This document shows, one piece after another, positions 1 through 64,000 of a stretch of DNA of 64,000 nt (position 1 is its first letter; every line of letters starts with the position of its first letter). The notes under the pieces are model-generated. The model was given only the letters and a program-made list of their open reading frames with translations, was not told the DNA's origin and did not search any database. Source of the stretch: Patescibacteria group bacterium (lineage in GTDB: Bacteria; Patescibacteriota; Minisyncoccia; Phycocordibacterales; Phycocordibacteraceae); the NCBI GenBank assembly GCA_040390125.1, contig JAZJYZ010000001.1, forward strand, positions 668,210 through 732,209. The letters are read 5' to 3'. The position numbers and the translations under genes were made by a program.

Positions 1-112
1 CCACAATGGCCATCGCAGTTTCCTTGCGAAAAAAATGTGGATGATACCTATTCCCCGGTGTCGGAATAAAGTAGTTCTTGATGTGCCAAAAGAATTTTTT
101 CATTTTTTTAAA

Positions 113-2062
113 TTATGGCAATGATTTGCCGAGGGATGCACCAACGTTTGCAATGACGCTAGCATCTGCACCAAACGATTGAAGAAGCTCGAGTATCGCT
201 GAAACTTGAGCGTCACTGAGTGTTTGTGTACTCACTGTTGGTGTTTTCTGTACTACCCCCTTATTTAGTATCTCACGTGTCTTGGGGCCAACAACGCCGA
301 CAGAGGGGAGAGTGTTCTTTTCCTGGTACGCCTTCACTGCTTTTTCAGTCAAAGTACCAAAATAAGAAGTGATAGGGCCAGAATACAGACCCTCATCACG
401 AAGTCGCTCTTGTAGAGCTTTCACGTCCTCACCTTTTGAACCAACAATAAGCGTGCGAGTAAAATTGAACGTAGATGCTCCTAAAACACTCCCCTCGTCT
501 GCAACTGTTCCCTCTGACGTACTACTTACTGCACTTACCCCACTGACTACACCAGAGGAAACTGCTCCGACACTGGAAGCACTAGAAATAGGAACTCCAC
601 CGATAATTCCCCCACCGCCTCCACCTCCTCCGCCACTTGAGGCAGGGGTCGGTGTTGGAGTTGGAGTAGGCACATGCACACTCGCAAAATAGGATGCTTT
701 TGTAGTTTGAAACGAACAAAGCCCATCTGCTACAACACAAGTTGTGGAAACTAACCCGTCTTGGGTCCATCCACTCGTGAGATCAAGCGAACGATAGACA
801 GAAAGCGTTGTTCCGTTTAATGCAGTACCAACGTATATATTCAACGTCACTGACTGTGAAAATTCGAGTCCGAACCCCGCAATTCCCCACTGCAGTGCCC
901 CATCAATCAGAGCGTCAGTCGCAACATTAGCGAACGTAGAGCCGTCTAGAGATACGGTTGAAATATCTGCCGGTGATAGAGTGCTGGCGTCGCTCCTCGT
1001 TATTGAGGTGCCAACAGGAATTGCGATTGTGGATGTGCCAACTCCTGAAGCGACCGAGAATGTCGTTGTTGCTGTTTGATCAATAGGCACAATAGCCAAG
1101 GATGAGCTCGCCATAAACGAAAGGAGAGGGTCAGCAAAGGCAACGCTAAAAAGAGACGAGGTTGCAGTGGTGTTGCCAGCCCCATCAAGTGCGTTCACGG
1201 TAAACGTATGTGTGCCCCCTAGAAGTCCACCAATGAGCGACACACAGTCCACAAGTGATACCCCGTCGAGAACACAATCGAGCGTAGTGGTATTCGAATC
1301 AGTTGCAAAAACACTTGGAGTCAAAGACTGACCCGTCGTGGTGGCATATTCAGGGGTAACAATTGAAATAACTGGCACGATGGTGTCGATGTTTGCAAGA
1401 GTAACAGTGCTCGCACCAGTGTTGCCCAAAGAATCGTTAAAAGTAAAAACAAAAGAATCGTTAGAGGTGAATAGGTGTGCGTTCGTATTTATAGATGAAA
1501 ACACCTCTGCGGTAGTGGTTGAAAGAAGAGCACATACGCCTTTATTTGTTGGAGTGGTGGAACTGTATGATAAAAACTCTCCCGAGCGACTCACACACTC
1601 GGCTGAATCGGTAGCGTCCGGAAGAAGAAAGAAGGCAAACTCAGGCGTAGATGCAATGGTCTGCTTCACTGCTGAAACAGAGAGAGACGCTAACACATCA
1701 CCCTCCGTAGCAATTGTTTGAAGTGATACGGTGATAGTGCCGTCAACAAGAGAAGTGGTATCAAAGGAGAAGGAATAGGTTTTTGAATCAAGGCTTGCGA
1801 ACACTTTTTCATCTGTGAGGGTAGTACCCACTGAATCTACCAAGGTGACAGTAGACGTGCCCGACCGAAACGTGCCACCAATACCATCAAGACCAGAACT
1901 CCCACTTACTACTATTGCGGTTTGGTTGAGAGACGTGATGGTGTCCGACCCCCCATCAACCAACATCGATGGAGTTGCGGCAAGCGTAGGGGTCGCAAAA
2001 AAACACACTGCGAAAGCAAAAGAAATGACCCCAAACCAATACACCCTATGAAGACTGGACAC
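113..2062 (-). CDS. Secreted Ser/Thr-rich surface protein with C-terminal peptidoglycan-binding (PG_binding_1-like) domain
   Basis: 649-aa ORF. N-terminal signal peptide MSSLHRVYWFGVISFAFAVCFFATPTLAA. PTPTPTP linker and Gly9 run. C-terminal peptidoglycan-binding motif GSKGEDVKALQERLRDEGLY...VGPKTREIL. Confidence 0.7.
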   Translation of the reverse strand: MSSLHRVYWFGVISFAFAVCFFATPTLAATPSMLVDGGSDTITSLNQTAIVVSGSSGLDGIGGTFRSGTSTVTLVDSVGTTLTDEKVFASLDSKTYSFSFDTTSLVDGTITVSLQTIATEGDVLASLSVSAVKQTIASTPEFAFFLLPDATDSAECVSRSGEFLSYSSTTPTNKGVCALLSTTTAEVFSSINTNAHLFTSNDSFVFTFNDSLGNTGASTVTLANIDTIVPVISIVTPEYATTTGQSLTPSVFATDSNTTTLDCVLDGVSLVDCVSLIGGLLGGTHTFTVNALDGAGNTTATSSLFSVAFADPLLSFMASSSLAIVPIDQTATTTFSVASGVGTSTIAIPVGTSITRSDASTLSPADISTVSLDGSTFANVATDALIDGALQWGIAGFGLEFSQSVTLNIYVGTALNGTTLSVYRSLDLTSGWTQDGLVSTTCVVADGLCSFQTTKASYFASVHVPTPTPTPTPASSGGGGGGGGGIIGGVPISSASSVGAVSSGVVSGVSAVSSTSEGTVADEGSVLGASTFNFTRTLIVGSKGEDVKALQERLRDEGLYSGPITSYFGTLTEKAVKAYQEKNTLPSVGVVGPKTREILNKGVVQKTPTVSTQTLSDAQVSAILELLQSFGADASVIANVGASLGKSLP

Positions 2063-2134
2063 AGATAGAATAGTAGCAAACTGGAGCCAGAAACAGTAGA
2101 CGAGAATGGCTCTATACGGGTATACAATGCAGGA

Positions 2135-2980
2135 ATGAAGCGTTGGCTGATTTCAGTAAGTGTAGTAATACTCATCGCACTACTCTCAACACCTTTGCAG
2201 GTTGCCGCCGAAACAGCTTCCGCAGGGATTCCTGAGGGAAATATTTGGCTTTCGAAAAGGACTCTCACTGAAGGAGAATCGGTTCGCATATTTTTGCCTG
2301 TCTATAATGCGAGCGCAGTAAAGATTTCTGGCGATGCAGTCTTTTCTGTCGATGCGATACAAGTGGGTACTGCACATTTTGAACTTGACGTTGGAAACTC
2401 CACAATAGTATCGAGTCCGTGGATCACAACTAAAGGACCACACTCAATAACGGCACGACTTGAAGGTGCTGTTGACGCAAAAACGGGTACCGAAATCGCC
2501 GTATCAGCAAACACGGAAACACTTGCTGTTGATGTAACTGAACGACCACCTGCACCCGTATTAGTGCAAGCACTTGCGAGTGTTGCTGACGTTGCACAAA
2601 ACACTGCGGCCGCTCTGCTTCCTGTTGTCTCCTCAGTTGCTGGTGCAGTATTTGATCAAACTGAAGAAATAAGAAAAAGTGCAGTAGTTGCACTTGAAAA
2701 TTCGTTGAACGGAACAGATGCTTCATCCGATACAACCGCACCGCAGGGGTTAGTGTTAGGTGCTGAAACATATCGTGCACCTGATCTAGGAAATGGGCTC
2801 GTAGCTTCCGCAATTACTGCACCCGCATCAACAGGTTTCATGCGTATACTCCAGAGCATACTTCTCTTTCTTATAAGTTACGTATGGATATTTTATCCGC
2901 TCTTGATTTTGATTCTTCTTGCAATTTTATATGTCATAGGAAAAGGACTATCCCGCAAGAAAGCAGGGGCTAGGTTCTAG
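2135..2980 (+). CDS. Hypothetical secreted protein with C-terminal transmembrane anchor
   Basis: 281-aa ORF. Signal peptide MKRWLISVSVVILIALLSTPLQVAA. C-terminal hydrophobic helix ILLFLISYVWIFYPLLILILLAILYVI followed by a basic tail. Confidence 0.6.
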   Translation: MKRWLISVSVVILIALLSTPLQVAAETASAGIPEGNIWLSKRTLTEGESVRIFLPVYNASAVKISGDAVFSVDAIQVGTAHFELDVGNSTIVSSPWITTKGPHSITARLEGAVDAKTGTEIAVSANTETLAVDVTERPPAPVLVQALASVADVAQNTAAALLPVVSSVAGAVFDQTEEIRKSAVVALENSLNGTDASSDTTAPQGLVLGAETYRAPDLGNGLVASAITAPASTGFMRILQSILLFLISYVWIFYPLLILILLAILYVIGKGLSRKKAGARF

Positions 2981-3040
2981 CTTCTAGGTGCTAGTTTAAA
3001 TTTCTGAAAGCTAGAAGCTAACAGCTAGCACCTAGAACCT
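2969..3040. repeat. Heptamer-periodic ctag-type, roughly palindromic intergenic element between convergent genes
   Basis: Left arm aggttctag/cttctag/gtgctag, centre tttaaatttctgaaag, right arm ctagaag/ctaacag/ctagcac/ctagaacc (reverse-complement 7-mers). The same design recurs in more than 12 other intergenic gaps in this window. Confidence 0.8.
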
Positions 3041-3053
3041 TTCAAAAGGCTCC

Positions 3054-3869
3054 TCAGAGGAGCATCAATATCGCTACAGCAAGTAAAACCCGATACACCG
3101 CAAACACATACAAGGGGTGTGTGCGGAGGAACTGCAGGAGGAAGTGGATCGCAAGAAGACCGCTCACAAATGCAACAACACTCCCAAGAATGAGCGGAGT
3201 GCCAATGACAGTAAATGCTCCCGCTCCATTAAGTTCAAAAAATTTCTTTAGCCCCGCTCCAAGAATAATAGGCACAGAAAGTAAAAAGCCAAAGCGTGCA
3301 GATGCTTCTCGTGAAAGCCCCAAAAACAGCCCACCTGAAATTGTCATGCCGGAACGGCTCATCCCCGGAATGAGTGCAAGGGATTGAAAAAATCCTATAC
3401 AGAGACTTCTCCAAAAACCTACCGCCTCTACACCAAGAGAAGTTTCCTTACGTTTTGACACATACTCCGCTACAAGAAAGACAACTGAGCCTGCAATGAG
3501 TGCATAGGCTACAAGATGAGTATTTCGAAACAATGTGTCCATGGTCTTCTCCAAAAAAAGACCAAAAATAATGGCGGGTATTGTGCCCACAATAAGTGCA
3601 ATGAGGAGTCGTGAGCTTTCTGCTTCTACAGGTTTCCCCAGCACCCTTTTAAGTGCAGTGTGTGCCAGATTCAATAAATCCTTAAAAAAGTACACTACAA
3701 CGGCAAGAATAGTGCCGAACTGCAACACCGCATCGACAGCAAGGCCATTTGCAGTGTTTGCACCAAGAATCTCCCGTACCACAATGAGATGCCCAGAAGA
3801 AGAAATTGGAAGAAACTCCGTAATTCCTTGCACGAGTCCCAAAATGCTAAAAATAAGCCAATCTCCCAT
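3054..3869 (-). CDS. uppP: Undecaprenyl-diphosphatase (UppP/BacA)
   Basis: 271 aa, multi-TM. Motifs GITEFLPISSSGHL and PGMSRSGMTISGG are characteristic of BacA/UppP. Confidence 0.9.
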   Translation of the reverse strand: MGDWLIFSILGLVQGITEFLPISSSGHLIVVREILGANTANGLAVDAVLQFGTILAVVVYFFKDLLNLAHTALKRVLGKPVEAESSRLLIALIVGTIPAIIFGLFLEKTMDTLFRNTHLVAYALIAGSVVFLVAEYVSKRKETSLGVEAVGFWRSLCIGFFQSLALIPGMSRSGMTISGGLFLGLSREASARFGFLLSVPIILGAGLKKFFELNGAGAFTVIGTPLILGSVVAFVSGLLAIHFLLQFLRTHPLYVFAVYRVLLAVAILMLL

Positions 3870-3915
3870 GGTGCTCTTCGTGGTATCCTATCATGTAATA
3901 CTAACTAGAATTCCT

Positions 3916-4683
3916 ATGCTTGAAAAACAAAATCTCGCCCTCCCTATTGCCATTGTTATTGCAGGAGCACTCATAGGCGGTTCGCTCTTCTTTGTGGGGC
4001 GTACGAATGCACCGGCTACGGATACCACACCCGCAGTCGCACAAAAAGACATACCCGGCGTAACTTCTGCAGACCACAGTATGGGTAGCATTGATGCACC
4101 AATAGTCATTGTTGAATACACCGACCTTGAGTGCCCGTTCTGTAAACAGTTTGATGGCACGATGAAGCAAGTAGTTGCAAATTATGGTGGCAAAGTTGCA
4201 TGGGTTACCCGTAACTTCCCTCTTCAGCAACTCCATCCAAATGCACCAAAGCTCGCGCTCGGAGCTGAGTGTGTTGCATCACTTGGAGGCAATGATGCAT
4301 ATTGGAAATTCCTTGATTCTATCTTTCTCCAAGCACCCATCAACACCTTCTTCGACATGACCAAGCTCACATCAACTGCTGAAGGTGTCGGAGTAAATGG
4401 AAAAGAATTTAATACATGTGTTGCGAGCGGAACATTCCAGGAAAAGATAACCAACGAATTCAACGATGCAGTGGGTGCCGGAGGCCAAGGAACACCCTTC
4501 TCTGTTATTGTCCTCAAAGACGGAATGTCGAACAGCACCAAGAAAGCCCTTGGAGATCTTCAAGCAACTCTCCAGCCTGGAACTCTCTTAGTATCCAAAG
4601 GAGGTAAGCAAATCGGCATGGGTGGCTCCCAGCCTATGGAAATAATCCGCAGTGTGCTCGATGTACTTCTGGCAGGAAAGTAG
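3916..4683 (+). CDS. DsbA-like thiol:disulfide oxidoreductase (thioredoxin fold), membrane-anchored
   Basis: CPFC active site in IVEYTDLECPFCKQF, with an N-terminal TM helix. The ORF track starts at 3535, which would overlap uppP on the opposite strand. The ATG at 3916 (MLEKQNL...) is taken as the start. Confidence 0.75.
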   Translation: MLEKQNLALPIAIVIAGALIGGSLFFVGRTNAPATDTTPAVAQKDIPGVTSADHSMGSIDAPIVIVEYTDLECPFCKQFDGTMKQVVANYGGKVAWVTRNFPLQQLHPNAPKLALGAECVASLGGNDAYWKFLDSIFLQAPINTFFDMTKLTSTAEGVGVNGKEFNTCVASGTFQEKITNEFNDAVGAGGQGTPFSVIVLKDGMSNSTKKALGDLQATLQPGTLLVSKGGKQIGMGGSQPMEIIRSVLDVLLAGK

Positions 4684-4692
4684 CATTTAAGA

Positions 4693-4769
4693 AGGTGCTA
4701 GCTTCTAGGTTCTAGGTGCTAGCTTTAACTTCCGAAAGCTAGAACCTAGTACCTAGTCCCTAGTACCTC
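4693..4769. repeat. ctag-type heptamer-periodic palindromic element between convergent gene ends
   Basis: aggtgctagcttctaggttctaggtgctagc - tttaacttccgaaagc - tagaacctagtacctagtccctagtacctc. The arms are near-reverse-complements built from NNNctag 7-mers. Confidence 0.8.
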
Positions 4770-5594
4770 TTATAGTCTGAGTCGGTAGATGTCAAAAGAA
4801 TTCTCGCCTTCGAACATGTCTGAAGGGTTTGGAAGGTACATACGCTCCCTGAGTATTTCGGCACTCGCATCATTAATGAGTCGATGAAATACTTCGAAGT
4901 CTTCTTCACATTCCTTAAAATCCAATACGTAGCGACGCATCTGGGATGAGCCATCGGCATTCTTTCTCTTTTTGCACTCGTACACAATGAAACGCCTGAC
5001 TGGTTTACCAAAAAGAGCTCCGACGGTGTAGTAGTTAAACATCGCCTGCAGTACAAAAAGTGGTTTATTGGCACCACTCTTACTGAATGAATCAACAAAT
5101 TTGTGATCCACAATGTCGACCGCTCCTTTTTCAACACGAGATTCAACCACTAAGTCAGAAATCGCTTTCACCGGGAGCGGTAGTCCTGGAACTTCTGCCA
5201 TACCCATAACTTCAATCCCTAAGACTTTATGTTTTGGTGGACGCTCTAAATAGAAAGACACTGCTTGCAAGTAATCTTTCTCCATCGAAAGCCTTTTCTC
5301 TTTTTGTGCTCGCTTACTCTTTGCTTTACCAAACTGTACTTCAAAGTCCGGAACATTTCGTAGGTACTCCAGCCCTAATGCGATAGACGCTTCTTTTGAA
5401 AGTCCGCTATAAAAATGCTGAAGCGCCACGTGCCCAGAGCGTCCAATGATGCCTGCGGGCGTGGACGGCGTGTCTCGCACATTTTCAACATACCGCTTGT
5501 ACCACGCCAGAGGGTTCCTCAAGAAGGATATCAAGGAAGAATGGCTCCAGTGTTTTATGGGATACTTTGATTTCTTACTCGAAGCCTTTTTCAC
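4770..5594 (-). CDS. PD-(D/E)XK (RecB/Cas4-like) nuclease-fold protein, hypothetical
   Basis: 274 aa with a GTG start. N-terminal HWSHSSLISFLRNPLAWYKRY resembles the RecB-family nuclease N-motif. VDIVDHK resembles the hhDYK catalytic motif. Assignment rests on motifs only. Confidence 0.5.
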   Translation of the reverse strand: MKKASSKKSKYPIKHWSHSSLISFLRNPLAWYKRYVENVRDTPSTPAGIIGRSGHVALQHFYSGLSKEASIALGLEYLRNVPDFEVQFGKAKSKRAQKEKRLSMEKDYLQAVSFYLERPPKHKVLGIEVMGMAEVPGLPLPVKAISDLVVESRVEKGAVDIVDHKFVDSFSKSGANKPLFVLQAMFNYYTVGALFGKPVRRFIVYECKKRKNADGSSQMRRYVLDFKECEEDFEVFHRLINDASAEILRERMYLPNPSDMFEGENSFDIYRLRL

Positions 5595-5658
5595 TTATTC
5601 ATTATACCTGTAGGGCTTTTGGCTTACAGGTTTTGGCTTTTAGGGAGATAAGGAGATA

Positions 5659-5696
5659 GAAAAAATAAATAACCACTACAGTTAACTGCAGTGGTT
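5659..5696 (-). terminator. Intrinsic terminator (hairpin aaccactacag-ttaa-ctgcagtggtt then a U-run on the minus strand)
   Basis: 11-bp stem with one mismatch and loop ttaa. Plus-strand A-run 5659-5670 gives the U-tract for minus-strand transcripts. It lies just downstream of the 5720..5938 ORF. Confidence 0.55.
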
Positions 5697-5719
5697 ATTG
5701 TTCTAATTAAATACTGCAA

Positions 5720-5938
5720 TCACCCCTTGAGAATCTCCCGCATCACATACTCCCCGACATGCCGTGCAGCTACAGCTACACCAACAATAGCCATAAACGC
5801 AGTTATAGCAGATGCCACGAAAACGGGAGTAGCCCACCCAAAAAATAATGCTTTACGAGATATAGCATTCAGTTTTTTTGAAATTTCAGTGGAAAGTCCA
5901 GCGGGAAGATTTTCAGGTTTTCCTGGTGTTTCAGACAT
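5720..5938 (-). CDS. Small membrane protein (72 aa), hypothetical
   Basis: ATG start. One central TM helix ALFFGWATPVFVASAITAFMAIVGVAVAA. Followed by the terminator hairpin at 5671. Confidence 0.4.
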   Translation of the reverse strand: MSETPGKPENLPAGLSTEISKKLNAISRKALFFGWATPVFVASAITAFMAIVGVAVAARHVGEYVMREILKG

Positions 5939-5953
5939 ATGATCTATATTGAA

Positions 5954-5975
5954 ATGTGGGGATTGTTCCCCACAT
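5954..5975 (-). terminator. Possible terminator hairpin downstream of rpoD
   Basis: atgtgggg-attgtt-ccccacat, an 8-bp GC-rich stem 70 nt past the rpoD stop. The following U-tract on the minus strand is weak. Confidence 0.3.
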
Positions 5976-6042
5976 ACTCATTATATCATATATATTACAT
6001 TTATCAATAGCTTATGCGGGAGACCTCGTAGGTCCTACATAT

Positions 6043-7323
6043 TTAGTATGAGCGGAGTCTTTTGGCTTTGCCGTGAGTGCGGATTTTTTCAAGTGCTTTT
6101 GCTTCAATCTGACGAATACGCTCACGAGTAACACCAAACTCCTGCCCTACCTCTTCGAGTGTGTGGTAAATGCCATCTTCAAGCCCATGACGCATTGCCA
6201 AAATTTTTCTTTCTTTTGGTGTGAGATCGCCCAAGATTTCGTGAAGCTGTTCAACAAGAATGCGATGAGCTGTTTCTTGGTCAGGCGTTGGGAGTGAATG
6301 GTCTGCAACGAAGTCACCACGAGCTGAGGCATCGTCATCATCCGATGAGCTGATAGGTGCCTCCAAAGAGAGTGTCTCTTGGTTGATTTGTTCAATCTGG
6401 TAGACCTTCTCAACATCGACACCCATCTCTGCAGAAATTTCTTCGGGCATCGGATCACGACCGAGGTCTTGTTCGAGTCTTCGTACTATTTGCTTGTACT
6501 TGGCAATCGTCTCCACCATGTGCACCGGAATACGAATAGTGCGTGATTGGTCCGCAAGAGCACGAGTGATGGCTTGTCGAATCCACCACGTAGCGTACGT
6601 AGAAAACTTATATCCTTTAGTGTAATCAAATTTATCAACGGCCTTGAAGAGTCCTAAGTTCCCTTCCTGAATGAGGTCGAGGAGTGACAAGTCCGATGAA
6701 CGTGATGCATATTTCTTTGCAATGGAAACAACGAGGCGAAGGTTTGCTCTCGCAAGAAGATTCTTTGCTTCTTCATCTCCTTCGGTGATACGTTTTGCAA
6801 GAGCTCGCTCTTCAGGACCCGTGAGGAGTGGATACTGGCCGATCTCACGCAAATACATTTGAATAGAGTCGTGTGCCGAGCCCTCGCCCCTGTAGCCCCC
6901 ACGCATTACCACCTCATCAGGCACTTCTTCGAGCATTCCACCTGACTCCAAGACATCAACACCTGATGTTGAAAGTCGCTCGTAGAGCTCTTCAAGAAAG
7001 ACTACATTCTCTTCGATCGTTGGAAATTCCTTTAAAATTTCATTGTACGTAACATAGCCACGCTCCTTACCTTTACCAATCAGACGTGAAGCTTTTGTCT
7101 CAAGAAGAGCACGCTTCTTACCAGAGAGTGCTTTAGCGGGCTTAGGTGCCTTTACCTTTGCTACCTTCTTTGCTGGTGCTTTCCCTTTGCGGAGCGGGAC
7201 CTTCTTTGCAGGCTTACTCTTTTGCTTCCCTGCTGGACGCACGACCTTCTTCACCACCTTTTTGCGGGGAGACGCCTTAACTGGCTTTTTTACCTTTTTG
7301 GATGTTGTTTTTTTCTTTGCCAT
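6043..7323 (-). CDS. rpoD: RNA polymerase sigma-70 factor RpoD with Lys-rich N-terminal tail
   Basis: Regions 2-4 are conserved ([57 protein letters not shown]). The N-terminal ~75 residues are KKxK/AKK repeats instead of an acidic region 1.1. Confidence 0.95.
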
Positions 7324-7349
7324 AGATGAAATATTAGTGAACTCTATCC

Positions 7350-9149
7350 TTAGTGGAGCTTCAAAGCAAGCACGCTGAGCTCCTGCATGAGCGTCTCAGT
7401 TTTCGAATCATCATGTGCCATTTCGGCGACCCGCAATGATGCAAGAACTTCACGATAGCGTTCATGCCGAGATTCTTTCAAAAGTGCATCATACACTTCC
7501 TCGACCGCACTCTGTCGAAGCGATTCATCTTCATGACGCTCCAGAAAGAAATCGGCTTCGAATAATGCGGCACTGGTGTCCGTCGGGGCTTCGAGCAATA
7601 ATCGCAAACGCTCTTCGGAAAGCGCCCCCTTGAGGGCATTCAAGGCTAACTCGGCACCCGACTCATCTTTCTTTTCCTTATAGAGAAGTAGGAGCCCGAA
7701 TACAAGACGCTCGAGCACATCACCTCGTGACAAGAAAGGCTGGGACTGCGTTAGTACTGAGTTCTGAGTACTGAGTACTGAGCTCGGACTCTGGACTCTC
7801 GACTCTGAACTCTGAACTTTTTTAAGTTCCGCAATCACCGCATCCTCTCCAACTTGAAGCACTTCTGCAACACGCTTAATGAAATGTGCCTGGTCTATTT
7901 TGTGAGGAATCATTGCGACGTACGGTAGAACGGTACGGGAAACTTCAAGGCGGAATGTTCGTGCGTCATACTTAGCATCCGCAATGTGTGCAAGGTAAAA
8001 ATCAACCACGTGAAGAGCTCCTTTGACCGCCACTCTAAATGATTCTTTGTTTTCGAGAAGCATGTCTGCAGGGTCCTTCTCTGGGGGGAGTTTTACTATT
8101 TTTACGTCGAGACCAATCTGTAGCGCTATGCCAGCGGCACGCCCTGCAGCCGAGATGCCTGCCCTATCACCGTCATAGGCTATGAGGAGGTTACCGGTGT
8201 AGCGTTTTATTATTTCTGCGTGTGGAAGTGTAAACGCAGTTCCTGAGGTTGCGAGTGCGTTCCGATACCCTGCTTGGTGAGCCATGAGTAAATCAAGCTG
8301 TCCTTCAACGAGAAGTGCCGCACCGAGCTCTCGAATACCGTCACGTGCACGGTCAAGACCATAGAGTGCACGTGATTTATCGAATACAGGAGTTTCCGGA
8401 GAATTCAGATACTTGGCTTGCGGGTGCTTTTCATCGTCTTCAAAAATGCGGCCCGAAAACCCAATAACTCTCCCTGAAATATCCTTAATGGGAAACATGA
8501 TGCGACCACGAAACCGATCGTACGTCCGTGCCAAAGGCACGGACGAGTTCTGAGTTCCTAGTTCTGAGTTCTGAGTTAACTCTGGACTCGGAACTCTAGA
8601 CTCTGAACTTTCCTGCTGTTTCACTAGTCCCGCACGCTCCAAAAGAGCATCATCAAAATTCTTTTCAAGCAAAAAGTCCCGGAGACTATGCCACGCATTC
8701 GACGCATACCCCAAAGACCATGAAGATATAGTTTCTTCTGTTAACCCTCGCTTCGTGAGGTAGGTAAAAGCGTCTGGCTTTTCTTTGAGGGTCGCAGAGA
8801 AAAAACCATTAGCTGTTTCAAGAACAGAATACAAACGTTCACGCAAATCACGCTCACCAGGTTTCTCATCTTCTAGAGGGACGCCTGCTTTTTCTGCCAG
8901 CATTTTTAAGGAACCGCGAAAATCCACTCCTTCCATCTCTTGTAGGAATGTAAACATATCGCCTCCTTTGCCTGAGGAAAAACAGTGATACAAACCTCGG
9001 TCAGGAGAAACAAAAAATGAAGGGGTCTTTTCTTTCGTGAATGGAGAAAGCCCCTTGTAGTACTTCCCCGCACGTGTGAGCTTCACGTACTGCTGTACCA
9101 CTTCAAGAATAGTGAGTCGTTCCTTAATTTTATTGACGGTGTCGCTCAT
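7350..9149 (-). CDS. dnaG: DNA primase DnaG
   Basis: CHC2 zinc finger [15 protein letters not shown] and TOPRIM region EGQLDLL / YDGDRAG. Contains two in-frame low-complexity insertions (listed as repeats below). Confidence 0.9.
7750..7815. repeat. gagt(a/t)ct / gactctg heptamer mini-element inserted in frame inside dnaG
   Basis: agtactgagttctgagtactgagtactgagctc-ggactctggactctcgactctgaactctgaact, translated on the minus strand as [23 protein letters not shown]. Confidence 0.75.
8545..8618. repeat. Second copy of the gagttct/gactctg mini-element inside dnaG
   Basis: gagttctgagttcctagttctgagttctgagttaactctggactcggaactctagactctgaact, translated as [23 protein letters not shown]. Confidence 0.75.
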
Positions 9150-9150
9150 A

Positions 9151-9191
9151 GATTAGCCACTAGCCATTAGAGTTTAGCCACTAGGGTTAGG
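9151..9191. repeat. tagccac/tagggtt heptamer element overlapping the 3' end of the HAD gene
   Basis: gattagccactagccattagagtttagccactagggttagg. It encodes the last residues (LTLVAKL) of the HAD protein and fills the dnaG-HAD gap. Confidence 0.7.
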
Positions 9192-9790
9192 ATATCTTCG
9201 AAATCCTGGAAACAATAGTCGGCGTCGGGTGAAGACTTCCACATGAGAGCAGTCTGAAGCCCAAGGCTTTTTGCAGGTTTGAGTTCTTTTTCGACGCTAT
9301 CCCCCACAAACAGTATATTCTCTGCTGGTAGGTTTGAGAGCTGAATCATTAAATGAAAGCCATCGAGTGCGGGTTTCGGATTCTTAACTTCTTGAGGGCC
9401 CAAGAGATGTGTGAACCATGCCGAATCTATTCCTAGAGCGGGAAAGAATTTGTCTGCTTGAACATTAGAAAAGATTGATATGGGAACAATTTCTCTGAGA
9501 CGCTGTAATACATCAGGAATGTTGGGGTTAGCGAGTTTTAAGAGGGATTCTGGATCTGCCGAAGCATACCGCTCCGACCAATACCCATCAGGTAATCCTA
9601 AAGAAGCAAAGATTGCCGAATGGCTTTTATGTTTCTCGAAAAGCGATTCGTATTCTTCAATCAACTCCGGCGTAACGGGCTTACCAACAACATCCGCATA
9701 CGAACCATAGCGCAATTTTGCATGTGCAGGCTTATCCAAGCGAACAATCGTCTCGCTAAAATCAAACCAGATGTGTTTAATGGAGCCCAT
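9167..9790 (-). CDS. HAD-superfamily hydrolase-like protein
   Basis: 207 aa. Motif I-like IWFDFSET and motif III-like FVGDSVEKE. Family assignment only. Confidence 0.6.
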   Translation of the reverse strand: MGSIKHIWFDFSETIVRLDKPAHAKLRYGSYADVVGKPVTPELIEEYESLFEKHKSHSAIFASLGLPDGYWSERYASADPESLLKLANPNIPDVLQRLREIVPISIFSNVQADKFFPALGIDSAWFTHLLGPQEVKNPKPALDGFHLMIQLSNLPAENILFVGDSVEKELKPAKSLGLQTALMWKSSPDADYCFQDFEDILTLVAKL

Positions 9791-9878
9791 AGAGATATAG
9801 AAGGTAGAGCGTAGAGCGTAGTCGGTAGTTAAGAGTAGAAAGACTAAGTCGTTTCTAATTTCTACTCTCTACCCACTA
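9791..9878. repeat. gtagagc / ctctac heptamer-periodic element between the HAD start and the rpoC end
   Basis: tagaaggtagagcgtagagcgtagtcggtagttaagagtag ... tttctaatttctactctctacccactac. Same 7-nt periodic, half-palindromic design as the other intergenic elements. Confidence 0.7.
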
Positions 9879-9887
9879 CATTCTTGC

Positions 9888-12800
9888 TTACGCTATGTCA
9901 GAGATCCTCTCCCTCGCCTCATCTCGTTCCATTTCAAGTTCCATTTCTCTTGCACGCTTCTCCTGGAATGCCTGCACACGAGCGTGCTTCTTACTACCTA
10001 CAAAGCCTGTTCCCGCAGGAATAAGTCGTCCAACAATAACGTTCTCCTTAAGTCCTGCAAGAAGGTCAACGGTGCCCTTAAGAGATGCGGTGATAAGAGT
10101 TCTTGTTGTGTGCTGGAAGGATGCCGCTGAAAGGAAGCTCTTGCGGTTCAACGAGACTTCAGTAATACCCAAAACCAAACGTTCATACTTGAGTACCTCT
10201 TTTCCTGCTTCTTCGAGTTCACGATTAGCGCTGTGGGCTGTTCGCATTTCAATAGCCTCACCCTTAACGAATGAACTATCTCCAGGGTCAGTAACTCGAA
10301 CACGTGAGAACATCTGACGAATGATAACTTCCATGTGCTTGTGTGACACTGGAGCACCCTGAAGGTCATAAATCTTTGCCACTTCATCAATCATGTAGTC
10401 TTGGAGTTTTTGAGCACCAGCAAGCTTGAAGAGCTCGTCAAGGTCGATAGAACCGTCAGTGAGCGTATCGCCCTTTTCTACATGCATTCCGGCTTTCACC
10501 ATTGCTACACGTCTTGCAGGGACTTCGTATTCTATTTTGTCTTTCTTGTCTGAAGACTGATCAGGGAGAAGCACAATCGTCTTTACACCCATGTCATCCC
10601 GAACTTCACTGATGTCCCCTGCAACTTCAGCTAAAATTGCGGCAGCCTTAGGAGGTCGCTTATCGAACAATTCTTCAATACGAGGAAGTCCGTTCGTGAT
10701 GTCGCCACCGATAGTTGCAACACCTCCTGTGTGGAAAGTACGCATGGTGAGCTGAGTTCCTGGTTCACCAATGGCTTGTGCTGCGATTGTTCCAACAGCC
10801 TCACCGATATCAATGATTTCACGAGTCGCAAGGTCAGAGCCATAACATTTCTGGCAAATACCTTTCTCTGAAGCACACGACATTGGAGAGCGTACGGTTG
10901 CCTCTTCAACGCCTGCTTTTGCAATTGCTGTTGCGTCTTCTTTCAAAAGGAATGCACCTCGTTTCCATGTTTTGTCTCCTACAGTGATTTCTTTTGCAAG
11001 CACTCGCCCAACAATAAGCTTTCCAAGGTCAGCCTCCATACCTGTGGAGCGCATACGGTTAATGGCGAGCCCGAGCTTGGTGCCACAGTCAGCTTCAGAA
11101 ATCATGATGTCTTGTGCAACATCGAAGAGTCTGCGAGTAAGATACCCTGCATGTGCAGTCTTCAAGGCCGTGTCGGTCAAGCCTTTTCTCGAGCCGTGCG
11201 TCGTAGTGAAGTATTCAGTTGGTGTAAGTCCTTCTTTCATTGAAGAGACCACGGGGAATTCAATAACACCTCCTGCGGTGTTGGTCACCAAACCTTTCAT
11301 ACCCGCCATTTGGGAGAGCTGTCGAACCGATCCTCGAGCTCCTGACACCACCATGGTGTATACCGATGAGAGAGTGTTCAAGGAAGGCAAAATCTCCTTC
11401 TCAATGTCCCCTACTGCTTTCTGCCATATCTCAATGGTGAGACGCATTTTTTCTTCCGCCGTCAAAAGACCGTTTTCGTACTGTGTTGTCATTTCTTGCA
11501 CTTCCTTCCGAGCCGCTTCTACGAGCTTCTTCTTAGCTTCTGGAACCGCAAGGTCATCGAAGCTGAAAGAAACACCCGACTTGGTTGCGAATTGGAAACC
11601 GAAATGTTTGATTTTATCGAGAATTCCTGGCGTCTTTTCAAGACCGTAAATCAAAATGACATCGTCAACAAGTTTGCCGAGCTGAGTCTTCTTTATTTCA
11701 GAATTGATGAAGAGGTAATCTTTTGGAAGGATTGAGTTGAAGAGAAGTCGTCCCACAGTGGTCTCAAAACGCTCACCTTTGAACGCTGCGTACTTAGGGT
11801 TGTCTTTTGTTGGCTCCACTGAAATCTTTGCGTGAATACCCACATCGCCGAAGTCGTACGCAAGAATCGCTGCGTTTGGACTCTGGAAATATTTTCCCTC
11901 ACCTTTTTCGTTTGGAATATCTCGAGTCATCCAGTAAATACCAAGAGCGATGTCGAGAGGCTTCTCAAAGATAACTGGCTGGCCTGATCCCGGCTTCAAT
12001 ACATTCTTTGCAGCCGACATAATCGTTTCGGCTTCCATTTGTGCTTCAGCAGAAAGAGGGACGTGTACAGCCATTTGGTCACCGTCGAAGTCAGCGTTGA
12101 ATGCAGGACAAACGAGCGGGTGGAGTTGAATAGCGTTGCCTTCAATAAGACGTGGACGGAAAGCCTGAATACCTTGACGGTGAAGCGTAGGAGCACGGTT
12201 CAAGAGTACGTGTTTGCCTTGAATCACCTCCTCTAAAATGGCCCACACTTCTGGAATTCCCTCTTCAATAAGCCTGCCTGCTCCACGGATGTTGTGAGCA
12301 AGTTCACGCTCTAAGAGTTTTGCAATAATGAACGGACGGAAAAGTTCCAATGCCATCTTCTTTGGAAGACCACATTCATCGAGTTTAAGTTCAGGTCCAA
12401 CAACGATAACGGAGCGTCCTGAGTAGTCGACACGCTTACCAAGGAGGTTGAATCGGAAATACCCTTGCTTTGATTTCAAGTAGTCAGCGAGTGATTTCAG
12501 GGGTCTGCGCTGTGCCTGACTTGCAGCTGAAAATGCTGCACCGCCACGGCGAATTGAGTTGTCGAGAAGTGCATCGACTGCTTCCTGCAAGATGCGCTTT
12601 TCGTTTCTTAGAATTACTTCTGGAGCATAAATATCCCGCAACTTCACGAGACGGTTATTGCGGTTAATAACCCGGCGATACAAGTCGTTCACGTCTGATG
12701 TTGCGTGGCGTCCAGACTCAAGAGCAACCATAGGGCGAAGTGCCGGAGGCGTTACGGGAATACGAGTCAAGAACATCCACTCAGGACGAACGCCGGCCTT

Positions 12801-13595
12801 AATCATGGAGCGGATCAAGGAGAGTCTCTTACCGAGTTTCTCACGCTCCGCTGCACCAGCTTTCAGGAGCTGTGCTTCAAGCTCTTTGACGAGCTTGTCC
12901 ATATCGAGTGATTTGAAAATAGTATGGATAGCTTCAGCACCAATACCTGCTTCAAAGAATGTGCCGTATTTGACCGAGAAGCGGTGGTACTCAATTTCGT
13001 CGAGCACAACGCCTGGCTGAATGCGTTCGATGTCGCCTTTTGCGGCGGTCATCAATGCCTTCAATTCTGTTTGTGCTTTTTCGTTCGTAACTGCTTTGAA
13101 CTTTGTCTTATACTCGCTCTCAAGTTCACGGAGTACCCGATCACGCTCCTCAGTATTTACTTTTGTAACGATGTACCCAGCGAAGTAGACAACCTTCTCA
13201 GCGTCAGTTGCGGACACTCCGAGGATAAGTGCAATTCTCGAAGGAACTGATCTCAAAAACCAGATGTGTGCAACAGGACTTGCAAGCTCAATGTGACCCA
13301 TGCGCTCTCTGCGGACAATTGCACGTGTTACTTCAACGTTACATTTTTCACAGACAATGCCACGGAAGCGAGGTCCTTTGTACTTACCGCAGTAACACTC
13401 AAAGTCCCGTTCAGGACCGAAAATACGCTCATCGAAAAGACCATCCTTTTCAGAGCGTTGTGTGCGGTAGTTGATGGTTTCAGGTTTTCTGATCTCTCCC
13501 CATGACCAATCCAAAATGCGTTCAGGACTTGCGACCTTAAGGCCGACCCAATCGAAATTGGATGTATCGATGACTTTTCCTCTTTTTTGATCCAT
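9888..13595 (-). CDS. rpoC: DNA-directed RNA polymerase subunit beta-prime
   Basis: 1235 aa. NADFDGDQMAVH catalytic motif and a zinc-binding CYCGKYKGPRFRGIVCEKC N-terminus. Confidence 0.97.
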   Translation of the reverse strand: MDQKRGKVIDTSNFDWVGLKVASPERILDWSWGEIRKPETINYRTQRSEKDGLFDERIFGPERDFECYCGKYKGPRFRGIVCEKCNVEVTRAIVRRERMGHIELASPVAHIWFLRSVPSRIALILGVSATDAEKVVYFAGYIVTKVNTEERDRVLRELESEYKTKFKAVTNEKAQTELKALMTAAKGDIERIQPGVVLDEIEYHRFSVKYGTFFEAGIGAEAIHTIFKSLDMDKLVKELEAQLLKAGAAEREKLGKRLSLIRSMIKAGVRPEWMFLTRIPVTPPALRPMVALESGRHATSDVNDLYRRVINRNNRLVKLRDIYAPEVILRNEKRILQEAVDALLDNSIRRGGAAFSAASQAQRRPLKSLADYLKSKQGYFRFNLLGKRVDYSGRSVIVVGPELKLDECGLPKKMALELFRPFIIAKLLERELAHNIRGAGRLIEEGIPEVWAILEEVIQGKHVLLNRAPTLHRQGIQAFRPRLIEGNAIQLHPLVCPAFNADFDGDQMAVHVPLSAEAQMEAETIMSAAKNVLKPGSGQPVIFEKPLDIALGIYWMTRDIPNEKGEGKYFQSPNAAILAYDFGDVGIHAKISVEPTKDNPKYAAFKGERFETTVGRLLFNSILPKDYLFINSEIKKTQLGKLVDDVILIYGLEKTPGILDKIKHFGFQFATKSGVSFSFDDLAVPEAKKKLVEAARKEVQEMTTQYENGLLTAEEKMRLTIEIWQKAVGDIEKEILPSLNTLSSVYTMVVSGARGSVRQLSQMAGMKGLVTNTAGGVIEFPVVSSMKEGLTPTEYFTTTHGSRKGLTDTALKTAHAGYLTRRLFDVAQDIMISEADCGTKLGLAINRMRSTGMEADLGKLIVGRVLAKEITVGDKTWKRGAFLLKEDATAIAKAGVEEATVRSPMSCASEKGICQKCYGSDLATREIIDIGEAVGTIAAQAIGEPGTQLTMRTFHTGGVATIGGDITNGLPRIEELFDKRPPKAAAILAEVAGDISEVRDDMGVKTIVLLPDQSSDKKDKIEYEVPARRVAMVKAGMHVEKGDTLTDGSIDLDELFKLAGAQKLQDYMIDEVAKIYDLQGAPVSHKHMEVIIRQMFSRVRVTDPGDSSFVKGEAIEMRTAHSANRELEEAGKEVLKYERLVLGITEVSLNRKSFLSAASFQHTTRTLITASLKGTVDLLAGLKENVIVGRLIPAGTGFVGSKKHARVQAFQEKRAREMELEMERDEARERISDIA

Positions 13596-13619
13596 ATGTT
13601 TTAGGGGTTAGGAAAACGA

Positions 13620-16600
13620 TTAGGAGCGATCAGCTCTATTTCTATTAAATTTTCGTGTAGGTGTTGCGTCTGGGTCTGAGCCGTCATTTCTTCCAAGAAT
13701 CACATCAAGACAGAGGCCCCGGAGGTGGTTGACGAGCACATTGAATGCCGCAGGCGTATGGGTGTGTTCAATGGGACGACGCTTCACGATTGCATCAAAT
13801 GCGGCAGAGCGTCCTTGGATGTCGTCAGACTTAATAGTGAGCATTTCTCGCAAGGTATACGCAGCGCCGTAACCCAAGAGTGCCCACACTTCCATTTCTC
13901 CGAATCGCTGACCACCGTTTTGAGCTTTACCGCCGAGTGGTTGCTGAGTAATAAGAGAGTATGGACCGATTGAGCGCATGTGGATCTTGTCTTCAACCAT
14001 GTGGTGCAGTTTCAAGATGTACATGTAGCCAACGGCAATATCTTGTGCAAATTGCTCACCGGTGCGTCCGTCAAACAGTGGCATCGTTCCAGATTCTGCA
14101 AAACCAGCACTCTTCAACTCTCCACGTATTTCAGTTTCAGTAACGCCAGAGAAGGATGGAACAATAGCCTGATAGTTTAATGTGTGTGCCGCAAGGCCTA
14201 AGTGCATTTCAAGAATCTGTCCTAAGTTCATGCGGGAAGGAATACCAAGGGGTGTCAAAATGACATCAATTGGTTCTCCGTCTGCACCATATGGCATGTC
14301 CTCCACTGGCAACACTCTCGAGATAACGCCTTTGTTACCGTGACGTCCTGCGAGTTTGTCGCCCACAGAAACGTTTCGAAGTTGTGCAATGGTGATGTAA
14401 ATTTTCTTGATAGTTCCTGATTCCAAGCTATTGCCTCGCTCTCTTGAGAACACTTGTACGCCAATAACTCGGCCACGCTTTCCTCCCTCCATGCGGAGCG
14501 ATGTATCTTTCACGTCTTTTGCTTTGTCGCCGAAAATGGAACGGAGCAAGCGCTCTTCTGGAGTAAGCTGTGTTTCTCCCTTTGGTGTTACTTTTCCCAC
14601 CAAAATGTCGCCAGGCCTGACTTCTGCACCAACACGCACAATTCCCTCTTCGTCGAGATTGCGAAGTTTCACTTCAGAGACGTTAGGGATGTCTGGTGTC
14701 GTAATCTCGGGTCCTAGCTTTGTGTCACGAACAGCTACATCAAATTCCTCAATATGAATTGTTGAGAACTTATTGTTCTGCACAAGTCTTTCAGAAATGA
14801 TGATGGCGTCTTCGTAGTTGTTACCGCTCCAGCTCATGAATGCAACTTTGACGTTCTGTCCAAGTGCGAGCTGTCCGTTGTCTGAAGAGGAGGTGTCGGC
14901 AAGCAAGTCTCCACGCTTCACTTTCTGATTTAAAGAAACTGATGGGCGGTGGTTGAAGCACGAGAACTCGTTTGTCATTGAGAATGGCTCAAGTTTGTAT
15001 TCATGGCTCTTACCTTTTTCGTCCTTAACTACAATGTGCTGTGAGTCTACAGTCGTAACCGTACCTGGCTCTTTTGCGTAGATAAGGCGTCCAGTGTCTC
15101 TCGCTGCCATTTCCTCAATACCTGTTGCAACAATAGGTGCCTCAGGCTGGACGCATGGCGTTGCTTGTTTTTGCATGTTCGAACCCATGAGCGCTCTGTT
15201 TGCGTCATCGTTCTCAACGAATGGGATCATTGAAGTAGCAATTGAGAACATTTGGTTGGTTGCAATGTCCATGAATTTAATTTCATCTTTGGGAACGAGA
15301 ACAGGCTCACCATGGCGACGTGCTTCCACATAATCTTCAGTAAGTGTGTTGCCATTCAGTGCAACTGCTGCGTGTGCAATTGGATACTGTGCTTCTTCGA
15401 ATGCGTTCATGTACACAATCTCATCTGTCACCTTGCCCTTCACCACTTTTGCGTAAGGAGTTTCGATGATGCCGAAATCGTTGATGCGAGCGTATGTTGC
15501 AAGACGCAAAATGAGACCAATGTTCTGACCTTCAGGAGTTTGAATTGGGCAAAGGCGTCCGTAGTGCGAAGTGTGCACGTCACGAACTTCAAAGCCGGCA
15601 CGCTCACGTGTTAAGCCTCCGGGACCGAGTGCTGAAACAGTGCGGAGGTTTTCAAGCTCATCCAAAATGTTCTGCTGAGCAGCAAGCTGAGAAAGTTGGT
15701 TTGCAGTAAAGAATTCTTTAATTGCAGCTGCGAGTGGTCGTGGGTTCACGAGCTGTGTTGGAAGTGTTGTTTCAACGTCAATGGTCGACATTCTGTCTTG
15801 AATGTTTCGCTTCATGCGAGACAAACCAACACGAACACGTGCCTCAAGGAGTTCACCAATCTGACGGACACGACGGAAACCAAGGTGGTCAATGTCGTCG
15901 CCTTCAGCACCTGGAGTGTTATTTAATTCAATGATGTGAGAGACGATCAATACGATATCGTCCATGGAAAGAGTTCGAATATCGAGCTCCTTTTTGTCCA
16001 TCGACAAGTTAAAGCGTTGATTGAACCGGTGACGTCCTGGGTATGAAAGGTCATAGCGTTCAGGCGAGAAGATGCTCTTCACGTATTCACGAGCAGTGTC
16101 AGGAGTTGCAAGGTCACCATCACGAAGACGGCGGTATATCTCTATATATGCTTGCTCTATCGCCTTTGCAGAGTCTTTCTCCAACGTTGCCTGTATCGCA
16201 GCCTTACCTCCGGGAATGCGCTCAAAAAGAGTTACGAGGTCACGGTCAAATGATGCACCGAGAACACGAAGAAGTGTCGTTACCGGAAACTTACGCTTGC
16301 GGTCAATCTTTACGAAAATAGCACCGTCAGCTTCTGAATCAATTTCAATCCATGCACCACGGGCTGGAATTATTTTTGCACCAAAGCAAACCTTGCCACG
16401 CATTTCGCCAGCTGAAAAAAATACACCGAAGGAACGTGCAAGCTGAGGAACAATGACACGCTCGACACCGTTAATGATGAAGGTGCCGTGCTCGGTCATT
16501 ATCGGAAAATCTGCAAGGAAAATTGGTTGCTCTTTTTTCGAGCCGAGCATTTTGTTGGTCAAACGAACAGTAGCTTTGAGTGGTGCGTCATAGGTCATCT

Positions 16601-16838
16601 TCTGCTCTTTTGCTCCATACTCATCAATCTTCGGCTCGCCGAGTTCAAAAGAAACGAACTCGAGTTCGAATTTTTTCTTTGAATAATCCATAACAGGAGA
16701 AAACTCCTTGAAGAGATCCTTCATGCCTTCGGAAATGAACGCACGGAAGCTCGCCACCTGAGGTGCTACGAGGTCAGGCATCGGAACACGGGGCGCACGG
16801 TACTTAGAGAATCTTTTCTGAGGTAGTGATTTTGCCAT
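13620..16838 (-). CDS. rpoB: DNA-directed RNA polymerase subunit beta
   Basis: 1072 aa. Conserved beta-subunit blocks (GPGGLTRERAGFEVRDVH, NMQRQAVP-like segment, C-terminal GGQRFGEMEVWAL). Confidence 0.97.
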   Translation of the reverse strand: MAKSLPQKRFSKYRAPRVPMPDLVAPQVASFRAFISEGMKDLFKEFSPVMDYSKKKFELEFVSFELGEPKIDEYGAKEQKMTYDAPLKATVRLTNKMLGSKKEQPIFLADFPIMTEHGTFIINGVERVIVPQLARSFGVFFSAGEMRGKVCFGAKIIPARGAWIEIDSEADGAIFVKIDRKRKFPVTTLLRVLGASFDRDLVTLFERIPGGKAAIQATLEKDSAKAIEQAYIEIYRRLRDGDLATPDTAREYVKSIFSPERYDLSYPGRHRFNQRFNLSMDKKELDIRTLSMDDIVLIVSHIIELNNTPGAEGDDIDHLGFRRVRQIGELLEARVRVGLSRMKRNIQDRMSTIDVETTLPTQLVNPRPLAAAIKEFFTANQLSQLAAQQNILDELENLRTVSALGPGGLTRERAGFEVRDVHTSHYGRLCPIQTPEGQNIGLILRLATYARINDFGIIETPYAKVVKGKVTDEIVYMNAFEEAQYPIAHAAVALNGNTLTEDYVEARRHGEPVLVPKDEIKFMDIATNQMFSIATSMIPFVENDDANRALMGSNMQKQATPCVQPEAPIVATGIEEMAARDTGRLIYAKEPGTVTTVDSQHIVVKDEKGKSHEYKLEPFSMTNEFSCFNHRPSVSLNQKVKRGDLLADTSSSDNGQLALGQNVKVAFMSWSGNNYEDAIIISERLVQNNKFSTIHIEEFDVAVRDTKLGPEITTPDIPNVSEVKLRNLDEEGIVRVGAEVRPGDILVGKVTPKGETQLTPEERLLRSIFGDKAKDVKDTSLRMEGGKRGRVIGVQVFSRERGNSLESGTIKKIYITIAQLRNVSVGDKLAGRHGNKGVISRVLPVEDMPYGADGEPIDVILTPLGIPSRMNLGQILEMHLGLAAHTLNYQAIVPSFSGVTETEIRGELKSAGFAESGTMPLFDGRTGEQFAQDIAVGYMYILKLHHMVEDKIHMRSIGPYSLITQQPLGGKAQNGGQRFGEMEVWALLGYGAAYTLREMLTIKSDDIQGRSAAFDAIVKRRPIEHTHTPAAFNVLVNHLRGLCLDVILGRNDGSDPDATPTRKFNRNRADRS

Positions 16839-16867
16839 CTTAGATTTTATTAACGATTGCTAATGAG

Positions 16868-16954
16868 TTTATAAAATCTTAGACCCCGTTAAATACATTG
16901 AGGAACTCAATGTCCCGCCTGGCGGGATTTAACGGGGTTAAGTCGTTTATAATC
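16868..16954 (-). promoter_or_regulatory. Structured element (three-way hairpin) in the rpoB 5' leader
   Basis: Outer stem cttagaccccgttaaat / atttaacggggt(t)aag encloses inner hairpins acattgag-gaa-ctcaatgt and cccgcc-t-ggcggg. It sits 30-115 nt upstream of the rpoB ATG. Confidence 0.45.
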
Positions 16955-17078
16955 GTCCCCAAAAGGGACTCATTAAACGTCTAAACACGCAAAAAGCGCG
17001 CCCTGCGTTTTTCTTTATATGGGTACTAAAAATCAAAACCCACTACTCCTTTTACACAATCAAAAGTGGTTATAAAAG

Positions 17079-17107
17079 AGTATATCTGAAGGCACCGTGA
17101 AGGTCAA
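17079..17107 (-). promoter_or_regulatory. Sigma-70-type promoter for rpoBC (TTGACC -17 nt- TATACT)
   Basis: Minus strand reads cTTGACCttcacggtgccttcagaTATACT, a near-consensus -35/-10 with 17-nt spacing. The predicted TSS at about 17072 gives a ~235-nt leader. Confidence 0.45.
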
Positions 17108-17195
17108 GGACTTATGCTTTATATACACAACCAATAGGAGGATTGAGACCAGGCTTGATTGTGCGATCTGATCTTGGTCCGCCCAATACAATGTA

Positions 17196-17558
17196 TCAAT
17201 TCAGAGCACTGAGAGCCAGTTCAAGCCAGCGTCTTTTTGCTTCCCCTGTAAGACCTCGTCTCCTCAAAATCACGATTTTTATTAACTCTCTACTCATTGC
17301 GGGAGAATAAAAATGTGCGAGGCCGTTCATTTCATCAAAATAGTCATTATGTTCGCCCTTCCACCTCCGCTCAGTATCCTTTTGTCGATCCAACTCCAGC
17401 GAGCGAGACATGACGCTTCCTTTAAGCAACCAAGAGTGATAACCAGCAATGTCAGATTCACGCGCAGACCGGTCTAATACGTGTCCTAACTGGCGTGCAT
17501 TTAAATACCCTTCTGGAGCAACACCGTACTTCTCCCTACAGCCTTCTAATACACCCAT
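17196..17558 (-). CDS. Hypothetical protein (120 aa)
   Basis: ATG-initiated ORF between the tandem repeat and the rpoB leader. No recognisable motif. Confidence 0.45.
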   Translation of the reverse strand: MGVLEGCREKYGVAPEGYLNARQLGHVLDRSARESDIAGYHSWLLKGSVMSRSLELDRQKDTERRWKGEHNDYFDEMNGLAHFYSPAMSRELIKIVILRRRGLTGEAKRRWLELALSALN

Positions 17559-17664
17559 AGAAAAATAGTATATTCTTTAAAATTTCTTTTTCAAAGTTGC
17601 CGTTCGTCCCTCCTATTTCCTGCCTCGAGGACGAGGTATCGGAAATTCCTGTCTTCGCAGGATC

Positions 17665-17868
17665 GGAAGAAACGCAAAACTATTCCTGTTTCGTTCCTCC
17701 TAAAACCTGTCTCGCTTGCTCGACAACGGTTTTTGCCGCAAAACGGCACCGGAAGAAACGCAAAACTATTCCTGTTTCGTTCCTCCTAAAACCTGTCTCG
17801 CTTGCTCGACAACGGTTTTTGCCGCAAAACGGCACCGGAAGAAACGCAAAACTATTTGCGTTTCTTCC
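17665..17868. repeat. 86-bp tandem direct repeat, 2 full copies plus a partial third ending in a perfect hairpin
   Basis: Unit ggaagaaacgcaaaactattcctgtttcgttcctcctaaaacctgtctcgcttgctcgacaacggtttttgccgcaaaacggcacc at 17665 and 17751. Third copy 17837-17868 is ggaagaaacgcaaa-acta-tttgcgtttcttcc (14-bp perfect stem). A degenerate copy precedes at about 17600-17664. Confidence 0.9.
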
Positions 17869-18616
17869 AAGCTTCAATCTTAGCGTGATTACCTGAAAGA
17901 AGAACTTTCGGAACCTTGTGATTCTTCCCCGCCCATTTAAAAATCTCCGGTCTGGTATAGACCTCCGAGCTAGAAATTCTCTCTTCTTCCACGGACTCAA
18001 ATTTTCCCAAAACACCAGGAATCTGGCGAGCAACAGCATCAATCACGACCATGGCTGGCAACTCCCCTCCAGTGAGAGTGTAAGAACCTACAGAAATTTT
18101 CTTCGCTTTCAATATCTTCTGAACCCGTGCATCAATACCCTCGTAATGCCCACATATCAGCACCACCTGCTTCTTAATGGCAGACATCGTATGTCTGCCA
18201 TTTTTACTCATCAATATTCTGGGTTTACGAAACCCAGAATATTGAGAATGAGCTAGGAGGCGGGCGTCTTTGTTTGTAAATTGCTTCCCCGATGCATCGA
18301 AAAAATAAATAACTGCCCCAGAACTCTGGACTCTGGACTTGGAACTCTGAACTTTTCTCAAAGCGGCTTCTACCGCTTTGAGAAACGGTTCTGCCTGAAG
18401 CACCATGCCAGGGCCACCTCCGTACGGGCGACCATCTACCTTTATGTAGGGCTTATCAGTTTTTTTAGTTACTTTTACAAAATCTCGTGGATTATAAAAT
18501 TTCACTTTAATGTGTTTATCCCGAATCGCTCGCCCAATGATGGAGGACGCAAGATATGAATCAAACGCCTCAGGAAAGAGCGTGACTACGTGAAAAGTCA
18601 GTGGCGTTTTTTTCAT
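17852..18616 (-). CDS. trmD: tRNA (guanine37-N1)-methyltransferase TrmD
   Basis: LTFHVVTLFPEAFDSYL and GGGPGMVL motifs. Contains an in-frame mini-element insertion (VQSSKSRVQSS). Its stop codon lies in the loop of the terminal repeat hairpin. Confidence 0.93.
   Translation of the reverse strand: MKKTPLTFHVVTLFPEAFDSYLASSIIGRAIRDKHIKVKFYNPRDFVKVTKKTDKPYIKVDGRPYGGGPGMVLQAEPFLKAVEAALRKVQSSKSRVQSSGAVIYFFDASGKQFTNKDARLLAHSQYSGFRKPRILMSKNGRHTMSAIKKQVVLICGHYEGIDARVQKILKAKKISVGSYTLTGGELPAMVVIDAVARQIPGVLGKFESVEEERISSSEVYTRPEIFKWAGKNHKVPKVLLSGNHAKIEAWKKRK
18310..18347. repeat. Half-copy (gaactct/gactctg type) of the dnaG mini-element inserted in frame in trmD
   Basis: cagaactctggactctggacttggaactctgaactttt, near-identical to the right arm of the dnaG insertions, translated as KVQSSKSRVQSSG. 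Confidence 0.7.
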
Positions 18617-18631
18617 GAAAATCCTCCAAAG

Positions 18632-18811
18632 TTAAGCTTCGAAATCAAGAATAACTCCTTTCCCGTCTTCTTTATTTTTTCGAGGTTCTTGTGTATGTTC
18701 TTTTGGAGGTCTTTCACCAAGCCCTGTTCGAACTATTGGCTTCACAGGTTGCACACGCCTAGAGTCTCTACCCAAGAAACCCTTTCCTCCAATGCTCGTT
18801 ATTTCACTCAT
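18632..18811 (-). CDS. Small basic hypothetical protein (59 aa) immediately upstream of trmD
   Basis: ATG ORF MSEITSIGGKGFLGRDSRRVQPVKPIVRTGLGERPPKEHTQEPRKNKEDGKGVILDFEA. It is below the ORF-track length cutoff. It occupies the slot where rimM usually sits. No motif recognised. Confidence 0.3.
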   Translation of the reverse strand: MSEITSIGGKGFLGRDSRRVQPVKPIVRTGLGERPPKEHTQEPRKNKEDGKGVILDFEA

Positions 18812-18919
18812 ATGTTAATTATACAACAAAATAAACAAAACACAAAGTCTCTAGGAATATAAAACACTCCGATTAATCGGAGTGTTTTATATCATTGTGG
18901 AATCTCCACGTACAAATTA

Positions 18920-19333
18920 TCAGAGGCGAAGATCTCCAAGGGCTTCGTCAATGGAGCGTGAAGCGGAACCTTGTTCTCCCCTGTCTGCCGGAGCGGAAAA
19001 AGAAGGGGCACTCATTGGGCCAGAGTTAGAAGTCCCCATCGATGAGCTTCCCATGAAGCCTGTGCCCATTGAGCGACTTCCACCTACGGGTTCGTTAATT
19101 TTCAAATTCACTCGTGCGTTGTTCTTCATACCAACGACACGAAGAAGGATACGAATTGCCTTTGCGGTGTTGCCAGAGCGACCAATCACCTTACCCATGT
19201 CTGCAGGATTTACATCCATCGTAAGCAAAACTCCCATCTCATCCACCTGACGATTAACCTTCACGTCGCTTGGGTTATCGACGAGCATCTTAACTACATA
19301 TTCCAGAAACTCCTGATCCTGATTATTGTCCAT
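18920..19333 (-). CDS. KH-domain RNA-binding protein (UPF0109/YlqC-like) with Gly/Ser/Met-rich C-terminal tail
   Basis: KH core VIGRSGNTAKAIRILLRVVG (GxxG). Conserved neighbourhood with trmD. 50-aa low-complexity C-terminal tail. Confidence 0.7.
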   Translation of the reverse strand: MDNNQDQEFLEYVVKMLVDNPSDVKVNRQVDEMGVLLTMDVNPADMGKVIGRSGNTAKAIRILLRVVGMKNNARVNLKINEPVGGSRSMGTGFMGSSSMGTSNSGPMSAPSFSAPADRGEQGSASRSIDEALGDLRL

Positions 19334-19420
19334 AGCGGGATATTTATCTTTGTAAATCAGCCATTAATGACTGCTCAAAACAGTATCACGCAAAACTCTA
19401 AAGTGGTCAACAAGGCTCTC

Positions 19421-19621
19421 TTACTGGATGCCACCTGCCCGCTCGGTATGTACCCCCAAAAGATCTAGAATTTTTTGAAGCATCCGCCCACCATCGTTAT
19501 ACTTCCCCGCTTTATCAAAACGATAGAGTTGAATTTCGAGCCCAATTAATGAATCAGGCGGGTAACATCCATCAATATATTTTGAATAATCGGGACATGA
19601 GGGACCTGCATTTAAACGCAT
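19421..19621 (-). CDS. Hypothetical small ORF (66 aa), doubtful
   Basis: ORF-track only, no motif. Lies in a 630-bp region of low coding signal. Confidence 0.2.
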   Translation of the reverse strand: MRLNAGPSCPDYSKYIDGCYPPDSLIGLEIQLYRFDKAGKYNDGGRMLQKILDLLGVHTERAGGIQ

Positions 19622-19659
19622 ACGAGAAATCTATACTATAAAAACAAGGATTCAAATTT

Positions 19660-19860
19660 TCAAATTATCTGCCCTAATCCAAGGGCATGACATACTCCCC
19701 TTATACCTCCTCTTATTAAGACAATGCTCTCATGATCTTCGGTTGCGGTTGCGACTTTCAGATCTGTGAGAAGATTATCAAGATCCAGAAGAAGTGCCTT
19801 ACGTATATCATCCTCCAGAAACGCCGCCGACAATCTCTTCGTTTCATGCTGAACGACCAT
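19660..19860 (-). CDS. Hypothetical small ORF (66 aa), doubtful
   Basis: ORF-track only, no motif. Possibly a gene remnant together with 19421..19621. Confidence 0.2.
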   Translation of the reverse strand: MVVQHETKRLSAAFLEDDIRKALLLDLDNLLTDLKVATATEDHESIVLIRGGIRGVCHALGLGQII

Positions 19861-19966
19861 GCACTACTAATAAACCTAAAAAACTAATATGTCAAAGCTC
19901 ACAATGATTTCGTTACATTACTTGAAACCCCTAGCCCCCAAACACTAAACGCTATACACTGCCAAA

Positions 19967-21367
19967 ATGTCTTCCCCAACCTCCCTCATTATTTTCGGTG
20001 CCACGGGAGACCTTGCTACAAAGAAAGTTATTCCAGCTCTTTTCTACCTCTTTGAAAAAGAAAAGCTCCCCGCACACTTCAATATCATTGGCGTGTCGAG
20101 ACGTGCAATGTCCGAGACTGCGTTTCGTGAATCGATGGAAGAAGTAATATTAAAAAATGCTCGTGTACAAGTAGATCAGCGTGCTCTTGATAAATTTCTA
20201 GATCTTTTCACATTCAGCCAAGTAAAATTCGATGAAGAAAATGGATATCAAGAGCTTGCGGACGCCCTCGATACAAAAGACCACTCGCAAGGAAAAACAA
20301 ATCGCCTTCTCTATCTTGCTCTCCCACCAAAAACCTTACCGTCAATTTTTACGCACCCTGGTTTTCAAGCACTCGTGAAGCAAGGTGCTGTTGGAGGAAT
20401 GTTGCCGAGAGTCATTGTTGAAAAACCTTTTGGTGTCGACGCTTCGTCGGCTGAGGTACTCGAAAAAAGTCTCGCCACCTGCTTCACAGAAGAGCAGATA
20501 TATCGTGTTGACCATTACCTAGCAAAAGATCTTTTGCAAAGCGTCATTGATTTTCGCTTCGACAACAACCTGCTTGAACACGAATGGAACAACCAATCCA
20601 TAGCATCAATACGAGTACGCCTCTTCGAGACCTTGGGTGTAGAAAACCGAGGCTGGTTTTATGACCACACGGGGGCACTCCGAGACGTAGGACAAAACCA
20701 CATGCTCGAAATGCTCGCGCTCATTACGATGGAAAAACCCGAAAGCTTTGAAGATGAACACCTGCGACTTAAACGTCTAGAGATACTCCGTGCACTCAAA
20801 ACACCAACTGATGACACCGCAACTCAAACAACATTCCGAGCACAACACGCTGGCTATCAATCCATTGAAGGTGTGGAGCCTGATTCAACAACTGAAACAT
20901 TTTTCAGTATACAAACTGAACTCGACCTTCCTCGCTGGCAGGGCGTTCCAATATACCTAGAAGCAGGAAAGCGAATGCATGAGAGTAGAAAAGAGGTCAT
21001 CATTTCCTTCAAAGCCCCGTATAAAAACAACGTCATATTCAGACTGGACCCGCAAGAGGAAATAGTAATTGAATTTCTTACGAAAAAACCAGGCATCCTT
21101 GAGAGCGGTATTGAGAAACGTGCATTCACATTCAAACTCCACGAAACTCCGTCCACTACTCAAAACATCGCCGAGTACGCAAAGATGATGCTGGACGCCG
21201 TTTCTGGAGATCAAAAGCTTTTCGTGAGTGCAGACGAAGTACGTGCGACGTGGAAATTTACGGACGCAATACGGGCACTCTGGGAAAAAAACCTCGTCCC
21301 CCTTGCCTCGTATGCACCAGACACTGACGAAGCAGTTGTTCAAGCGAATGCTATTATTCTGAAATAA
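19967..21367 (+). CDS. zwf: Glucose-6-phosphate 1-dehydrogenase
   Basis: IIFGATGDLATKKVIPALF NADP-binding region, EKPFG and RVDHYLAKD active-site motifs. Confidence 0.93.
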   Translation: MSSPTSLIIFGATGDLATKKVIPALFYLFEKEKLPAHFNIIGVSRRAMSETAFRESMEEVILKNARVQVDQRALDKFLDLFTFSQVKFDEENGYQELADALDTKDHSQGKTNRLLYLALPPKTLPSIFTHPGFQALVKQGAVGGMLPRVIVEKPFGVDASSAEVLEKSLATCFTEEQIYRVDHYLAKDLLQSVIDFRFDNNLLEHEWNNQSIASIRVRLFETLGVENRGWFYDHTGALRDVGQNHMLEMLALITMEKPESFEDEHLRLKRLEILRALKTPTDDTATQTTFRAQHAGYQSIEGVEPDSTTETFFSIQTELDLPRWQGVPIYLEAGKRMHESRKEVIISFKAPYKNNVIFRLDPQEEIVIEFLTKKPGILESGIEKRAFTFKLHETPSTTQNIAEYAKMMLDAVSGDQKLFVSADEVRATWKFTDAIRALWEKNLVPLASYAPDTDEAVVQANAIILK

Positions 21368-21378
21368 TTTTGAACGGA

Positions 21379-22317
21379 ATGAAAAAAGAAATCGCTATAG
21401 TGGGATTGGGAAAAATGGGTAGCGCAATGGCTCGCCGGATGATGGAGAAAGGTTGGAAGGTTGTTGGCCTTGACCGCTCTTTGGAAACTCTTGAGACAAT
21501 GAAAGCCGAAGGAGTTGTAACGGTTTCTTCGTACAGCGAAATGGCAGCAGCTCTTACCGCCCCGAGAATCGTCTGGCTCTTTTTGCCTCCTCAGAAAAAC
21601 CTCGAAGAGGAACGCATCGTCGATCAAGAACTTTTTAATCCGGACGGGATCGTAAGTACTCTTGTAGCGGAGGACATTGTTATTGACGGCGGAAATTCCT
21701 TTTTCAAAGAAGCTGCACCGCGTGCTGAAAAACTCAAAGCGAAAGGTATTAATTTCATCGATGCAGGAACCTCAGGAGGACCTGCGGGTGCACGTAGCGG
21801 TGCATGCCTCATGATTGGAGGTGAAAGAAAAACTTTTGAATCAATAGAAGAACTCTTCAAAGATTTTGCACTCGAAGATGGTTATCGTTTCTTTGACGGT
21901 CATGGTGCAGGGCACTTTGTGAAAATGGTTCATAACGGCATTGAGTACGGAATGATGCAAACAATTGCCGAAGGGTTCGAATTACTAAAGAAGTCCGACT
22001 ACGCTCTTGATCTAGAGCGGGTTACCGACATCTATAATAATGGCTCCGTCATAGAATCCAGGCTCGTGGGATGGCTCGGTAACGCCTTCAAAGAAAGTAG
22101 CCAAAATTTGGATGGTATTTCATCAACCGTCCAGCATAATGGTGAAGGCGAATGGACAATACAAGCGGCAAAAGAAGCGGGAGTTGATGTGCACACGATT
22201 GAACACGCACTCCAGTTTCGTCTTGAATCAGAAAAGAACCCACGCTTCGCAGGTAAGGTGCTATCGGCAATGCGAAAGCAATTTGGTGGTCACAACGTTA
22301 AAGAAAAGCCCGAATAG
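21379..22317 (+). CDS. gnd: 6-phosphogluconate dehydrogenase (decarboxylating), short ~310-aa form
   Basis: IAIVGLGKMGSAMARRM Rossmann motif, DGGNSFF and VKMVHNGIEYGMMQ. The ATG at 21379 is preferred over the TTG at 21370. Confidence 0.88.
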   Translation: MKKEIAIVGLGKMGSAMARRMMEKGWKVVGLDRSLETLETMKAEGVVTVSSYSEMAAALTAPRIVWLFLPPQKNLEEERIVDQELFNPDGIVSTLVAEDIVIDGGNSFFKEAAPRAEKLKAKGINFIDAGTSGGPAGARSGACLMIGGERKTFESIEELFKDFALEDGYRFFDGHGAGHFVKMVHNGIEYGMMQTIAEGFELLKKSDYALDLERVTDIYNNGSVIESRLVGWLGNAFKESSQNLDGISSTVQHNGEGEWTIQAAKEAGVDVHTIEHALQFRLESEKNPRFAGKVLSAMRKQFGGHNVKEKPE

Positions 22318-22327
22318 TCGGGCTTTT
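22306..22327 (+). terminator. Intrinsic terminator of zwf-gnd overlapping the gnd stop codon
   Basis: agcccga-ata-gtcgggc hairpin followed by tttt. Confidence 0.55.
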
Positions 22328-22359
22328 CTAGTTCAGAGTTCTTAGTTCCTAGTCTTGAG
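22328..22359. repeat. Intergenic copy (left-arm type) of the gagttct mini-element between gnd and rpsP
   Basis: ctagttcagagttcttagttcctagtcttgagtt, the same 7-mers as the dnaG and trmD insertions. Confidence 0.7.
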
Positions 22360-22776
22360 TTATGCGGAAACTTCTTCTGAGGTAGTCTCTTCTGCAACCA
22401 CTTCTTCCGCAACAACCTCTGGTTCAGAAGCGACTTCGGCTGCCGGTTCACTTTTTGATCCCTTCGGATCCGACGAAGCGTCGCCTGCTTCACTTTTTAC
22501 TATCGGAGTCTTCTTTCCGAGCACATTCACCTTCTTACCCTCTATGACCTTATTCGTTATGAGGAGGTTATTGACGGTTCCTGAGAGCTGAGCGCCCATA
22601 GAAATCCAGTGCTTTACTCGTTCAGCGTTAATAACAGTGTGTTTGGTCTTTGGATTGTAGGAGCCGAGGACTTGGAGCGGGTGCCCAGCCTTAGGACTTC
22701 TCTGTTTCTCGAGAACGACTATACGAAATGCCGGATTATTCTTCCGTCCCGTGCGTTGAAATCTGATTGTAAGCAT
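22360..22776 (-). CDS. rpsP: 30S ribosomal protein S16 with acidic C-terminal extension
   Basis: MLTIRFQRTGRKNNPAFRIVVLEKQRSPK...LGSYNP is typical of S16. The C-terminal 45 aa is E/V/A-rich. Confidence 0.9.
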   Translation of the reverse strand: MLTIRFQRTGRKNNPAFRIVVLEKQRSPKAGHPLQVLGSYNPKTKHTVINAERVKHWISMGAQLSGTVNNLLITNKVIEGKKVNVLGKKTPIVKSEAGDASSDPKGSKSEPAAEVASEPEVVAEEVVAEETTSEEVSA

Positions 22777-23037
22777 GCGATGAACTCTAACAGAAAGAGC
22801 TTAAAAGGTCAAAAGAGGATTAGCCTCTGGGACGAAACATGTGCCGAAGGGTTAGAAAATGTTCCGGAGAGAAGGGTCCTCCTGAGCATAAAGAACAGGG
22901 GTATTTCAATAAATTTCCACGACTATCCACGCGAGGAAGATCACTTAAGAAGTTTTCTCGGTCTATGCCTTCTCCAGCCATATCTTTACAGTAACTTATA
23001 TTATCATTTTGTCAATCTCCATGGTACACTGACTTGA

Positions 23038-24978
23038 ATGAAGAACGGTAATAAAGAAAAGTCACCGAGTGGCTCCTCTGAGCCCTCAAAGAAAGGGGCT
23101 CGTATTAAGACAGTCATAAGCATCACCCGAAGCGGAAAGGGGTTTTTACTTGACCCTGACGGAGATGCGGTTGTCTATCGTGAAAACCTAGGCAGTGCCC
23201 TTTCGGGCGACGTAGTGGAAGCACTCGTGACAATGCGTGGGAAGGTAAAGGTGGGTCGTGTACTTAAAGTCCTAGAGCGAAAAACTAGTTCGTTCGTCGG
23301 AGAAATAGTAAGAACACCCCAAGGAATGATGCTCCGCCCCGACGACGGACGGGTCTATTTTGACTTCAAAATCACTGGGAGCTCTGGTGCACCAGAAGGA
23401 CACAAGGCAATTATTGATGTTCTGGACTGGAATACCCCAACCCCCGAAGGAAAGATTAGGAGCATCATTGGACGTGCCGGTGAACATGAGACGGAAATTC
23501 ATGCCATCATCCTTTCAAAAGGATTCGAGGGCGACTTCCCTGCCGATGTCCTCAAGGAGGCTGGGGATCTCTACAAAGATGCATGGAATGAGGACGAAAT
23601 AAAAACCCGCCGTGACTTCCGTGACACCCTTACTTTCACCATTGACCCTGACACTGCGAAAGACTTCGATGATGCCATTTCATACAAAGCGCTTCCTGAT
23701 GGAAGTATGGAAGTAGGTATTCACATTGCAGACGTCACGCACTTCGTTCGTCCAGGAACATCACTTGATCGTGAAGCATACAAGCGTGCAACGAGCGTAT
23801 ACATGGTTGATAGAACGGTGCCCATGCTTCCGCCACAACTTTCAGAAGATTTGTGTAGTTTGAAACCCAATGTTGATAGGCTCGCATTCTCCGCAGTGTT
23901 TACCGTGAAAGACAATCAGGTAAAAGAGCGTTGGTTTGGACGCACTATCATTCGCTCACAAAAACGCTTCACTTACGATGATGCCGATGTCTCTCTTAAA
24001 GATGCAACAGCACCACTCCACTCAGAAATAAACGTCCTATGGAAATTCGCTGAAACTTTGAAGCGAGAACGGAGAGAAAAAGGTGCCATTATGTTTGGCT
24101 CTGAAGAAATAAAGCCTGTTTTGGATGAGAGCGGAAAAGTAACTGGTTTCAAAAAAACTCTCTACACAGAATCACATCAACTCATTGAAGAGTTAATGCT
24201 CCTCGCTAACCGTGAAGTGGCTACATTTGTTTCTGAGAAATTAGGCAAGAAAAATCGCCTCTTCGTGTACCGCATCCACGACGTGCCGAACGCAGAAAAA
24301 CTAGACGAGCTTGCGGTGTTTTTGCGTGCCATAGGGCACCAACTCACGCTCAACAAAAAAGGAGCTGTCGGGCAAGATATCAACAAACTTCTGAAAGACA
24401 TCGAGGGGGAACCTGAAGAGCGTCTCATTAAAACAGCAACCATCCGCTCAATGGCAAAGGCGGTTTACACAACAAAGAACATCGGGCACTACGGCCTTGC
24501 GTTCGAGAATTACGCCCACTTCACCTCCCCAATACGCCGTTATCCCGACACGATGGTACACCGAACACTCGCCACCGTCCTTTCAGGAAAGAAAGTTACC
24601 GATGACCCGGAAGAGCAAGAGCGCCGAGCAATTCATGCATCTGAGCGAGAAGTAGCGGCCGCTGAAGCCGAACGTGCGAGCGTGAAAATGAAGCAAGTTG
24701 AGTACTTTGCAAACTTCATCGGAGCCGAGCGAGACGGCGTTGTTTCCGGCGTTACCGAGTGGGGTATCTACGTGAGCGACAACGAAACCTCTGCCGACGG
24801 CATGGTGCGTCTCACCTCTCTCACCGACGACACGTACGAATTCGATAAGAAGAAATACGCAGCCATAGGCCAGCGAACAAAGCGAGTAATTCGCCTCGGT
24901 GACCCCGTTCGCTTCATCGTTGAACGTGCCGACCTCGAGGAGCGTACTCTCGATTTCAAGCTCATCCAGCCCGACTAA
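23038..24978 (+). CDS. rnr: Ribonuclease R (RNB-family 3'-5' exoribonuclease)
   Basis: RNB catalytic region FTIDPDTAKDFDDAIS...HIADVTHFV, a cold-shock-like N-terminus and a C-terminal S1 domain. Confidence 0.9.
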   Translation: MKNGNKEKSPSGSSEPSKKGARIKTVISITRSGKGFLLDPDGDAVVYRENLGSALSGDVVEALVTMRGKVKVGRVLKVLERKTSSFVGEIVRTPQGMMLRPDDGRVYFDFKITGSSGAPEGHKAIIDVLDWNTPTPEGKIRSIIGRAGEHETEIHAIILSKGFEGDFPADVLKEAGDLYKDAWNEDEIKTRRDFRDTLTFTIDPDTAKDFDDAISYKALPDGSMEVGIHIADVTHFVRPGTSLDREAYKRATSVYMVDRTVPMLPPQLSEDLCSLKPNVDRLAFSAVFTVKDNQVKERWFGRTIIRSQKRFTYDDADVSLKDATAPLHSEINVLWKFAETLKRERREKGAIMFGSEEIKPVLDESGKVTGFKKTLYTESHQLIEELMLLANREVATFVSEKLGKKNRLFVYRIHDVPNAEKLDELAVFLRAIGHQLTLNKKGAVGQDINKLLKDIEGEPEERLIKTATIRSMAKAVYTTKNIGHYGLAFENYAHFTSPIRRYPDTMVHRTLATVLSGKKVTDDPEEQERRAIHASEREVAAAEAERASVKMKQVEYFANFIGAERDGVVSGVTEWGIYVSDNETSADGMVRLTSLTDDTYEFDKKKYAAIGQRTKRVIRLGDPVRFIVERADLEERTLDFKLIQPD

Positions 24979-25002
24979 TACCTTCATACAGAGATTTTCT
25001 CC

Positions 25003-25026
25003 TGTGCAACCTCCGGAGGTTGCACA
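25003..25026. repeat. 24-bp perfect palindrome tgtgcaacctccggaggttgcaca (TGTGC-N14-GCACA family) at the rnr 3' end
   Basis: Exact reverse-complement symmetry. A second identical copy is at 40229. The related copies 31836 and 40451 share the ends and the central ccgg. Confidence 0.85.
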
Positions 25027-25110
25027 GCTACTTACGAAGTGCATCTTGGCAAATTTTTCTGCATCAGAATCCAACGACCAAATTCTTTTTGATTCTGCTC
25101 TTTCAATTTC

Positions 25111-25536
25111 TTATATCCGAGCTTTATATAGAAATCCACTGCACCAAAGACTGGCTTCCAAATGCATACTCCTCACCTTTTGTGCACCTGCAACCTGCTC
25201 AAGGTGCCCTACGGTCCGTGCGCCTAATCCCTGTCCCTGGTATGCGGGCATGACATAGAGCGTTTGCAATATACCGCATCCGAAAAATCTCTTCTTATAA
25301 GAACCAGTAGCGACAATGTCATTTCCTTCAGTAAGAACAACAGAGTGGCGAGTGCGTGAAAGCACCGCAAGATGTTTAGGGGTAATGTGCGCAACTAAAT
25401 GATCAATAACTCGTTTCGGGTAATGTTTTATATTGACCTCAATAAGAGTTTTTTTGATTAGGTCAGAAACTTCTTCAGCGTCAGATTCATGAAATCGACG
25501 CAGAGAAATTGTTGGTTTTTCTAATTTTTTTTCCAT
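25111..25536 (-). CDS. GNAT-family N-acetyltransferase
   Basis: Acetyl-CoA motif QGQGLGARTVGHLEQVA. The ATG at 25536 (MEKKLEKP) is preferred. Its leader is duplicated in front of the next gene. Confidence 0.75.
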   Translation of the reverse strand: MEKKLEKPTISLRRFHESDAEEVSDLIKKTLIEVNIKHYPKRVIDHLVAHITPKHLAVLSRTRHSVVLTEGNDIVATGSYKKRFFGCGILQTLYVMPAYQGQGLGARTVGHLEQVAGAQKVRSMHLEASLWCSGFLYKARI

Positions 25537-25584
25537 AGAGAAAAAGCTAAATTTTTTAAATACTATCTGCCAAACTCTACACAA

Positions 25585-25794
25585 CTAATAACAAGATCTG
25601 TGTTCCTGACATCGGTACTGCACCTCATCCCAGGTGCGAGGAAACGAGTAAATAGCAGGTTGCCTGCAATTACCGAAATTACACGTATTCCCTTCCGGAC
25701 TGTATGGTCCACCAATCTTAAATAAGGCTTCGAAGTCTGCATCTCGTTTTCTCTGCATCCGGCGAGCGAATGCGTTTTCTTTATTTTCTCCCAT
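25585..25794 (-). CDS. Small Cys-rich hypothetical protein (69 aa)
   Basis: MGENKENAF... contains CNFGNC and CQEHRSC. Preceded by the same ~27-nt leader as the GNAT gene. Confidence 0.4.
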   Translation of the reverse strand: MGENKENAFARRMQRKRDADFEALFKIGGPYSPEGNTCNFGNCRQPAIYSFPRTWDEVQYRCQEHRSCY

Positions 25795-25851
25795 AGCAAA
25801 AAGCTTAAATTTTTTAAGAGAGCTATTCATATATATAAAAAGTTGAGCGCA

Positions 25852-26169
25852 CTACAGCGCCCAACGATTCACCAAAACAAAAAGCGTTTGAATATCAAGA
25901 CCGCTGTTCCCAAGAACGATGCGGGACAGGCTTCCAGCTTTTATGCTTTGGACAGGTCGGATCATGTTGTCTTCTTTTGACTGAACGAGTTCTGGTAAGA
26001 GAGACTCGTACCCACGCACACGTGCAGGCTTTTTCAGATGAATTATAGGCTTCAGGCATAGGAAAAATTTAGTTTTCATAAGGAGAGCTATTCGGGAATA
26101 TGAAAATGTGTCAGCGCATACTGCGCCAAAATACGGAACTACATACAAAAAATTAATTGGAAAGCTCAT
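25852..26169 (-). CDS. Hypothetical protein (105 aa from ATG 26169; the GTG-extended ORF reaches 26232)
   Basis: ORF-track only, no motif. The ATG start avoids overlap with the upstream ORF. Confidence 0.35.
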   Translation of the reverse strand: MSFPINFLYVVPYFGAVCADTFSYSRIALLMKTKFFLCLKPIIHLKKPARVRGYESLLPELVQSKEDNMIRPVQSIKAGSLSRIVLGNSGLDIQTLFVLVNRWAL

Positions 26170-26176
26170 ATTTTTC

Positions 26177-26392
26177 TCAAGTACGATATATGATTCTTCG
26201 AAATCGTGGTATTTCTTCCCTGTGTACTTCACCTAGAGAGCAACCACAGTCTCTGCAATATCCTTTGAATACCTTTCTACCGTTTTTAGCTGTTTCTACT
26301 TCACGGTACACTCCGTGATGTTTTTTCTGCTCTGCTTCAAGACCAGAACATAGTGGAGCACTGACTGACTCAGGACTGAATAGTGATGACAT
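26177..26392 (-). CDS. Small Cys-rich hypothetical protein (71 aa); C-terminal part of a TAA-split ORF
   Basis: CRDCGC motif. An in-frame 43-aa ORF (26402..26533) ends at a TAA four codons upstream of this gene's ATG. Confidence 0.4.
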   Translation of the reverse strand: MSSLFSPESVSAPLCSGLEAEQKKHHGVYREVETAKNGRKVFKGYCRDCGCSLGEVHREEIPRFRRIIYRT

Positions 26393-26401
26393 ACAAATGA
26401 A

Positions 26402-26533
26402 TTACCAACCAAACCTGTGCTCGGCTTTGCACTCAGGTTTTATAATTCGGAAACCCCACTCATCAAACTCGCTACATATGCAACGCTCGCGAGGCTTCAG
26501 TGGCTCCCATATTGCTATAGATTCGATAGACAT
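26402..26533 (-). CDS. 43-aa Cys-containing ORF in frame with 26177..26392, separated from it by a single TAA
   Basis: MSIESIAIWEPLKPRERCICSEFDEWGFRIIKPECKAEHRFGW then stop. Below the ORF-track cutoff. Either an independent micro-gene or the N-terminal part of an interrupted gene. Confidence 0.3.
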   Translation of the reverse strand: MSIESIAIWEPLKPRERCICSEFDEWGFRIIKPECKAEHRFGW

Positions 26534-26593
26534 AGAGAAAAAACATTAATTGCATAAGGGATTCTTCTTGCTTTGTTTGGTAAGTTCTTAAAC

Positions 26594-26869
26594 TTACCTT
26601 CTTTCGTGCGTAGGGCAATCCCAATGAGGTTTACGTACACCTTTGACTGTTTTACAGAAGCAGGGCTGTCCAATGCCAGCGTCTCGATTTACTTTTGGGA
26701 TTCGAATCGTTCCACCAAAGAGCATTCTCGTCATGTAGCGTAAATTGAATTCTGCCACTTCAGGAGCGATAGCTCGCAAGCGAGCGAGATCCGCTTGAAT
26801 TCTTCGACGTAAGATGTCGGATTCGTTGCTACGCCAATTATATTTGGGATCTGTTGGTTCAAATGCCAT
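26594..26869 (-). CDS. Hypothetical protein (91 aa) with C-terminal CxC...HWDCPTH motif
   Basis: ATG start. Possible zinc-binding motif CFCKTVKGVRKPHWDCPTHERR. Confidence 0.4.
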   Translation of the reverse strand: MAFEPTDPKYNWRSNESDILRRRIQADLARLRAIAPEVAEFNLRYMTRMLFGGTIRIPKVNRDAGIGQPCFCKTVKGVRKPHWDCPTHERR

Positions 26870-27063
26870 AGGAAAAAATTAGATTGGTGGTAAAAGAGAC
26901 TATTACTGTTATGTGAAAATTTCTGGGCTTATGCCCAGAAATAAAAACCGAAGAAATAGAAAGCGACAGCACTGATGATGCCAGTTGGCTTGAGGTCAAT
27001 GGCTATCGCTTTAGTCATTACTACGCATGGTATCAAAAATACCCTACGTGTCAATTAACAAAG

Positions 27064-27258
27064 CTAGCGTAGATGAGGAGGTATTTCCTTAGCCTCTCTA
27101 TTTCGGATAACTGACAATGCTCTTCTTCGTGCGCCCGCTATCGACTCTCCACCACGTCTAGTAATTCTTACAATGTGCTTTGCTCGTGCTTTACGTCTTT
27201 GATCTGGGGTTAAATCTGCTGGTACTCCTCCCAATGAAACTCCTTCAAAGTTTGCCAT
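27064..27258 (-). CDS. Small basic hypothetical protein (64 aa)
   Basis: ATG ORF MANFEGVSLGG..., Arg-rich (RRKARAKHIVRITRRGG). No recognised family. Confidence 0.35.
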   Translation of the reverse strand: MANFEGVSLGGVPADLTPDQRRKARAKHIVRITRRGGESIAGARRRALSVIRNREAKEIPPHLR

Positions 27259-27319
27259 ATGAATATTCGATTATCAGTAACCTAAGCAGTATAAAGAAAA
27301 ACCATCTTCAACACAAAGT

Positions 27320-28594
27320 TCAAAGTGTTCCCCTATCACGACGTGCCTGAAGAATGCGATCGGCACCTAAAACGAATGCGGAAACACGGTACGGTACGCC
27401 ATGCTCGGTAGCAATTCTCGACACATTCCCCCACGCCTCATGCATATACTCTTTCAGTAAATCATTCACTTCGTCACGCTTCATTGCACGACCAGTTTTT
27501 CCTTGCATCCATTCAAAGTACGAAACAGTCACACCACCAGCGTTTGCAAGCACATCAGGGATAACAGGGATACTTCGCTTTTCAAGTTCCACATCCCCCT
27601 CTGCAGTCGTAGGGCCATTCGCAAGTTCAAGAACGACTTTTGCTTTCACACCCTCTGCCACCTCTTTTGTGAGAACACCGTCAAGCGCCGCTGGGACAAG
27701 AATATCGGCGTCCATTACGAGTACGGCGTTCGGCTCACCTAATGTCACACCCTCCGCTCGAAGCTTGCTCTCATCGCATACCGAGCCCTTGCAATACACA
27801 TCCTGCACCGACTGTCGTTGGCTCTTAATGTGAATGAACACATTAGGGTCAAGACCCTTCTCACTCATTACTGCACCTTTTGAGTCGGCAATGCCGACGA
27901 TTTTGTATCCACGCTCGTGAAGCAGGCTCGCAATGGTAGCTCCTGCGTTTCCAAAGCCATGAATGGCAACACGAAGACCTTTAGGATTCATCTGCTTTTC
28001 TTTGAGATACGCTTCAAGGGTAAATACTCCACCCATGGCAGTTGCGGTGTCTCTCCCTGGCAAACCCCCAAGAGAAATAGGTTTCCCCGTGAATGTAGCG
28101 GGAGCACTTTTGCCAATAATTTTTTCATACTCATCGAGCATCACTCCCATGATTTCACCGTTCGTATACACATCAGGTGCTGGAACGTCGGTATCGGGCC
28201 CTAGATGCTCATGCATTGAACGAACAAACGCACGAGACACTCCATGAATCTCCTCTTTGGAGGCTGATTTTGGATTAAACATCACACCTCCCTTTCCTCC
28301 ACCAAGTGGAATATCAACAACAGCACATTTAATTGCCATCATTGCTGCTAAAGACTTCACTTCATCCAAGTCAGCATCTGGATGAAAGCGAATACCGCCC
28401 TTGTAGGGGCCACGTGCGTTTGAAAACTGAACACGGTACGCAGGGAGTTCAACTGCAACTCCCCCTACTGTAACTGAAAGCTTTTTTTCAATGACACGGT
28501 CAGGCTCCAAAAGCACCTTTGCTTCCTCGGCAGAGAGCTTGAGAAGCTCCGTAATTCGTTTTACATGCGAGCGATATTGATCGAATGCGTTCAT
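27320..28594 (-). CDS. gdhA: Glutamate dehydrogenase (Glu/Leu/Phe/Val dehydrogenase family)
   Basis: KGGIRFHPDADLDEVKSLAAMMAIKCAVVDIPLGGGKGG catalytic region and GFGNAGATIASLLHERG Rossmann motif. Confidence 0.93.
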   Translation of the reverse strand: MNAFDQYRSHVKRITELLKLSAEEAKVLLEPDRVIEKKLSVTVGGVAVELPAYRVQFSNARGPYKGGIRFHPDADLDEVKSLAAMMAIKCAVVDIPLGGGKGGVMFNPKSASKEEIHGVSRAFVRSMHEHLGPDTDVPAPDVYTNGEIMGVMLDEYEKIIGKSAPATFTGKPISLGGLPGRDTATAMGGVFTLEAYLKEKQMNPKGLRVAIHGFGNAGATIASLLHERGYKIVGIADSKGAVMSEKGLDPNVFIHIKSQRQSVQDVYCKGSVCDESKLRAEGVTLGEPNAVLVMDADILVPAALDGVLTKEVAEGVKAKVVLELANGPTTAEGDVELEKRSIPVIPDVLANAGGVTVSYFEWMQGKTGRAMKRDEVNDLLKEYMHEAWGNVSRIATEHGVPYRVSAFVLGADRILQARRDRGTL

Positions 28595-28597
28595 GAT

Positions 28598-28897
28598 TTA
28601 AAAGAATATAAAACGCTTTTTTGCTTTCTCACGTGGTTTATTAAGCGATGTATGACGGAAAAGAAAATCCTCCGTAGAATTGTTAGTTTCAGAAACGAGC
28701 CTAAGGCGCTGCTCAAGGAGGAGTGCAAGTGGATTTTCTTTGGAAATCCTCAATATGGGGATTAATCTTCTTTCAATTTCTCCCAAACTAAGGGCCCGCA
28801 GATTCTCGAACAGCCTTCTATCATGGTTTGCCGAGCCATATATCGTATCTTTCTGGCTTTCAAGTGAAAGTCGTACGCTCTCAGGACTCATGACCAT
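28598..28897 (-). CDS. Hypothetical protein (99 aa), ends 4 nt upstream of gdhA
   Basis: ATG start MVMSPES. No motif. Confidence 0.4.
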   Translation of the reverse strand: MVMSPESVRLSLESQKDTIYGSANHDRRLFENLRALSLGEIERRLIPILRISKENPLALLLEQRLRLVSETNNSTEDFLFRHTSLNKPREKAKKRFIFF

Positions 28898-28922
28898 GAA
28901 GAAAAGTTTACTTTGCTACCTA

Positions 28923-31100
28923 CTATTTCGCAACTTTCACAGCCTCTTCAAGTTTGACTGAAAGCACCTTCGAAACACCGTCGTTGCCCATGGTGATGCC
29001 ATAAAGAATTCCTGCCCGAGACATCGTTTCTCGATTGTGAGTGATGATGGCGAGCTGAGATTTTTTTGAGAGTGCCTCAACCATGTCGCCGTACCTGCGA
29101 CTATTTGACTCATCAAGTGCGGCATCGGTTTCATCAAGCATAAGAAACGGTGGTGGATTCACAGACGACATTGCAAAAATAAGCGCAATTGATGTCAATG
29201 TACGCTCCCCGCCTGAGAGCATGACCAAACTCTTTACACGCTTTCGAGGAATAGAGAGCGAGATATCAATTCCTGACGAGGTTTCTTCAGTTTCACGCTC
29301 CGCATCTCCGCCTTCCTCATCAAAAACATTCTCTGCTTTCCGCCGTACCGGCTCCTCAATACGTACCAATGACGCCGAACCACCGTCAAACATTAAAGCA
29401 AAGAACTTAGTGAACTCAGTGTTAATGGCATCAATACCTTCCGTAAAACGCACACTGAGTTCCGCTTCGAGGTTTTGTATTAATCCTTTTAAGGATACCG
29501 ACGCTGTTTCAAGATCAGCAAGTTCACGCTCTAGAAACGCTTCACGCTCGCTTGCCTCTTTATATTCTTTCATCACGTCAGCACTGGCACTCGTGCCCAT
29601 TTCCTCAAGGCGTATCTTGGTTTTCTCAAGCTCTCGCTTCTCTTGTGCTTGTGCGTCCCGAGACACAGATTCAATGACTAGAGAAGAATACGAAAGAGCT
29701 TCCCTACCAATAAGTGTTCCGGCCTCTAGCAAGTCACGTTCAAACTCAGCTTTTTCTAAACCAAGTCGCCCCATTTCACCTTCAAGCATATTCAAACGGT
29801 GCCTAACATCACGCTCGGCAGTGGCGAGACTGAAAAGAGCTCGTTCTTTTTCACGTTCATTCGTTCTCGCAGTATCAAGCTCGGTTCTGATGGTATCCAG
29901 CGATTCTGAAAGCTCTGTTTCTTTTTGAGCAAACTCTTTCTCGGCGTTCATCGCAAGCTCTCGTTCACGCTTGAGATGTGCCACATCCTCCGAGTCGTTT
30001 GCAGTAGTCGCAGTCAGCACTTTGAATCTGGCAAAGTACTCACGGAAAAAGGAAAGTACTTCCGCTATAGGACTATTAGAAAATCCATTGAGTGCCCTCT
30101 CTCCTTCCTCAACTAATTGCGAAACCTCCGAGAGAGGCAGGCTCGCATTACTCATCGTCCTTTCCAGAGCTTCAATCTGGCCTTCAAATCGTGACGCTTT
30201 TCTGAGTGCCTCTGCACGTGAACTCCTCGCACTATCAAGAGCACTTGATATTTCAAGAATGGCACTTCCACGTTTGTCTTCATCAGACTGTGCTAGAGCC
30301 TGCTTTGCCTCCGCTACTTTTCCAGCGATTTCCGCAAGCTCCTGACGCCTTTCTAAAAGTTCACTCTCAAATTGAGAGCTTGCCGCCCCCAGATAGGATT
30401 CTTCACGTTTGAAATATGTCTGAAAACGGAGGGTGGCAGATGCACGTAACACCTCAGCTTTCTCGACTTTCTCAACCTGCTTTTTTAGAAAGCGCAAATG
30501 CGGAGCAATCTCACGACGAAGCGCCTCCACTTGGCGCATATTTTCTTCTGTCTTCTGGAGCTTACGTAGGGACTCTTCGAGTTTATATTGATATGCCTTG
30601 AGACCAAGCGCATCTTCGAGCATTTCCCTGCGTTCACGTGGCGGAGCAGAGAGTATCTTGTCGGCTTCGCCTTGAGAGATGATGTGATGCCCGGTAGCCC
30701 CAATGTTTGCTCCTGCCAGTAATTCAAGAATGTCTTTCAGACGCACCTGGCTTCCGTTCAAGCGATACTCGTTGGTGCCATCCCTATTTACCACCCGCTC
30801 AATAACCACTTCATCAAAATCAAGATTTAAGAAACGTGACGTGTTGTCAAAGGCAATAGCCACCGATGCACGATTAGCTCGGGGTGTTGTTGCAGAACCA
30901 TTCCAAATAAGATCTTCACCACGCTTTCCACGCATCGATTTCATTGACTGTTCGCCCAATACGAAACGCACCGCTTCTGCGACGTTTGATTTACCTGAGC
31001 CGTTCGGGCCCACAATGGCAACTACTGACGTATTGAAATCAAAGCTAGTCTTCTTAGCAAAAGACTTAAAGCCCGCAATGTCGAGGCGAGTGAGATGCAT
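28923..31100 (-). CDS. smc: SMC-family ATPase, unusually short (725 aa)
   Basis: N-terminal Walker A FKSFAKKTSFDF...VGPNGSGKSNVAEAVRFVLGEQS. C-terminal signature/Walker B LSGGERTLTSIALIFA...LMLDETDAALD. Long coiled-coil in between. Confidence 0.8.
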   Translation of the reverse strand: MHLTRLDIAGFKSFAKKTSFDFNTSVVAIVGPNGSGKSNVAEAVRFVLGEQSMKSMRGKRGEDLIWNGSATTPRANRASVAIAFDNTSRFLNLDFDEVVIERVVNRDGTNEYRLNGSQVRLKDILELLAGANIGATGHHIISQGEADKILSAPPRERREMLEDALGLKAYQYKLEESLRKLQKTEENMRQVEALRREIAPHLRFLKKQVEKVEKAEVLRASATLRFQTYFKREESYLGAASSQFESELLERRQELAEIAGKVAEAKQALAQSDEDKRGSAILEISSALDSARSSRAEALRKASRFEGQIEALERTMSNASLPLSEVSQLVEEGERALNGFSNSPIAEVLSFFREYFARFKVLTATTANDSEDVAHLKRERELAMNAEKEFAQKETELSESLDTIRTELDTARTNEREKERALFSLATAERDVRHRLNMLEGEMGRLGLEKAEFERDLLEAGTLIGREALSYSSLVIESVSRDAQAQEKRELEKTKIRLEEMGTSASADVMKEYKEASEREAFLERELADLETASVSLKGLIQNLEAELSVRFTEGIDAINTEFTKFFALMFDGGSASLVRIEEPVRRKAENVFDEEGGDAERETEETSSGIDISLSIPRKRVKSLVMLSGGERTLTSIALIFAMSSVNPPPFLMLDETDAALDESNSRRYGDMVEALSKKSQLAIITHNRETMSRAGILYGITMGNDGVSKVLSVKLEEAVKVAK

Positions 31101-31112
31101 GCAAGCATTATA

Positions 31113-31148
31113 GAATAGCTTTCAGCTTTCAGGTGTGAGCTTTCAGGG
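31113..31148. repeat. agctttcag-type heptamer element upstream of smc
   Basis: atagctttcagctttcaggtgtgagctttcaggg, built from the same 7-mers as the elements at 35118, 50175 and 63259. Confidence 0.6.
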
Positions 31149-31177
31149 AGGAAAAAAATCACCACTACTTTACTTTT

Positions 31178-31501
31178 TTACTCAGGTACGATAATCAATT
31201 CAATCTTTCGAGACATTTTACGTGCTTTTAAAAGTCGATCAATCCCTAAAAAACCAAAAATCAGCATCAAACCGGCACCAACCATGCTATGCACATAGTT
31301 AGGATCAGACTCAGGAGTTGCGTTAAAAGCCAAGTGCGATATCAACTCTGAAATGAATGGAGCAGAGAGACCCAAACCTGCGAAAATAGCTGCTAGTTTT
31401 TTATTCAAGCGAGCACTCTGTGCACGAGCAGATTGACTAGCAAGACCGACCACCTCTTCAAGTGTTGTCCCGTTACGATGTTTTTCTGCCATCTTGGACA
31501 T
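31178..31501 (-). CDS. Hypothetical membrane protein (107 aa)
   Basis: ATG start. Two hydrophobic segments. Confidence 0.45.
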   Translation of the reverse strand: MSKMAEKHRNGTTLEEVVGLASQSARAQSARLNKKLAAIFAGLGLSAPFISELISHLAFNATPESDPNYVHSMVGAGLMLIFGFLGIDRLLKARKMSRKIELIIVPE

Positions 31502-31574
31502 TGTATAATAAAAATACTATTTGTCAAATAACCTGTAAAATCTGACTAGCCTCGCAAAGTCTAGGTGTTGCACA

Positions 31575-31604
31575 AATAAAAAACCGCCCGAAGGGCGGTT
31601 TTTA
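31575..31604 (-). terminator. Bidirectional intrinsic terminator (A-run, ccgccc-gaag-ggcgg, T-run)
   Basis: aaaaaaccgcccgaagggcggttttt, a GC hairpin flanked by an A-tract and a T-tract, just downstream of the 31615..31776 ORF. Confidence 0.75.
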
Positions 31605-31614
31605 AACGAAACGA

Positions 31615-31776
31615 CTAGGCCAGTTTATCTGTAGGCTCTATTGCCCTCAATACCTCATCAGAAGGACCTGGTGGATTCTTCCACGTATCCGCAGTCAACG
31701 GCGTCTTTGGACGTGATGTTCTTGGCTTCCGCCATGCAAACATGTCGTATGCTTTTTCTGGTGCTTTTGTTGTCAT
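31615..31776 (-). CDS. Small hypothetical protein (53 aa from ATG; the TTG-extended ORF reaches 31806)
   Basis: MTTKAPEKAYDMFAWRKPRTSRPKTPLT.... Supported mainly by the clean terminator downstream. Confidence 0.3.
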   Translation of the reverse strand: MTTKAPEKAYDMFAWRKPRTSRPKTPLTADTWKNPPGPSDEVLRAIEPTDKLA

Positions 31777-31835
31777 GTCGGGAAAATAACACAACAATAC
31801 CCGCAATGCAAGAGGAGTAATTTTAGCCCGTTTTT

Positions 31836-31859
31836 TGTGCTACACCCGGGTGTAGCACA
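31836..31859. repeat. 24-bp perfect palindrome tgtgctacacccgggtgtagcaca downstream of rnc
   Basis: Exact palindrome flanked by tttttt and aaa. An identical copy is at 40451. Confidence 0.85.
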
Positions 31860-31907
31860 AAGTACCCCTCTTTCCCTAAACACTAAACACTGTCCACTAA
31901 ACCCTAA

Positions 31908-32630
31908 CTAGTCTTTCTCTTGTAGTGCTTTCTTAGCAGCGTTTTGTTCGGCTTCTTGCTTTGACTTCCCTTCTCCTTCCGCAAGTTCAATATCTCCAAC
32001 TGACACTGAAACTACAAACTGCTTGTCATGGTCAGGACCTTCCGCACGCACTGTTTCGTACCTAGGGGTCATGCCGTATTTTGCTTGAGCAAATTCCTGG
32101 AACTCACTCTTCGCATCTCTCCATGCACCCGTTGCCAAGACTTCTGGCATGCGTGTAATGACGTGACGGTTTATGAAGTCAGCAGCACCTTGGTACCCCT
32201 GGTCCATATAGAGTGCTCCAACGATTGCTTCAAAGGCATTTGCAAGAATAGTTGCACGAGCACGACCAAGGTCCCTTGCTTCTCCTTTGGAGAGGAGTAA
32301 ACAATCATTTACACCAAGCTCTTCAGCAATACCGGCAAGCATGACTGCGTTCACAAGGGCAGCACGATAGTTGGTGAGATCGCCTTCGTTAGAGTCAGGG
32401 TAGGCACGAAACAAATGGTCAGTCACTGCAAGCTCTAAGACGGCGTCTCCTAAAAATTCAAGACGCTCATTGTGCTCACCTGCCTGTGCAGGGTTGCCCA
32501 CTGAGCGTGATTCATTTATGTATGAGCGGTGTGTAAAAGCAGTATCGATAAAAATCGGATTCTTGAATGAAATTCCTGCACGAGTTTCAAATTGCTCTCG
32601 TGCTTTCTTATGAGCATCGGTTATGGCCAT
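31908..32630 (-). CDS. rnc: Ribonuclease III
   Basis: Signature ERLEFLGDAVLELAVTDHLF and a C-terminal dsRBD. Confidence 0.92.
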   Translation of the reverse strand: MAITDAHKKAREQFETRAGISFKNPIFIDTAFTHRSYINESRSVGNPAQAGEHNERLEFLGDAVLELAVTDHLFRAYPDSNEGDLTNYRAALVNAVMLAGIAEELGVNDCLLLSKGEARDLGRARATILANAFEAIVGALYMDQGYQGAADFINRHVITRMPEVLATGAWRDAKSEFQEFAQAKYGMTPRYETVRAEGPDHDKQFVVSVSVGDIELAEGEGKSKQEAEQNAAKKALQEKD

Positions 32631-33508
32631 AATCGTTTTGTTTCTCTTACACCAGACTCTATCATCTCAGAAAGGTCGTCGTATACAGGTATGCCCAGGA
32701 GTTCCTCTTCAGCAAACCAACGGGCATCTTTAATGCCACCAGAAACTTGAGCAGTAAGCGGTACGAGCTCTGGAGCACACGCAAGAAAATAACCAACAGT
32801 TCGAACAATACGCCCAACACCCGGCTCATGAGCAATAAACTCATGCTCTCCGAGTGCCCCTTTGATTTCAATCTCGACGCCTAAGTCTTCTTTCATTGCA
32901 CGCCTTGCTGCTGAATCAGACAATTCATCCTCGGTACATTTTGATTTTGGCAGTGTCCAACGATCAAAGGCATCGAGAACGAGCGCAACGTGTACTTTGC
33001 CATCCACAACTGCCGTAAGCACCACACCACCTAAGTGCTCATGAGGAAGCGGGGTGGAATCTTTTGGAACATCGTCTTTACCCGGGCTTCCGATAGAGCG
33101 ATATACAGCTCCAAGTACTCCGTTCACGAATTTACCACTTGAGTCAGAACCATACGCCTTTGCGAGTTCAATCGCTTCATTCAATGCAACTTTTGGTGGC
33201 ACCTCTTCTTTGTTTGCGAAGAGAAGCTCGTAAAGCCCAATGCGAAGTATGTTTCTATCAATAGGGGCAATTTTATCAAGGGGCCACTGCGGTGCAGACG
33301 TCGCCATAACCTCATCAATTTCAGATTGTTTTGCAAGGATGCCGTCAAGCAAGGATTCTGCAAAAGGACCATCAGAATCACCCTCTGCAAAATCCTTTAA
33401 GTTCCGTGCAAGTATTGCCTTAGCGGGGTCATGAGTGAAGGTGCCTTGAGCGTCACACTCAAAAAGCGTTTGAAGAACATGAGAGCGTGAGAGGTGTCGG
33501 GAAGACAT
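32621..33508 (-). CDS. nusB: NusB-like antitermination domain fused to a C-terminal NUDIX hydrolase domain
   Basis: N-terminal half has the NusB fold (HVLQTLFECD..., LAKAYGSDSSGKFVNGVLG). C-terminal half has a Nudix box variant WTLPKSKCTEDELSDSAARRAMKEDLGVE. The ATG at 33508 is preferred over the TTG at 33571. Overlaps the rnc start by 10 nt. Confidence 0.7.
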   Translation of the reverse strand: MSSRHLSRSHVLQTLFECDAQGTFTHDPAKAILARNLKDFAEGDSDGPFAESLLDGILAKQSEIDEVMATSAPQWPLDKIAPIDRNILRIGLYELLFANKEEVPPKVALNEAIELAKAYGSDSSGKFVNGVLGAVYRSIGSPGKDDVPKDSTPLPHEHLGGVVLTAVVDGKVHVALVLDAFDRWTLPKSKCTEDELSDSAARRAMKEDLGVEIEIKGALGEHEFIAHEPGVGRIVRTVGYFLACAPELVPLTAQVSGGIKDARWFAEEELLGIPVYDDLSEMIESGVRETKRLWP

Positions 33509-33592
33509 AGTTAGAGAGTGGAAAGTGGAAGGTAGAAAGTAGAAACAAAATCTCAAGGTACAGAATAGCAAAAAATAACCTGCGTATGCAGG

Positions 33593-33901
33593 CTATTTTG
33601 CTTGTTTCGATTTCTTTGGAAGTTTCTTAGTTTCCTCCTTTACTTTCGGTTCCTCAGTTGCTTTTTCTTTTGCAGGTCCGGATTCCTGCTGACGACGAGT
33701 TGCTGATTTTTTAGCACGGAGTGCTCGGGCTGAGGCTTTGTCCATAACTGAACGGCCACGGTACATGGTTCCATCTAAAAGGGCACGGTGGCGTGGGTGT
33801 GCTGTACCGTCCTTTGCAGAAGTAAGCTGCATCTTCTTCAAAGCGTGGTGCGAACGGCGATTTGCCGTGTGCGCCCTCGTATGTCTCATTCGTACTACCA
33901 T
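33593..33901 (-). CDS. rpmF: 50S ribosomal protein L32 with Lys/Glu-rich C-terminal extension
   Basis: MRHTRAHTANRRSHHALK...DGTAHPRHRA...YRGRSV matches the L32 signature region. A ~45-aa basic/acidic tail follows. Confidence 0.7.
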   Translation of the reverse strand: MVVRMRHTRAHTANRRSHHALKKMQLTSAKDGTAHPRHRALLDGTMYRGRSVMDKASARALRAKKSATRRQQESGPAKEKATEEPKVKEETKKLPKKSKQAK

Positions 33902-34128
33902 GCGTTCGAAGATACCAGAAAACCCCTAAAACAGCAAGGTTTTGAGTATAAAGACTTCCCTGAAAACTGAAACCTGACAGCTAAAAGCTGGCCTATTTCG
34001 CACACTTGAGTGCAGTCAAAAATATCTCAGATGCGAGGCACGAGCGAGCACCGTACCGAGCCATATCGAGCATATGGTGAAGGGAGGAGCGGAGTGAGGA
34101 ACGATGCAGATGAAGATTTTAGACGCAC

Positions 34129-34518
34129 TCAACGCATTGCGTCGGTGAATTCTTTAAGCACACTCTCAGTCGCTTCCGCCAACGCATGTACCAGCTCCTC
34201 TTGATTGAATTTTGTACGGAAAAACCCTGCCACTGCATTTAAATCAGGCTCTGTTCCCGGCTCAAAACCATTACCCATTTCCGCAAGCTCTTTTTTGTCG
34301 TCATCAGAAAGTCTCTCACCAAGTCGGACCAAAAGATCGGCGGCGATGGCTTCCATCAAATTTTGCTCCACCTCTTTTCGCTCATCATCAGGCACACGAA
34401 GTTCATTCAGGGTTTCATCAACGTAGCCGTACAGGGCTACCACCCGCTCGGCTAATTCTGGGTCAATAGGTAAATCAGGAACCTGTCCTCCTTGCACATC
34501 CTGTGGTTCATCGCTCAT
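34129..34518 (-). CDS. Acidic hypothetical protein (129 aa), overlaps the rnhB start by 4 nt
   Basis: ATG start. Strongly acidic (D/E-rich). No motif recognised. Confidence 0.45.
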   Translation of the reverse strand: MSDEPQDVQGGQVPDLPIDPELAERVVALYGYVDETLNELRVPDDERKEVEQNLMEAIAADLLVRLGERLSDDDKKELAEMGNGFEPGTEPDLNAVAGFFRTKFNQEELVHALAEATESVLKEFTDAMR

Positions 34519-35117
34519 GAGACAATAGTATCATTGACGATTCTCGAAAGAAAACTCATCCGGTGGATGGGTGAAGGACCGTATTCTTTAATAGCCTGAA
34601 TGTGTGATGCAGTCCCATACCCTTTATGCTTCTCAAAACCATATTGAGGTTGTTCCCCTGCAATCTTTACCATCAAGCGATCACGAGTAACTTTCGCAAC
34701 GATTGAAGCGAGCATAATGGCAGGAATCAATCCATCGCCACCAATAACAGTCTCTTGTTCATATTCAAAAGGTGCCTTGAGAGAACCATCAAGATATATT
34801 TTCCCTTCTCTGGGGTTAGGCATAAGTTTTCGCACGCCCTGCTCGAGCGCATGTGAAATAGCGTACGAGATTCCTTTTGTATCTATCACGTTTGAGCTCG
34901 ACAAGCACACGACTGCACGCACGCTTCCAACTTTCATTTCTTCTTGAAGACGCAGAAACAATAATTCACGTTTTTTCTCTGAAAGTTTTTTAGAATCGTT
35001 GAGCCCTGGAAATGCAGTGAGTAAATCAAAACCACTCTCTATCGCAACTACCCCCACGGCAACGGGTCCTGCCAAGGGTCCCCTGCCCGCTTCGTCAATT
35101 CCGAGAATGTAAGTCAT
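34515..35117 (-). CDS. rnhB: Ribonuclease HII
   Basis: ILGIDEAGRGPLAGPVAVGVV N-terminal catalytic motif. 200 aa. Confidence 0.92.
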   Translation of the reverse strand: MTYILGIDEAGRGPLAGPVAVGVVAIESGFDLLTAFPGLNDSKKLSEKKRELLFLRLQEEMKVGSVRAVVCLSSSNVIDTKGISYAISHALEQGVRKLMPNPREGKIYLDGSLKAPFEYEQETVIGGDGLIPAIMLASIVAKVTRDRLMVKIAGEQPQYGFEKHKGYGTASHIQAIKEYGPSPIHRMSFLSRIVNDTIVS

Positions 35118-35220
35118 AGCTTCTAGCTTTCAGCCTATAGCTTATAGGGAGGAAAGAAAGGTTTTTTGGGATATTGGATGTGTAAAGCTGGAAGCTGACA
35201 GCTGGAAGCTGTAAGCTACT
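35118..35220. repeat. Composite agcttctag / agctggaag heptamer element filling the divergent rnhB-dnaE gap
   Basis: agcttctagctttcagcctatagcttataggg ... aaagctggaagctgacagctggaagctgtaagctact. The central AT-rich 35 nt (ttttttgggatattggatgtgt) probably carries the divergent promoters. Confidence 0.7.
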
Positions 35221-35224
35221 GGGA

Positions 35225-38200
35225 ATGTCCTCCTTCTCCCACCTCTCCGCACACAGTCACTACAGCCTGCTTGACGGCATAGTTCAAATAGATGCACTCG
35301 TAAACACTGCGATGTTCTACGGGATGCCCGCACTTGCACTCACTGACCGCAATAACTTGTATGGTGCAATTGAGTTTTACAAAGCATGCAAAAAAGCTGG
35401 CATCAAACCAATCCTCGGTATCGACGCAGACATAGCTATTGCCGACACTGAAGACCACATAATTTTTCTTGCAGAAACAAACGAAGGGTATCAGCATCTT
35501 TTAAAACTAATCTCACACGCATATCTAGACCTGTCTAAAGAGACGGGAGGAAACGCTCTACCAAAAGTAACCGCCGAACATATACAAAAATATGGCAAAG
35601 GCTTAATTGCACTCATTCCCGACACTGCACTGGTGCGCAGAAATTCCGAAGCCCTTGTAGAGGTGCTCCGGCAGGGCCTCGGAAAAGAAAGTGTGTATGC
35701 CCGACTTGGCTGGAATGGTGGCAGGGATCAACAACTTCGCATTGCGGGAATTGCAAAAGCGCTCGAACTCAATCTCGTTGCATCAGACGACACGTATTAT
35801 TTAAAACCTGAAGATAGGCAAGCACGTGACATCGTACGCAGGATTGCCGTTCCTGGAGTTCCGGCAGACCCTTCTGACCTGGCTTTTTGTAGTGTAGAAA
35901 CCGCCACTGAGCGTTACCGTGATTTTCCAGAAGCACTCGCAAACGTAGAGGCAATCGCCAATCGTACTGACGTAACGTTGAACTTAGGCTCATGGGTATT
36001 TCCTCACTTTCCTCTCCCCAAAGGAGCCAGTTATGAAACTGAGCTGAAAAACGCCATAGAAAAAGGACTCACGGAAAGAAAAATGGAAGCGACGAGCGAA
36101 GTACGAGAACGCATCGACTACGAGCTTTCAATCATCAGTACCAAAGGTTTTGCCCCGTACTTCCTTACGGTGGCAGACCTACTTGCATACGCCAGAAATC
36201 ACGGAATACTCACGACGACCCGTGGTTCTGCGGCAGGATCTCTCGTTTCATATTTGACCGGCATTACGAACGTAGACCCAATGGCGTATCGCCTCCCCTT
36301 CGAGCGATTCTTGAATCCCGAACGTCCTTCAGCACCCGACATCGACATGGACTTTGCCGACAATCGCCGAGACGAAATGATTCAGTACGCCAAAGAAAAG
36401 TATGGTGAAGAGTGTGTGGCACAAATAGGAACCTTCGGAACCATGATGGCACGTGCGGCGGTCAGAGATGTCGCACGTGCATTAGGGTATCCGTATGGCG
36501 TGGGCGACAGAATCGCAAAGTTAATTCCCATGGGGTCACAAGGATTTCCCATGACCATTAAGAAAGCCCTCGAGATAGAAGATGAACTGAAAAAACTATA
36601 CCAATCAGATGAGGACGCTGAAATCATCATCGACACAGCAAAACAAATAGAAGGAAATGCCCGACATATTTCCATCCACGCAGCAGGCATCGTCATCGCA
36701 CCCACCGCAGTGTCTGACTTCGTGCCAGTGCAGTTTGAACCCTCCGGCAGTGCAATCATTACGCAGTACGATATGCATGAAGTTGAAGATGCAGGACTTT
36801 TGAAATTCGATTTCCTTGGACTTACTAACCTCTCCATTCTTGGAGACTCCGTTGAAAGAGTCATCGCAAGAAAGGGCGAACGAGTGGACATTGAAAACAT
36901 CCCACTCGATGACAAGAAAACATTTGCAATGCTCGCCCGAGGCGAAACTGGTGGCGTGTTCCAGCTCGGAGGCTCCGGCATGACACATTATCTGAAAAGC
37001 CTAAAACCATCATCTATTCACGACATCAATGCCATGGTGGCTCTGTACCGCCCAGGACCAATGGAATCAATTCCGGAGTACATTGAACGCAAACACAACC
37101 CCGCTCTCGTAACATATTTGGATCCACGAATGAAAGATATATTGGACCGCTCGTACGGCATCATCACCTATCAGGACGACGTGCTTTTAATAGCAATCAC
37201 CTTGGCCGGCTATTCATGGCTTGAGGCTGATCAGCTACGAAAAGCTATGGGCAAAAAAATTCCCGCAGAAATGGAGGCACAAAAAGAGAAGTTTATTCAG
37301 GGTTGCTTGGAGCACGGAAAATTGCAAAAAACAAAAGCTGAAAGTTTGTGGAAACTCATTGAACCGTTTGCCGCATACGGCTTCAACAAAGGACACGCCG
37401 CCTCGTACGGAAAAGTCGCCTATCAGACGGCATACATGAAGGCCAACCACACGGAAGACTACATGGCAGCACTTCTCTCGGCAGACTCAGGGAATGTCGA
37501 GCGCATTGCAGACGATGTAGCAGAATGTGAGCGTATTGGCATCCGGGTTCTTCCGCCCGACATCAACGAATCATTTGAATCGTTCACTGTCATTGCAGGA
37601 GGGATGATCCGATTCGGACTCTCCACCATAAAAAACTTCGGTGAGGGAGCATCAAAGGCAGTAATCGAAGAGCGCTACAGGGGTGGAAAATTCACTTCCA
37701 TAGGCGACGTGCTTTCCCGCTTGCCGGGAAGCATCTTGAACCGACGTGCCCTGGAGTCACTCATAAAATGCGGTGTATTCGATGCGTTCAATAATCGTGG
37801 CATTCTCTTGGGCAACATTGAAAAACTACTTTTGTTTGCAAAAGATGCGGGCGCAACTTCTGCAGGACAGGACTCTTTGTTTGGAGCTATGCCTGCGACT
37901 ACTAATATCGCACTGAATCCCGCTCCGGCACTCTCACAAATTGAGATGCTGAATTCTGAAAAAGAACTTTTAGGTGTGTATGTTTCAGGACATCCGCTCG
38001 ACCAATTTAAAGTGGAGCTTGCGAAATATCCTCACTCAATTAAATTCGCACGTGCCGAAGAGAGAAACGGCTACCCCCTGGTCGTGTGTGGTGTCATTGA
38101 AAGCATAAAAACAATTCTTACAAAGAAGGGCGACAAAATGGCATTCATCACCATCACTGACAAAGATGGCTTCATAGAAACAGTTGCCTTCCCTGAGGTC

Positions 38201-38317
38201 TACAAAACGAACGCCAGCGTGATAACTGAAGGAACCTGCGTTCTCTTCAAGGGCAAGCTTTCAAAACGAAATGGCGAACCATCGATTTTGATTGAGAAAG
38301 TCAAAGAGCTCAAGTAG
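35225..38317 (+). CDS. dnaE: DNA polymerase III alpha subunit, compact 1030-aa form
   Basis: PHP domain HLSAHSHYSLLDG. Polymerase core (palm/fingers) recognisable. Shorter than the ~1160-aa E. coli DnaE. Confidence 0.9.
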   Translation: MSSFSHLSAHSHYSLLDGIVQIDALVNTAMFYGMPALALTDRNNLYGAIEFYKACKKAGIKPILGIDADIAIADTEDHIIFLAETNEGYQHLLKLISHAYLDLSKETGGNALPKVTAEHIQKYGKGLIALIPDTALVRRNSEALVEVLRQGLGKESVYARLGWNGGRDQQLRIAGIAKALELNLVASDDTYYLKPEDRQARDIVRRIAVPGVPADPSDLAFCSVETATERYRDFPEALANVEAIANRTDVTLNLGSWVFPHFPLPKGASYETELKNAIEKGLTERKMEATSEVRERIDYELSIISTKGFAPYFLTVADLLAYARNHGILTTTRGSAAGSLVSYLTGITNVDPMAYRLPFERFLNPERPSAPDIDMDFADNRRDEMIQYAKEKYGEECVAQIGTFGTMMARAAVRDVARALGYPYGVGDRIAKLIPMGSQGFPMTIKKALEIEDELKKLYQSDEDAEIIIDTAKQIEGNARHISIHAAGIVIAPTAVSDFVPVQFEPSGSAIITQYDMHEVEDAGLLKFDFLGLTNLSILGDSVERVIARKGERVDIENIPLDDKKTFAMLARGETGGVFQLGGSGMTHYLKSLKPSSIHDINAMVALYRPGPMESIPEYIERKHNPALVTYLDPRMKDILDRSYGIITYQDDVLLIAITLAGYSWLEADQLRKAMGKKIPAEMEAQKEKFIQGCLEHGKLQKTKAESLWKLIEPFAAYGFNKGHAASYGKVAYQTAYMKANHTEDYMAALLSADSGNVERIADDVAECERIGIRVLPPDINESFESFTVIAGGMIRFGLSTIKNFGEGASKAVIEERYRGGKFTSIGDVLSRLPGSILNRRALESLIKCGVFDAFNNRGILLGNIEKLLLFAKDAGATSAGQDSLFGAMPATTNIALNPAPALSQIEMLNSEKELLGVYVSGHPLDQFKVELAKYPHSIKFARAEERNGYPLVVCGVIESIKTILTKKGDKMAFITITDKDGFIETVAFPEVYKTNASVITEGTCVLFKGKLSKRNGEPSILIEKVKELK

Positions 38318-38392
38318 GTTATAGGTTTTAGGGGATAGGTTTTAGTTTTCCCGATTTTAAACTAGCACCTATAACCTAGTCCCTAGAACCTG
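38318..38392. repeat. taggtt/aacctag heptamer palindromic element between dnaE and thrS
   Basis: gttataggttttaggggataggttttag - ttttcccgattttaaac - tagcacctataacctagtccctagaacc. Confidence 0.75.
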
Positions 38393-38414
38393 CCCTCTAT
38401 GCTATATTTTCAAA

Positions 38415-40154
38415 ATGCCTGAAGAACTAGAACATAAACGCCACACTCTCGCCCACCTCATGGCATCGGCGATTATGAACCTCTGGCCTGACGCCAAGCG
38501 CACTATTGGTCCTGCCATAGACGACGGCTTCTATTTTGACTTTGAATTTTCAAATCCCCTTTCTGAAAAAGATTTTCCTAGGATTGAGAAAGAGATGCGA
38601 AAGCTTTTACCGAGTTGGAAAGCGTTTGAACGCTCTGAACTTACTCGAGACGAAGCGAAGAAAGAATACCCGGGCAACCCCTACAAGCATGAACTGATAG
38701 ACGAGTTCACTGCGGATGGCTCTAAAGTGAGTTTCTATAAATCCGGCGACTACTCTGATTTATGTCGTGGGGGACATGTGGAAAATCCGAGTACCGATAT
38801 AAAACCTGATTCGTTCAAGCTTGATCGCATTGCGGGAGCCTACTGGCGAGGTGACGAAAAGAATCCCATGCTTACTCGCATCTATGCTCTTGCATTTGAT
38901 ACAAAAGAAGAACTCGATGCGTACTTAGTGCGACGTGAAGAAGCAAAAAAACGAGACCACCGCAAAATTGCACGTGAGCAGGGGCTCCTTGTCTTTTCCG
39001 ATCTCGTTGGTTCGGGAATGCCACTGTTCACCCCGAAAGGAAATATCATCCGCTCTGAGATAATCAATCTTTCACGTGAGCTCAATAATGAACTTGGGTT
39101 TGGCGAGGTACACACGCCAAACATGAACAAGGGCGAGCTATTCAAAATTTCTGGTCACTACGACAAATACAAGGAGGACATGCTCCAAGTGGAGTCTCAG
39201 TATGTCGAAGATGAGATGTTCCTAAAGCCCATGAACTGCCCTCAACATACACAGATTTATGCATCACAGCCAAGGTCCTACCGTGACTTACCTGTCCGCT
39301 TCAGTGACTTTGCCGTCCTCTACCGTGATGAGCGTCCAGGAGAGCTTTCAGGATTAACCCGGCTTCGAGCATTCTCACAAGACGATGGACATATTTTCTG
39401 TAGAGAAGATCAGGTTGAAGAAGAAATATCCAACGTCCTCAATGCCATTCAGAAAATCCTGAAAATCTACAAAATTGATTATTGGATGCGACTCTCGCTC
39501 CGTGATCCGGCAAAGAAAGAAAAATACCTCGGAGGCGACGAAGTGTGGGAAAAATCAGAGCCAATCATGCGAACACTCCTAGAGAAAAAGAATATCGACT
39601 TTAAGGAAGTGGTTGGCGACGCTGCATTTTACGGTCCCAAAATAGACATCATGGCAGTTGATGCCATTGGTCGTGAGTGGCAAATTTCAACCATCCAGCT
39701 CGACTTCAACATGCCAGGACGCTTCGAGCTTGCCTACATGGACAAGGATGGCGTTGAAAAAACTCCCGTCATGATTCACCGAGCACTTATTGGTTCTCCT
39801 GATAGATTCATGGGAGTACTCATTGAGCATTACGCAGGCGCCTTTCCCCTCTGGCTCTCGCCTGTGCAAGTAAAGGTCCTTCCTGTTTCTGAAAAGCATA
39901 ACGACTACGGAAAAAAAGTTCTTGCTGAACTGAAAGCAGCAAACATCCGTGCAGAAATTGATGACGCAAACGAGTCGTTAGGTAAAAAAATACGAAACGC
40001 AAAAAAAGAAAAAACTCCCTATCTGTTTGTGGTGGGAGATAAAGAAGTTGAGGCAGGCACTGTGTCTGTAGAAAACCGCACGGCTTCAGAAGGAGCAATG
40101 GCAACTACTGACATTCTCACTCGTATTTCAAAAGAAATTACTGAACGCTCTTAA
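38415..40154 (+). CDS. thrS: Threonine--tRNA ligase lacking the N-terminal TGS domain
   Basis: Begins in the editing-domain region HTLAHLMASAIMNLWPDAKRTIGPAIDDGFYFDFEF. Class-II motifs, including HRALIGSPDRFMGVLIEHYAG, and an anticodon-binding C-terminus. Confidence 0.9.
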   Translation: MPEELEHKRHTLAHLMASAIMNLWPDAKRTIGPAIDDGFYFDFEFSNPLSEKDFPRIEKEMRKLLPSWKAFERSELTRDEAKKEYPGNPYKHELIDEFTADGSKVSFYKSGDYSDLCRGGHVENPSTDIKPDSFKLDRIAGAYWRGDEKNPMLTRIYALAFDTKEELDAYLVRREEAKKRDHRKIAREQGLLVFSDLVGSGMPLFTPKGNIIRSEIINLSRELNNELGFGEVHTPNMNKGELFKISGHYDKYKEDMLQVESQYVEDEMFLKPMNCPQHTQIYASQPRSYRDLPVRFSDFAVLYRDERPGELSGLTRLRAFSQDDGHIFCREDQVEEEISNVLNAIQKILKIYKIDYWMRLSLRDPAKKEKYLGGDEVWEKSEPIMRTLLEKKNIDFKEVVGDAAFYGPKIDIMAVDAIGREWQISTIQLDFNMPGRFELAYMDKDGVEKTPVMIHRALIGSPDRFMGVLIEHYAGAFPLWLSPVQVKVLPVSEKHNDYGKKVLAELKAANIRAEIDDANESLGKKIRNAKKEKTPYLFVVGDKEVEAGTVSVENRTASEGAMATTDILTRISKEITERS

Positions 40155-40189
40155 TCGACTAATCAGAGTTAACTGCCAAAATCACCCCT

Positions 40190-40216
40190 CATGTAGGACA
40201 TACGATGTCCTACATG
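40190..40216 (+). terminator. Perfect 12-bp hairpin catgtaggacat-acg-atgtcctacatg downstream of thrS
   Basis: Exact stem 36 nt after the thrS stop. No U-tract. Immediately followed by the 24-bp palindrome at 40229. Confidence 0.4.
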
Positions 40217-40228
40217 GTTATCTTCGTT

Positions 40229-40252
40229 TGTGCAACCTCCGGAGGTTGCACA
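40229..40252. repeat. 24-bp palindrome tgtgcaacctccggaggttgcaca (second copy)
   Basis: Identical to 25003-25026. Confidence 0.85.
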
Positions 40253-40450
40253 AACACAAATATTACTTGGGGGAATGAGTCGCAGTTTGCTGCAGAAATG
40301 CTTCTACCACGCCCTTTGGAGCTCGTCGCATCAAGTCCAGGAAGAACTTATACCTACTACCTCCCCTGCCAAGACCCCACCAGACATTTACGAGTTGCTC
40401 TAGGGTTACCGGTTTTAAAGCCTCTCGATGTTCCATATTTTTGATGTATT

Positions 40451-40474
40451 TGTGCTACACCCGGGTGTAGCACA
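40451..40474. repeat. 24-bp palindrome tgtgctacacccgggtgtagcaca (second copy)
   Basis: Identical to 31836-31859. Lies 60 nt past the 3' end of the adhesin gene. Confidence 0.85.
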
Positions 40475-40533
40475 AAATTGGTGGGATTAATCTGCGGGCT
40501 GTCACACCTTCCCTTCTCATACGTTTTAGTTAA

Positions 40534-43500
40534 TTATCCTACCACCTCAAATGCTTGAGCAAGAGCGAGCTTCACACCAGTGAATGGTGAAGCATACACG
40601 GTGTCGAGGGAGTGCGTGAAGATATTCACGAGACTCGCAAGCTGTTCATCCGAAAGGTGTGATGCTGAATCTGCAAGAGTCGTGTCTACTGCAGGACGAT
40701 TGTCTTTACGAGTACGGTACAAGGTGTCGAGTACAGTTGCAGTGGAGGTTAGAAGTGCAGTTGGGCTCACTCCATCGTGTTCGAATGAACGAATGATACC
40801 GAAAGCGACGTCACGATTTCCTAGTGCGACAGCACCTGCGAATGCAGAAGCTCCGGCGGTGTCGATGGTCTTTGTTGGTGTATCTACCGAAATAGGAGCT
40901 GGTTCAGAAGGTGCGAATGCAGATGCAGTTGGAGGAACTATTGGTGTTCCCTTCTCGGTACCAGCAAGATCCGCAAAACGATCAGTGGTGAGCATAACCC
41001 AGCCATTTTCACGAGGTACGGTGCGAACTGCTTCGTTCAAAATGTTACCGAAGATACGGAGTGCCTCAACTCTGTCTGGAGATGCCGAGACTGCAAGCGT
41101 TACTGCTTCTGGCGACATGAGTACGCCAGCTGCGTGTGCACGAGATTCAATGACATCACGAACATCAGGAACTCCGTCTACTGCTGGAGTCTTTGCTTGA
41201 GGAGGAGGAACAACAACAGCAGCAGTAAACGCAGGTACTACAGGAGCCACTGGTGCTCTGTATGCTACAGGTGCTGGGGCAACACTCTCTGTAAATGCAG
41301 GTGCAGTCTGATGCACTGGTATATCAGCATTTGGATATGGAGTTCCATAAAGAGCTTCACGTTGATGTTCATGTACTTCAGCAGGACTTTGATGTTGCGG
41401 AATAAAGCGTCCACCTGCATATCCGAGAATGTAACGAATACCTCCCTTACCTGCCACGAAGTACGCAGCGAAAGCTGAGAGGAGTCCTATGGCAAGCCAG
41501 AAAAGAATAGTGAGCGCAGGTCCTGCATCAAAGCCCGTGTACGGAATTTGTGAGAGCGAAACGAACGCCAATGGTTGGTTAGTGAGTTGTTTGAACATGA
41601 CTACGTTTGGCTGGTCTAACCCGCCACCACAACTCGTTGTACATCCCGAAGGCGGAGTAACAATGACAGTTCGCTGACATGACGCAGTGCCGTTCGGACC
41701 TGTGAATGTTCCTGTGTAGGTCGTATCGCTCGGTGGGAACATATCAATGGAGCCTCCCGCAACCGGACTTACTGAACCAATACCTCCAGTGATAGAACCA
41801 CTCGTGGCGTTAGCACTCGTCCACGACACAGTGACACTCTCTCCGGTTCGTATTGAAGAACGAGAAACTGTAATCGTACATGCAGGCCCTGGTGTCGTTA
41901 CTGTAATAGTAGTCTGGCACGTAGCGGTAGCACCAAACCCACTGGTGACAGTCATGGTGTAAGTAATCGTGTTTGAAATCGAAACTGCAGTAGCGCCAGA
42001 AATTACCGGAGTCACTGCGCCAACGCCATGATCAATGGATGCAGATACAGCATTCGTGGTTGTCCACGAGAGCGCTGAAGCATCTCCCGCATTCACGGAG
42101 GAAGGTGTTGCACTCAAAACACATGCAGGAGTTGCAGGTGGTGTTACGACAATCGTCTGCTGACACGTTACCGTGCCACCAGCGCCCGTTGCGGTAAGAG
42201 CATAGGTTGTTGAAGAAGCTGGTGAGACTGATCGGGAACCGTTTGCAGTAACAGAGCCAATACCTTGAGTTATATTCACAGAGCTCGCATTCGTGGTAGT
42301 CCACGTTAACGTGGAGGATCCACCCGAAGAAATAGTTGAGGGCGTTGCATCAAGAGTACAGGTTGGTGCTGGGTTTGGTGTCACGGTAACACTCACACCA
42401 CAAAGCACTGAGCCGCCAGGACCCGTTGCGGTGAGGCTGTACGTATGTGTGCCGTTGCCAAGAGGTGGAGTGAAATCGAAGGAACCAGAAAGACCTTGAG
42501 GGACTGGAATCGTTGGCGACGCAGTAGTAGGAGTAACAACAACCGCAGTTGCGTTTGTAGTGCTCCAGCTTATTTGATTTTTTGAAAGATCAATAGAGCA
42601 GACAGGCGCAGGAGACACCGTCACGGTAATTATTTTTTGGCACGTCACCGTGCCACCAGGACCCGTTGCGGTAAGAGTGTACGTAGTGGTAACCGTTGGA
42701 TGCACGCTTGCGGAGCCATTAGTAGCTACTGCACCAATTCCTGGAACAATACTTACTGATGTTGCGTACGCAGTCGTCCACGAAAGTGTTGCTGAATTGC
42801 CCGCAGTAATAGTTGAAACCGAAGCGGTCAAACTACACGATGGTGCAGGGTTGCTAGCAACCGTAATAGTTTTCTGACACGTCACCGTGCCACCAGCGCC
42901 CGTTGCGGTGAGGGTGTACGTAGTCGTGACGGAAGGGACGACAATAACTGAACCGTTCGCTAACGATTGCGAGCCCACACCTTGGTCGATAGAGATGGTA
43001 GATACGTTAGCGGTAGTCCACGAAAGTATCGCCGAACCTCCTGGAATAACACCAGAAGATGCAACTACCGTTGAAGGAGACGCATCAAGCGTACAGAAAG
43101 GCGCAGAAGGAGGTGGGTCAATGTGTATCGTACCCATGCAGACTACTGAGCCTCCAGCACCAGTGGCAGTGAGTGTGTACGAATGGACACCCGGTCCCAA
43201 GTCAGGATTGAAATTGAACGAACCATTAAGCCCAGGACTTGGAATGGCAGGAGAACCAGTGGTCGAAACGAGTGTCACAGAGCTTGCATGAATGGTTGTC
43301 CAGGAAATTGCACTTGGTGACAAATCAAGAATACAAACAGGTAATGGCGCAGGAATCACCGTAACACCTTGTGCACACGTAACTGTGCCTCCCGGACCCG
43401 TTGCGGTGAGTGTATACACCGTCGAGGAGTTCGGCGAAACAGAAGTCGAACCGTTTTGCGTAACACTGCCAATACCCTGATTGATGTTTACAGAAGTAAC

Positions 43501-44298
43501 ATTCGTAGTGGTCCAAGAAAGTGTTGACGAACCACCCTCATTGATTGAGGTTGGATTGGCACTCAGCGTACACGTCGGTGCAGGCTCAGGAGTAATAGTA
43601 ACGGTGACAGCACAAAGAACTGATCCACCAGGACCTGTTGCGGTTAAGTTGTATGTGTGAGTACCAGAGCCAAGAGCAGGTACAAAGTTATAAGAACCTG
43701 AAAGTCCGTGCGGAGCCGGAACAACCGGAGAGCCCGCAGTCAAAGTGTTTATAGTGACGGACGTTGCGTTTACGGTGTTCCAAATAAGTCGATCTTTTGA
43801 AAGGTCAGCAGAACATACAGGCATCGGAGATGACTCGACAACGATAGTTTTCTGGCAGGTCACGGTGCCGCTCGGTCCTGAGCCGGTGAGCGTATAAGTT
43901 GTCGTTACAGAAGGCGAAACGCTAGTGGAACCGTTCTTGGCTACAGTACCAACTCCATTATCAATGGAAACAACGGTGACTTTCTTAGTGGTCCATGAGA
44001 GCGTTGCCGACTCACCGGCAGAAATTTGACTTGGTGCACCATCAAGCTTGCATGAGGGCGGCACTCCACCGCCCCCACCGCCTCTGTCTTCCGTATTTTC
44101 ATAAGGACCGTTCTGGTAGCCCCAAAGGAAGAAGTCGACGTAGCCACAACCACCACAACCAACTCCTGCTGCTTCTGCAGTTATAGAAGTCTGATCAAAA
44201 GAAAGATTTGCAACGTCCATTGAAAACCATGCGCCAATCGAAAAAACGGCGATAATCGCTACGATGAGGAGTCCTGATTTTTTTACGATGTTTGTCAT
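40534..44298 (-). CDS. Giant surface adhesin with ~9 tandem Cys-bracketed Ig-like domains, an internal IPYTG sorting signal plus TM segment, and a 300-aa C-terminal domain
   Basis: 1254 aa. Signal/anchor MTNIVKKSGLLIVAIIAVFSIGAW. Repeated ~85-aa units PxC.L.A.PS.I..G.S.TLSWTT.N..SV.I..GIG.V..NGS.SV.P...TTYTLTATGPGGTVTCQ. Residues 918-956 read SQIPYTGFDAGPALTILFWLAIGLLSAFAAYFVAGKGGIRY. Confidence 0.8.
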   Translation of the reverse strand: MTNIVKKSGLLIVAIIAVFSIGAWFSMDVANLSFDQTSITAEAAGVGCGGCGYVDFFLWGYQNGPYENTEDRGGGGGGVPPSCKLDGAPSQISAGESATLSWTTKKVTVVSIDNGVGTVAKNGSTSVSPSVTTTYTLTGSGPSGTVTCQKTIVVESSPMPVCSADLSKDRLIWNTVNATSVTINTLTAGSPVVPAPHGLSGSYNFVPALGSGTHTYNLTATGPGGSVLCAVTVTITPEPAPTCTLSANPTSINEGGSSTLSWTTTNVTSVNINQGIGSVTQNGSTSVSPNSSTVYTLTATGPGGTVTCAQGVTVIPAPLPVCILDLSPSAISWTTIHASSVTLVSTTGSPAIPSPGLNGSFNFNPDLGPGVHSYTLTATGAGGSVVCMGTIHIDPPPSAPFCTLDASPSTVVASSGVIPGGSAILSWTTANVSTISIDQGVGSQSLANGSVIVVPSVTTTYTLTATGAGGTVTCQKTITVASNPAPSCSLTASVSTITAGNSATLSWTTAYATSVSIVPGIGAVATNGSASVHPTVTTTYTLTATGPGGTVTCQKIITVTVSPAPVCSIDLSKNQISWSTTNATAVVVTPTTASPTIPVPQGLSGSFDFTPPLGNGTHTYSLTATGPGGSVLCGVSVTVTPNPAPTCTLDATPSTISSGGSSTLTWTTTNASSVNITQGIGSVTANGSRSVSPASSTTYALTATGAGGTVTCQQTIVVTPPATPACVLSATPSSVNAGDASALSWTTTNAVSASIDHGVGAVTPVISGATAVSISNTITYTMTVTSGFGATATCQTTITVTTPGPACTITVSRSSIRTGESVTVSWTSANATSGSITGGIGSVSPVAGGSIDMFPPSDTTYTGTFTGPNGTASCQRTVIVTPPSGCTTSCGGGLDQPNVVMFKQLTNQPLAFVSLSQIPYTGFDAGPALTILFWLAIGLLSAFAAYFVAGKGGIRYILGYAGGRFIPQHQSPAEVHEHQREALYGTPYPNADIPVHQTAPAFTESVAPAPVAYRAPVAPVVPAFTAAVVVPPPQAKTPAVDGVPDVRDVIESRAHAAGVLMSPEAVTLAVSASPDRVEALRIFGNILNEAVRTVPRENGWVMLTTDRFADLAGTEKGTPIVPPTASAFAPSEPAPISVDTPTKTIDTAGASAFAGAVALGNRDVAFGIIRSFEHDGVSPTALLTSTATVLDTLYRTRKDNRPAVDTTLADSASHLSDEQLASLVNIFTHSLDTVYASPFTGVKLALAQAFEVVG

Positions 44299-44333
44299 GG
44301 TTTTTAGTTAGTATTGAAAATTGATAATTAAAT

Positions 44334-45041
44334 TTATAGCGTTTCGATGGCAATCAAGTCCGCTTTCACTTCATAACGCTTTGTCTTTTGCTTACCAAAT
44401 GAATCGCACGTAACCAGTGTGAGTGTTGGTGCACCAACACCGAGTGCAACTTCCGCATCGCCAGCATCCACATAGTCGATAGAGACAATACGGTAGCGAT
44501 ACGTAGAGTCGCTAGAGTACACAAGCACTTCATCACCTGGCCGAACATTCTGAAGTCCATTGAAAGCTTTAAACGCCTGATTTTTAACAACAGGCAGATA
44601 GCTCTGATGTCCGAAGATGAATACCGTTCCGTCCTCTCCAAGAAGTGCCGAACCTGGATAGCGAACTGCTCCATGAAGAAGTGCCGAATCCAGTGCCTCT
44701 ACTTTTGTAGATGAAGGATTACCAATTGGTGTGTCTATACCCACCTTAGGAATGACAAGACGAACCGGAGCGTTCGCAATCTTTGATACGGCCGCAACTT
44801 GCTTTGCAGACACAGTTTTAACTTCTGCTTCTTCGGCAATCGGCGCCGAAGCCTGAAACGTTACAGTGGATGCTTCTGCGATATTCGAAGTATTTGAGAT
44901 TGCACCCGGTGACTCTGGTACAAAATCAATGGCGAAGAGAACGACTGAAATCGCAAAGAACAATACCAAGAACACCGTCAAAAATTCCCACGGTCTGAGC
45001 GTTGGACGTTCAATATTCGGTAATTTCTTTTTTCCATCCAT
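44334..45041 (-). CDS. Sortase-family transpeptidase
   Basis: N-terminal TM anchor. Catalytic His in FIFGHQSYL, Cys in TLTLVTCDS (TLxTC motif) and a conserved Arg region RYRIVSID. Confidence 0.85.
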   Translation of the reverse strand: MDGKKKLPNIERPTLRPWEFLTVFLVLFFAISVVLFAIDFVPESPGAISNTSNIAEASTVTFQASAPIAEEAEVKTVSAKQVAAVSKIANAPVRLVIPKVGIDTPIGNPSSTKVEALDSALLHGAVRYPGSALLGEDGTVFIFGHQSYLPVVKNQAFKAFNGLQNVRPGDEVLVYSSDSTYRYRIVSIDYVDAGDAEVALGVGAPTLTLVTCDSFGKQKTKRYEVKADLIAIETL

Positions 45042-45147
45042 ACTTCAAAAAACTATTCCGCACCAAACTGATGGAACGTTCTGCGCAGTTTCCGTTTCAT
45101 ATAGTACATCATAGAATATGTTTTGTCAATAGTCATACAATCCACCA

Positions 45148-47586
45148 TTATTTCTTCTTCAAGTCAGCAAACACACCAATTTCAACCTCTTTTTTGATTG
45201 CACGCTGAAGGAAACCGAATATGGTATCAGGAGAACCATCTGTGGTTGTAAACTCCGCCAAGCCTTTTTCTTTACCTCCTGGGGACAACACTTCTCCATA
45301 CAAATGCAGGCGACCACCAAGCTCTCGAATCTCAGCATCATTCAAAATATCCCCAAAGACCGCCTTAAGAGCGATAAATCTCTCCCCTTCTGTCTTCCCA
45401 GCTATAAATGCTTCAGGAATTTTCGACAAAAATACTTTTTCAAGTCGACCTACATCAGCATCGCTAGTCTCTATACCTGGAATAATTCCTCGCCCAATGA
45501 AATTGAGTTGATTGTTGATAATCTCAGTGCGAGTACGTCCAATTTCGGATGTCTCTAATATACCGTTGTGATTCAAGTCAGTGCCCGGAACTAGAATATT
45601 GGGAACTCCGTCTTTTACTAGATCTGTATCAACACCCGTAAGAGGAATCACATCTCCAGGAAAAAGTATTGTTCTGTCATCCATACGATGAGCACCCGTC
45701 AAACGCAAGGTCTCACCATCTCCAGTGATAGCACCCTGGAATTGTGCTTCAGTCGTAATAGTCATCGACTTCCCGTTCACTTCAACGAACGGATGAGAAA
45801 ATTGCCCAGTTTTCAAATCAAGACAAAGATACTCCATCTTGCCAGTGAGGCTACTTGTAAACTTGATGTATACAAATTTACTCTCAATATTTGCTTGATA
45901 GTCTGGACCAAGAACGCCCTCTTTCACTGATGCTAAAACATACTCCTTCGCCTGAAGTGCACTCTCGCCAATGTAATTTATACCTACAAGATTTGAAATA
46001 CGATCCGCTGAACTACATTGATCCAAGCAATCAGCAATAATAGTGCCGCCAGACTGCATCCACCACTGATTTCTATTGACCACAAGTTCAGGTGGACTTG
46101 GAGGTGTCTCGAGCGGAGGAAGAGGTGGAGGAGGGGTTCCAGGAGGCGTAACAATTTTATCTTCGTAGAGTGAAAAATTCCAACAAGATTGCCCACCAGT
46201 AACCTTTCCTTCGGGAACATCAATGACGACATTGTGCAAAAAACCACGTGAATCAGTATAAGGAAACGAAAACTGCTCTGCTTTATACATTGGAGGAGTG
46301 CCACCTCTAAACCCAGGCTCTCTGCTTGCATCAAACACAACTCTATCTGCTCCAGCTCCGAGTACCTGTGGCACACCCTTAACCCTGAAGGCCTGTGCTT
46401 CCCACGCTCTCTTTATAAACTCTACATATTGTGGGTTCTCATTTAAGCCTTGTGCAGTCGCAGCCTTCATAAAGGCATTTCCAGCTTCAGGATTCATGCC
46501 ACCTTTGATAAGCATATTGAGTGCGTCACGTATTGAAGGTTGAGCGAACGCCTCTGCTCGAGTGCGTGCCCATGGTGCATCACCGAAGTGTGTAATAAAT
46601 TGATTTCTTCCTCCAGTTGGAACAAGTTCAGCAGCGGAGGCAGGGCCACCAAGAACGACCCGTGCACCAGTTTCAAGACCGTGCAAGGCATTATTGCCAA
46701 GCTCAGCTAAGCCTGCACGAAACTGCCAGTAACTACCTTCACCGTTGGCAATGCTCTCGGCGACTTTGCTACCCCAAGCGTTAGCAAGGTGGTCGTTAAG
46801 CAATTGATCGGAGAGGTTCGAAGAGAGATGAGCGAGAGAGTCTCCCGCAACCACAAATGTTCCGACAGAAGTCAGAACACCAGCACCCCACCGTGCGGAA
46901 AAGCGCCACAATTTTGAATTACGACGTTCTTTAAGAAGTTTGGCGTTTTCACTGACGAATTGTTCATGAGTCTTTCCTACTGCTTTTGCCTCAACTTCTT
47001 TTTTTGCTATATCAGATGCGACCCTCGAGCTCACAGTGCCAATCAACTCTTTACGCTTGAGAACTTTAGAGATCACGAATCCCGGAATAATTGATGCGAC
47101 AGCCCTGGTTCCACCTCCCACTGCTACAAACCCAACACCCCCTGCAAGACCTACGATTTTGCTTACAAGAAGACTCGTGTGCTTCCCTGCCGCTTTATCT
47201 GCTTCTGCATACAAGAATCTTTCTGCTGCCTCATTGTCAAAAGCCTGAAACAGGAAATTTCGATACACGGAAACCGAAGACCGGTACTGTGCGAGTGCTA
47301 CATCGAAATCGGCTTTGTGTTCAGGGGCAATGCTACGTCCCGTCATTTTACTGAATTTTTGTGGCACTCGATCGAATGCATCTCGAGCCTGCTTCACTCG
47401 AGCGAGAAGCGTCTCACTTATCCTTTTGAATTCTTTAACCGCCTCTTCTTTTTCAATATCGACAGAAGTCTTCTCGCGAAAAGGATTTTTCTTTTTTGCA
47501 AAACTAACCGCACTCTCAAAGCCCGCTCTCAATGAGACTGGAGGTTTGGATGGGTGTCCTTCTAAAGCGGGTGCATCAACAGACAT
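45148..47586 (-). CDS. Large hypothetical membrane protein (812 aa) with Pro-rich segment
   Basis: ATG start. Two predicted TM helices (about aa 140-175 and 235-255). PPGTPPPPLPPLETPPSPPEL tract. No family recognised. Confidence 0.55.
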   Translation of the reverse strand: MSVDAPALEGHPSKPPVSLRAGFESAVSFAKKKNPFREKTSVDIEKEEAVKEFKRISETLLARVKQARDAFDRVPQKFSKMTGRSIAPEHKADFDVALAQYRSSVSVYRNFLFQAFDNEAAERFLYAEADKAAGKHTSLLVSKIVGLAGGVGFVAVGGGTRAVASIIPGFVISKVLKRKELIGTVSSRVASDIAKKEVEAKAVGKTHEQFVSENAKLLKERRNSKLWRFSARWGAGVLTSVGTFVVAGDSLAHLSSNLSDQLLNDHLANAWGSKVAESIANGEGSYWQFRAGLAELGNNALHGLETGARVVLGGPASAAELVPTGGRNQFITHFGDAPWARTRAEAFAQPSIRDALNMLIKGGMNPEAGNAFMKAATAQGLNENPQYVEFIKRAWEAQAFRVKGVPQVLGAGADRVVFDASREPGFRGGTPPMYKAEQFSFPYTDSRGFLHNVVIDVPEGKVTGGQSCWNFSLYEDKIVTPPGTPPPPLPPLETPPSPPELVVNRNQWWMQSGGTIIADCLDQCSSADRISNLVGINYIGESALQAKEYVLASVKEGVLGPDYQANIESKFVYIKFTSSLTGKMEYLCLDLKTGQFSHPFVEVNGKSMTITTEAQFQGAITGDGETLRLTGAHRMDDRTILFPGDVIPLTGVDTDLVKDGVPNILVPGTDLNHNGILETSEIGRTRTEIINNQLNFIGRGIIPGIETSDADVGRLEKVFLSKIPEAFIAGKTEGERFIALKAVFGDILNDAEIRELGGRLHLYGEVLSPGGKEKGLAEFTTTDGSPDTIFGFLQRAIKKEVEIGVFADLKKK

Positions 47587-47781
47587 ATTTAAATTATTTA
47601 TAGAAAATCTTTAGGGAAATATCAATTTCGAATCTGACGAACAGTATCACGCTAAAATGGCTTTGTCAAGCCTCTGTAACGGTACCCTTTCATAGCCGGC
47701 TAACAAGAGTTCTCATTACGAATGAGTTAGAGCTCAAGTGAAAGCTTGACAATAGTAATCTTATATGATATACAGTGTTTT

Positions 47782-48864
47782 ATGGAAAACGATGTAAAAA
47801 AGAACCAGTCACGCTTAGGAGGAGTCGCCGTTCGTGCACTCGCTATTTTTGGCTTCCTTGCGATTATCATTGTAGGTATGTGGGGCTCTGTCCAAGTGGC
47901 ACGAGGTGTCCCTAATGCATTCTCATCACTTGCCTCGGCGGTTGCAAGCTTTACTTCAGTCTTCATTCCTGCGGGAGAGAAAATTACTCTTTCAACGGCA
48001 TCATTTACATTAAACTCAAACGAGCCTTTCACTATTTCATGGAGACACGATAAGAAAAGTCTCGACGGCTCATACACCTTCCGCTACGACTGTGCAGACG
48101 CTGTCTACTTCAACTCCCCTACTATTTCTGGTACTCCAGCGACTATTTACTGCAATACCTCTTTCAACTTTTTGAACTCAGGCAACCAGATTACGCTCAT
48201 TCCTGTCTCATCTAATAACCGCTTCGTTGACGTGCAGGTCTTCATTGACTTCACTCCAAACGGCGCTTCCCGCCCTACCGTTACCGGGCAAACCACGTTT
48301 ACTATTGTGAACAATGGCAACACAACCAGCCCAGGAACACTTGCTCCTGCAACTACTACGCCAACCACTGTTACTCCTAAGCCAGTCACCCCAACGCCAG
48401 TAACGCCTCGTCCTGTCACTCCTGGCCCTACACAAACAGGCGTCTACCCAGTCACCGGTGGAGTGGCAGTCTCTGATCCGAACGGCTACGTTGACCTTAC
48501 CGCACGCATCATTGAAGTAGGTATCGTCGACAAGACAACGGGCGTCTTTACCGCAAGCTCAACACCAACCCGTGCAAACAATCGTATTGCGGTACGCTTT
48601 GCAGTCGAGAACATCGGGACTAAGACCTCGCCAACGTTCGACTTCAATGCGGTGCTTCCAACACTCCCTTCAAACATCTTTTCAGCACCTATGCAACAGT
48701 CTCTCGCTCCCGGCGACCGCATTGAGTTCACGGTAGGGTTCGACAGCTTCAATAGCTCAAAGCCAGACGGACTCTTTGTGGTCAACATCGACCCATCAAA
48801 CCGCATCAACGAACGCAATAAGGTTAACAACATCGTGCAGTACACAATTACGACGAGACCGTAA
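47782..48864 (+). CDS. Membrane-anchored surface protein with Thr/Pro linker and C-terminal CARDB-like domain
   Basis: ATG at 47782 is preferred over the TTG at 47746. N-terminal TM AIFGFLAIIIVGMW. TPKPVTPTPVTPRPVTPGP linker. The C-terminus (DLTARIIEVGIV...ENIGTKTSPTFDFNAVLP...SLAPGDRIEFTVGF...INERNKVNN) matches the CARDB pattern. Confidence 0.65.
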   Translation: MENDVKKNQSRLGGVAVRALAIFGFLAIIIVGMWGSVQVARGVPNAFSSLASAVASFTSVFIPAGEKITLSTASFTLNSNEPFTISWRHDKKSLDGSYTFRYDCADAVYFNSPTISGTPATIYCNTSFNFLNSGNQITLIPVSSNNRFVDVQVFIDFTPNGASRPTVTGQTTFTIVNNGNTTSPGTLAPATTTPTTVTPKPVTPTPVTPRPVTPGPTQTGVYPVTGGVAVSDPNGYVDLTARIIEVGIVDKTTGVFTASSTPTRANNRIAVRFAVENIGTKTSPTFDFNAVLPTLPSNIFSAPMQQSLAPGDRIEFTVGFDSFNSSKPDGLFVVNIDPSNRINERNKVNNIVQYTITTRP

Positions 48865-48898
48865 GTAGGCTTTAGCCATTAGGGTATAGGGTTTAGTC
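48865..48898. repeat. tagggtt/tagccat heptamer element after the CARDB gene stop
   Basis: gtaggctttagccattagggtatagggtttagtc, the same 7-mers as the 9151-9191 element. Confidence 0.6.
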
Positions 48899-48925
48899 AA
48901 AAAGAATAAATTAAAATAAAAAGAT

Positions 48926-49060
48926 ATGAATGAATCAATGATGGAATGGTCTTTGGGACGTGCGACCGATGAAGGTAATTCACGCACGACCCGCAGACGC
49001 AGAGGTGCAGCGAGAGCGGGACTGAGAAAGCATTTTGAAGAACAATCACGTAACATATAA
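48926..49060 (+). CDS. Arg-rich micro-ORF (44 aa), doubtful
   Basis: MNESMMEWSLGRATDEGNSRTTRRRRGAARAGLRKHFEEQSRNI. Below the ORF-track cutoff. Followed by a terminator at 49115. Confidence 0.2.
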   Translation: MNESMMEWSLGRATDEGNSRTTRRRRGAARAGLRKHFEEQSRNI

Positions 49061-49114
49061 TCCGACGGGTGCGACCTGCCCTGAGGTCCGTTGCGGACTC
49101 GAAGGGACTCCAAG

Positions 49115-49146
49115 CAAAAAACTCTCCTTAGCCGGAGAGTTTTTAA
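49115..49146 (+). terminator. Bidirectional intrinsic terminator aaaaaactctcc-ttagcc-ggagagttttt
   Basis: 8-bp stem extended by A/T pairing and followed by a T-run. Lies between the CARDB gene and the palindrome cassette. Confidence 0.6.
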
Positions 49147-49186
49147 TTATGTATATTTTTTAATTTCATATCTTAATCACTGTCAT

Positions 49187-49220
49187 GTCTAAAAAATTAC
49201 CATATGGTAATTTTTTAGAC
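49187..49220. repeat. 34-bp perfect palindrome gtctaaaaaattaccat|atggtaattttttagac
   Basis: Exact reverse-complement symmetry centred on catatg, in an AT-rich region upstream of the 49355 ORF. Possible operator. Confidence 0.85.
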
Positions 49221-49244
49221 AGGTCATGTAGTGTGTGACTCTAC

Positions 49245-49266
49245 CCTATACGATCGATCGTATAGG
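49245..49266. repeat. 22-bp perfect palindrome cctatacgatcgatcgtatagg (left flank of the cassette)
   Basis: Exact palindrome. A near-identical copy ctatacgattgatcgtatag is at 50035-50060 on the other side of the 49355..49990 gene. Confidence 0.85.
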
Positions 49267-49354
49267 TTTCTAAGCGAATAGAGGCCTTAGACTGAAGGCT
49301 TTTGATTTCTAGGAATACCGTGATACCTTTCAACATAATTCACAGAGAAAACAT

Positions 49355-49990
49355 ATGGGGGATATGAATTTTTTTGAAACGGGGGGGGTGCAGGCAAACC
49401 TTAAAGATAGGCACGAAGAGCTTTTATCGGATGCACCAAGAGTGCAAGAAACTCTGCGAAGGCGAGCTGTATGGTTAGAGTCTGAGCTGGAGTCTGAAGA
49501 AAGAAAAAACACCTGGCAGAAATTTTGGGGTGCGTTATTAAGTCTCGATGGTCCAGAACAAAAGCTTTTTTTAAAAATACTGCGAGAAGGTGGCGGCGGC
49601 GGACGACCACTCCAACACAAAGGTGCGGTAAAAGGTCGGAAAAGAGGCCCCTACAAAAAAGAAAATCCAGATGCTCTAACGTCATCTGCAAGACAACTAG
49701 GGAGGCCTCGCCAAGAGAAAACAGTCAAAGAAATGTTACCTATTGCGATTCTCCCAAAAACAGAGCACGCAGGACATCCCAGAGAAGAAGTGGACATCGG
49801 GCCTCTTAGGGGAGGAATAAAAAAGACTTCTGTCTCTTCAGTCTCTGAACAAGACATAGCGAAGGCCGTCCAAAATCTCCGTTCCCATACAGGAAACCCT
49901 CTTGCAAGAAGAAGCGTGCGAACATTTTCAAATATTTTTAATGGGGCAGAAGAAATTGACTGGGGAAGATTTTTCAAAAAAATGAGGTAG
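49355..49990 (+). CDS. Basic hypothetical protein (211 aa) with a G8 homopolymer in codons 8-11
   Basis: ATG ORF MGDMNFFETGGVQ.... G8 run at 49381-49388. Rich in R/K, includes a GGGGG stretch. No family recognised. Flanked by matching palindromes. Confidence 0.5.
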   Translation: MGDMNFFETGGVQANLKDRHEELLSDAPRVQETLRRRAVWLESELESEERKNTWQKFWGALLSLDGPEQKLFLKILREGGGGGRPLQHKGAVKGRKRGPYKKENPDALTSSARQLGRPRQEKTVKEMLPIAILPKTEHAGHPREEVDIGPLRGGIKKTSVSSVSEQDIAKAVQNLRSHTGNPLARRSVRTFSNIFNGAEEIDWGRFFKKMR

Positions 49991-50034
49991 AGAAAAAATG
50001 AAACCGGAGAAGTAAACTATACGATTGATCGTAT

Positions 50035-50060
50035 AGTTTAAGTTTATGTACATATGAAGT
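50035..50060. repeat. Near-palindrome aaactatacgat-tg-atcgtatagttt (right flank of the cassette)
   Basis: Differs by one central base from the core of the 49245 palindrome. Confidence 0.8.
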
Positions 50061-50082
50061 GAATAAAAAAATACTACAGTTA

Positions 50083-50118
50083 ACTGTAGTATTTTTGGTG
50101 TCTTCCCTAAACCCTAGT
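50083..50118. terminator. Bidirectional intrinsic terminator A7-atactacag-ttaa-ctgtagtat-T5
   Basis: Perfect 9-bp stem with flanking A and T tracts. Shares the core ctacagttaactg(t/c)ag with the terminator at 5671. Serves the cassette gene (+) and gyrB (-). Confidence 0.7.
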
Positions 50119-50130
50119 GACTACTGGCTA

Positions 50131-50141
50131 CCCCCCCCCCC
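50131..50141. repeat. C11 homopolymeric tract
   Basis: ctggctaCCCCCCCCCCCtagc between the terminator and the gyrB 3' end. Confidence 0.8.
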
Positions 50142-50174
50142 TAGCTGTGGAGTGTTTTTTATTTGCCTTTTAAT

Positions 50175-50218
50175 CTAAAAAGCTGAAAGCTAACAGCTGA
50201 AACCTGAAAGCTAAAAAG
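50175..50218. repeat. agctgaa-type heptamer element abutting the gyrB stop
   Basis: ctaaaaagctgaaagctaacagctgaaacctgaaagctaaaaag. Confidence 0.7.
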
Positions 50219-52291
50219 TTAGATATCCAACGTCGCTGCTTTCGCATTCGACTGAATGAATGACTTTCTAGCTGGAACATCCGTGCCCATGAGGATGTCG
50301 AACACTCTGTCAGCGTCTTGTCCGTCCTCAACGTTTACTTGCTTCAAAACACGGCGAGCAGGGTCCATGGTGGTCTCCCACAACTCCTCTGGGTTCATTT
50401 CTCCCAATCCTTTGTAGCGTTGAATGGTTGGCTTTGCCTGCTTTTTAGTAGCCTTGCTTTCGCTCTCTTCTTCGGTTTCTTCTAAGTCAGTTTCCTCTAA
50501 GGATTCTTCAGTATTGAATTCTTCGCTCTTAATGCCACGAGCCTTTAGAAGTGCTTCCAATTCTGCTTCAGTTTGTAAGTAAAAAACCTCCTTACCAAAT
50601 TTTGCTTTGAAGAGCGGCGGCTGTGCAATGTACAAGAAGCCTCCGTCAATCACCCCACGGAAATAGCGATAGAAGAGCGTTAACAAAAGCGTGCGGATGT
50701 GTGCACCGTCTACGTCGGCGTCTGTTGCAATAATTATCTTGTGGTAGCGGAGTTTTGAAATATCAAACAAATCCCCTATCGCAGTACCCATTGCAATAAC
50801 CAGATTTTTAATTTCGTTAGATGCAAGCATTTTGTCGAGACGTGCACGCTCCACGTTCAAAATCTTTCCTCGAAGTGGCAAAATTGCTTGTGTACGCCTG
50901 TCCCGCCCTTGTTTTGAAGAGCCACCTGCTGAATCTCCCTCGACGATAAATATCTCTGATTCCCATGCGTTCTTTGTTTGGCAGTCAGCAAGTTTGCCTG
51001 GCAGTGTCATGCCGTCCAAGGCACCTTTGCGAAGCACAGAATCTTTCGCCGCTTTTGCAGCTTTGCGAGCTTTTAATGCAAGAAGCACTTTTCCGATGAT
51101 TGAACGAGCTTCATCGGGATGCTCCTCCAAGAACATGTTAAATCCCTCACTGAATGCAGTTTCAACTGCACCACGAGCTTCTACACTGCCTAACTTGCCC
51201 TTAGTCTGACCTTCAAATTGAATCTCACGAAGTTTTACTGAAATGATCGCAGTCAAACCTTCCAAAACATCTTCGCCGGTAAAGTTTTCGTCTGCCTCTT
51301 TTACAATATTATTTTTACGTGCGTATGAATTGAGCGTTCGAGTGAGTGCGGTTTTGAATCCTGTCACATGCGTTCCCCCTTCAGCGTTGTAGGTATTGTT
51401 GGCAAACGCCGTAATGCGTGCAGAAATATCGTCAACGTACTGCAATGCCACTTCTACTTGTACGTTATCTACTTCTTTCTCCACGTAGAAAACAGACGAG
51501 TGCACTGGTTTTTGAAAGCGGTTGTTGAAGGTGACGAGCGACTTCAGACCCCCCTCAAAATAGAATGTCTGGGACGGCACAAGAAGTCCCAAATCCCGGA
51601 AGTAACGCACATCAGCGAGGTCAATCTTTCCTGGGTATTCTCTCGCATCAATAATAGAAATACGCACACCCTTCACGAGGTACGCCTGCTGACGAAGGTG
51701 TTGCACAATTTTATTGAAATCATATTCAATAACAGGGAAAATCTGTGGATCAGCATCAAAAGTAATGACACTGCCACGCCAATCTGAAGAGCCTACCTTT
51801 TTTACTTTTGCACGTGCTTTGCCTCGGTCGTACTCCTGCAAATAGTAGCCACCATCACGATGAATTTCTGCCTTAGTGTAGGTTGAAAGTGCGTTCACGA
51901 CAGATACACCCACACCATGCAAACCGCCTGAAACTTTATAACCATCTCCACCGAACTTACCACCAGCGTGGAGAGTGGTCATAATAGTTTCAAGTGCTGA
52001 TACTTTTGTTTGCTTGTGAATGTCGACGGGAATACCACGGCCATTGTCAGCATTACGAATTCGGTTGTTAGGAAGAAGAGTTACTTCAATATCATCTGCG
52101 TGATTACCCATCGCTTCATCACGCGAGTTGTCGAACACTTCCCAGATGAGGTGATGCAACCCGTCCAAACCGGTTGTGCCGATATACATTCCGGGGCGCT
52201 TCCGCACTGGCTCCAAGCCCTCGAGAACGGTAATAGATTCAGCACTGTACCCCCCTGACTTTTTAGCTTCTTTCTTTGGTGTTTTTGCCAT
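50219..52291 (-). CDS. gyrB: DNA gyrase subunit B
   Basis: GHKL ATPase motifs HHLIWEVFDNSRDEAM and LHAGGKFGG. TOPRIM EGDSAGGS. C-terminal QRYKGLGEM. The ATG at 52291 (MAKTPKKEAKK...) is preferred over the GTG at 52336. Confidence 0.93.
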   Translation of the reverse strand: MAKTPKKEAKKSGGYSAESITVLEGLEPVRKRPGMYIGTTGLDGLHHLIWEVFDNSRDEAMGNHADDIEVTLLPNNRIRNADNGRGIPVDIHKQTKVSALETIMTTLHAGGKFGGDGYKVSGGLHGVGVSVVNALSTYTKAEIHRDGGYYLQEYDRGKARAKVKKVGSSDWRGSVITFDADPQIFPVIEYDFNKIVQHLRQQAYLVKGVRISIIDAREYPGKIDLADVRYFRDLGLLVPSQTFYFEGGLKSLVTFNNRFQKPVHSSVFYVEKEVDNVQVEVALQYVDDISARITAFANNTYNAEGGTHVTGFKTALTRTLNSYARKNNIVKEADENFTGEDVLEGLTAIISVKLREIQFEGQTKGKLGSVEARGAVETAFSEGFNMFLEEHPDEARSIIGKVLLALKARKAAKAAKDSVLRKGALDGMTLPGKLADCQTKNAWESEIFIVEGDSAGGSSKQGRDRRTQAILPLRGKILNVERARLDKMLASNEIKNLVIAMGTAIGDLFDISKLRYHKIIIATDADVDGAHIRTLLLTLFYRYFRGVIDGGFLYIAQPPLFKAKFGKEVFYLQTEAELEALLKARGIKSEEFNTEESLEETDLEETEEESESKATKKQAKPTIQRYKGLGEMNPEELWETTMDPARRVLKQVNVEDGQDADRVFDILMGTDVPARKSFIQSNAKAATLDI

Positions 52292-52475
52292 TTTGATATA
52301 AAAAAGAGCCCTTTCTAGCTCCTCATATTTTAGCACATTTCAGACTCCTTTTCCGCCCTTTTTACCCCCTGTTTTCGGCTCATTTCTTAGGTTATTTCCA
52401 TAACATATACGCCCATCTAACGTTGCTCTATTGTCTAATTCCCGGGAATAGTGGAATAGTTAGAATTGAGTCTTC

Positions 52476-53738
52476 CTAAATTCCCCAATTCGCACCGATA
52501 TCTTTTCGATACTGCAGACCATCAAACGTGATGCCTGAAACAGCCTGATATGCCTTTTTAGTCGCCTCTTCAGAGGTTTCGGCAGTTGCACTTACACTGA
52601 GCACTCTTCCTCCCGCAGTAATCACTTCTTTTTCTGTTTTCTCAGTTCCTGCATAAAAAACAACAACCGATGAATCGGCAATGGTGTCCAAGCCCTTTAT
52701 TGCGAACCCACTCGTATATTTTCCTGGGTATCCACCTGAAGCCATCACTACCGTACACGAAAAGTTTTTACTCCAACGAATTTCCCGGTTCACCAACCTC
52801 CCTTCCGCACAGTCGAGCATAATGTCCAGAAGGTCTGACTCGAGGAGCCTCATATACGATTGTGCCTCTGGGTCGCCAAATCGAGCATTAAATTCAATCA
52901 CACGAATACCGGCCTTTGTGATCATGAGTCCTGGATACAAAACTCCCTTGAAAGGAGTACCTTCATCCGCCATACCCTTAATGACAGGGAGTACTATTTT
53001 TTCTTCAACCTCTTTTAGAAAATCTGCGGAAACCGAAACTGGTGCTATGACACCCATACCTCCAGTGTTTGCGCCGGTATTACCGTCTCTCGCCCTCTTA
53101 TGGTCACGAGCGACAGGAAACAATTTCGCAGTGGTGCCATCGCAAAATGCATGAATCGATACTTCAGGACCTTCTAGAAATTCTTCAAATACCACAGTTT
53201 TTCCTGACTCGCCAAATGCCTCATCAACCATGAACGCCTTCAGTGTGCTTTCGGCCTCCTCGTGTGTTTGTGCTATCACCACACCCTTCCCCAATGCAAG
53301 CCCGTCTGCCTTAATGACAATAGGTAGTACTTGAGTTTTTGCGTAAGCAAGTGCTTCGTTGAATGTGGTGAATGTTGCAGACGAAGCGGTCGGGATTCCA
53401 TGCCGATTCATAAAGTCTTTGGAAAATGCTTTTGACCACTCCAACTTTGCGCCTGCCTTCGTGGGACCAAACGCAAGTACACCAGCCGTAGCTAAAGAAT
53501 TAACAATCCCAGAAGCAAGAAAATCATCGGGGCCAACCACCACAAGACCAATATCTTTCTCTTTGCAAAAACTAATAACGGCCTTGTGATCTTGTGTATT
53601 AATAGAAACATTCTCCCCAACGAGCAGAGTGCCCGCATTGCCTGGTGCAATATACAGTTTCGTACAGCGAGGCGACTGCGAAATCTTCCATGCGAGTGCA
53701 TGCTCTCTTCCCCCTCCTCCGATAACCAAAACATTCAT
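52476..53738 (-). CDS. purD: Phosphoribosylamine--glycine ligase
   Basis: MNVLVIGGGGREHALAWK N-terminus and an ATP-grasp core. Confidence 0.9.
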   Translation of the reverse strand: MNVLVIGGGGREHALAWKISQSPRCTKLYIAPGNAGTLLVGENVSINTQDHKAVISFCKEKDIGLVVVGPDDFLASGIVNSLATAGVLAFGPTKAGAKLEWSKAFSKDFMNRHGIPTASSATFTTFNEALAYAKTQVLPIVIKADGLALGKGVVIAQTHEEAESTLKAFMVDEAFGESGKTVVFEEFLEGPEVSIHAFCDGTTAKLFPVARDHKRARDGNTGANTGGMGVIAPVSVSADFLKEVEEKIVLPVIKGMADEGTPFKGVLYPGLMITKAGIRVIEFNARFGDPEAQSYMRLLESDLLDIMLDCAEGRLVNREIRWSKNFSCTVVMASGGYPGKYTSGFAIKGLDTIADSSVVVFYAGTEKTEKEVITAGGRVLSVSATAETSEEATKKAYQAVSGITFDGLQYRKDIGANWGI

Positions 53739-53753
53739 ACCGTTAACAGTATA

Positions 53754-54584
53754 CTAGCGCTCCTTTGTAACCTGCACGCTCATCTGCGGAACAGGAATGG
53801 TAATTTTTTCAGCCTCTAGGGTTTCCTTAATTTTTTCAACAACCATAAACAGTGTTGCACGCTCCTTGTCGGCATTATCAACCCACACACGAGCGAGCAT
53901 TTTAATGGCTGAATCACCAAAGCCTTCGGCAACAACGCTCGGCGCCGGTTCTTTGCGTACTCCTTTGATTTCGCTGAGTGTCTTTACAAGCACTTCTCGC
54001 ACACGAGGGACTGATTCTTGGTATGCAATGCCAAACGGCACCGCAATGCGAAGCTCTCCGTGAGATGAGTGATTGATCAACACTTCGTTTGCAATCTTCT
54101 GATTTGGAATAACTACGAACGTGTTATCGAGCGTACGAATACGTGTAGTACGCATCGTTATCTTCTGCACCCTGCCATACATGTCACCCACCGTAATCCA
54201 TTGGCCGATCTTGAATGGCTTATCCACGTAAATGAGAACGCCAGAGATAATGTTGGCAAGCGTGTCCTGTGCGGCAAATCCAAGTGCAATGCCGGCAATA
54301 CCGAGGCCCGCAACCGTAGCCGCAAGATTAATACCAATCTGCCCTGCAGCGATAACCACTGCTATAAGAAAAAGAAGTACACGATAGACGGTATTGACGA
54401 GAAGCTCAGCATTTACTTGCTGAACGCCTCTCCACGCTAAGAGGCGCATCAAGGGACGCTTAGTGAAGTGGTATATCACCCAAAAGACGAGCAGTATAAA
54501 AAAAGCAGAAAGAAGCTTCGGGAGCGATATGGTGAGTGCGGATATAAAACCCTCACTGTTAAATGCTTTACTAATTGCGTCCAT
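53754..54584 (-). CDS. Small-conductance mechanosensitive channel (MscS family)
   Basis: Three TM helices then the MscS beta-domain signature IGQWITVGDMYGRVQKITMRTTRIRTLDNTFVVIPN. Confidence 0.85.
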   Translation of the reverse strand: MDAISKAFNSEGFISALTISLPKLLSAFFILLVFWVIYHFTKRPLMRLLAWRGVQQVNAELLVNTVYRVLLFLIAVVIAAGQIGINLAATVAGLGIAGIALGFAAQDTLANIISGVLIYVDKPFKIGQWITVGDMYGRVQKITMRTTRIRTLDNTFVVIPNQKIANEVLINHSSHGELRIAVPFGIAYQESVPRVREVLVKTLSEIKGVRKEPAPSVVAEGFGDSAIKMLARVWVDNADKERATLFMVVEKIKETLEAEKITIPVPQMSVQVTKER

Positions 54585-54686
54585 ATTTCGAGCGTATCAT
54601 GAATTATTAATTTACGTTGAAAGGTTTATCTATACATTTCTTACTTTGATAGCCACACACAAAAAGTTAACATCTAAAATCTGAGT

Positions 54687-56456
54687 TTATCTCACTTCCC
54701 AACCCTGACTAGTAAGCCAGAGCGTCACCGACGCCATCCAGCCATTTGCTTCTTCATCGGTGAGGGTGCTTTCATCTGATTGAAATACAAGCCTGAACGC
54801 AAAGGACGTTCTTCCCTCTTTTGAAAATGTATCAAACAGTGTGCATCTCACAAGCATGGGCCCCGCATTCTGCATTATGTTGGACCTCGTAGATTCCACA
54901 TCAGTGGTGTCGGGAGCCCAAAAGGCAACATCCCGCACAATGAACGGATACAGAGAGAAAGGCTTGTACGGGCTCAAAACATACCGCTTGGGAACAAAAT
55001 CTCCGTCCGGTGCAATCTCTGGAATGTCCGGCACAGGCTCAGAAGTTTGAACAGCAATGCGTTCGCTATCTTTTGAAAATACCGTTCCCACCTCGAAGAC
55101 TTTTGACTCCACATTCGGAGCTACTGTAATGGGCGCATAGAGCTTTGCCTTCAGAAGAGCTTCTTTAAGATTTTCTGCAAGTGTGGTGCGAAGTGCCGGC
55201 TTCGTTTTGTCTAGTGGGTTTGCGAGCCACACTTCCCCTTTCTTTGCAAAAGACTGTGTAGACACTTCTGTGAATCCACGTTCAACCAAAAAGTCTTTGA
55301 CCCGTTCAATGCCACGAAACTTTGCTTGATCGACAGCTTCTGTAGAAGACAATTCAACAGCTTGTACACGGTCATACCCTAGTATGCGACCAACCTCTTC
55401 GACAATGTCTTCTGGAAGCGTAATATCTGTTCTTTCAAAAGGAGGAGTCACTGTAAACACTGTGCCCGCTACAGTTGTTGGAAGATCAAGACGACGAAGT
55501 ACATCCGTAACTTCGCTTTCTTTAAAATCTGCTCCCAGGATTGCATTGATACGTATCAGAGAAACGATAACTGGTGCACTCTGTGCAGGTTTTTTTGGAT
55601 ACACATCAACGACGCCCACGAGCTCCCCTCCCGCAACCTGCTTTAGGAGTGCAAGAATCGCATGCATACCATAGGCAGTAAGTTCAGGCGTTGGACGATT
55701 CTGATAGCGCTGTGAGGCATCAGTAAAGAGCTTCAGTTTTTGAGATGCTTTTCTGATGAGGGTACCATCGTAATTACCAACGGAAATGAAAAGATCGGTC
55801 GTGGATTCGGTGACTCCAGAAGTAAGTCCACCCTTGATTCCTGCGATATCAAGGAGAGACCCGCCAACAGCATCGGTGAAAGTAAACATTTCTTCAGTGA
55901 GCGTATATTCCTCTCCAGTAAGAGTCGTAATTTTTTCTCCAGTCTTTGCCCGTCGAATGTTGATTTTTACAACACCATTTTCGAGCTCCATCTTTCCAAC
56001 ATCGAACGCACCTGAGGGCTGACCAATATCAAGAAGAACGAAGTTGAGAACATCAACCACGTTATTGATTGAACGCTGACCTAGGGATTCAAGTGCATCT
56101 TTCAACCATGCCGGAGATGCACCTACTTTCACTCCTTTTACTAATGCTCCGGTGTGTCGAAGAACGTAGTCTGAATCTACCTCCACCGTAAGTTTGTCCG
56201 TCGTCGGAAACACTTCAAGTGGTTCCCGAAATGGATCATATTTAATCGGTATATTCAAAATTGCAGAGAGGTCTTTGGCAATGCCTCGGTGCGACAAACA
56301 ATCTGCTGCACGGTTTGGAAGTACTTTTACATCGAGAATATTCCCTTCGACCCCATCAATCTCGAAGGAGTGAAAAGTAAACGCATCTGCAATTACCTCA
56401 ACGCTCGGTAGTGGTTTTTCAAAGTATTTCTGAAGCCAATCGGTTGAAATTTTCAT
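54687..56456 (-). CDS. pheT: Phenylalanine--tRNA ligase beta subunit, short form lacking the N-terminal tRNA-binding domain
   Basis: 589 aa. B3/4-like and B5 regions and a C-terminal catalytic-like fold. Same operon as pheS. Confidence 0.8.
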   Translation of the reverse strand: MKISTDWLQKYFEKPLPSVEVIADAFTFHSFEIDGVEGNILDVKVLPNRAADCLSHRGIAKDLSAILNIPIKYDPFREPLEVFPTTDKLTVEVDSDYVLRHTGALVKGVKVGASPAWLKDALESLGQRSINNVVDVLNFVLLDIGQPSGAFDVGKMELENGVVKINIRRAKTGEKITTLTGEEYTLTEEMFTFTDAVGGSLLDIAGIKGGLTSGVTESTTDLFISVGNYDGTLIRKASQKLKLFTDASQRYQNRPTPELTAYGMHAILALLKQVAGGELVGVVDVYPKKPAQSAPVIVSLIRINAILGADFKESEVTDVLRRLDLPTTVAGTVFTVTPPFERTDITLPEDIVEEVGRILGYDRVQAVELSSTEAVDQAKFRGIERVKDFLVERGFTEVSTQSFAKKGEVWLANPLDKTKPALRTTLAENLKEALLKAKLYAPITVAPNVESKVFEVGTVFSKDSERIAVQTSEPVPDIPEIAPDGDFVPKRYVLSPYKPFSLYPFIVRDVAFWAPDTTDVESTRSNIMQNAGPMLVRCTLFDTFSKEGRTSFAFRLVFQSDESTLTDEEANGWMASVTLWLTSQGWEVR

Positions 56457-56503
56457 AATTAGAAAGTGGAAAGTAGGATATAGAAGGTAGATAACAACAT
56501 AGA

Positions 56504-56860
56504 TTATTTGTGAAGATATTTACGATAACCACCGATTAATGCTCCGAGATTCTTCAGCTTTTCCTTCAGAGATTCATATTTGGCTGTATCAATAAAGGAT
56601 AACTCAAAAGAGACAGCGAGAAGACTTTCTACTTCATTAAGAGAGCCGAGTGCCATATCAATGAAACGGCTATTATCTTTCTTTGATCCACGTCCTGCCC
56701 CTTCTGCAATATTTGAAGATATAGAAATAACGGCACGCCTTAATTGAGAAGTAAGTCCGAACATTTCTTCTTTTGGAAATTTACCCGTAAGAGAATATAT
56801 CTCAGTGGCAAGTACTACCGCTTCTTGCCAAATTTTTAGGTTTTCGTAAGTTTTTGCCAT
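56504..56860 (-). CDS. Four-helix-bundle protein (23S rRNA intervening-sequence protein family) inserted between pheS and pheT
   Basis: 118 aa. MAKTYENLKIWQEAVVLATEIYSLTGKFPKEEMFGLTSQLRRAVISISSNIAEG matches the conserved N-terminal pattern of this family. Confidence 0.75.
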   Translation of the reverse strand: MAKTYENLKIWQEAVVLATEIYSLTGKFPKEEMFGLTSQLRRAVISISSNIAEGAGRGSKKDNSRFIDMALGSLNEVESLLAVSFELSFIDTAKYESLKEKLKNLGALIGGYRKYLHK

Positions 56861-56869
56861 ATCTACTTT

Positions 56870-57616
56870 CTACACTCCACCCTCTACACTCTTACTATCA
56901 AATCCGTAGACGAATCTAGTATCACCCGAATGGAAAAGACGTACATCAGGAATCCCGTACTTCACCATTAAGAGTCTCTCAAGCCCTCCTCCGAACGCAA
57001 ACCCTTGCACCTTCTCAGAATCAAGTCCTGCATTTTTAAAAACGCTTGGATGAAGCATTCCGGCTCCCGCCATCTCGAGCCAACGTCCCTCTTTCCCTGG
57101 CGCCTCAAACCACACATCTATCTCAACTCCGGGCTCGACAAACGGAAAGAAGCTGGGACGAAAACGCACTTTTGTACCCTCACCTAAATATTCTTTGTAA
57201 AAACGGTCAAAGGTTCCCTTCAAGTGCCCGAGGGTAATCTCACCAGTGGGTGCCACCGCAAAGCCATCAAGTTGATAGAACTGAGCCTCGTGAGTCATGT
57301 CGGTTGCTTCGTTGCGAAATACCTTACCGGGATTTATGGTGCGCATTGAAGTAGCGCCAGATTTTGCCATTTCCTCAAGGCAACGAATAGTCACGGATGT
57401 ATCGTGAGTGCGGAGTACAAAGCCAGGACGGTCTTTTATCCAAAACGTGTCCTGCATGTCACGAGCAGGATGATCAGCCGGCACATTGAGAGCACTGAAA
57501 TTATGAAATTCATCCTCAAGTTCAGGCCCGTAGGCAATACTGAAACCCATGCGTCCGAAAATCTCCGCAATATCTCGGAGGGCGACAGAAATAGGGTGCA
57601 AGCGACCTTTTGGCAT
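56870..57616 (-). CDS. pheS: Phenylalanine--tRNA ligase alpha subunit, catalytic core only (248 aa)
   Basis: Class-II motifs FNFSALNVPADHPARDMQDTFW and GFAFGGGLERL. Lacks the usual N-terminal ~90 aa. Confidence 0.9.
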   Translation of the reverse strand: MPKGRLHPISVALRDIAEIFGRMGFSIAYGPELEDEFHNFSALNVPADHPARDMQDTFWIKDRPGFVLRTHDTSVTIRCLEEMAKSGATSMRTINPGKVFRNEATDMTHEAQFYQLDGFAVAPTGEITLGHLKGTFDRFYKEYLGEGTKVRFRPSFFPFVEPGVEIDVWFEAPGKEGRWLEMAGAGMLHPSVFKNAGLDSEKVQGFAFGGGLERLLMVKYGIPDVRLFHSGDTRFVYGFDSKSVEGGV

Positions 57617-57689
57617 ATGAAGAGTATACCTGTCCGAAACTCCGACTCAAAACCCGCTGTCGAAAAAACGAGGACTAAAAAGACAAAAA

Positions 57690-57756
57690 ACAATTTAAAA
57701 AGCAAAAAGAGCTGTATAGCATAATATGACGGTCGTCATATTATACTATACAGCTC
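57690..57756 (-). terminator. Intrinsic terminator of the PEGA-GT2 transcript (long hairpin then a U-run on the minus strand)
   Basis: gagctgtatagcataatatgac-ggtc-gtcatattatactatacagctc has ~22-bp arms with one mismatch. The plus-strand A-run 57690-57708 gives the U-tract. A second perfect 16-bp hairpin ggtacacgtggggcta-cctctagg-tagccccacgtgtacc lies just upstream at 57778-57817. Confidence 0.65.
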
Positions 57757-57851
57757 TAAACCCCACTTCGGTACATCGGTACACGTGGGGCTACCTCTAG
57801 GTAGCCCCACGTGTACCGAATCGAGCACTCCAAGCGCTGTATTAGAAACCC

Positions 57852-58709
57852 TTAGAAGCCAGAAATATCGTAGAGGACTTTACCGTCTTTAACTATCAAA
57901 GAACCGCTCACGATACGAAACTCTGCACCTGGCCGACTATAGAGTGGAACAACAAGCGGGATTGGGCGAACATCGTTTTCAGCGAGAAAGATGCCTGACT
58001 CCTTTGTCGCATACACAACACCGCCTGCAAAAAATCGAGCATCAGTAACTGTGTCCTTCCCTTTTTCAAGGAAAAACTCTTGAACGCACGCTGAGGGCTT
58101 CAGACAAAATGAACTCGGTGTGGAGCGAGGATCCTTGATCCAGCGAACAACTATATTGCCATTCTCTACATATAACTCGGTTCCACCTCGAGTAGCGGAG
58201 GGTGTTGATGTCGCATCTGTGTCACGAAGCGGTGAAGAAGTTGCTTGATTAGAAAATGCTTTAAGAAGTGCAGTGTACTCATTTCTTGAAACAGCATGAG
58301 TTGTGGAAGCGATTTGGCTCTCGTCGCCTATTTCTATTTCACGGATTGAAATCGATTGAGGTACAAGAAACGCCGCAACGTCAGTAACAATTCGTGGCTC
58401 TACCGTAATCTTCTTTACCCATGGGTAGTAACCATCTTTGGACACCTGCACTATATACGCTCCCTCAACAAGATTGTCCGTATAAAATGACCGAGTAAAA
58501 AGTCCGCTCACTCCTTCTTCTTTACCATTAATAACAACACTTGCGTCAGAGATGGGCACCGAAACATAAATCCCTCCTGTCTCCACAAGAGAAAAACCAT
58601 TAAACCGGTACCCCGAGGCGTAGAAGACTGCAATCGGTACCGTGCAAAGAAATGCCGTGACAGACACCGCAAGATAGACGAAGCGAGTTCTCGCTGAAAG
58701 GGGTTTCAT
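57852..58709 (-). CDS. Membrane-anchored PEGA-domain protein
   Basis: N-terminal TM. PEGA-like segment ASVVINGKEEGVSG...VEGAYIVQVSKDGYYPWVKKITVEP. Confidence 0.55.
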   Translation of the reverse strand: MKPLSARTRFVYLAVSVTAFLCTVPIAVFYASGYRFNGFSLVETGGIYVSVPISDASVVINGKEEGVSGLFTRSFYTDNLVEGAYIVQVSKDGYYPWVKKITVEPRIVTDVAAFLVPQSISIREIEIGDESQIASTTHAVSRNEYTALLKAFSNQATSSPLRDTDATSTPSATRGGTELYVENGNIVVRWIKDPRSTPSSFCLKPSACVQEFFLEKGKDTVTDARFFAGGVVYATKESGIFLAENDVRPIPLVVPLYSRPGAEFRIVSGSLIVKDGKVLYDISGF

Positions 58710-58741
58710 GTAGAAATCAGTATATCCGATACTAGTAGGTC

Positions 58742-60304
58742 TTAAACTCCTTTGGGTGGAGTACTGCTTGGTCTATTTTTTGGCGTCACCCAAAAACCAA
58801 GATACTTTGCAAAGAAGAGTCGCACTTGTGCATCGAGTCCTGGAATTGCACTAAAAATAACCATCGTAAACGGCACCAGTATCCACTGGAGTGCCATGGT
58901 AACACTTCGTCTCCAGGAATATTCTTGCGGACGTTGTGGGACAAGGTACATAAAGAAAATCGACGAGAAAACGAGCCCCGACATCGCAAGCGTTAAAAAC
59001 CACGTTGCTACAATCGGAAGATTGTAAGAAAGCACTGACGCATTAAACGCATGACCACCAATAAAAAGAGGAAGCCATCCAACAGCAAAAAGAATTAATG
59101 GATGTGTTGCCAGCGACCAAAACCCTTCAATCTGCACAAAAGAGAGGTGCAATTTTTTTGAAAATGGAATTCGTGGATTGTGCATAAAATTAAAAAGCAT
59201 GTACGCAATATTTTCAGCACCATACGACCACCTGCGATGCTGTTTGTACAAACTCCCCACCGTGCCAAACCAGCTTTTGGAAACGTTTGCATCCATAGAC
59301 ACCGGATAAGAAATTGGCACCACACGATAGTTCCCGTCGTAGTGAATGAAAAGATTAAAAAAGATTCGTGAATCTTCAGACACAACATTCTTCTGCCAGT
59401 AACCAGCATCAACCAGTGCACGCATAGACACGGCGTGCGAAGAGAATGTCGTAAGACGTTCAGGCATCTCTTGCTGAATCATTTGCCAAAACGTTGACGA
59501 ATATGCGAGCACTCTGGAGAGAATGGGTGCATTCCAAATATTATTGTTATAGAGAGGTACTGGCTGAAAGGATGCATGGAGTGGGTCATCCTCAGTAAGA
59601 AAATGCCACGTGAGGCAGGAAAAATAATCCGGATATATGACAGTGTCAACATCAAATGCAGACACGAGGGTGCGCTCTAAACTACTACCTCGTGCATCTA
59701 ATATCTTTGTCTTTGCCTCCTTGGCGGCGTACGCAATATTAGAACCTTTTCCTGGAAGCTCTCCAGGTGTACCCGATGGATGCACGGTAACCAGCACTTC
59801 CAAAAAATGATCCTTAAATTCTTGCTGTAGTCGCTCGGCTGTGTGACGAGCTTCTGGCCCCGCTCGCTCTTCGGACGCAATAACAACCGCAATCTGGTTT
59901 TTCGGGAAACGGGACTTCTCGAGTGCAGAAATACTCTCAGCAAGCACTTCGTAGGGTTCATTCGCAAACGGAAAAATAACAACGTGGAGGATATCGTGGT
60001 ACTTAAGATTCGAAAGGCGCTCCGTCCAATTCACTTCCATGTTGTGACGAAGTCGCTTGAAGTTATGCCACAGGTGAACTGAGAGAAAGATAGTCTTGAA
60101 AACCCAGTATCCTGAAAACAAAATAGTGAAGTACGCAGCGTAGGTTGGTGCAAAAAAAGAGAGTGCAACTAACCCAAAGAGTGTTCCAAATGAAAGTACC
60201 CCAGGAAGTATTTCAAACAGGCGATATATAAAACGGCTACGGCCAGTCAAATCGGAGGCCCTGCTCACATGCAGATACGGATCTTTTATCAGTGCGCTTT
60301 CCAT
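58742..60304 (-). CDS. Family-2 glycosyltransferase, processive (cellulose/chitin-synthase-like) membrane enzyme
   Basis: DXD (FDVDTVIYPDYF) and QxxRW (YKQHRRWSYG) motifs. Multiple TM helices at both ends. Confidence 0.8.
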   Translation of the reverse strand: MESALIKDPYLHVSRASDLTGRSRFIYRLFEILPGVLSFGTLFGLVALSFFAPTYAAYFTILFSGYWVFKTIFLSVHLWHNFKRLRHNMEVNWTERLSNLKYHDILHVVIFPFANEPYEVLAESISALEKSRFPKNQIAVVIASEERAGPEARHTAERLQQEFKDHFLEVLVTVHPSGTPGELPGKGSNIAYAAKEAKTKILDARGSSLERTLVSAFDVDTVIYPDYFSCLTWHFLTEDDPLHASFQPVPLYNNNIWNAPILSRVLAYSSTFWQMIQQEMPERLTTFSSHAVSMRALVDAGYWQKNVVSEDSRIFFNLFIHYDGNYRVVPISYPVSMDANVSKSWFGTVGSLYKQHRRWSYGAENIAYMLFNFMHNPRIPFSKKLHLSFVQIEGFWSLATHPLILFAVGWLPLFIGGHAFNASVLSYNLPIVATWFLTLAMSGLVFSSIFFMYLVPQRPQEYSWRRSVTMALQWILVPFTMVIFSAIPGLDAQVRLFFAKYLGFWVTPKNRPSSTPPKGV

Positions 60305-60325
60305 ATAACTTTTAGAGGCAGAAAA

Positions 60326-61288
60326 CTAATGCCGAAAAGCACGAATACCAGTAACTACCATAGCCACATTGCCTTCGTTGCATGCAAGGATAGACTCCTC
60401 ATCACGAATCGAGCCACCTGGGTGGATAATCGCAGAAACGCCTGCATTAATTAACACATCAGTAGCATCACGGAATGGGAAAAAAGCGTCAGACGCCACA
60501 CGAGCTCCTTTCATTCGCTCACCTGCCTTTGTGACACACAGCTCCGCACAACGCTTGCGGTCCTGCTGACCAACACCAGAAGCAATAAGTGTTTTGTTTT
60601 TTACAGCAACGACGGTGTTAGATTTCGAACTCCTGCAGATCGCCCAGGCGAACATGAGATCCTCTAGTTCTTCCGGAGAAGGCGTGCGTGCGGTCACGAC
60701 CTTCAAGGCAGAAGGTTCGATGGTGGCGCTGTCTGCGTCCTCGATGAGCATACCTCCACGAATCTTATGCATTGCCTTTGCGGTGAGAGGTATTGGATTT
60801 TGAAGTGCGATATTTGTGAGCACTCGGAGATTAGGTTTTTTTGCAAAAACCTGTAGAGCCTCTGGAGTGACGGAGGGTGCCATGAGTATCTCAAAGAAAT
60901 TGGCAATCATTTTTTCTGCAAGCGATGCATCAACTTCCCTATTGACCGCCATGATGCCACCAAACGCTGCCAAAGGGTCGCCCTCGTACCATGCAGAATG
61001 GTACGCATCCGCCAGATTTTCCCGGAGTGCAGCTCCACAAGGGTTGGTGTGTTTTACAATCACACAGCCTGCCTCAGCACCCCCCAAATGAGACAGGGCA
61101 AAAAGAGCTCCGTCCATATCAAGATAATTGTTGTATGAAAGCTCTTTACCCTGCAAAACTTTAAAATTCTGAATTGCCAGCGGGTCAGAACTCTCAGCCT
61201 CAATCTCATAAAACCCGCCCTCTTGATGAGGGTTCTCGCCGTAACGGAGCTTTGTGCTTTTGCCAAATTTAAGGGAATCAGAATTCAT
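60326..61288 (-). CDS. purH: AICAR transformylase domain protein (PurH C-terminal half only; no IMP cyclohydrolase/MGS domain)
   Basis: LRYGENPHQ, VKHTNPCG and C-terminal ASDAFFPFRDATDVLINAGVSAIIHPGGSIRDEE. The ATG at 61288 is used. The longer ORF to 61396 would run through the tRNA. Confidence 0.8.
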   Translation of the reverse strand: MNSDSLKFGKSTKLRYGENPHQEGGFYEIEAESSDPLAIQNFKVLQGKELSYNNYLDMDGALFALSHLGGAEAGCVIVKHTNPCGAALRENLADAYHSAWYEGDPLAAFGGIMAVNREVDASLAEKMIANFFEILMAPSVTPEALQVFAKKPNLRVLTNIALQNPIPLTAKAMHKIRGGMLIEDADSATIEPSALKVVTARTPSPEELEDLMFAWAICRSSKSNTVVAVKNKTLIASGVGQQDRKRCAELCVTKAGERMKGARVASDAFFPFRDATDVLINAGVSAIIHPGGSIRDEESILACNEGNVAMVVTGIRAFRH

Positions 61289-61325
61289 AACAGGAAAGAA
61301 CTTTGATTGTACCAGAAATCGGTTA

Positions 61326-61401
61326 TTTTTCTTATTGGAGCCGCCTCCCAGATTCGAACTGGGGACCTTCACTTTACAAAAGTGTTGCTCTACCAACTGA
61401 G
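61326..61401 (-). tRNA. tRNA-Thr (anticodon UGU)
   Basis: GCCGCCTTAGCTCAGTTGGTAGAGCAACACTTTTGTAAAGTGAAGGTCCCCAGTTCGAATCTGGGAGGCGGCTCCA. 7-bp acceptor stem, D-loop AGTTGGTA, anticodon loop TTTGTAA, T-loop TTCGAAT, CCA encoded. D-arm identical to E. coli tRNA-Thr. Confidence 0.85.
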
Positions 61402-61422
61402 CTAAGGCGGCAATGGTATGTA

Positions 61423-61827
61423 CTATACAGATTTTTCTTTCTCACCGCCATTACCTGAACTCATTTGAGGTTTCTCAGGAGCAATGGTCTTGAGGAAAGA
61501 TGACACTTCTTTCTTGCTGGTATTTGAAGTCGCCATCCGCATTCGGTATGAAAGTCGTGTAAGCGGTCTCTCCAAAGCACGAAGACCTGCGACAAGCAGA
61601 AGAACGCCTGCGTGAGTAGTTTGGCGGAGAAACATGAGAAATTGAAGTCGATAGTGACGAGGAATGCTCCCTGTGACGGAAGAGTGATACATCTCTATAA
61701 CCTTTTCATCAACTGCTGTACGTACTGGCGCCCACAAACGAACTCCTCGCTTTTCCTCAAATAGACGAAAAGCAACGAACACGCCGAGAAGAACAAGCGC
61801 AACTAGAAACATGACTATCCAGAGCAT
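61423..61827 (-). CDS. Hypothetical membrane protein (134 aa)
   Basis: ATG start. Two TM segments (MLWIVMFLVALVLLGVFVAF, AGVLLLVAGL). Ends 3 nt upstream of tsf. Confidence 0.45.
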   Translation of the reverse strand: MLWIVMFLVALVLLGVFVAFRLFEEKRGVRLWAPVRTAVDEKVIEMYHSSVTGSIPRHYRLQFLMFLRQTTHAGVLLLVAGLRALERPLTRLSYRMRMATSNTSKKEVSSFLKTIAPEKPQMSSGNGGEKEKSV

Positions 61828-61829
61828 AC

Positions 61830-62414
61830 TTATTTAGTAGAGAATCTCGTAAAGCGATCTATGTCAACGCGCTCGCCGAATTTCTGAATTGCTCCATCAA
61901 TCACAGCCTGGATAGTTTTTTCCGGATCTTTTATGTAGGTCTGCTCAAGCAAAACCAAGTTTTTTAAATACGCATCCACCTTTCCGCCAAGAATGGTTTC
62001 TTTGAGATTGTCCGGCTTCCCTTCTACTTCTTTTATAAAAAGTGCCTTAATTTCTTCTAACTTCTCGGGAGAAATTTCGTCGCGTCGTACATACTGCGGA
62101 TTTGATGCGGCAACTTGGAGCGCAAGATCACGTGCGAGTGCAACAAATTCTTCATTCTTAGCAACAAAGTCAGTTTCGGAACGCAAGATTAGCATCGAGC
62201 CGATTTCCTTATTGGAGTGTATGTATGATGCAACAATGCCAGCGGCGAGTGTTCGGTCTCCTTTTTTAGCGGCGAGTACGCCACTCTTTTTTGAAAGAAT
62301 CATGAGCGCCTTTTCCTTGTTGCCATCCGCCTCTACGAGAGCTGCTTTGCACTGCATAACAGAAATGCCTGTTTCTTCACGAAGTGCTTTGACCATGTCT
62401 GAAGTAATTTCCAT
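61830..62414 (-). CDS. tsf: Elongation factor Ts (short form)
   Basis: N-terminal UBA-like MVKALREETGISVMQCKAALVEADGNKEKAL. 194 aa. Confidence 0.9.
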   Translation of the reverse strand: MEITSDMVKALREETGISVMQCKAALVEADGNKEKALMILSKKSGVLAAKKGDRTLAAGIVASYIHSNKEIGSMLILRSETDFVAKNEEFVALARDLALQVAASNPQYVRRDEISPEKLEEIKALFIKEVEGKPDNLKETILGGKVDAYLKNLVLLEQTYIKDPEKTIQAVIDGAIQKFGERVDIDRFTRFSTK

Positions 62415-62471
62415 ATGAGAAGTATGCCTGACTATACATTTAAAGTCACGACCGCTTTTGCGTTCTTATTT

Positions 62472-63215
62472 CTAACTTTTGATTTCAGCTGCGCTCTCCT
62501 CTGCAGGAAGCACAACACGCCCCTTCGTTCCTTCACGATACGCATCGGTAACCTGTCCAAGGAAAAATAAAACAGACTCTTTTGATGCGTCGTTTCCAAC
62601 AATCGGATACTGCACCGCAGAGAGATCGCAATCAGAATTCATAATACCAACTACGGGAATGCCTAACGTTGCCGCTTCAGAGACTGCAATAGATTCAGCA
62701 CGGGTATCAACTATCAAAAGTGCGTCAGGAAGCTTCTCCATAGCGTTTAAACCAAGAAAATTTTCTTCAAGACGATTGATTTCACGATCAAAAAGAACTC
62801 GCTCCTTCTTTGTATATTTCTTTGCTGAGGCTCCGGTATCTCGCTCGCCAGTGAGTTCCTGCATCCGCTTGATACGACGTTTAATTTCAGTGAAATTAGT
62901 GAGTGTACCCCCAAGCCAGCGACCAGCGACATACGGCATACCGAGCTCAATGGCGGTAGTTTTGACAATATCTTTCATTTCCGGCTTGCCCCCAACAAAC
63001 AACACCGTCTTGCCATGTGCACCAAGCCCTCGAACAAAAGTGAGTGCGTTCTCCATAATAGGAGCCGTCTTAGTAAGGTCGAGAATATCAGTCTTATTTT
63101 TTGACCCGTAGACAAGGGATTTCATCGTCGCATGGCGTCGTGAACGGGAAAAGCCAAAGTGGGCCCCCACCTTAAAAAGGGCTTCGACGAGCGGTGAATC
63201 GGTATTCTGTGACAT
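62472..63215 (-). CDS. rpsB: 30S ribosomal protein S2
   Basis: FKVGAHFGFSRSRRH..., VLFVGGKPE and VAGRWLGGTLTNF motifs. The ATG at 63215 is preferred over the longer ORF. Confidence 0.92.
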   Translation of the reverse strand: MSQNTDSPLVEALFKVGAHFGFSRSRRHATMKSLVYGSKNKTDILDLTKTAPIMENALTFVRGLGAHGKTVLFVGGKPEMKDIVKTTAIELGMPYVAGRWLGGTLTNFTEIKRRIKRMQELTGERDTGASAKKYTKKERVLFDREINRLEENFLGLNAMEKLPDALLIVDTRAESIAVSEAATLGIPVVGIMNSDCDLSAVQYPIVGNDASKESVLFFLGQVTDAYREGTKGRVVLPAEESAAEIKS

Positions 63216-63258
63216 GCGGATTACTCTAACACAGAGGAAAGACTCGGGCAACGACGTA

Positions 63259-63337
63259 AAAAGCTGTCAGGTGCCAGCTGTCAGCTTTTAGCTTTTAAAT
63301 TCAAAGCTAGAACCTGGAAGCTGAAAGCTAGAAGCTT
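63259..63337. repeat. agctgtcag / agctggaag heptamer palindromic element between the release factor and rpsB
   Basis: aaaagctgtcaggtgccagctgtcagcttttagc - ttttaaattcaa - agctagaacctggaagctgaaagctagaagctttc. Confidence 0.75.
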
Positions 63338-64000
63338 TCAATCGGTTTCCGCTTCAGAGGCTTTTGCCTTAAGCGTTGCCAGAATATCACCTATGTTTCC
63401 CTCCAAAATAGACTCTATGTTATGCCACGACTCCTTGATACGGTGATCCGATACACGGTCCTGCGTAAAGTTGTACGTGCGTATCTTTTCAGACCGATCC
63501 CCCGTGCCAATTTGAGATTTACGATGTGCAGAGTGTTCTGCCGCCGCTTTTTCTTCCTCGTACGTTTCAAGCTTTGCGGAGAGAATCTGCATTGCCTTTT
63601 CACGATTTGCCTTCTGACTGCGCTCCGACTGTGCTCTCACTTCAAGCCCTGTAGGTTTGTGAATCAGGCGGACAGCTGTTTCCACTTTGTTGACGTTCTG
63701 TCCACCCGCTCCCCCAGAGCGAGAAAATTCCATCTCGATGTCAGCAGGATTCAATTCAAACTTCGGAAATTTTCGGAGTGGCAGTATCGCAACTGACGCA
63801 GTCGACGTGTGTATACGCCCTGATTTTTCGGTTACCGGAATACGCTGAACACGGTGTACACCAGTTTCATACCGAAGTGCATCATAGACACTCCTACCAG
63901 TCACCTCTATTGATTCAAGATTAGAATCAAGTATTTTTACTCCCCATCCCTGCCCTTCAGCGTACCGCATATACATGCGTGCCAAGTCTCCTGCAAAAAT
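63338..64000 (-). CDS. prfA: Peptide chain release factor (RF1-like), N-terminus outside the window
   Basis: GGQ motif [25 protein letters not shown]. The ORF runs through the window edge ([13 protein letters not shown]). RF1 versus RF2 is not firmly resolved; the PxT/SPF region is outside the window. Confidence 0.7.

Follow-up and report, generated by a model that had tools for sequence, protein, structure and literature searches.

Heptamer-built repeat elements in the intergenic gaps of a Paceibacterota genome and their likeness to the arms bracketing IVP genes

What are the runs of degenerate heptamers that occupy so many intergenic gaps of this tiny uncultured Paceibacterota (CPR) bacterium? 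A sequence-only reading of the window (the whole stretch of 64,000 nt analysed here) had proposed that dispersed, hairpin-forming repeats make up a family of distinctive 7-mer grammar, which was upheld, and 7-nt periodic arrays were indeed present at all the coordinates it listed. The periodicity, for which that reading had suggested a comparison with shuffled controls, proved strongly enriched. Arrays were found in 17 of the 43 gaps of at least 15 nt (about 40%), and they covered 13.4% of the intergenic bases (875/6512) and 0.54% of the coding bases (313/57488), while the same count at lags 5, 8, 10, 11 and 13 gave merely 32-89 intergenic bases each. The intergenic autocorrelation peaked at lags 7 (0.313), 14 (0.303) and 21 (0.293) over a background of about 0.26-0.27, and coding DNA carried the 3-nt signal alone. 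Under a strict scan (at least 17/21 matches), eight segments were detected at lag 7 and none at lags 4-6 and 8-12 or in 100 Markov shuffles; a looser scan (at least 15/21) returned 19 segments versus 0.5 expected. Additionally, 953 kb of related contigs held 98 lag-7 arrays versus 4-13 for other non-triplet lags, an excess that is lineage-patchy. Arrays beyond those first listed begin at 19926, 31871, 33509, 33957, 50104, 56456 and 56860.

Roughly one element in two is a two-armed hairpin, in which a G+T-rich arm lies on the 5' side and its A+C-rich complement on the 3' side of a short loop, each arm consisting of 4-6 degenerate 7-nt units. The remainder are single arms adjoining stop or start codons, and the earlier description of heptamer runs followed by their reverse complements thus applies to the first half only. 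Both arms are present at 2964, 4690, 7748, 8543, 9793, 38312 and 63259, and in the split pairs 35114/35182 and 56456/56860. The hairpins, whose mismatches recur periodically, fold at -22 to -43 kcal/mol (z -2.1 to -6.9), and the G+T-rich arm lies 5' in 11 of the 13 long hairpins detected by the scan, the two exceptions being one classical terminator and one A/T-rich array. The several flavours first distinguished intergrade, and NNNCTAG and AGCTGNA, which share a centre, belong to a single family. Non-orthologous copies have this centre, TAGCTTTAAnTTCTGAAAGCTAG, in common, which points to a dispersed family, and unit words recur across different loci and phyla. As had been proposed, convergent, divergent and co-directional junctions are all occupied; other copies lie in frame within genes.

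Coordinates are given here without strand unless one is stated. The hairpin at 2964..3044 (CTAGGTT/CTAGCTT arm, loop, AAGCTAG/CACCTAG arm; -32.7 kcal/mol, z -3.1) fills the convergent gap between ORF 2135-2980(+), whose stop codon lies inside the first arm, and bacA (3054-3869, minus strand). A hairpin of the same family at 4690..4774 (-42.9 kcal/mol, z -6.9) occupies the convergent gap between a DsbA-like gene (end 4683) and a PD-(D/E)XK gene (end 4770); its 34-nt arms are 82% complementary and form 6-bp helices with a single mismatch every 7 nt. The single arm at 9150..9194, with CTAGTGG/CTAATGG units on the minus strand, fills the entire 17-nt gap between the HAD gene and dnaG and ends at the dnaG ATG; its array proper (9153-9194) overlaps ORF 9167-9790(-), supplying the HAD stop and about eight last codons, as first noticed. 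The hairpin at 9793..9884 (GTAGAGC/GTAGTNN then TTTCTAC/TCTCTAC; z -3.2/-3.3) separates the rpoC stop from the HAD start, and its flavour is that of the IVP-gene arms described below, with no ORF enclosed. Single arms follow at 19926..19960 (A+C-rich, CCCCTAG CCCCCAA ACACTAA ACGCTAT, 7 nt short of the zwf start), at 22324..22364 (CAGAGTT/CTTAGTT, in the convergent gap between a gnd-like gene and rpsP), at 31114..31150 (CCTCCCT GAAAGCT CACACCT GAAAGCT GAAAGCT in the sense of smc, on the minus strand, directly followed by a TATAAT and the smc ATG) and at 31871..31908 (CTAAACA/CTAAACC on the plus strand, TAGTGTT in the rnc sense, right behind the RNase III stop). A small classical hairpin adjoins the arm at 22324..22364. 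The arm at 33509..33552 (TTTCTAC/TTTCCAC in gene sense) lies downstream of the classical rpmF terminator and ends at the true nusB ATG, and that at 33957..33991 (CCTGAAA ACTGAAA CCTGACA GCTAAAA) falls in the gap 33902-34128. The divergent gap between rnhB(-) and dnaE(+) holds the split pair at 35114..35222, with arms at 35114-35152 and 35182-35222, about 35 nt apart, each gene having an AAGCT-type sense arm that reaches its own ATG. Another hairpin, at 38312..38392 (TAGGTTA/TAGGTTT then AACCTAG/CACCTAT; z -3.8), lies between the dnaE stop, which falls within its first unit, and the thrS start. The arm at 48865..48900 is G+T-rich (TAGGCTT TAGCCAT TAGGGTA TAGGGTT) and starts 1 nt past the stop of ORF 47746-48864. 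Near the 3' end of gyrB lie two arrays (50104..50224), CCCTAAA-type at 50104-50141 and five AAAGCTG/AAAGCTA units at 50177-50224, the latter adjoining the gyrB stop, and a last hairpin at 63259..63341 (CAGCTGT/CAGCTTT then AAGCTAG/AAGCTGA) separates the stop of a release-factor gene from the start of rpsB.

Such placements raise the possibility that the elements are transcription terminators or attenuators, perhaps bidirectional, of an unusual heptamer-built type. The stems are stable, the hairpins at 2964 and 4690 sit at convergent gene ends that have no other terminator, and at the orthologous gap of three relatives (L001, L004 and L006) a classical terminator with GC stem and T-run replaces or accompanies the array. 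However, the stems of the window are low in GC content and have no T-run behind them, and the terminator scan missed the heptamer hairpins yet detected classical terminators elsewhere in the window. Elements also lie between co-transcribed genes (pheS/pheT; HAD/dnaG), at the divergent starts of 35114-35222 and within the coding sequences of dnaG and trmD, in which ending transcription would be harmful, and half of them are single arms. Termination, one of the roles first suggested, is therefore improbable as the main function.

Coding copies were confirmed, all of them in frame, two in dnaG and one in trmD, although a further copy once counted with them, at 33512, is noncoding and lies upstream of the true nusB start. 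Inside dnaG (7350-9149, minus strand), the hairpin at 7748..7823 (AGTACTG/AGTTCTG arm then GGACTCT/GAACTCT arm) encodes a 24-residue DnaG linker, and that at 8543..8611 (GAGTTCT arm then AACTCTG arm; -33.4 kcal/mol, z -5.6) a 23-residue one; both linker sites carry other heptamer flavours in relatives. The single arm inside trmD (17852-18616, minus strand), at 18317..18355, encodes VQSSKSRVQS and represents a clean 30-nt in-frame insertion that is missing in three relatives, with neither a target-site duplication nor a local seed at the insertion. Additionally, a small dispersed element of about 30 nt, GATCCCTTCGGATCCGACGAAGCGTCGCC, lies in frame within the C-terminal tail of rpsP (22457..22485, plus strand), and in relatives it interrupts heptamer arms, nested within them.

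In-frame copies are also known among Rickettsia RPEs and some MITEs. Together with the dispersed family, its conserved centre, the presence/absence polymorphism and the nesting of a second small element, they could suit non-autonomous REP/MITE-like elements whose mobilizing transposase, RAYT/IS200-like or of another kind, would be encoded outside the window in the 749-kb genome and use the arms as multi-site binding ends. We regard this as very unlikely, given that the trmD insertion lacks a target-site duplication, no terminal sequence is defined, the unit number varies, single arms are many, and no transposase, RAYT, integrase or reverse transcriptase was found among all window ORFs of at least 80 aa. 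The resemblance to REP/BIME or RPE elements drawn at first did not hold either: there is no single conserved palindrome, intragenic copies are excluded for REP, and the host is a CPR bacterium rather than Rickettsia. Among known elements, the nearest are those of the bacterial heptamer-repeat class, not named in that first reading, which the window elements match and to which the cyanobacterial STRR, the Xanthomonas GGGAATC inverted pairs and the Beggiatoaceae TAACTGA repeats also belong.

A link to a gene family appears between pheS and pheT, where an IVP gene (56504..56860, minus strand; PF05635 23S_rRNA_IVP, TIGR02436 four helix bundle protein, distantly Avd-like) is enclosed by two inverted heptamer arms. 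The 5' arm (56860..56896, minus strand; AGTAAGA GTGTAGA GGGTGGA GTGTAGA AAGTAGA) provides the final pheS codons and TAG stop and stops 1 nt short of the IVP ATG, and the 3' arm (56456..56500, minus strand; TATCTAC CTTCTAT ATCCTAC TTTCCAC TTTCTAA) lies between the IVP stop and pheT, with 2 nt left before the pheT ATG; the two pair at -29.6 kcal/mol. The IVP ORF is likewise arm-enclosed at nine more CPR or deltaproteobacterial loci, arm pairing in the set ranging from -27 to -33 kcal/mol, and G-rich arrays precede, and their complement follows, the 14 IVP genes located on plasmids of cyanobacteria, Riemerella and Azospirillum. Overall, in CPR, proteobacteria, cyanobacteria and Bacteroidota, 21 of the 24 IVP genes are flanked by arrays, and these stand on both sides in 17/24 versus 1/101 control genes (Fisher p = 1.5e-14, which overstates independence because many of the 24 loci are orthologous, leaving about 14 independent contexts). 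G exceeds C in the 5' arm of 20/24, and C exceeds G in the 3' arm of 22/24; in the cyanobacterium Pseudanabaena the flanking arrays are direct, not inverted. Published work offers parallels: in Xanthomonas, a GGGAATC array adjoins XCC0516, the IVP homologue with a solved structure (2GSC), and the Coxiella IVS carries heptamers and an RNase III site ahead of its S23p ORF (PMC4990558).

Orthologous gaps were compared among genomes with flanking RpoB/RpoC 95-97% identical. Arrays recur at the same gaps in these relatives and differ in flavour, unit number and architecture, so the full conservation that would have spoken against the first proposal was not observed. One relative (L013) has one additional perfect unit (ACTAACT ACTAACT, an adjacent duplicate), distant loci contain perfect adjacent repeats (gagattt x4, attgcaa x3, ctagtat x3), and between the window and L003 a unit was replaced without compensation, which counts against strong selection on individual pairs. 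The data as a whole show that the elements arrive by insertion, as blocks, that whole units are afterwards gained, lost or replaced, and that the elements persist at permissive sites only, namely short gaps, gene ends and disordered protein linkers.

Could the arrays then be pure mutational by-products, neutral heptanucleotide microsatellites with neither partner protein nor function? Seven nucleotides is a slippage-prone unit, the heptamer excess of many bacteria has been ascribed to polymerase slippage, and the whole-unit changes, perfect duplicates, fast flavour turnover and restriction to permissive sites all fit. However, slippage alone leaves unaccounted for the inverted second arm, the fixed polarity, the loop common to non-orthologous copies, the reuse of identical unit words between loci and between phyla, the seedless trmD block and the GTAGAAA arms retained around IVP genes 41-92% identical in three gene contexts, and we consider it unlikely as the whole explanation.

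Arms reach 0-5 nt from the starts of dnaG, rnhB, dnaE, nusB, pheT, IVP and HAD, which leaves no space for a separate SD. The arrays might thus be cis-regulatory, binding a protein or the ribosome in mRNA leaders, where an OB-fold/CSP-type or S1-type protein, or an oligomer subunit, would bind each heptamer and control translation of SD-less genes. In Beggiatoaceae, TAACTGA repeats likewise stop 1 nt short of start codons, and heptamer repeats are known to be bound by CspB. However, many arrays are found at 3' ends only or within ORFs, and orthologous leaders of close relatives carry different flavours, which fits poorly with gene-specific regulation, making this proposal highly improbable.

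The reading that we favour, at about even chances, is that these are STRR-type heptamer elements in a CPR genome, ORF-less counterparts of the inverted arms around IVP/TIGR02436 genes, spread by insertion, remodelled by slippage and acting through RNA stem-loops. Their polarity is fixed, G+T-rich (G>C) sequence standing 5' and its A+C-rich complement 3', and paired arms in transcripts would fold into long imperfect stem-loops, with 6-bp helices and a mismatch every 7 nt, resembling 23S rRNA intervening-sequence stems rather than canonical intrinsic terminators. RNase III processing or mRNA stability would be the most likely roles, the stem-loops most plausibly serving as sites for this double-strand-specific enzyme, which is encoded in the window, and as 3'-end protection at operon junctions and gene ends. 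Single arms, half of the elements, are unable to form a hairpin; A-rich ones may provide SD-poor 5' leaders of downstream genes. Descent of the window arrays from IVP cassettes, or dependence on them, is hypothetical, because most of these arrays have flavours (CTAG/AGCT, TAGGGTT, GAGTTCT) unlike the GTAG arms of the sole window IVP gene. Alternatively, arrays that were already in place could be favoured insertion sites of IVP genes.

On this reading, the abundance of the elements mainly reflects a tolerated, self-propagating repeat and not 20 separately selected regulators. Heptamer-repeat elements of cyanobacteria and Xanthomonas have long been known without explanation, and what is new here is that heptamer arms regularly bracket the IVP family across phyla.

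Degenerate short tandem arrays of 7-nt units were found at every site where the sequence-only reading had placed a heptamer element, and the signal proved stronger than had been claimed. Such a run of units is here called an arm, an element being either a single arm or an inverted pair of arms, and the unit types are referred to as flavours. TRF reported period-7 arrays, mostly of 4.3–4.9 copies, at window positions 2965, 3008, 4693, 4739, 7753, 7786, 8545, 8578, 9804 and 18323, with further ones at 31117, 31876, 33512, 35116, 35185, 38315, 50179, 56869 and 63304. Under a strict scan requiring at least 17 matches in 21, eight segments were recovered at lag 7 and none in 100 Markov shuffles, so that the periodicity is enriched over shuffled controls; at lags 4–6 and 8–12 the same scan returned no segment in the window. 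In agreement, the base identity of intergenic DNA reached 0.313, 0.303 and 0.293 at lags 7, 14 and 21, with most other lags lying at about 0.26–0.27 and lags 1, 2 and 9 also above this background, while coding DNA displayed the 3-nt signal only. When the threshold was set at 14 or more matches in 21, arrays occupied 17 of the 43 gaps of at least 15 nt and covered 875 of 6512 intergenic bases (13.4%) versus 313 of 57488 coding bases (0.54%), compared with 32–89 intergenic bases for each of lags 5, 8, 10, 11 and 13. The total amounts to 26 arrays in the 64-kb window. At least four unit flavours are present, with units of one array differing from each other at one to three positions (TRF matches of 68–91%). 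The flavours do not form distinct families: NNNCTAG and AGCTGNA intergrade around the same centre, TAGCTTTAAnTTCTGAAAGCTAG, which recurs in copies that are not orthologous, both in the window and among relatives.

The elements measure 35–90 nt, and three copies lie within ORFs. About half are inverted pairs (2964–3044, 4690–4774, 7748–7823, 8543–8611, 9793–9884, 38312–38392 and 63259–63341), two further pairs are split (35114/35182 and 56456/56860), and the remainder are single arms. For the paired elements, folding of the RNA of either strand predicts single long hairpins with energies of –22 to –43 kcal/mol and with z-scores, relative to dinucleotide-shuffled controls, of –2.1 to –6.9. The stems of these hairpins consist of 6-bp helices with a mismatch at each seventh position. 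Arms begin 0–14 nt past a stop codon or contain the stop themselves (ORF 2135–2980, dnaE, pheS and the HAD gene), and they end 0–5 nt upstream of the start codon at dnaG, rnhB, nusB, pheT, the HAD gene and the gene encoding the 23S_rRNA_IVP or four helix bundle protein (IVP; PF05635/TIGR02436). A constant polarity was also observed, the 5′ arm being G+T-rich and the 3′ arm A+C-rich in 11 of the 13 long hairpins of all fetched sequence; the two exceptions are a classical terminator and an A/T-rich array. This polarity was assessed through the hairpins and the skew in IVP sense, a test by nearest stop or start codon being confounded by short gaps that touch both codons.

A role as terminators, one of those suggested for these hairpins, is unlikely to be their main function, because a GC-rich stem followed by a T-run is not what they display: no T-run follows their stems, and a consensus terminator scan misses them while detecting classical terminators elsewhere in the window, at 25842–25865, 31579–31603, 33572–33599, 49117–49144 and 57709–57756. 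Heptamer elements also occupy junctions of co-transcribed genes, starts of divergent genes and the interior of ORFs. Promoter-like hexamers showed no enrichment. Restriction avoidance or methylation clusters were likewise considered for the CTAG and AGCT arrays and ruled out, as both tetramers occur in the window at unremarkable frequencies (0.88 and 0.96 of expectation). As a separate observation, CGCG is nearly missing from the window (12 observed versus 147 expected from trinucleotides) and GGCC, GCGC and GATC stand at 0.5–0.6 of expected, which suggests avoidance related to restriction-modification.

The window harbors many core genes, among them rpoB/C, rpoD, dnaG, dnaE, gyrB, thrS, pheS/T, smc, rnc, rpsB, rpsP, rpmF and tsf, and the closest relatives of its DnaG are found in Candidatus Paceibacterota/Patescibacteria MAGs, on which ground a heterocystous cyanobacterium, the classic host of STRR, was rejected as the source. 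Synteny with six relatives is kept across positions 1–18,600, and orthologous gaps could therefore be compared (fetched loci of relatives and of IVP homologues carry L numbers). Conservation of both position and sequence in distant relatives, as expected of ordinary conserved terminators, was not found: orthologous gaps keep the position of an array but not its sequence, and four of them (C, D, G and I) are occupied in L001–L005 and L013 by arrays of varying length and sequence. The convergent gap between the PD-(D/E)XK and DsbA genes, holding element 4690–4774, illustrates this turnover; the PD-(D/E)XK protein itself had no record in the database look-up. There, both the window and L003 have a hairpin of CTAG type whose loop is the same in the two, and their units differ at variable positions. 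These changes are non-compensatory, each of the two having replaced a single member of a pair that was perfect in the ancestor, and compensatory stem changes were not seen. L005 retains the same left arm with a right arm interrupted by an element of about 31 nt, L002 and L013 carry a TAGGGTT/CCCTAAA-type hairpin that differs between them by one perfect additional unit, L001 and L004 have one arm plus a classical terminator, and L006 has a classical terminator only. Flavours are swapped likewise at the bacA, rpoC–HAD and HAD–dnaG gaps, and also within a protein, since two DnaG linker sites with GAGTTCT-type arrays in the window hold GTAGAAA, CCCTAAA or AAGCTGA flavours in L004 and L005.

In trmD, the window carries a clean 30-nt in-frame block between what are adjacent AAAAG and GGG in relatives, with neither a local seed nor a target-site duplication at the insertion site. 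In 80 related metagenomic contigs totalling 953 kb, 98 lag-7 arrays were counted against 4–13 for other non-triplet lags. Their density is patchy: some lineages have 2–4 per 10 kb, and several loci of 20 kb lack them altogether. Taken together, the gap turnover, the trmD block and this patchiness indicate that arrays are inserted as blocks, survive at permissive sites only and are remodelled by whole-unit slippage, being tolerated in frame within genes.

Other small repeats accompany the arrays. A nested element of about 30 nt, GATCCCTTCGGATCCGACGAAGCGTCGCC, forms two mini-hairpins and occurs in the window (22457–22485), in L001 (15942–15959) and twice in L005 (7865–7882 and 12661–12678), but in none of the other 119 loci. 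The window copy is exact, lies in frame with rpsP and encodes part of the C-terminal tail of S16, and those of the relatives are inserted within heptamer arms. Small perfect hairpins sharing the centre GACATACGATGTC make up a second family, noted at 18183–18195, inside the trmD reading frame, and at 40197–40209, along with trmD of L002 and L003 and gap F of L002; at the trmD site relatives have different small hairpins, GAACGACCTACGAGGTCGTTC or GGGACATACGATGTCCC, or none. A perfect 86-bp tandem repeat (17664–17856; 2.2 copies, 100% identical) lies in the gap adjoining the trmD 3′ end. Three palindromes are duplicated in the window, namely CTACAGTTAACTGTAG (5676–5691 and 50074–50089), GTGCTACACCCGGGTGTAGCAC (31837–31858 and 40452–40473, exact copies in a terminator-like context) and CTATACGATyGATCGTATAG (about 49270 and 50030). 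The (CCCTAAA)n/(TTTAGGG)n flavour has the sequence of the plant-type telomere repeat. It was noted at window 48865–48900, L002 14605–14652, L005 3440–3479 and 8478–8518 and L013 6428–6468, its locations being bacterial gaps and, for L005 and L013, the DnaG linker. The match is probably a coincidence, and it could mislead contamination screens.

Concerning known repeats, a resemblance to REP/BIME or RPE-type elements had been suggested, and neither fits the window elements on the features compared here. REP/BIME elements are imperfect palindromes of 20–40 nt that carry a GTAG/CGTC head and follow one conserved consensus; they lie exclusively outside genes and are associated with RAYT (Y1 transposase). 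RPEs have a defined consensus of about 100–150 nt without 7-nt periodicity and insert in frame in protein-coding genes, adding surface or linker peptides. Both have in common with the window elements that they are small dispersed palindromic repeats, and RPEs share the in-frame location. However, both lack 7-nt periodicity, and the fixed consensus, extragenic restriction and RAYT link were not found in the window, where the elements are periodic, 35–90 nt long and of several flavours, with three intra-ORF copies and no consensus palindrome of REP type. No transposase, RAYT, integrase or reverse transcriptase was found among the window ORFs (64 kb of a contig of about 749 kb). As to RPEs, the host belongs to Paceibacterota rather than Rickettsiales, the elements are built of heptamers, and an Rfam gathering scan of the window matched one tRNA-Thr and no known RNA family at the elements.

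The closest known kind is the class of bacterial heptamer repeats (STRR-type, GGGAATC and TAACTGA), to which the window elements belong on account of their exact 7-nt head-to-tail units, their many dispersed and mostly intergenic copies and their presence in the same gaps of relatives, although the one or few dominant near-perfect units per genome seen in that class are missing here. In cyanobacteria, STRR or tandem heptameric repeats reportedly pervade intergenic DNA, and those of Nostoc are said to contain nested hairpin-forming small dispersed repeats of about 21–30 nt. The window elements share the intergenic heptamer arrays and the nested small element, but their host phylum is another one, the arrays are shorter and more degenerate, and about half form tight hairpins. 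An AAAAGCT/TTAGCTG flavour with T-rich to A-rich polarity was also found on a Pseudanabaena plasmid. Arrays adjoin dnaG in another CPR phylum as well (Peregrinibacteria/Peribacteria; L007 5592–5674 and L010 9309–9428), some as inverted pairs resembling GTTACTG.../...CAGTAAC.

A previous study described heptameric repeats of Xanthomonas (GGGAATC) and Nostoc (GGGGA(T/C)T) that are 89–93% intergenic, form 70–75 "convergent" inverted pairs capable of stem-loops and occupy the same gaps in sister species with wide variation in length and sequence; one dominant near-perfect G-rich unit, in up to 14–26 copies, was examined as a G-quadruplex former (Rehm et al. 2015, PMC4692102). The 7-nt tandem units and inverted pairs are as in the window, and the G-rich arms face each other, which is the same polarity. 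On the other hand, the window comes from a CPR host and has several degenerate flavours with 4–6 units per arm; its arrays lack G4 potential, and some copies are coding and in frame. In marine Beggiatoaceae, cyanobacteria and Bacteroidetes, direct repeats of TAACTGA occur in 2–6 copies, are mostly intergenic, often stop 1 nt upstream of a start codon and are found in a few ORFs in translatable orientation (MacGregor 2015, PMC4679880). They resemble the window arrays in being mostly intergenic, near start codons and in a few cases within ORFs, but they consist of a single unit and are nearly never inverted (1 of 170 sets; MacGregor 2015, PMC4679880), in contrast to the many flavours and frequent inverted pairs of the window. 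Our literature search returned no paper tying heptamer repeats to CPR bacteria or to IVP proteins generally.

An association with the IVP family was observed. The sole PF05635/TIGR02436 gene of the window (56504–56860, minus strand; 126.9 and 121 bits, respectively) lies between pheS and pheT, exactly enclosed by inverted GTAGAAA/TTTCTAC arms that end 1 nt before the IVP start and 2 nt before the pheT start and whose duplex is predicted at –29.6 kcal/mol (z –2.3). The protein was found on one other recorded contig only, which is 100% identical. A diversity-generating retroelement, which would combine an Avd equivalog with a neighbouring reverse transcriptase and TR/VR repeats, was considered for this locus and rejected, the Avd model scoring 44 bits against a cut-off of 80 with no RT among the window ORFs. 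The same GTAGAAA-arm architecture recurs at pheS/pheT in relatives with 56–92% identical IVP, between atpD and atpC in a Yanofskybacteria genome and in L058, and arms of a related unit enclose an IVP gene in a deltaproteobacterial MAG. In a tblastn search of 72,556 plasmids, IVP homologues were nearly confined to cyanobacteria, Riemerella, Azospirillum and Gemmatirosa, and the 14 regions fetched hold IVP within operons, preceded by a heptamer array rich in G and followed by the complementary array (for example AGTAGGG x8/CCCTACT x5, AAGGGAA/TTCCCTT, AAGGTTT/AAACCTT, GGTGACA x~40/TGTCACC and GGACAGA/TCTGTCC). Judging from these plasmid regions (L108–L121), L101, L099, L106 and Xanthomonas XCC0516, which adjoins accB, IVP genes repeatedly sit between functionally coupled operon genes: pheS/pheT, atpD/atpC, nrdB/nrdA, cas6/cas4 (twice), cmr2/cmr3 and parA/parB. 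Of 24 IVP genes, 17 were flanked by arrays at both ends, 4 at a single end and 3 at neither; among the 101 remaining genes of these loci the corresponding numbers were 1, 18 and 82 (Fisher p = 1.5e-14, the 24 IVP genes representing about 14 independent contexts). Moreover, in the array-poor loci L058, L093, L104, L106 and L120 the sole arrays are those adjoining IVP.

Two published cases fit this link. A GGGAATC array abuts XCC0516, a Xanthomonas IVP homologue (Rehm et al. 2015, PMC4692102), and in the Coxiella burnetii 23S IVS, tandem GACAGAT heptamers precede the S23p ORF, with an RNase III cut at the first repeat (PMC4990558). The latter shares with the pheS-[arm]-IVP-[arm]-pheT arrangement a complementary flanking stem around a PF05635 ORF and the heptamers, but the window cassette belongs to an mRNA operon instead of rRNA, and most window copies carry no ORF; only unit 56456–56896 has the IVS-type layout of pairable flanks around a PF05635 ORF. 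XCC0516 was crystallised with five chains (2GSC), and the distantly related Avd, a nucleic-acid-binding protein of diversity-generating retroelements, forms a positively charged barrel of five subunits that works on RNA together with a reverse transcriptase. The 4.3–4.9 copies of most window arrays invite the speculation that each of five units corresponds to one subunit in a pentamer, and it is only speculation because cyanobacterial arms run to 8, 17 and about 40 units.

At the RNA level, paired arms could be stability structures or sites of RNase III-type processing, single A-rich arms could provide SD-poor leaders, and ORF-less arrays could be satellites of IVP cassettes; an RNase III gene is present at 31908–32630. 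A composite explanation, in which inserted and slippage-remodelled heptamer elements have a putative RNase III-type or stability role and derive from IVP cassettes as satellites, is one to which we give roughly even weight, because most window arrays are of flavours other than the GTAG arms of its one IVP gene and the stems lack compensatory changes. More tentative, and in our judgement rather doubtful, is the broader idea that bacterial heptamer repeats have their partner protein in the IVP/TIGR02436 family, whose genes would travel as cassettes in their own inverted arms, with ORF-less arrays representing non-autonomous satellites or trans-targets. If so, such satellites, STRR and the like included, may be spread over the genomes of CPR bacteria, cyanobacteria and Xanthomonas.

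Some window genes deserve separate mention. A C-terminal NUDIX domain is fused to NusB in one ORF (32621–33508), and two very large ORFs without Pfam match (40534–44298, 1254 aa; 45148–47586, 812 aa) flank a sortase gene and may encode surface proteins.

For the annotation of CPR MAGs, these results mean that gene starts and ends often fall within heptamer arrays and that a low-complexity insert in a core protein can originate from a repeat and not from faulty assembly. Heptamer repeats (STRR and relatives) have served as fingerprinting markers for decades, and to our knowledge neither their origin nor their function is established; similarly, we know of no function for the large IVP/S23p family. 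The association of the repeats with one protein family is concrete, cross-phylum and statistically strong, and it merges these two questions. The heptamer class pervades a CPR genome that is streamlined, with pressure on every base, and even supplies protein linkers in DnaG and TrmD.

Follow-up and report, generated by a model that had tools for sequence, protein, structure and literature searches.

The primase gene dnaG of this Patescibacteria bacterium carries two short segments that are palindromic, built of seven-base units and predicted to be translated together with the gene. The locus raises the question of what such DNA is. It may be a mobile palindrome comparable to the Rickettsia palindromic elements (RPE), a structure selected for its own sake, or a simple-sequence repeat that is passively read through. 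We analysed the gene within a 64-kb stretch of DNA (the window), which represents ~8.5% of the 749-kb contig, and compared it with orthologous genes of related genomes.

Two heptamer hairpins in the primase gene

The product of dnaG contains the Zn-ribbon (Zn_ribbon_DnaG), DNAG_N and Toprim domains and also matches primases in the PDB. It is 100% identical to the NCBI protein P0001 of a Patescibacteria MAG, in agreement with the earlier note, which took the gene as essential and the host as a reduced-genome bacterium of the CPR (candidate phyla radiation) kind. The same note described two palindromic repeat segments in frame, and this description holds: the ORF keeps its frame, Tandem Repeats Finder (TRF) detects period-7 arrays at both sites with 4.3–4.7 copies per arm, and both sites fold into hairpins. 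Each element is 66–72 nt long and consists of ~4.5 heptamers followed by ~4.5 complementary heptamers. On the coding strand, site 1 runs from AGTTCAG-type units through a TTAA turn to AACTCAG-type units. The ORF contains exactly the two Ser/Gln-rich peptides quoted previously. The statement that the segments are built only from two heptamers is right about the heptamer build but overstated in its "only", since unit variants such as GAGTTCC, TAGTTCT and CGGAACT occur. The two sites are identical at 54 of 68 bases. Their period-7 self-match is 0.51 and 0.68, against a mean of 0.234 and a maximum of 0.36 in 957 control windows taken from dnaG genes. Stop codons close all three plus-strand frames of both elements, and only the frame in use stays open.

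The fold of site 1 reaches −41.7 kcal/mol on the plus strand (z = −5.9), with z = −3.4 on the minus strand. Site 2 gives z = −4.0 on the coding strand, and only −1.4 to −2.9 with other boundaries. The plus strand folds equally well or slightly better whatever the gene direction, which is uninformative for RNA function. An intrinsic terminator within dnaG was considered and rejected because no T-run follows either hairpin on the coding strand and the sense strand thus has no U-run; the sole T-run, at 7817–7822, is antisense and coincides with the conserved Lys-Lys codons. At the gathering threshold of Rfam 15 the only match in the window is a tRNA at 61339–61411, with no match for the dnaG hairpins, and the permissive mode adds only sub-threshold matches to eukaryotic miRNA-precursor hairpins.

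A GC-rich hairpin adjoins the heptamer hairpin of site 1. It is a separate structure but belongs to the same insertion. All 10 of its 10 pairs form in four sequences, with compensatory double changes at three pairs, and in L098 a different 6-bp GC hairpin takes its place. Compensatory changes in perfect palindromes can also come without selection, by templated quasipalindrome correction. The GC hairpin starts with CGTC. As a dispersed REP it was rejected: it is single-copy in the window and otherwise present only at the same dnaG site of L081 and L082, and a search of the window and of unrelated loci found no copy besides the dnaG site.

The segments had been expected to fall in surface loops or linkers, and they do. 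Site 1, which inserts ~26 aa compared with the S. aureus primase structure (4e2k), lies in a surface loop, and site 2 lies in the linker joining the polymerase domain and the C-terminal domain. In the AlphaFold model pLDDT falls below 50 only at residues 181–205 and 447–473, which are the two inserts. They are likely disordered and would be read through as floppy loops. The insert peptides differ in composition, being Ser/Gln-rich here and Glu/Lys-, Pro/Lys- or Gly/Glu-rich in orthologues.

Heptamer arrays elsewhere in the window

Both of the related copies named earlier, one at ~22328 and a half-copy in trmD, were found, the former as a single arm (Table 1). The core motif has 6 matches in the window versus 0.00 expected. 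Period-7 regions number 16–17, while periods 5, 6 and 8–12 give 0–1. At lags 7 and 14 the self-match of intergenic sequence is 0.316 and 0.305, compared with a baseline of ~0.267. The 26 arrays listed for the window include AGTTCAG/AACTCAG, AGGTGCT/AAGCTAG, AAAGCTG and GTAGAGC units. Most period-7 arrays are intergenic, and within convincing genes only dnaG and trmD carry them. Inverted pairs are frequent, with seven hairpin or paired-arm loci versus ~nine single arrays. The spacers orthologous to 4692–4772 hold other unit types.

Table 1. Positions of dnaG, its hairpins and the other heptamer arrays of the window
Feature	Position	Strand	Units, context and folding
dnaG (DNA primase), ORF of 599 aa	7350..9149	minus	host gene of both elements
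Site-1 heptamer hairpin	8546..8612	minus	encodes ~residues 180–201; TRF period 7, folding
Site-1 arrays (TRF)	8545–8577; 8578–8609		GAGTTCT; AACTCTG
10-bp GC-rich hairpin	8523..8545	minus	CGTCCGTGCC-TTT-GGCACGGACG; directly 3' of heptamer hairpin; ~residues 202–209 (SSVPLART)
Site-2 heptamer hairpin	7750..7821	minus	~residues 444–467; TRF, folding
Site-2 arrays (TRF)	7753–7782; 7786–7818		AGTACTG; GGACTCT
trmD half copy (left arm only)	18316..18354	minus	in frame, encodes KVQSSKSRVQSS
Single-arm array	22329..22354	plus	AGTTCAG-type; spacer of converging 6PGD and rpsP, directly after intrinsic terminator
Intergenic heptamer hairpin	2964..3041		CTAG-type; converging gene ends (hypothetical gene, bacA); −32.7 kcal/mol, z = −5.6; stops in all six frames
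Intergenic heptamer hairpin	4692..4772		CTAG-type; converging dsbA-like and PD-(D/E)XK nuclease genes; −45.6 kcal/mol, z = −7.6; stops in all six frames
Short array	9154..9188		TAGCCAC-type; HAD/dnaG spacer, extending into HAD 3' end (9167..9790)
Intergenic heptamer hairpin	9795..9879		GTAG/CTAC-type; rpoC stop to HAD hydrolase start
Single intergenic array	31116..31146		CAGCTTT; upstream, adjoins smc start codon
Single intergenic array	31874..31907		CACTAAA; immediately past RNase III (rnc) stop codon
Single array	33512..33548		TAGAAAG/TGGAAAG; at/upstream of nusB-NUDIX gene start
Single intergenic array	33959..33989		CCTGAAA
Paired complementary arrays, ~40 nt apart	35116..35218		AGCTTNN and AAGCTGN; diverging rnhB/dnaE; −36.3 kcal/mol, z = −3.8
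Single array	38315..38345		TAGGTTA; at dnaE stop codon
Single intergenic array	50179..50216		AAAGCTG x5; immediately past gyrB stop codon
Intergenic heptamer hairpin	63262..63337		CAGCTGT and AAGCTAG units; z = −5.2

The trmD copy provides a filled and an empty site. Compared with trmD of L083 and L096 it adds an insertion of 30 nt, and a relative with an 83% identical TrmD has no insertion. The copy matches the left arm of dnaG site 2 at 31 of 34 bases (91%), irregular units included, and is oriented like the dnaG copies with respect to the stop-free strand. The insertion lies between AAAAG and GGG, where a target-site duplication was sought and none was found. Copy junctions (donor/acceptor) are seen at this site only.

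Palindromic insertions are common in the clade. One lies in trmD at 18211–18245, and a third dnaG site is present in L081 and L095. Other copies of the perfect 16-bp palindrome in trmD were sought, and none were found.

Orthologous dnaG sites

Relatives were gathered by exact-protein look-ups and one metagenome scan, giving a set of 16 DnaG orthologues. Both sites are heptamer-periodic and usually hairpin-forming in most of them, to ~61% protein identity. The self-match is ~0.40–0.68 at 14 of 16 site-1 and 8 of 16 site-2 instances, above the null maximum of 0.36. The expectation that the segments are lineage-specific indels therefore fails, as the same element type occupies both sites across most of the set. 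More distant DnaG orthologues have no inserts. Units at orthologous sites range from near-identical to unrelated (GAAGGTG, CAGTGCC, GGCAGAT and CCCTAAA). For the mobile-element interpretation the outcome is mixed: orthologues carry inserts at these positions, some of unrelated DNA, which speaks against it, and the window holds further copies, which speaks for it. Periodicity and hairpin are decayed or truncated at site 1 of L089 (z = −0.4), at site 1 of L086 and in L094, where three right-arm units are lost; in our reading of the sequences, these three units make up the 21-nt difference between L083 and L094. Identical or homologous inserts turn up in independent assemblies from NCBI, ENA, JGI and Logan, so an assembly artefact is unlikely and was discarded as an explanation.

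The elements sit in an essential gene with many sequenced orthologues, so the surrounding synonymous sites serve as a built-in neutral clock. Measured against this clock, an element either shows conservation far beyond the neutral level or has been replaced as a whole. Site 1 of the window is 98% identical to that of L081 (1 difference in 66 nt) and 86% identical to that of L082, with flanks at 66–68%. Third-position identity with L081 is 1.00 in the element versus 0.40 in the flanks (P = 4e-11). With L082 it is 0.86 versus 0.42, and the amino-acid identity is 0.68 compared with 0.73 in the flanks. The jump in identity falls at the element borders. The contrast in third positions indicates that constraint or exchange acts on the nucleic acid and not on the peptide.

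Close relatives show cassette-like replacement. L083 and L088 have flanks 0.92–0.98 identical, but site 1 is only 0.42 identical. L088 and L090 agree at site 1 (1.00) and not at site 2 (0.48), whereas for L089 and L090 the values are 0.49 at site 1 and 0.87 at site 2. The site-2 element of L098 is nearest to site 1 of the window (0.83) and of L081 (0.81), while other site-2 copies reach 0.60–0.73. The conserved third positions, together with similarities that depart from gene and site orthology, uphold the view that it is as nucleic acid that the copies behave as elements.

Within a genome, sites 1 and 2 of dnaG vary together (0.266 versus 0.191, permutation p = 0.0004; control excess 0.007). 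Global 6-mer sharing gives no significant signal of genome-specific unit families (0.094 within versus 0.085 between genomes, p = 0.31). The longest common substrings with the same genome are 12–16 nt, compared with a background of 8–14 nt, and one 17-nt match occurs in a close relative. The same dnaG loop is also expanded in Verrucomicrobiia ((GAACTCC)x5) and in Yanofskybacteria, with similar GAAC-containing heptamers, and is ~10 aa long in the other 42 distant DnaG proteins compared. For these GAAC heptamers a local origin fits at least as well as import.

Origin of the elements and relation to known repeats

We regard it as probable, if only modestly so, that heptanucleotide-repeat palindromes form a dispersed family, with copies that are exchanged and passively translated, and that the two dnaG segments belong to it as in-frame copies. 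An element of this family would consist of ~4–5 seven-base units and then complementary units, which together can form an imperfect hairpin of ~30 bp. Such elements would fill many intergenic spacers of the Paceibacteria clade, where each unit would hold a stop codon (CTAG, CTGA or CTAA), so that all six frames are closed. The AGTTCAG/AACTCAG subfamily leaves one frame of one strand stop-free, and in this way may persist in two low-confidence parts of the primase and in a TrmD loop. Arrays may lengthen and shorten by replication slippage, and within genes survival would be limited to frame-preserving steps, such as 21 nt or three units. The inverted arm and the repaired complementarity may derive from fold-back template switching. 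The observed pattern is one of copies overwritten or seeded from other copies, for which templated copying or gene conversion is the putative route. Passive translation would leave the peptides poorly conserved and likely disordered, and no dedicated transposase would be needed. The non-significant global test for genome-specific unit families counts against this explanation. So does the nearly identical site 1 of the window and L081, which would not be expected of a neutral passenger when the synonymous sites of the flanks are saturated; it points either to recent exchange between lineages that are ~34% diverged at the DNA level or to a real nucleic-acid constraint.

Alternatively, the hairpins could be RNA or DNA structures selected within dnaG, with the peptide as a by-product. 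We consider this functional cis-element rather unlikely. The hairpins might serve as an RNase III cleavage or pausing site that keeps the primase level below that of rpoD, which lies downstream, or as a landing site for a factor recognizing motifs spaced by 7 nt. The arrangement of dnaG directly upstream of rpoD, which is that of the classical macromolecular-synthesis operon, agrees with such a role, as does the RNase III gene in the genome (31908–32630). Nucleotide conservation far above that of synonymous sites, independent of codon position and with sharp borders, also favors it, and so do the 10/10 pairs that the adjacent GC hairpin retains through its three compensatory double changes. 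The hairpin architecture is kept at both sites even after sequence replacement, and L083 has a canonical terminator where one hairpin arm would be. However, periodicity and hairpin are decayed or truncated in several lineages (L089 and L086 at site 1; L094), distant orthologues do without the inserts, no Rfam family matches, and the compensatory changes could be products of quasipalindrome correction. Both strands fold about equally well, so that no transcript strand is favored.

A further proposal, which we hold to be distinctly unlikely, is that the heptamer hairpins are an active, sequence-recognized element class of Patescibacteria, written, overwritten or read by a trans-acting system. 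Candidates would be a templated-copying enzyme or, on the model of HutP and its UAG-N4 repeats, a factor recognizing motifs at 7-nt spacing. The UAG-N4 spacing is presumably that of the HutP site, and the unit core CTA/CTG corresponds to what we take to be primase initiation trinucleotides. If true, such a system would explain why the same sequence recurs across sites and in lineages with synonymous saturation, why the two dnaG sites co-vary, and why orthologous spacers swap units and keep the architecture. The dnaG copies, which keep fixed positions in most orthologues across a deep clade, are decayed in some lineages and are absent from more distant orthologues, would then fit a dnaG-rpoD regulatory element acting at the nucleic-acid level.

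Purely local microsatellites, formed in situ by 7-mer slippage and fold-back duplication with no exchange and with convergence of similar units, are improbable. The structure is indeed that of a heptamer simple-sequence repeat. The 21-nt length step between L083 and L094, the independent loop expansions in Verrucomicrobiia and Yanofskybacteria, and the failure to find terminal inverted repeats or a transposase in the window or a target-site duplication at the trmD site are consistent with local origin, and the heptamer excess has been attributed to polymerase slippage (PMC4679880, PMC4692102). In situ formation is at odds with the 91% match, irregular units included, between the trmD insertion and the site-2 left arm of dnaG, and with site 2 of L098, whose closer matches are elements at site 1 of other genomes and not those at site 2. 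Close relatives share an identical cassette at one site and have unrelated ones at the other, and site 1 is 98% identical between lineages with saturated synonymous sites.

A non-autonomous transposable element of the MITE, REP/RAYT or RPE type, which invades dnaG repeatedly with an enzyme encoded elsewhere, is very improbable. The dispersed copies, the filled and empty trmD site, cassette replacement and similarities off the gene tree would suit it. RPE are characterized by palindromic repeats that lie in frame within genes (PMC10969869, PMC3184786), and the CGTC at the start of the GC hairpin is the tag of one REP superfamily (PMC3733652). However, the arms of the element are the repeat arrays themselves, and terminal inverted repeats distinct from the units were not found. 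The trmD site has no target duplication, and no transposase or RAYT (Y1 transposase) domain occurs among ~40 ORFs scanned in the 64-kb window (~8.5% of the contig). Unit sequence varies widely inside one genome, many copies are halves or single arms, and the GC hairpin is single-copy. Occupation of the same two dnaG positions across a deep clade is not predicted by random transposition. Scarcely credible is the idea that Ser/Gln-rich peptides were selected as flexible primase spacers with the DNA periodicity incidental: both inserts lie in a low-confidence loop or linker of the model and some insert is kept at both positions across most of the clade, but the peptide composition differs among orthologues, homologous elements show amino-acid identity no higher than their flanks with third codon positions far more conserved, and nothing at the protein level explains why the DNA is periodic and self-complementary.

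On the best reading, the dispersed heptamer palindromes resemble RPE in their consequence, and heptamer simple-sequence repeats and the cyanobacterial STRR in their structure. Bacteria have been known to carry heptanucleotide repeats since ~1990, and the over-representation of these repeats was shown in 2007, with the cyanobacterial STRR and the GGGAATC-type repeats of Xanthomonas and Nostoc as examples (Mazel 1990 and Mrazek 2007, as cited in PMC4692102 and PMC4679880). Within ORFs this repeat class, already known to be over-represented in bacteria, is confined to the stop-free orientation (PMC4679880, PMC4692102). STRR-like repeats share with the window elements the tandem 7-nt units, short arrays, period-7 excess, mostly intergenic location and strong variation of length and sequence among close relatives, and they sometimes form inverted pairs capable of stem-loops (PMC4692102). 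The window elements differ in having other unit sequences, frequent inverted-pair hairpins and a Patescibacteria host, in lying in frame at fixed positions of essential genes across a clade, and in their nucleotide-level conservation in a coding context. The array units of the window also differ from CCCCAGT, TTGGTCA and CAACAGT, which we take to be the published STRR units.

TAACTGA direct repeats are described in Beggiatoaceae, Cyanobacteria and Bacteroidetes (MacGregor 2015; PMC4679880); their mobility is suspected and its mechanism is not known. As here, one orientation closes three frames, copies within ORFs are restricted to the stop-free orientation and to the protein periphery, and arrays lie near gene starts and ends (PMC4679880). 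They consist of one fixed unit in direct arrays, in contrast to the many unit families and mostly inverted pairs here, and their in-ORF cases are mainly hypothetical proteins rather than primase and TrmD with orthologous occupancy. None of the 26 arrays of the window is a TAACTGA array. The Bacteroidales locus L035 has CTAACTG arrays.

RPE (Ogata 2000, as reviewed in PMC10969869 and PMC3184786) are likewise dispersed palindromes found between genes and in frame in unrelated housekeeping genes of a reduced genome, and their peptides are compatible with the protein fold, as predicted here from the model. They are ~105–146 bp long with a conserved family consensus and peptide (PMC3184786), whereas the elements described here are 66–72 nt of 7-nt units with no conserved peptide, in an unrelated host. 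RPE are scattered recent insertions; the dnaG insertions are old and site-persistent. The RPE-like reading of the earlier note thus stands for in-frame, palindromic and fold-compatible DNA, and does not stand for a fixed sequence, a 105–146-bp consensus or a conserved peptide, as the unit differs between genomes. REP/REPIN elements with their RAYT (PMC3116915, PMC3333891, PMC3733652) are also short imperfect palindromes in spacers, often between converging genes, and orthologous spacers of related genomes carry different sequences. They have no heptamer periodicity, but are high-copy palindromes of 20–40 nt with a conserved GTAG or CGTC tag and a partner RAYT.

The synonymous clock of dnaG turns what would pass as a slippage product into a case in which exchange of, or selection on, the nucleic acid can be tested. 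Translated repeat DNA can reside in fixed low-confidence loops of proteins encoded by ultra-small genomes. This matters for annotation, for alignment-based marker-gene phylogeny of the CPR, and for adaptive readings of "lineage-specific inserts" in CPR proteins.

Two heptamer hairpins in dnaG

The dnaG gene lies directly upstream of rpoD, with a HAD hydrolase, rpoC and rpoB as further neighbors, and its product is identical to a protein encoded on a 749-kb contig of an NCBI Patescibacteria MAG. Two heptamer hairpins, site 1 and site 2, interrupt the gene, and each contains two period-7 arrays. Within a pair, the second array approximates the reverse complement of the first one, which allows either stretch to fold into an imperfect hairpin of ~30 bp, with about one mismatch per unit. 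The units on the coding strand, AGTTCAG and AACTCAG, correspond to the common AACCTAG type with two bases swapped. Site 1 folds on the plus strand with -41.7 kcal/mol, far better than shuffles (z = -5.9), and site 2 on the coding strand shows a moderate gain over shuffles (z = -4.0), which is weaker with other boundaries. The core motif has 6 matches versus 0.00 expected. The antisense strand of the elements carries stops in every frame, and the sense strand is stop-free in the used frame only. The earlier note described two in-frame palindromic repeat segments, and this observation is confirmed by the presence of the quoted peptides, the intact frame, the arrays, the motif excess and the hairpin folds. 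The heptamer build also holds, but the units are more variable than the two heptamers it named. The segments are real, statistically solid and more general than that note saw.

Coordinates of features in the window (TRF, Tandem Repeats Finder)
Feature	Position	Strand	Description
dnaG	7350..9149	minus	599-aa ORF (ORF call); Zn-ribbon, DNAG_N, Toprim domains
Site 2 hairpin	7750..7821		
Site 2 arrays	7753-7782 + 7786-7818		TRF, 4.3-4.7 copies per array
Site 1 hairpin	8546..8612		
Site 1 arrays	8545-8577 + 8578-8609		TRF, 4.3-4.7 copies per array
GC hairpin in site 1	8523-8545		perfect 10-bp stem, 3-nt loop
trmD copy	18316-18354	minus	left arm only
trmD second in-frame insertion	18211-18245		insertion of ~23 aa containing a perfect 16-bp stem with 3-nt loop
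Repeat directly downstream of trmD stop codon	17664-17856		86-bp unit x2.2, 100% identity
Single arm	22329-22354	plus	intergenic, directly after intrinsic terminator
Intergenic long hairpins (n=5)	2964-3041, 4692-4772, 9795-9879, 35116-35218, 63262-63337		two inverted arrays each
Adjacent near-perfect palindromes upstream of pheS	57708-57757, 57776-57819		arms 24 nt (96%), 21 nt (100%)
Gene between pheS and pheT	56504-56860	minus	23S-rRNA-intervening-sequence-type (bAvd-like) four-helix-bundle protein
Sigma-70 factor	6043-7323		Lys-rich N-terminal extension, ~90 aa
Ribosomal protein S16	22360-22776		138 aa; long C-terminal extension

In the phmmer comparison with solved primases, the alignment breaks at site 1. 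Staphylococcus aureus primase (PDB entry 4e2k) matches DnaG residues 122-182 and 209-377, two blocks that are just two residues apart in 4e2k, which leaves ~26 extra residues in the window protein. The AlphaFold model, built on 29 orthologues (mean pLDDT 81.9), falls below pLDDT 50 only at residues 181-205 and 447-473. In this model, site 1 separates two β strands in the N-terminal subdomain of the polymerase domain, and site 2 links that domain's last helix to the first one of the C-terminal domain. The predicted structure and the 4e2k match thus agree with the expectation that the inserts fall in a loop and a linker.

Site occupancy and heptamer arrays

Among 120 homologues the site-1 loop has 8-16 aa in most of the distant members and 20-43 aa in a scattered set that takes in 18 of the 18 closest relatives. 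We compared dnaG DNA of 15 orthologues (61-81% protein identity; L-numbers denote loci from other genomes), giving 16 instances per site with the window. Period 7 is the best-scoring period (self-match ~0.40-0.68) in 14/16 site-1 and 8/16 site-2 instances, while 957 control segments from the rest of the same genes have a mean of 0.234 and a maximum of 0.36. The unit differs by genome: GAAGGTG/CTTCAAG at site 1 of L085, CAGTGCC/GGCACTG at both sites of L087, GGCAGAT in L083, CCCTAAA in L088 and L090, GAAGAGG in L097, and the AGTTCAG family in the window, L081, L082, L098 and site 2 of L085. This occupancy of most orthologues shows that the inserts are no recent, lineage-specific indels; with differing units, they are old or recurrent, and site-persistent. 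The CCCTAAA unit of L088, identical to the plant-type telomere repeat, occurs in intergenic spacers as well as dnaG site 1 (3440-3477, 8534-8569, 19395-19423). Among the matches listed, 44 distant DnaG genes have a median loop of 10 aa, and only two show clearly expanded loops with strong heptamer periodicity. In-frame arrays in the site-1 primase loop are seen in a Verrucomicrobiia MAG, (GAACTCC)x5 (L029:10578-10629), whose unit resembles AACTCAG of the window, and in a Yanofskybacteria MAG, (GAACAAN)x4 (L012).

Among the short tandem repeats of the window, period-7 arrays dominate, with 16-17 regions versus 0-1 for periods 5, 6 and 8-12; listing at higher sensitivity yields 26 arrays at ~18 loci. 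Intergenic self-match is 0.316 at lag 7 and 0.305 at lag 14, versus ~0.267, and the signal is absent from coding DNA. Apart from the long hairpins, the remaining arrays are single and abut start or stop codons; within convincing genes, arrays occur only in dnaG (two) and trmD. CTAG, CTGA or CTAA is present in each of the intergenic units (AGGTGCT/AAGCTAG, AAAGCTG, GTAGAGC and others), and the hairpins at 2960-3045 and 4688-4776 have stop codons in 6/6 frames. Array density is 0.25/kb in the window, ~0.14/kb in related genomes and ~0.03/kb in distant loci (1.2 Mb). The PD-(D/E)XK/dsbA, bacA/hypothetical and rpoC/next-gene spacers hold heptamer hairpins whose unit family differs by genome. One orthologous spacer holds a complete heptamer hairpin in L094 (6479-6563), while in L083 (14229-14304) a canonical intrinsic terminator replaces the left arm and is followed by the right arm only. 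The rpoC-HAD spacer of three genomes (L083:9216-9373, L084:6262-6419, L086:8708-8865) contains a conserved ~158-nt element with a long-range closing stem and no Rfam match, in the place of the heptamer hairpin of other genomes.

The further copies reported in the window, a half-copy in trmD and one between genes, are both present. Over their full length, sites 1 and 2 are identical at 54/68 positions. The trmD copy matches the left arm of site 2 at 31/34 positions, including the irregular units, and shares its reading frame (KVQSSKSRVQSS versus a 12-residue site-2 counterpart). It is a 30-nt insertion absent from trmD of L083 (83% protein identity) and L096, and comparison of the filled and empty sites shows no target duplication. 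The 86-bp repeat downstream of trmD may reflect either a recent duplication or an artefact of assembly.

Other in-frame insertions are palindromic as well. The GC hairpin directly after the site-1 heptamer hairpin is a separate element and single-copy in the window. Its 10/10 pairs are preserved across the window, L081, L082 and L085, three of them through compensatory double changes; in L098 another GC hairpin, of 6 bp, takes its place. The second trmD insertion is missing from L083 TrmD, and its palindrome has no other copies in the window. A third dnaG insertion site, between SGRIF and AKYLNSP (L081:2211-2285, L095:1517-1591), has perfect 7-10-bp stems with 3-nt loops and no heptamer periodicity. 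Short and nearly perfect inverted duplications are thus a frequent type of in-frame insertion in this clade. Such duplications are a known product of fold-back template switching (quasipalindrome mutagenesis), and the third dnaG site suggests that fold-back duplication may be a recurrent insertion mode in this clade.

Replacement and conservation of the inserts

Close relatives show cassette-like replacement at the dnaG sites. L083 and L088 are 92-98% identical outside the sites, and 42% at site 1 and 58% at site 2. L088 and L090 share site 1 (100%) and not site 2 (48%), and the reverse is seen for L089 and L090 (site 2, 87%; site 1, 49%). L083 and L094 differ in length by 21 nt, which by our reading of the sequences corresponds to three units of the right arm. 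More diverged genomes show the opposite relation between elements and flanks.

Identity of the window to relatives in dnaG elements and flanks
Comparison	Region	nt	Third-position	aa
L081	flanks	0.66	0.40	0.70
L081	site-1 heptamer part (22 codons)	0.98	1.00	0.95
L082	flanks	0.68	0.42	0.73
L082	site-1 heptamer part	0.86	0.86	0.68
L085	flanks	0.66	0.36	0.74
L085	site 2	0.74	0.65	0.58

The site-1 figure for L081 has P = 4e-11 given the flank divergence, and L081 and L082 share third-position identity of 0.86 in the element versus 0.35 in the flanks. The identity jump starts and stops at the element borders. Substitutions are even over codon positions, so the conserving or renewing force acts on the nucleic acid. 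Element similarity does not track orthology of position: site 2 of L098 is nearest to site 1 of the window (0.83) and L081 (0.81), versus 0.60-0.73 to any site-2 element and 0.73 to its own site 1. The two sites within one genome share more 5-mers (0.266) than sites between genomes (0.191; permutation p = 0.0004), against an excess of just 0.007 for ordinary coding segments.

Nature of the elements and known systems

On balance, we lean toward a dispersed family of heptanucleotide-repeat palindromes living at the DNA level. Slippage would make the arrays longer or shorter, fold-back copying would add or repair the inverted arm, and other copies may seed or overwrite elements. Within genes, only the stop-free orientation would survive, and then only where the loop tolerates arbitrary sequence. 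The build of the elements, their excess and distribution, the in-frame loop positions, the kinship among copies, the filled and empty trmD sites, the cassette mosaics and the conservation regardless of codon position are all observed, and from them we infer both this copying mechanism and the neutrality of the peptide. A purely neutral passenger does not explain 98% site-1 identity between lineages in which synonymous sites are saturated; such lineages must either have exchanged the element recently or keep it under real constraint. For this reason we keep as the main rival a functional cis-element at the RNA or DNA level, which we consider unlikely. RNase III is encoded in the genome and rpoD lies immediately downstream, as such an element might use. 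However, site 1 of L089 and L086 has lost periodicity and folding, more distant orthologues lack the inserts, and both strands fold equally, all of which argues against an indispensable role.

In many bacteria, heptamers form the largest class of long simple-sequence repeats, which has been put down to polymerase slippage (Mrazek 2007, as cited in PMC4679880 and PMC4692102). Inverted pairs occur among the cyanobacterial STRR and Xanthomonas/Nostoc repeats (PMC4692102), and the dnaG elements have their structure in common with this class. One orientation of TAACTGA repeats closes all three frames, and only the other occurs in ORFs, at protein peripheries (PMC4679880). Rickettsia palindromic elements (RPEs) are the classic case of palindromic repeats lying in frame in a reduced genome; they measure 105-146 bp, and both their consensus and their peptide are conserved (PMC3184786, PMC10969869). 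The RPE analogy drawn earlier is apt for the effect on proteins but not for the nature of the elements, which lack those defining features of RPE, MITE and REP/RAYT that could be tested. Our full-text literature search turned up no account of such elements from Patescibacteria. Heptamer repeats are already known as a class; what appears new is heptamer-palindrome elements in a Patescibacteria coding context. This coding context provides a neutral yardstick, with which the long-standing question of the nature of heptamer repeats can be tested directly.

Follow-up and report, generated by a model that had tools for sequence, protein, structure and literature searches.

Directly downstream of trmD, on the minus strand of the 64-kb window (the whole stretch of DNA that was analysed, from an uncultured Patescibacteria bacterium), three copies of a module of about 90 nt stand head to tail in the order A, A, B, with the two A units identical. 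With moderate confidence, we take this array to be a triplicated RNA module, specific to the lineage and sited where the trmD operon ends, which would act there as a terminator and 3'-UTR module; the trmD transcript most likely ends at this element. The key fact, which lay beyond the sight of the initial annotation of this DNA, is that the element is conserved in other genomes.

Tandem array and hairpins at the end of trmD

Tandem repeats were located by using Tandem Repeats Finder, which returned the interval 17664-17856 with a period of 86, 2.2 copies, 100% matches and 0 indels (score 386) as the sole long-period tandem repeat within the window. A separate repeat search placed exact 86-nt units at 17664-17749 and 17750-17835 and a partial third at 17836-17864, so that the two exact 86-bp units of the initial annotation were seen by both programs. 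The terminal copy had been described as a perfect 14-bp hairpin, and an inverted repeat of that length with a 4-nt loop was found (17837-17850 / 17855-17868). This hairpin, termed H1, folds at −20.4 kcal/mol (z = −9.1), and the trmD stop codon TAG (17852-17854) falls within its loop, where it had been placed from the letters alone. The left arm codes for (W)KKRK, that is, four codons and 2 nt of the Trp codon; the end of TrmD is indeed encoded in the repeat stem, though the AWKKRK originally given for it was slightly generous.

Read on the trmD sense strand, the module is composed of H1, P2, P3 enclosing P4, and a purine tail, GGNGGGAC (Table 1). The 5' arm of H1 is the Lys/Arg-rich end of trmD, the loop contains the stop codon, and the 3' arm is U/C-rich. 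P2 is a 5-bp hairpin, and P3 is a 6-bp helix around P4, a hairpin of 5-7 bp that in type A holds a tandem G-A/A-G mismatch. In the type-B body the helices are UCCUG-CGAAGA-CAGGA (P2), AUUUCC/GGAAAU (P3) and CCUCG-UCCU-CGAGG (P4). The purine tail is conserved and single-stranded. Roles for its AGGAGG in a small ORF or as a Shine-Dalgarno sequence were considered and rejected, given that start codons are lacking at any suitable spacing and that the tail is variable at its middle base (A, G or C).

Table 1 Features at the 3' end of trmD and their positions in the window
Feature	Position	Strand	Basis
Exact tandem array, 2.2 x 86 bp	17664..17856	no strand	Tandem Repeats Finder
trmD CDS, 254 aa; last four codons and stop within H1	17852..18616	-	ORF list; Pfam PF01746 tRNA_m1G_MT, E 8.3e-33
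H1: GGAAGAAACGCAAA-UAGU-UUUGCGUUUCUUCC, 14 bp, stop UAG in loop; probable operon-end terminator hairpin	17837..17868	-	Inverted repeat, fold
Type-A body, copy 1: P2 17820-17834, P3 around P4 17788-17819, tail AGGAGGAAC 17779-17787	17779..17836	-	Alignment, RNAalifold
H1': imperfect hairpin of copy-1 tail (GGAACGAAACAGGAA) and second pyrimidine arm (UUUGCGUUUCUUCC)	17751..17783	-	Inverted repeat, fold
Type-A body, copy 2 (same sequence as copy 1)	17693..17750	-	Repeat finders; model R2, 86.4 bits for both copies
H1'': imperfect hairpin of copy-2 tail and third pyrimidine arm	17665..17697	-	Inverted repeat, fold
Type-B body (the "degenerate copy" of the initial annotation), tail AGGAGGGAC	17606..17664	-	Alignment, A-only structural model
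Promoter-like site TTGAAA-16-TATACT	17567..17594	-	10/12 hexamer matches; kept in L084
120-aa orphan ORF downstream of array (context, outside the element)	17196..17558	-	ORF list
KH-domain gene, upstream of trmD	18920-19333	-	
rpoB, beyond the 120-aa ORF	13620-16838	-	

Three details of the earlier description had to be amended. A degenerate upstream copy had been noted at 17597-17663; it exists (80% identity over 25 nt), but it is a separately conserved, full type-B variant and not a decayed unit. An imperfect version of H1 had been assigned to each full unit, and such hairpins are possible (H1' and H1''); they form, however, across the junction of neighbouring units, the first giving the purine tail and the second the pyrimidine arm, and the minimum-energy fold of an internal unit takes a different pairing, in which the pyrimidine arm pairs with the tail of the same unit. 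The "second hairpin" of each unit has a rough counterpart in P2 (GCCG-UUUUG-CGGC), with a match that is only approximate.

Single copies in related genomes

Relatives were retrieved by a protein search with TrmD and had 70-78% identity to it; a GTDB scan gave no more than 48% among the matches listed. A single element of about 90 nt lies directly 3' of trmD in five relatives (L084, L085, L086, L088 and L098; all Paceibacterota, TrmD 72-78% identical), which compares between genomes with three copies in the window. L092 carries a partial element with H1 and P2 only, and in the contigs examined from L094, L096, L099 and L100 the element was absent after trmD. Some element sequences are identical, that of L083 to that of L084 and those of L087 and L089 to that of L086. 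Type A comprises the elements of L084 and L098 together with the two exact units of the window, and type B those of L086 and L088 together with the window copy at 17606-17664; the element of L085 is a hybrid whose 5' half resembles A and whose 3' half resembles B.

H1 is kept across these relatives through changes on both arms, in step with the coding sequence. The arms that the window shares with L084 (Table 1) are replaced by 5' GGAAAAAACAGAAA and 3' UUUCUGUUUUUU(U/C)C in L086, L088 and L092, by 5' GGAAGAAUCGAGAA and 3' UUCUCGAUUCUUCC in L085, and by 5' GGAGAAAAGGAAAA and 3' UUUUCC(C)UUUUCUCC in L098. Wherever the stop codon is present it sits in the H1 loop; L085 has lost it, and its TrmD runs on through the element to 277 aa. 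The hairpin arm of the repeat units is the conserved tail AGGAGGGACGAA, which the single-copy relatives already have; it does not derive by decay from the 3' end of trmD.

The gene order in the relatives is S16, G6PD/6PGD, KH, 58-aa ORF, trmD, variable genes and rpoB. The gene that follows the element varies by relative, being a 129-aa ORF, a 286-aa ORF, an AAA_33 kinase or the rpoB leader.

The unit was also sought at other sites. Pieces of 20-26 nt from the 86-bp unit had no other occurrence in the 64 kb (0 expected by chance). With covariance model R1, the three tandem copies alone were recovered in the window (108.9, 82.8 and 65.9 bits, the first for H1 with the copy-1 body), the rest being weak matches to unrelated palindromes, and no site other than trmD was returned from 155 kb of related loci. 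A metagenome pattern scan for the conserved 3' motif yielded two trmD loci and one chance match (L091, in a high-GC coding region), and within a 206-kb contig from a relative the pattern occurred once. The search for the unit elsewhere that had been proposed in the initial annotation thus found no further site within the window, and a dispersed repeat was rejected, as the word searches, the covariance model run without filters, the 155 kb of related loci and the metagenome scan all gave the trmD site alone. No Rfam family matched the element, in the window or in the relatives, at gathering or permissive thresholds (permissive matches all E > 1), and a literature search found nothing on such an element. 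The sole gathering-level Rfam match in the window was a tRNA at 61339-61411.

Structural support and selection

The structure alignment was made up of eight elements, seven of them independent sequences, from a narrow clade. From it, H1, P2, P3 and P4 were predicted by RNAalifold unguided. Over 32 pairs, 90.6% of the cells were in standard pairs and 13 pairs had changed on both sides, while in slid controls (3' partner moved 1-3 columns) 35-54% were paired and 1-3 pairs were double-changed; none of 500 column shuffles reached the observed pairing values. Structure-supporting covariation, the absence of which had been named earlier among the refuting conditions, was found. P3 is broken in L086, L088 and L098, and the first two of these can form a substitute helix, AAGCC/GGCUU. 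Wobble pairs, a weak indicator of strand, numbered 14 for G-U and 10 for A-C.

As a held-out test, a covariance model was built from the three type-A bodies alone. It recovered type-B bodies at full length, with 24.2 bits for the window B body (E 7.5e-6), 23.3 for L088 and 18.9 for L086 (E 7.5e-6 to 4.9e-4), and scored the L085 hybrid at 49.5 bits. A sequence-only model from the same alignment missed the window B body and that of L086, found half of L088 and scored L085 at 29.5 bits.

Between genomes, bodies that belong to one type have an identity of 0.83-0.86, or 0.76 in the case of L098. The copy-1 A body is 86% identical to the single copy of L084; for the window B body, identity is 83-85% to the lone elements of L086 and L088 and only 54% to the type-A body. 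In the adjacent trmD, fourfold synonymous sites are 0.32-0.51 identical and third codon positions 0.41-0.55, so that the constraint on this non-coding body is about that on the first and second codon positions of trmD. Conservation of the body at 83-86%, against 32-51% at fourfold sites, argues that the element is functional and under purifying selection. Compensatory changes and conservation above the neutral rate, the generic marks of a structured non-coding RNA, are both present among the seven independent sequences.

Transcription-unit context and origin of the copies

On the minus strand, the KH-domain gene, trmD, the array, the 120-aa ORF and rpoB follow one another. A promoter-like site lies just past the array, which implies that a new transcription unit begins there; it ends 8 nt ahead of the ATG of the 120-aa ORF, and a near-leaderless mRNA is thus implied for that ORF. 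Beyond it, a further promoter-like site and a conserved leader of about 240 nt precede rpoB. A search of the whole protein collection gave a single homologue for the 120-aa ORF, with 75% identity and at the same position in L084, and neither this ORF nor the neighbouring 286-aa ORF had a match in Pfam, PHROGs or PADLOC.

Perfect hairpins are abundant in the window (20 vs 0.35 expected), and genes that precede long gaps end in strong ones, built from an A-rich arm, a core stem and a U-rich arm. In at least two further ORFs, 21370..22317 and 25852..26232, the stop codon also lies in a hairpin loop. Because H1 matches this hairpin style, it was read as an operon-end terminator or 3'-end hairpin; it is a stable, G+C-containing stem-loop at the end of a unit, with the promoter-like sites of the next two units downstream. 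No free U-run follows the stem (GGUGCC or GAUCC comes next), and H1 was not called in a consensus terminator scan of the region. The distal 3' arm is itself U-rich (UUUCUUCC; UUUUUUUC in L086), and a shorter core stem followed by a U-rich tract is possible within H1.

In the proposed mechanism, H1 would be the intrinsic-terminator or 3'-end hairpin of the rpsP-KH-trmD unit. The P2-P4 body would form a structured 3' UTR that helps to define or protect that 3' end and that may insulate the trmD unit from the separately promoted 120-aa ORF and then rpoB. The element keeps its place after trmD even though the following gene varies from genome to genome, which suggests, at the level of gene order, the end of a transcription unit. 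We infer that RNA rather than DNA is the active form. The conserved 58-nt body is more than a plain terminator needs or explains, and this counts against the terminator reading.

Of the functions that had been offered for the array, an expanded terminator comes closest, with H1 built like other operon-end hairpins and a separate promoter following, though the lack of a free U-run and the silent scan do not fit it. A cis-regulatory RNA for the downstream gene is not supported by the data, since the element always follows trmD, the next gene differs, and the downstream ORF of the window has its own promoter.

The sequence distance between the A and B bodies of the window (0.54 identical) indicates that the A/B split is older than the species split, and the identity of the two A units that their duplication is recent. 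The A and B forms may descend from an ancient tandem pair that was resolved differently in the relatives, or they may be recombining allelic forms. Direct repeats of 21 nt, AATAGTTTTGCGTTTCTTCCG, flank the A body, so that slippage or unequal crossing-over can gain or lose 86-bp units, and the second A unit would be a recent duplication that arose between these repeats by either route. The L085 hybrid, with A on the left and B on the right, would be the expected leftover of a deletion between tandem A and B copies. The extra copies would add two weaker terminator-like hairpins, and they are probably neutral or mildly reinforcing.

Alternative explanations

The P2-P4 body and tail could themselves be a regulatory RNA, either a small RNA derived from the 3' UTR or a translation-sensing switch, which we regard as possible but doubtful. 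In the switch version, a ribosome stopping in the H1 loop would melt H1, and a three-way junction would be closed by pairing between the pyrimidine arm and the purine tail; this arm-tail pairing would then set read-through to the downstream genes and rpoB, with copy number tuning the dose. Conservation of the body far beyond the neutral rate, the covariation and the cross-validated structure are all consistent with such a role, as are the constant position of the stop codon, where present, in the H1 loop and an arm-tail helix that can form in 96% of the cells and is the minimum-energy fold of an internal unit. That helix, however, has no double-sided changes, and purine-pyrimidine pairing tolerates many wobbles; moreover, classic antitermination would require the opposite order, since here the terminator hairpin comes before the competitor strand. 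The unit contains no promoter, and there is no Rfam relative. In its most novel form, the 58-nt body with its GGNGGGAC tail would be an undescribed functional RNA of a Paceibacterota clade, either a 3'-UTR-borne riboregulator or a ribosome-sensing switch that links translation of trmD to read-through towards rpoB, with a dose set through its copies (1-3), and we consider this unlikely.

It is rather improbable that the element acts as DNA, with its palindromes bound or cut by a protein that recognises hairpins (a recombinase, transposase or nucleoid protein) and the locus serving as a recombination hotspot. Such a hotspot would account for the tandem copies and for the variable genes between trmD and rpoB, and the genes just downstream do differ in nearly every relative; the genome is also rich in perfect palindromes (20 vs 0.35 expected, as above), some of them in frame inside trmD, and the wobble counts favour neither strand clearly. 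The A and B bodies, on the other hand, keep the same fold at 54% sequence identity, which suits a folded single strand over a sequence-specific duplex site, no recombinase or transposase gene lies beside the locus in any relative, and the element occupies a single locus in the 64 kb of the window and the 155 kb of related loci.

We give little credence to a functionless minisatellite, in which slippage would have copied ordinary intergenic DNA. The A units are 100% identical, 21-nt direct repeats flank them, copy number differs between genomes and 86 is not a multiple of 3, all of which speak for such an origin, but the unit is 83-86% conserved where synonymous sites are near saturation and its helices are kept by compensatory changes. 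The satellite-like repeat that had been proposed for the array therefore describes its copy number (one in the relatives, three here) and not its unit, which is under purifying selection with covariation; the duplication may be neutral, though the unit is not.

Short-read assemblers mishandle repeats of this kind, and the array was examined as a possible assembly artefact. The TrmD of the window is identical to an NCBI protein from a Patescibacteria MAG (748,944-bp contig). Among the independently assembled Logan k=31 contigs from SRR26324623, L001 carries trmD and L002 the 120-aa ORF, and both stop inside the repeat. A k=31 de Bruijn graph of the region was simulated with one, two or three A units; one unit produced no break, and with at least two units the unitig ends coincided, to the base, with the end of L001 and the start of L002. 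This agreement implies at least two A units in the SRR26324623 reads, and an assembly artefact is unlikely as the source of the tandem copies. A coding extension of TrmD by UAG read-through would draw on L085, where TrmD lacks its stop and extends through the element, and on the frame after the stop, which is open to a conserved UUUAG in four genomes, among them the window, L086 and L098. Despite L085, this coding explanation was rejected, as the frame is disrupted in L084 and L088 by indels of a single base and the period of 86 is not a multiple of 3. Taken as one explanation, artefact or read-through is very improbable.

Hardly credible is a type III toxin-antitoxin system, with the array as antitoxin RNA and the 120-aa ORF as toxin: tandem structured repeats do stand directly upstream of a small orphan ORF, yet L086, L088 and L098 have the element without the ORF, L084 has the ORF with a single element, a promoter lies between repeats and ORF, nothing in PADLOC or Pfam matches the ORF, and repeat units of known systems are shorter, at roughly 34-45 nt compared with 86 nt here.

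Comparison with known systems and implications

Like intrinsic (Rho-independent) terminators, a class that includes bidirectional A-tract/U-tract types and tandem terminators of operon ends, the element places several stable stem-loops in a row at the end of a unit, pairs a U-rich 3' arm with an A-rich 5' one, and overlaps the stop codon. Such stop-codon overlap of terminators is common in compact genomes. The element differs in that it lacks an unpaired U-run after the stem and has a conserved, structured body of 58 nt, and H1 is a putative terminator. Another resemblance is to the ToxI-like arrays, which also place tandem structured-RNA repeats upstream of a small ORF; the present element, however, occurs without the ORF, or singly with it, a promoter intervenes, the ORF has no toxin homology and the unit is about twice as long. 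A linked array with a toxin related to ToxN, AbiQ or CptN, by which type III toxin-antitoxin systems are recognised, was not found.

The Rfam family L19_leader is the rplS leader, located between trmD and rplS in Firmicutes. It resembles the element as a structured RNA directly downstream of trmD, but the element gave no match to it even at permissive thresholds, rplS is not the next gene here, and the downstream gene varies among the relatives.

Mycobacterial interspersed repetitive units (MIRU) measure about 46-101 bp and lie between operon genes, overlapping stop and start codons. The element is like these MIRU/VNTR loci in unit size, in its variable tandem number, in its one-strand intergenic site and in its overlap with the end of the upstream ORF. 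MIRUs, however, are dispersed at dozens of loci per genome, whereas the element was found after trmD only and has a covarying RNA fold. Head-to-tail copies that differ in number between related genomes (three vs one) do make it a VNTR or minisatellite in the general sense.

Clustered palindromic hairpins at gene 3' ends are also the likeness that the element bears to REP/BIME, ERIC and RPE sequences. Palindromic hairpins at such positions can stabilise the upstream mRNA, and RPEs are inserted in Rickettsia genes; a likeness to the latter is that the same genomes carry small in-frame palindromes in trmD. Unlike these families, the 90-nt element is no dispersed repeat; it greatly exceeds a REP in length, and its conservation is that of an orthologous feature at a single locus. 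The occurrence at many loci that characterises dispersed palindromic repeats (REP/BIME, MITE, MIRU) was seen neither in the 64 kb nor in the loci of the relatives.

The array is thus a small local curiosity and not a new kind of system: operon-end hairpins and variable-number tandem intergenic repeats are a kind already known, while the particular RNA motif is undescribed and narrowly distributed. If the terminator reading holds, the array would be an example of how an operon ends in a very compact genome of the candidate phyla radiation (CPR), in which the H1 5' arm encodes TrmD's basic C-terminal tail while covarying with a non-coding 3' arm, and it would show such a module becoming a small VNTR. 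It could then be of use in annotating transcript ends and in typing strains of Patescibacteria, an outcome that would not be surprising. The conserved 58-nt body, in turn, is a candidate new RNA motif of narrow distribution.

The abundant perfect palindromes of these genomes may outrank the repeat in interest. Small palindromes occur in frame inside trmD, where they are kept in a surface loop of an essential enzyme, and one of them in L088 is identical to an intergenic copy.

Stop codons in hairpin loops

The TAG stop codon of trmD lies in the loop of H1, the perfect 14-bp hairpin at the 3′ end of the gene. Two further genes in the window, one on each strand, were also found to end in a strong hairpin whose loop includes their TAG stop codon, and therefore the trmD arrangement is a general feature of the source genome rather than a special case. 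In the related Paceibacterota contig L085, the H1 loop reads CTGC and contains no stop codon, so that the trmD ORF crosses the entire hairpin-rich element and ends at the conserved UUUAG motif, which adds 22 residues for a total of 277 aa. The perfect 14-bp hairpin of H1 was retained despite this stop loss.

Palindromes and repeats within trmD

Perfect in-frame palindromes (arms of 11–16 bp, 3-nt loops of CGT, ACG, or CGG) were found within variable surface loops of the window trmD. The same TrmD protein site carries a palindrome in every close relative, where its sequence differs and is still perfect. That of contig L088 (ATGTGGGACAT-ACG-ATGTCCCACAT) has an identical intergenic copy approximately 100 nt 3′ of trmD, and similar intergenic palindromes were located at one site in the window and 3′ of trmD in L084, L085, and L086. 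No such trmD palindrome was found in relatives with TrmD identity ≤ 74% (L092–L100). These sequences look like either a small palindromic element able to spread into coding sequence or palindromy held by strong selection; the former would resemble the repetitive palindromic elements (RPEs) of Rickettsia genes, which spread into coding sequence.

Five sites in the window hold short tandem repeats whose period is 7 or 14 nt. The array within trmD codes for QSSKSRVQSS, and the TrmD loop that bears it is variable in length among relatives (TrmD proteins of 229–281 aa).

The interval between trmD and rpoB

The interval between the conserved genes trmD and rpoB is a gene-turnover hotspot, containing, depending on the genome, a 120/129-aa orphan ORF, a 286-aa ORF, AAA_33 kinase genes, other small ORFs, or none. 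The 286-aa ORF of relatives was not present anywhere in the 64-kb window. The 120-aa ORF of the window had no family match and a single homologue among 5.8 billion clustered proteins, located at the equivalent position in L084 (75% identity). A putative promoter appears to drive expression of this ORF as a near-leaderless mRNA.

Downstream, rpoB is preceded by a promoter-like site and a 5′ leader of roughly 240 nt that includes several hairpins and is conserved in relatives (..CCTGTAACCACTTTTGATTGTGTA..GAAAAACGCAGGGCGCGCTTTTTGCGTG..). No Rfam family matched this leader in a whole-window search at the gathering threshold; it may be a regulatory leader.

Other palindromes of the window

Neither a family of loop-less perfect palindromes in 3′ intergenic regions (core TGTGC(A/T)AC..CCGG/CCCGGG) nor a separate 44-nt perfect palindrome 3′ of ORF 57852..58709 (−41.9 kcal/mol) carried a U-tail. 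The two copies of the loop-less family at 31834 and 40449 are identical.

Coordinates of the features described (window positions unless a contig is named)
Feature	Positions	Strand	Remark
Stop-in-loop hairpin	22302-22329	plus	ORF 21370..22317
Stop-in-loop hairpin	~25850-25885	minus	ORF 25852..26232
Read-through trmD	L085 4001-4834		
trmD-internal palindromes	18176-18202, 18211-18245, 18354-18385		
trmD palindrome sites, relatives	L084 4342-4370; L085 4399-4427; L086 4347-4371		
Palindromes, L088	4347-4371 and 4778-4802		
Similar intergenic palindrome	40190-40216		
Period-7/14 repeat	18323-18353		within trmD
Period-7/14 repeats	7753-7782, 8545-8609		within coding genes (ORF 7350..9149)
Period-7/14 repeats	35184-35217, 50178-50216		just beyond listed ORFs
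trmD–rpoB interval	16839-17851; L084 4691-6267; L086 4685-5939; L092 3194-4278; L094 3287-5261; L096 3167-5264; L098 2212-3251		
120-aa ORF	17196-17558	minus	
Putative promoter, 120-aa ORF	17594-17567		
rpoB promoter-like site	17107-17079	minus	TTGACC-17-TATACT
rpoB upstream region	16839-17107	minus	L085 4900-5093; L100 2190-2322
Loop-less family and 44-nt palindrome, jointly	25002-25027, 31834-31861, 40226-40255, 40449-40476, 57776-57819
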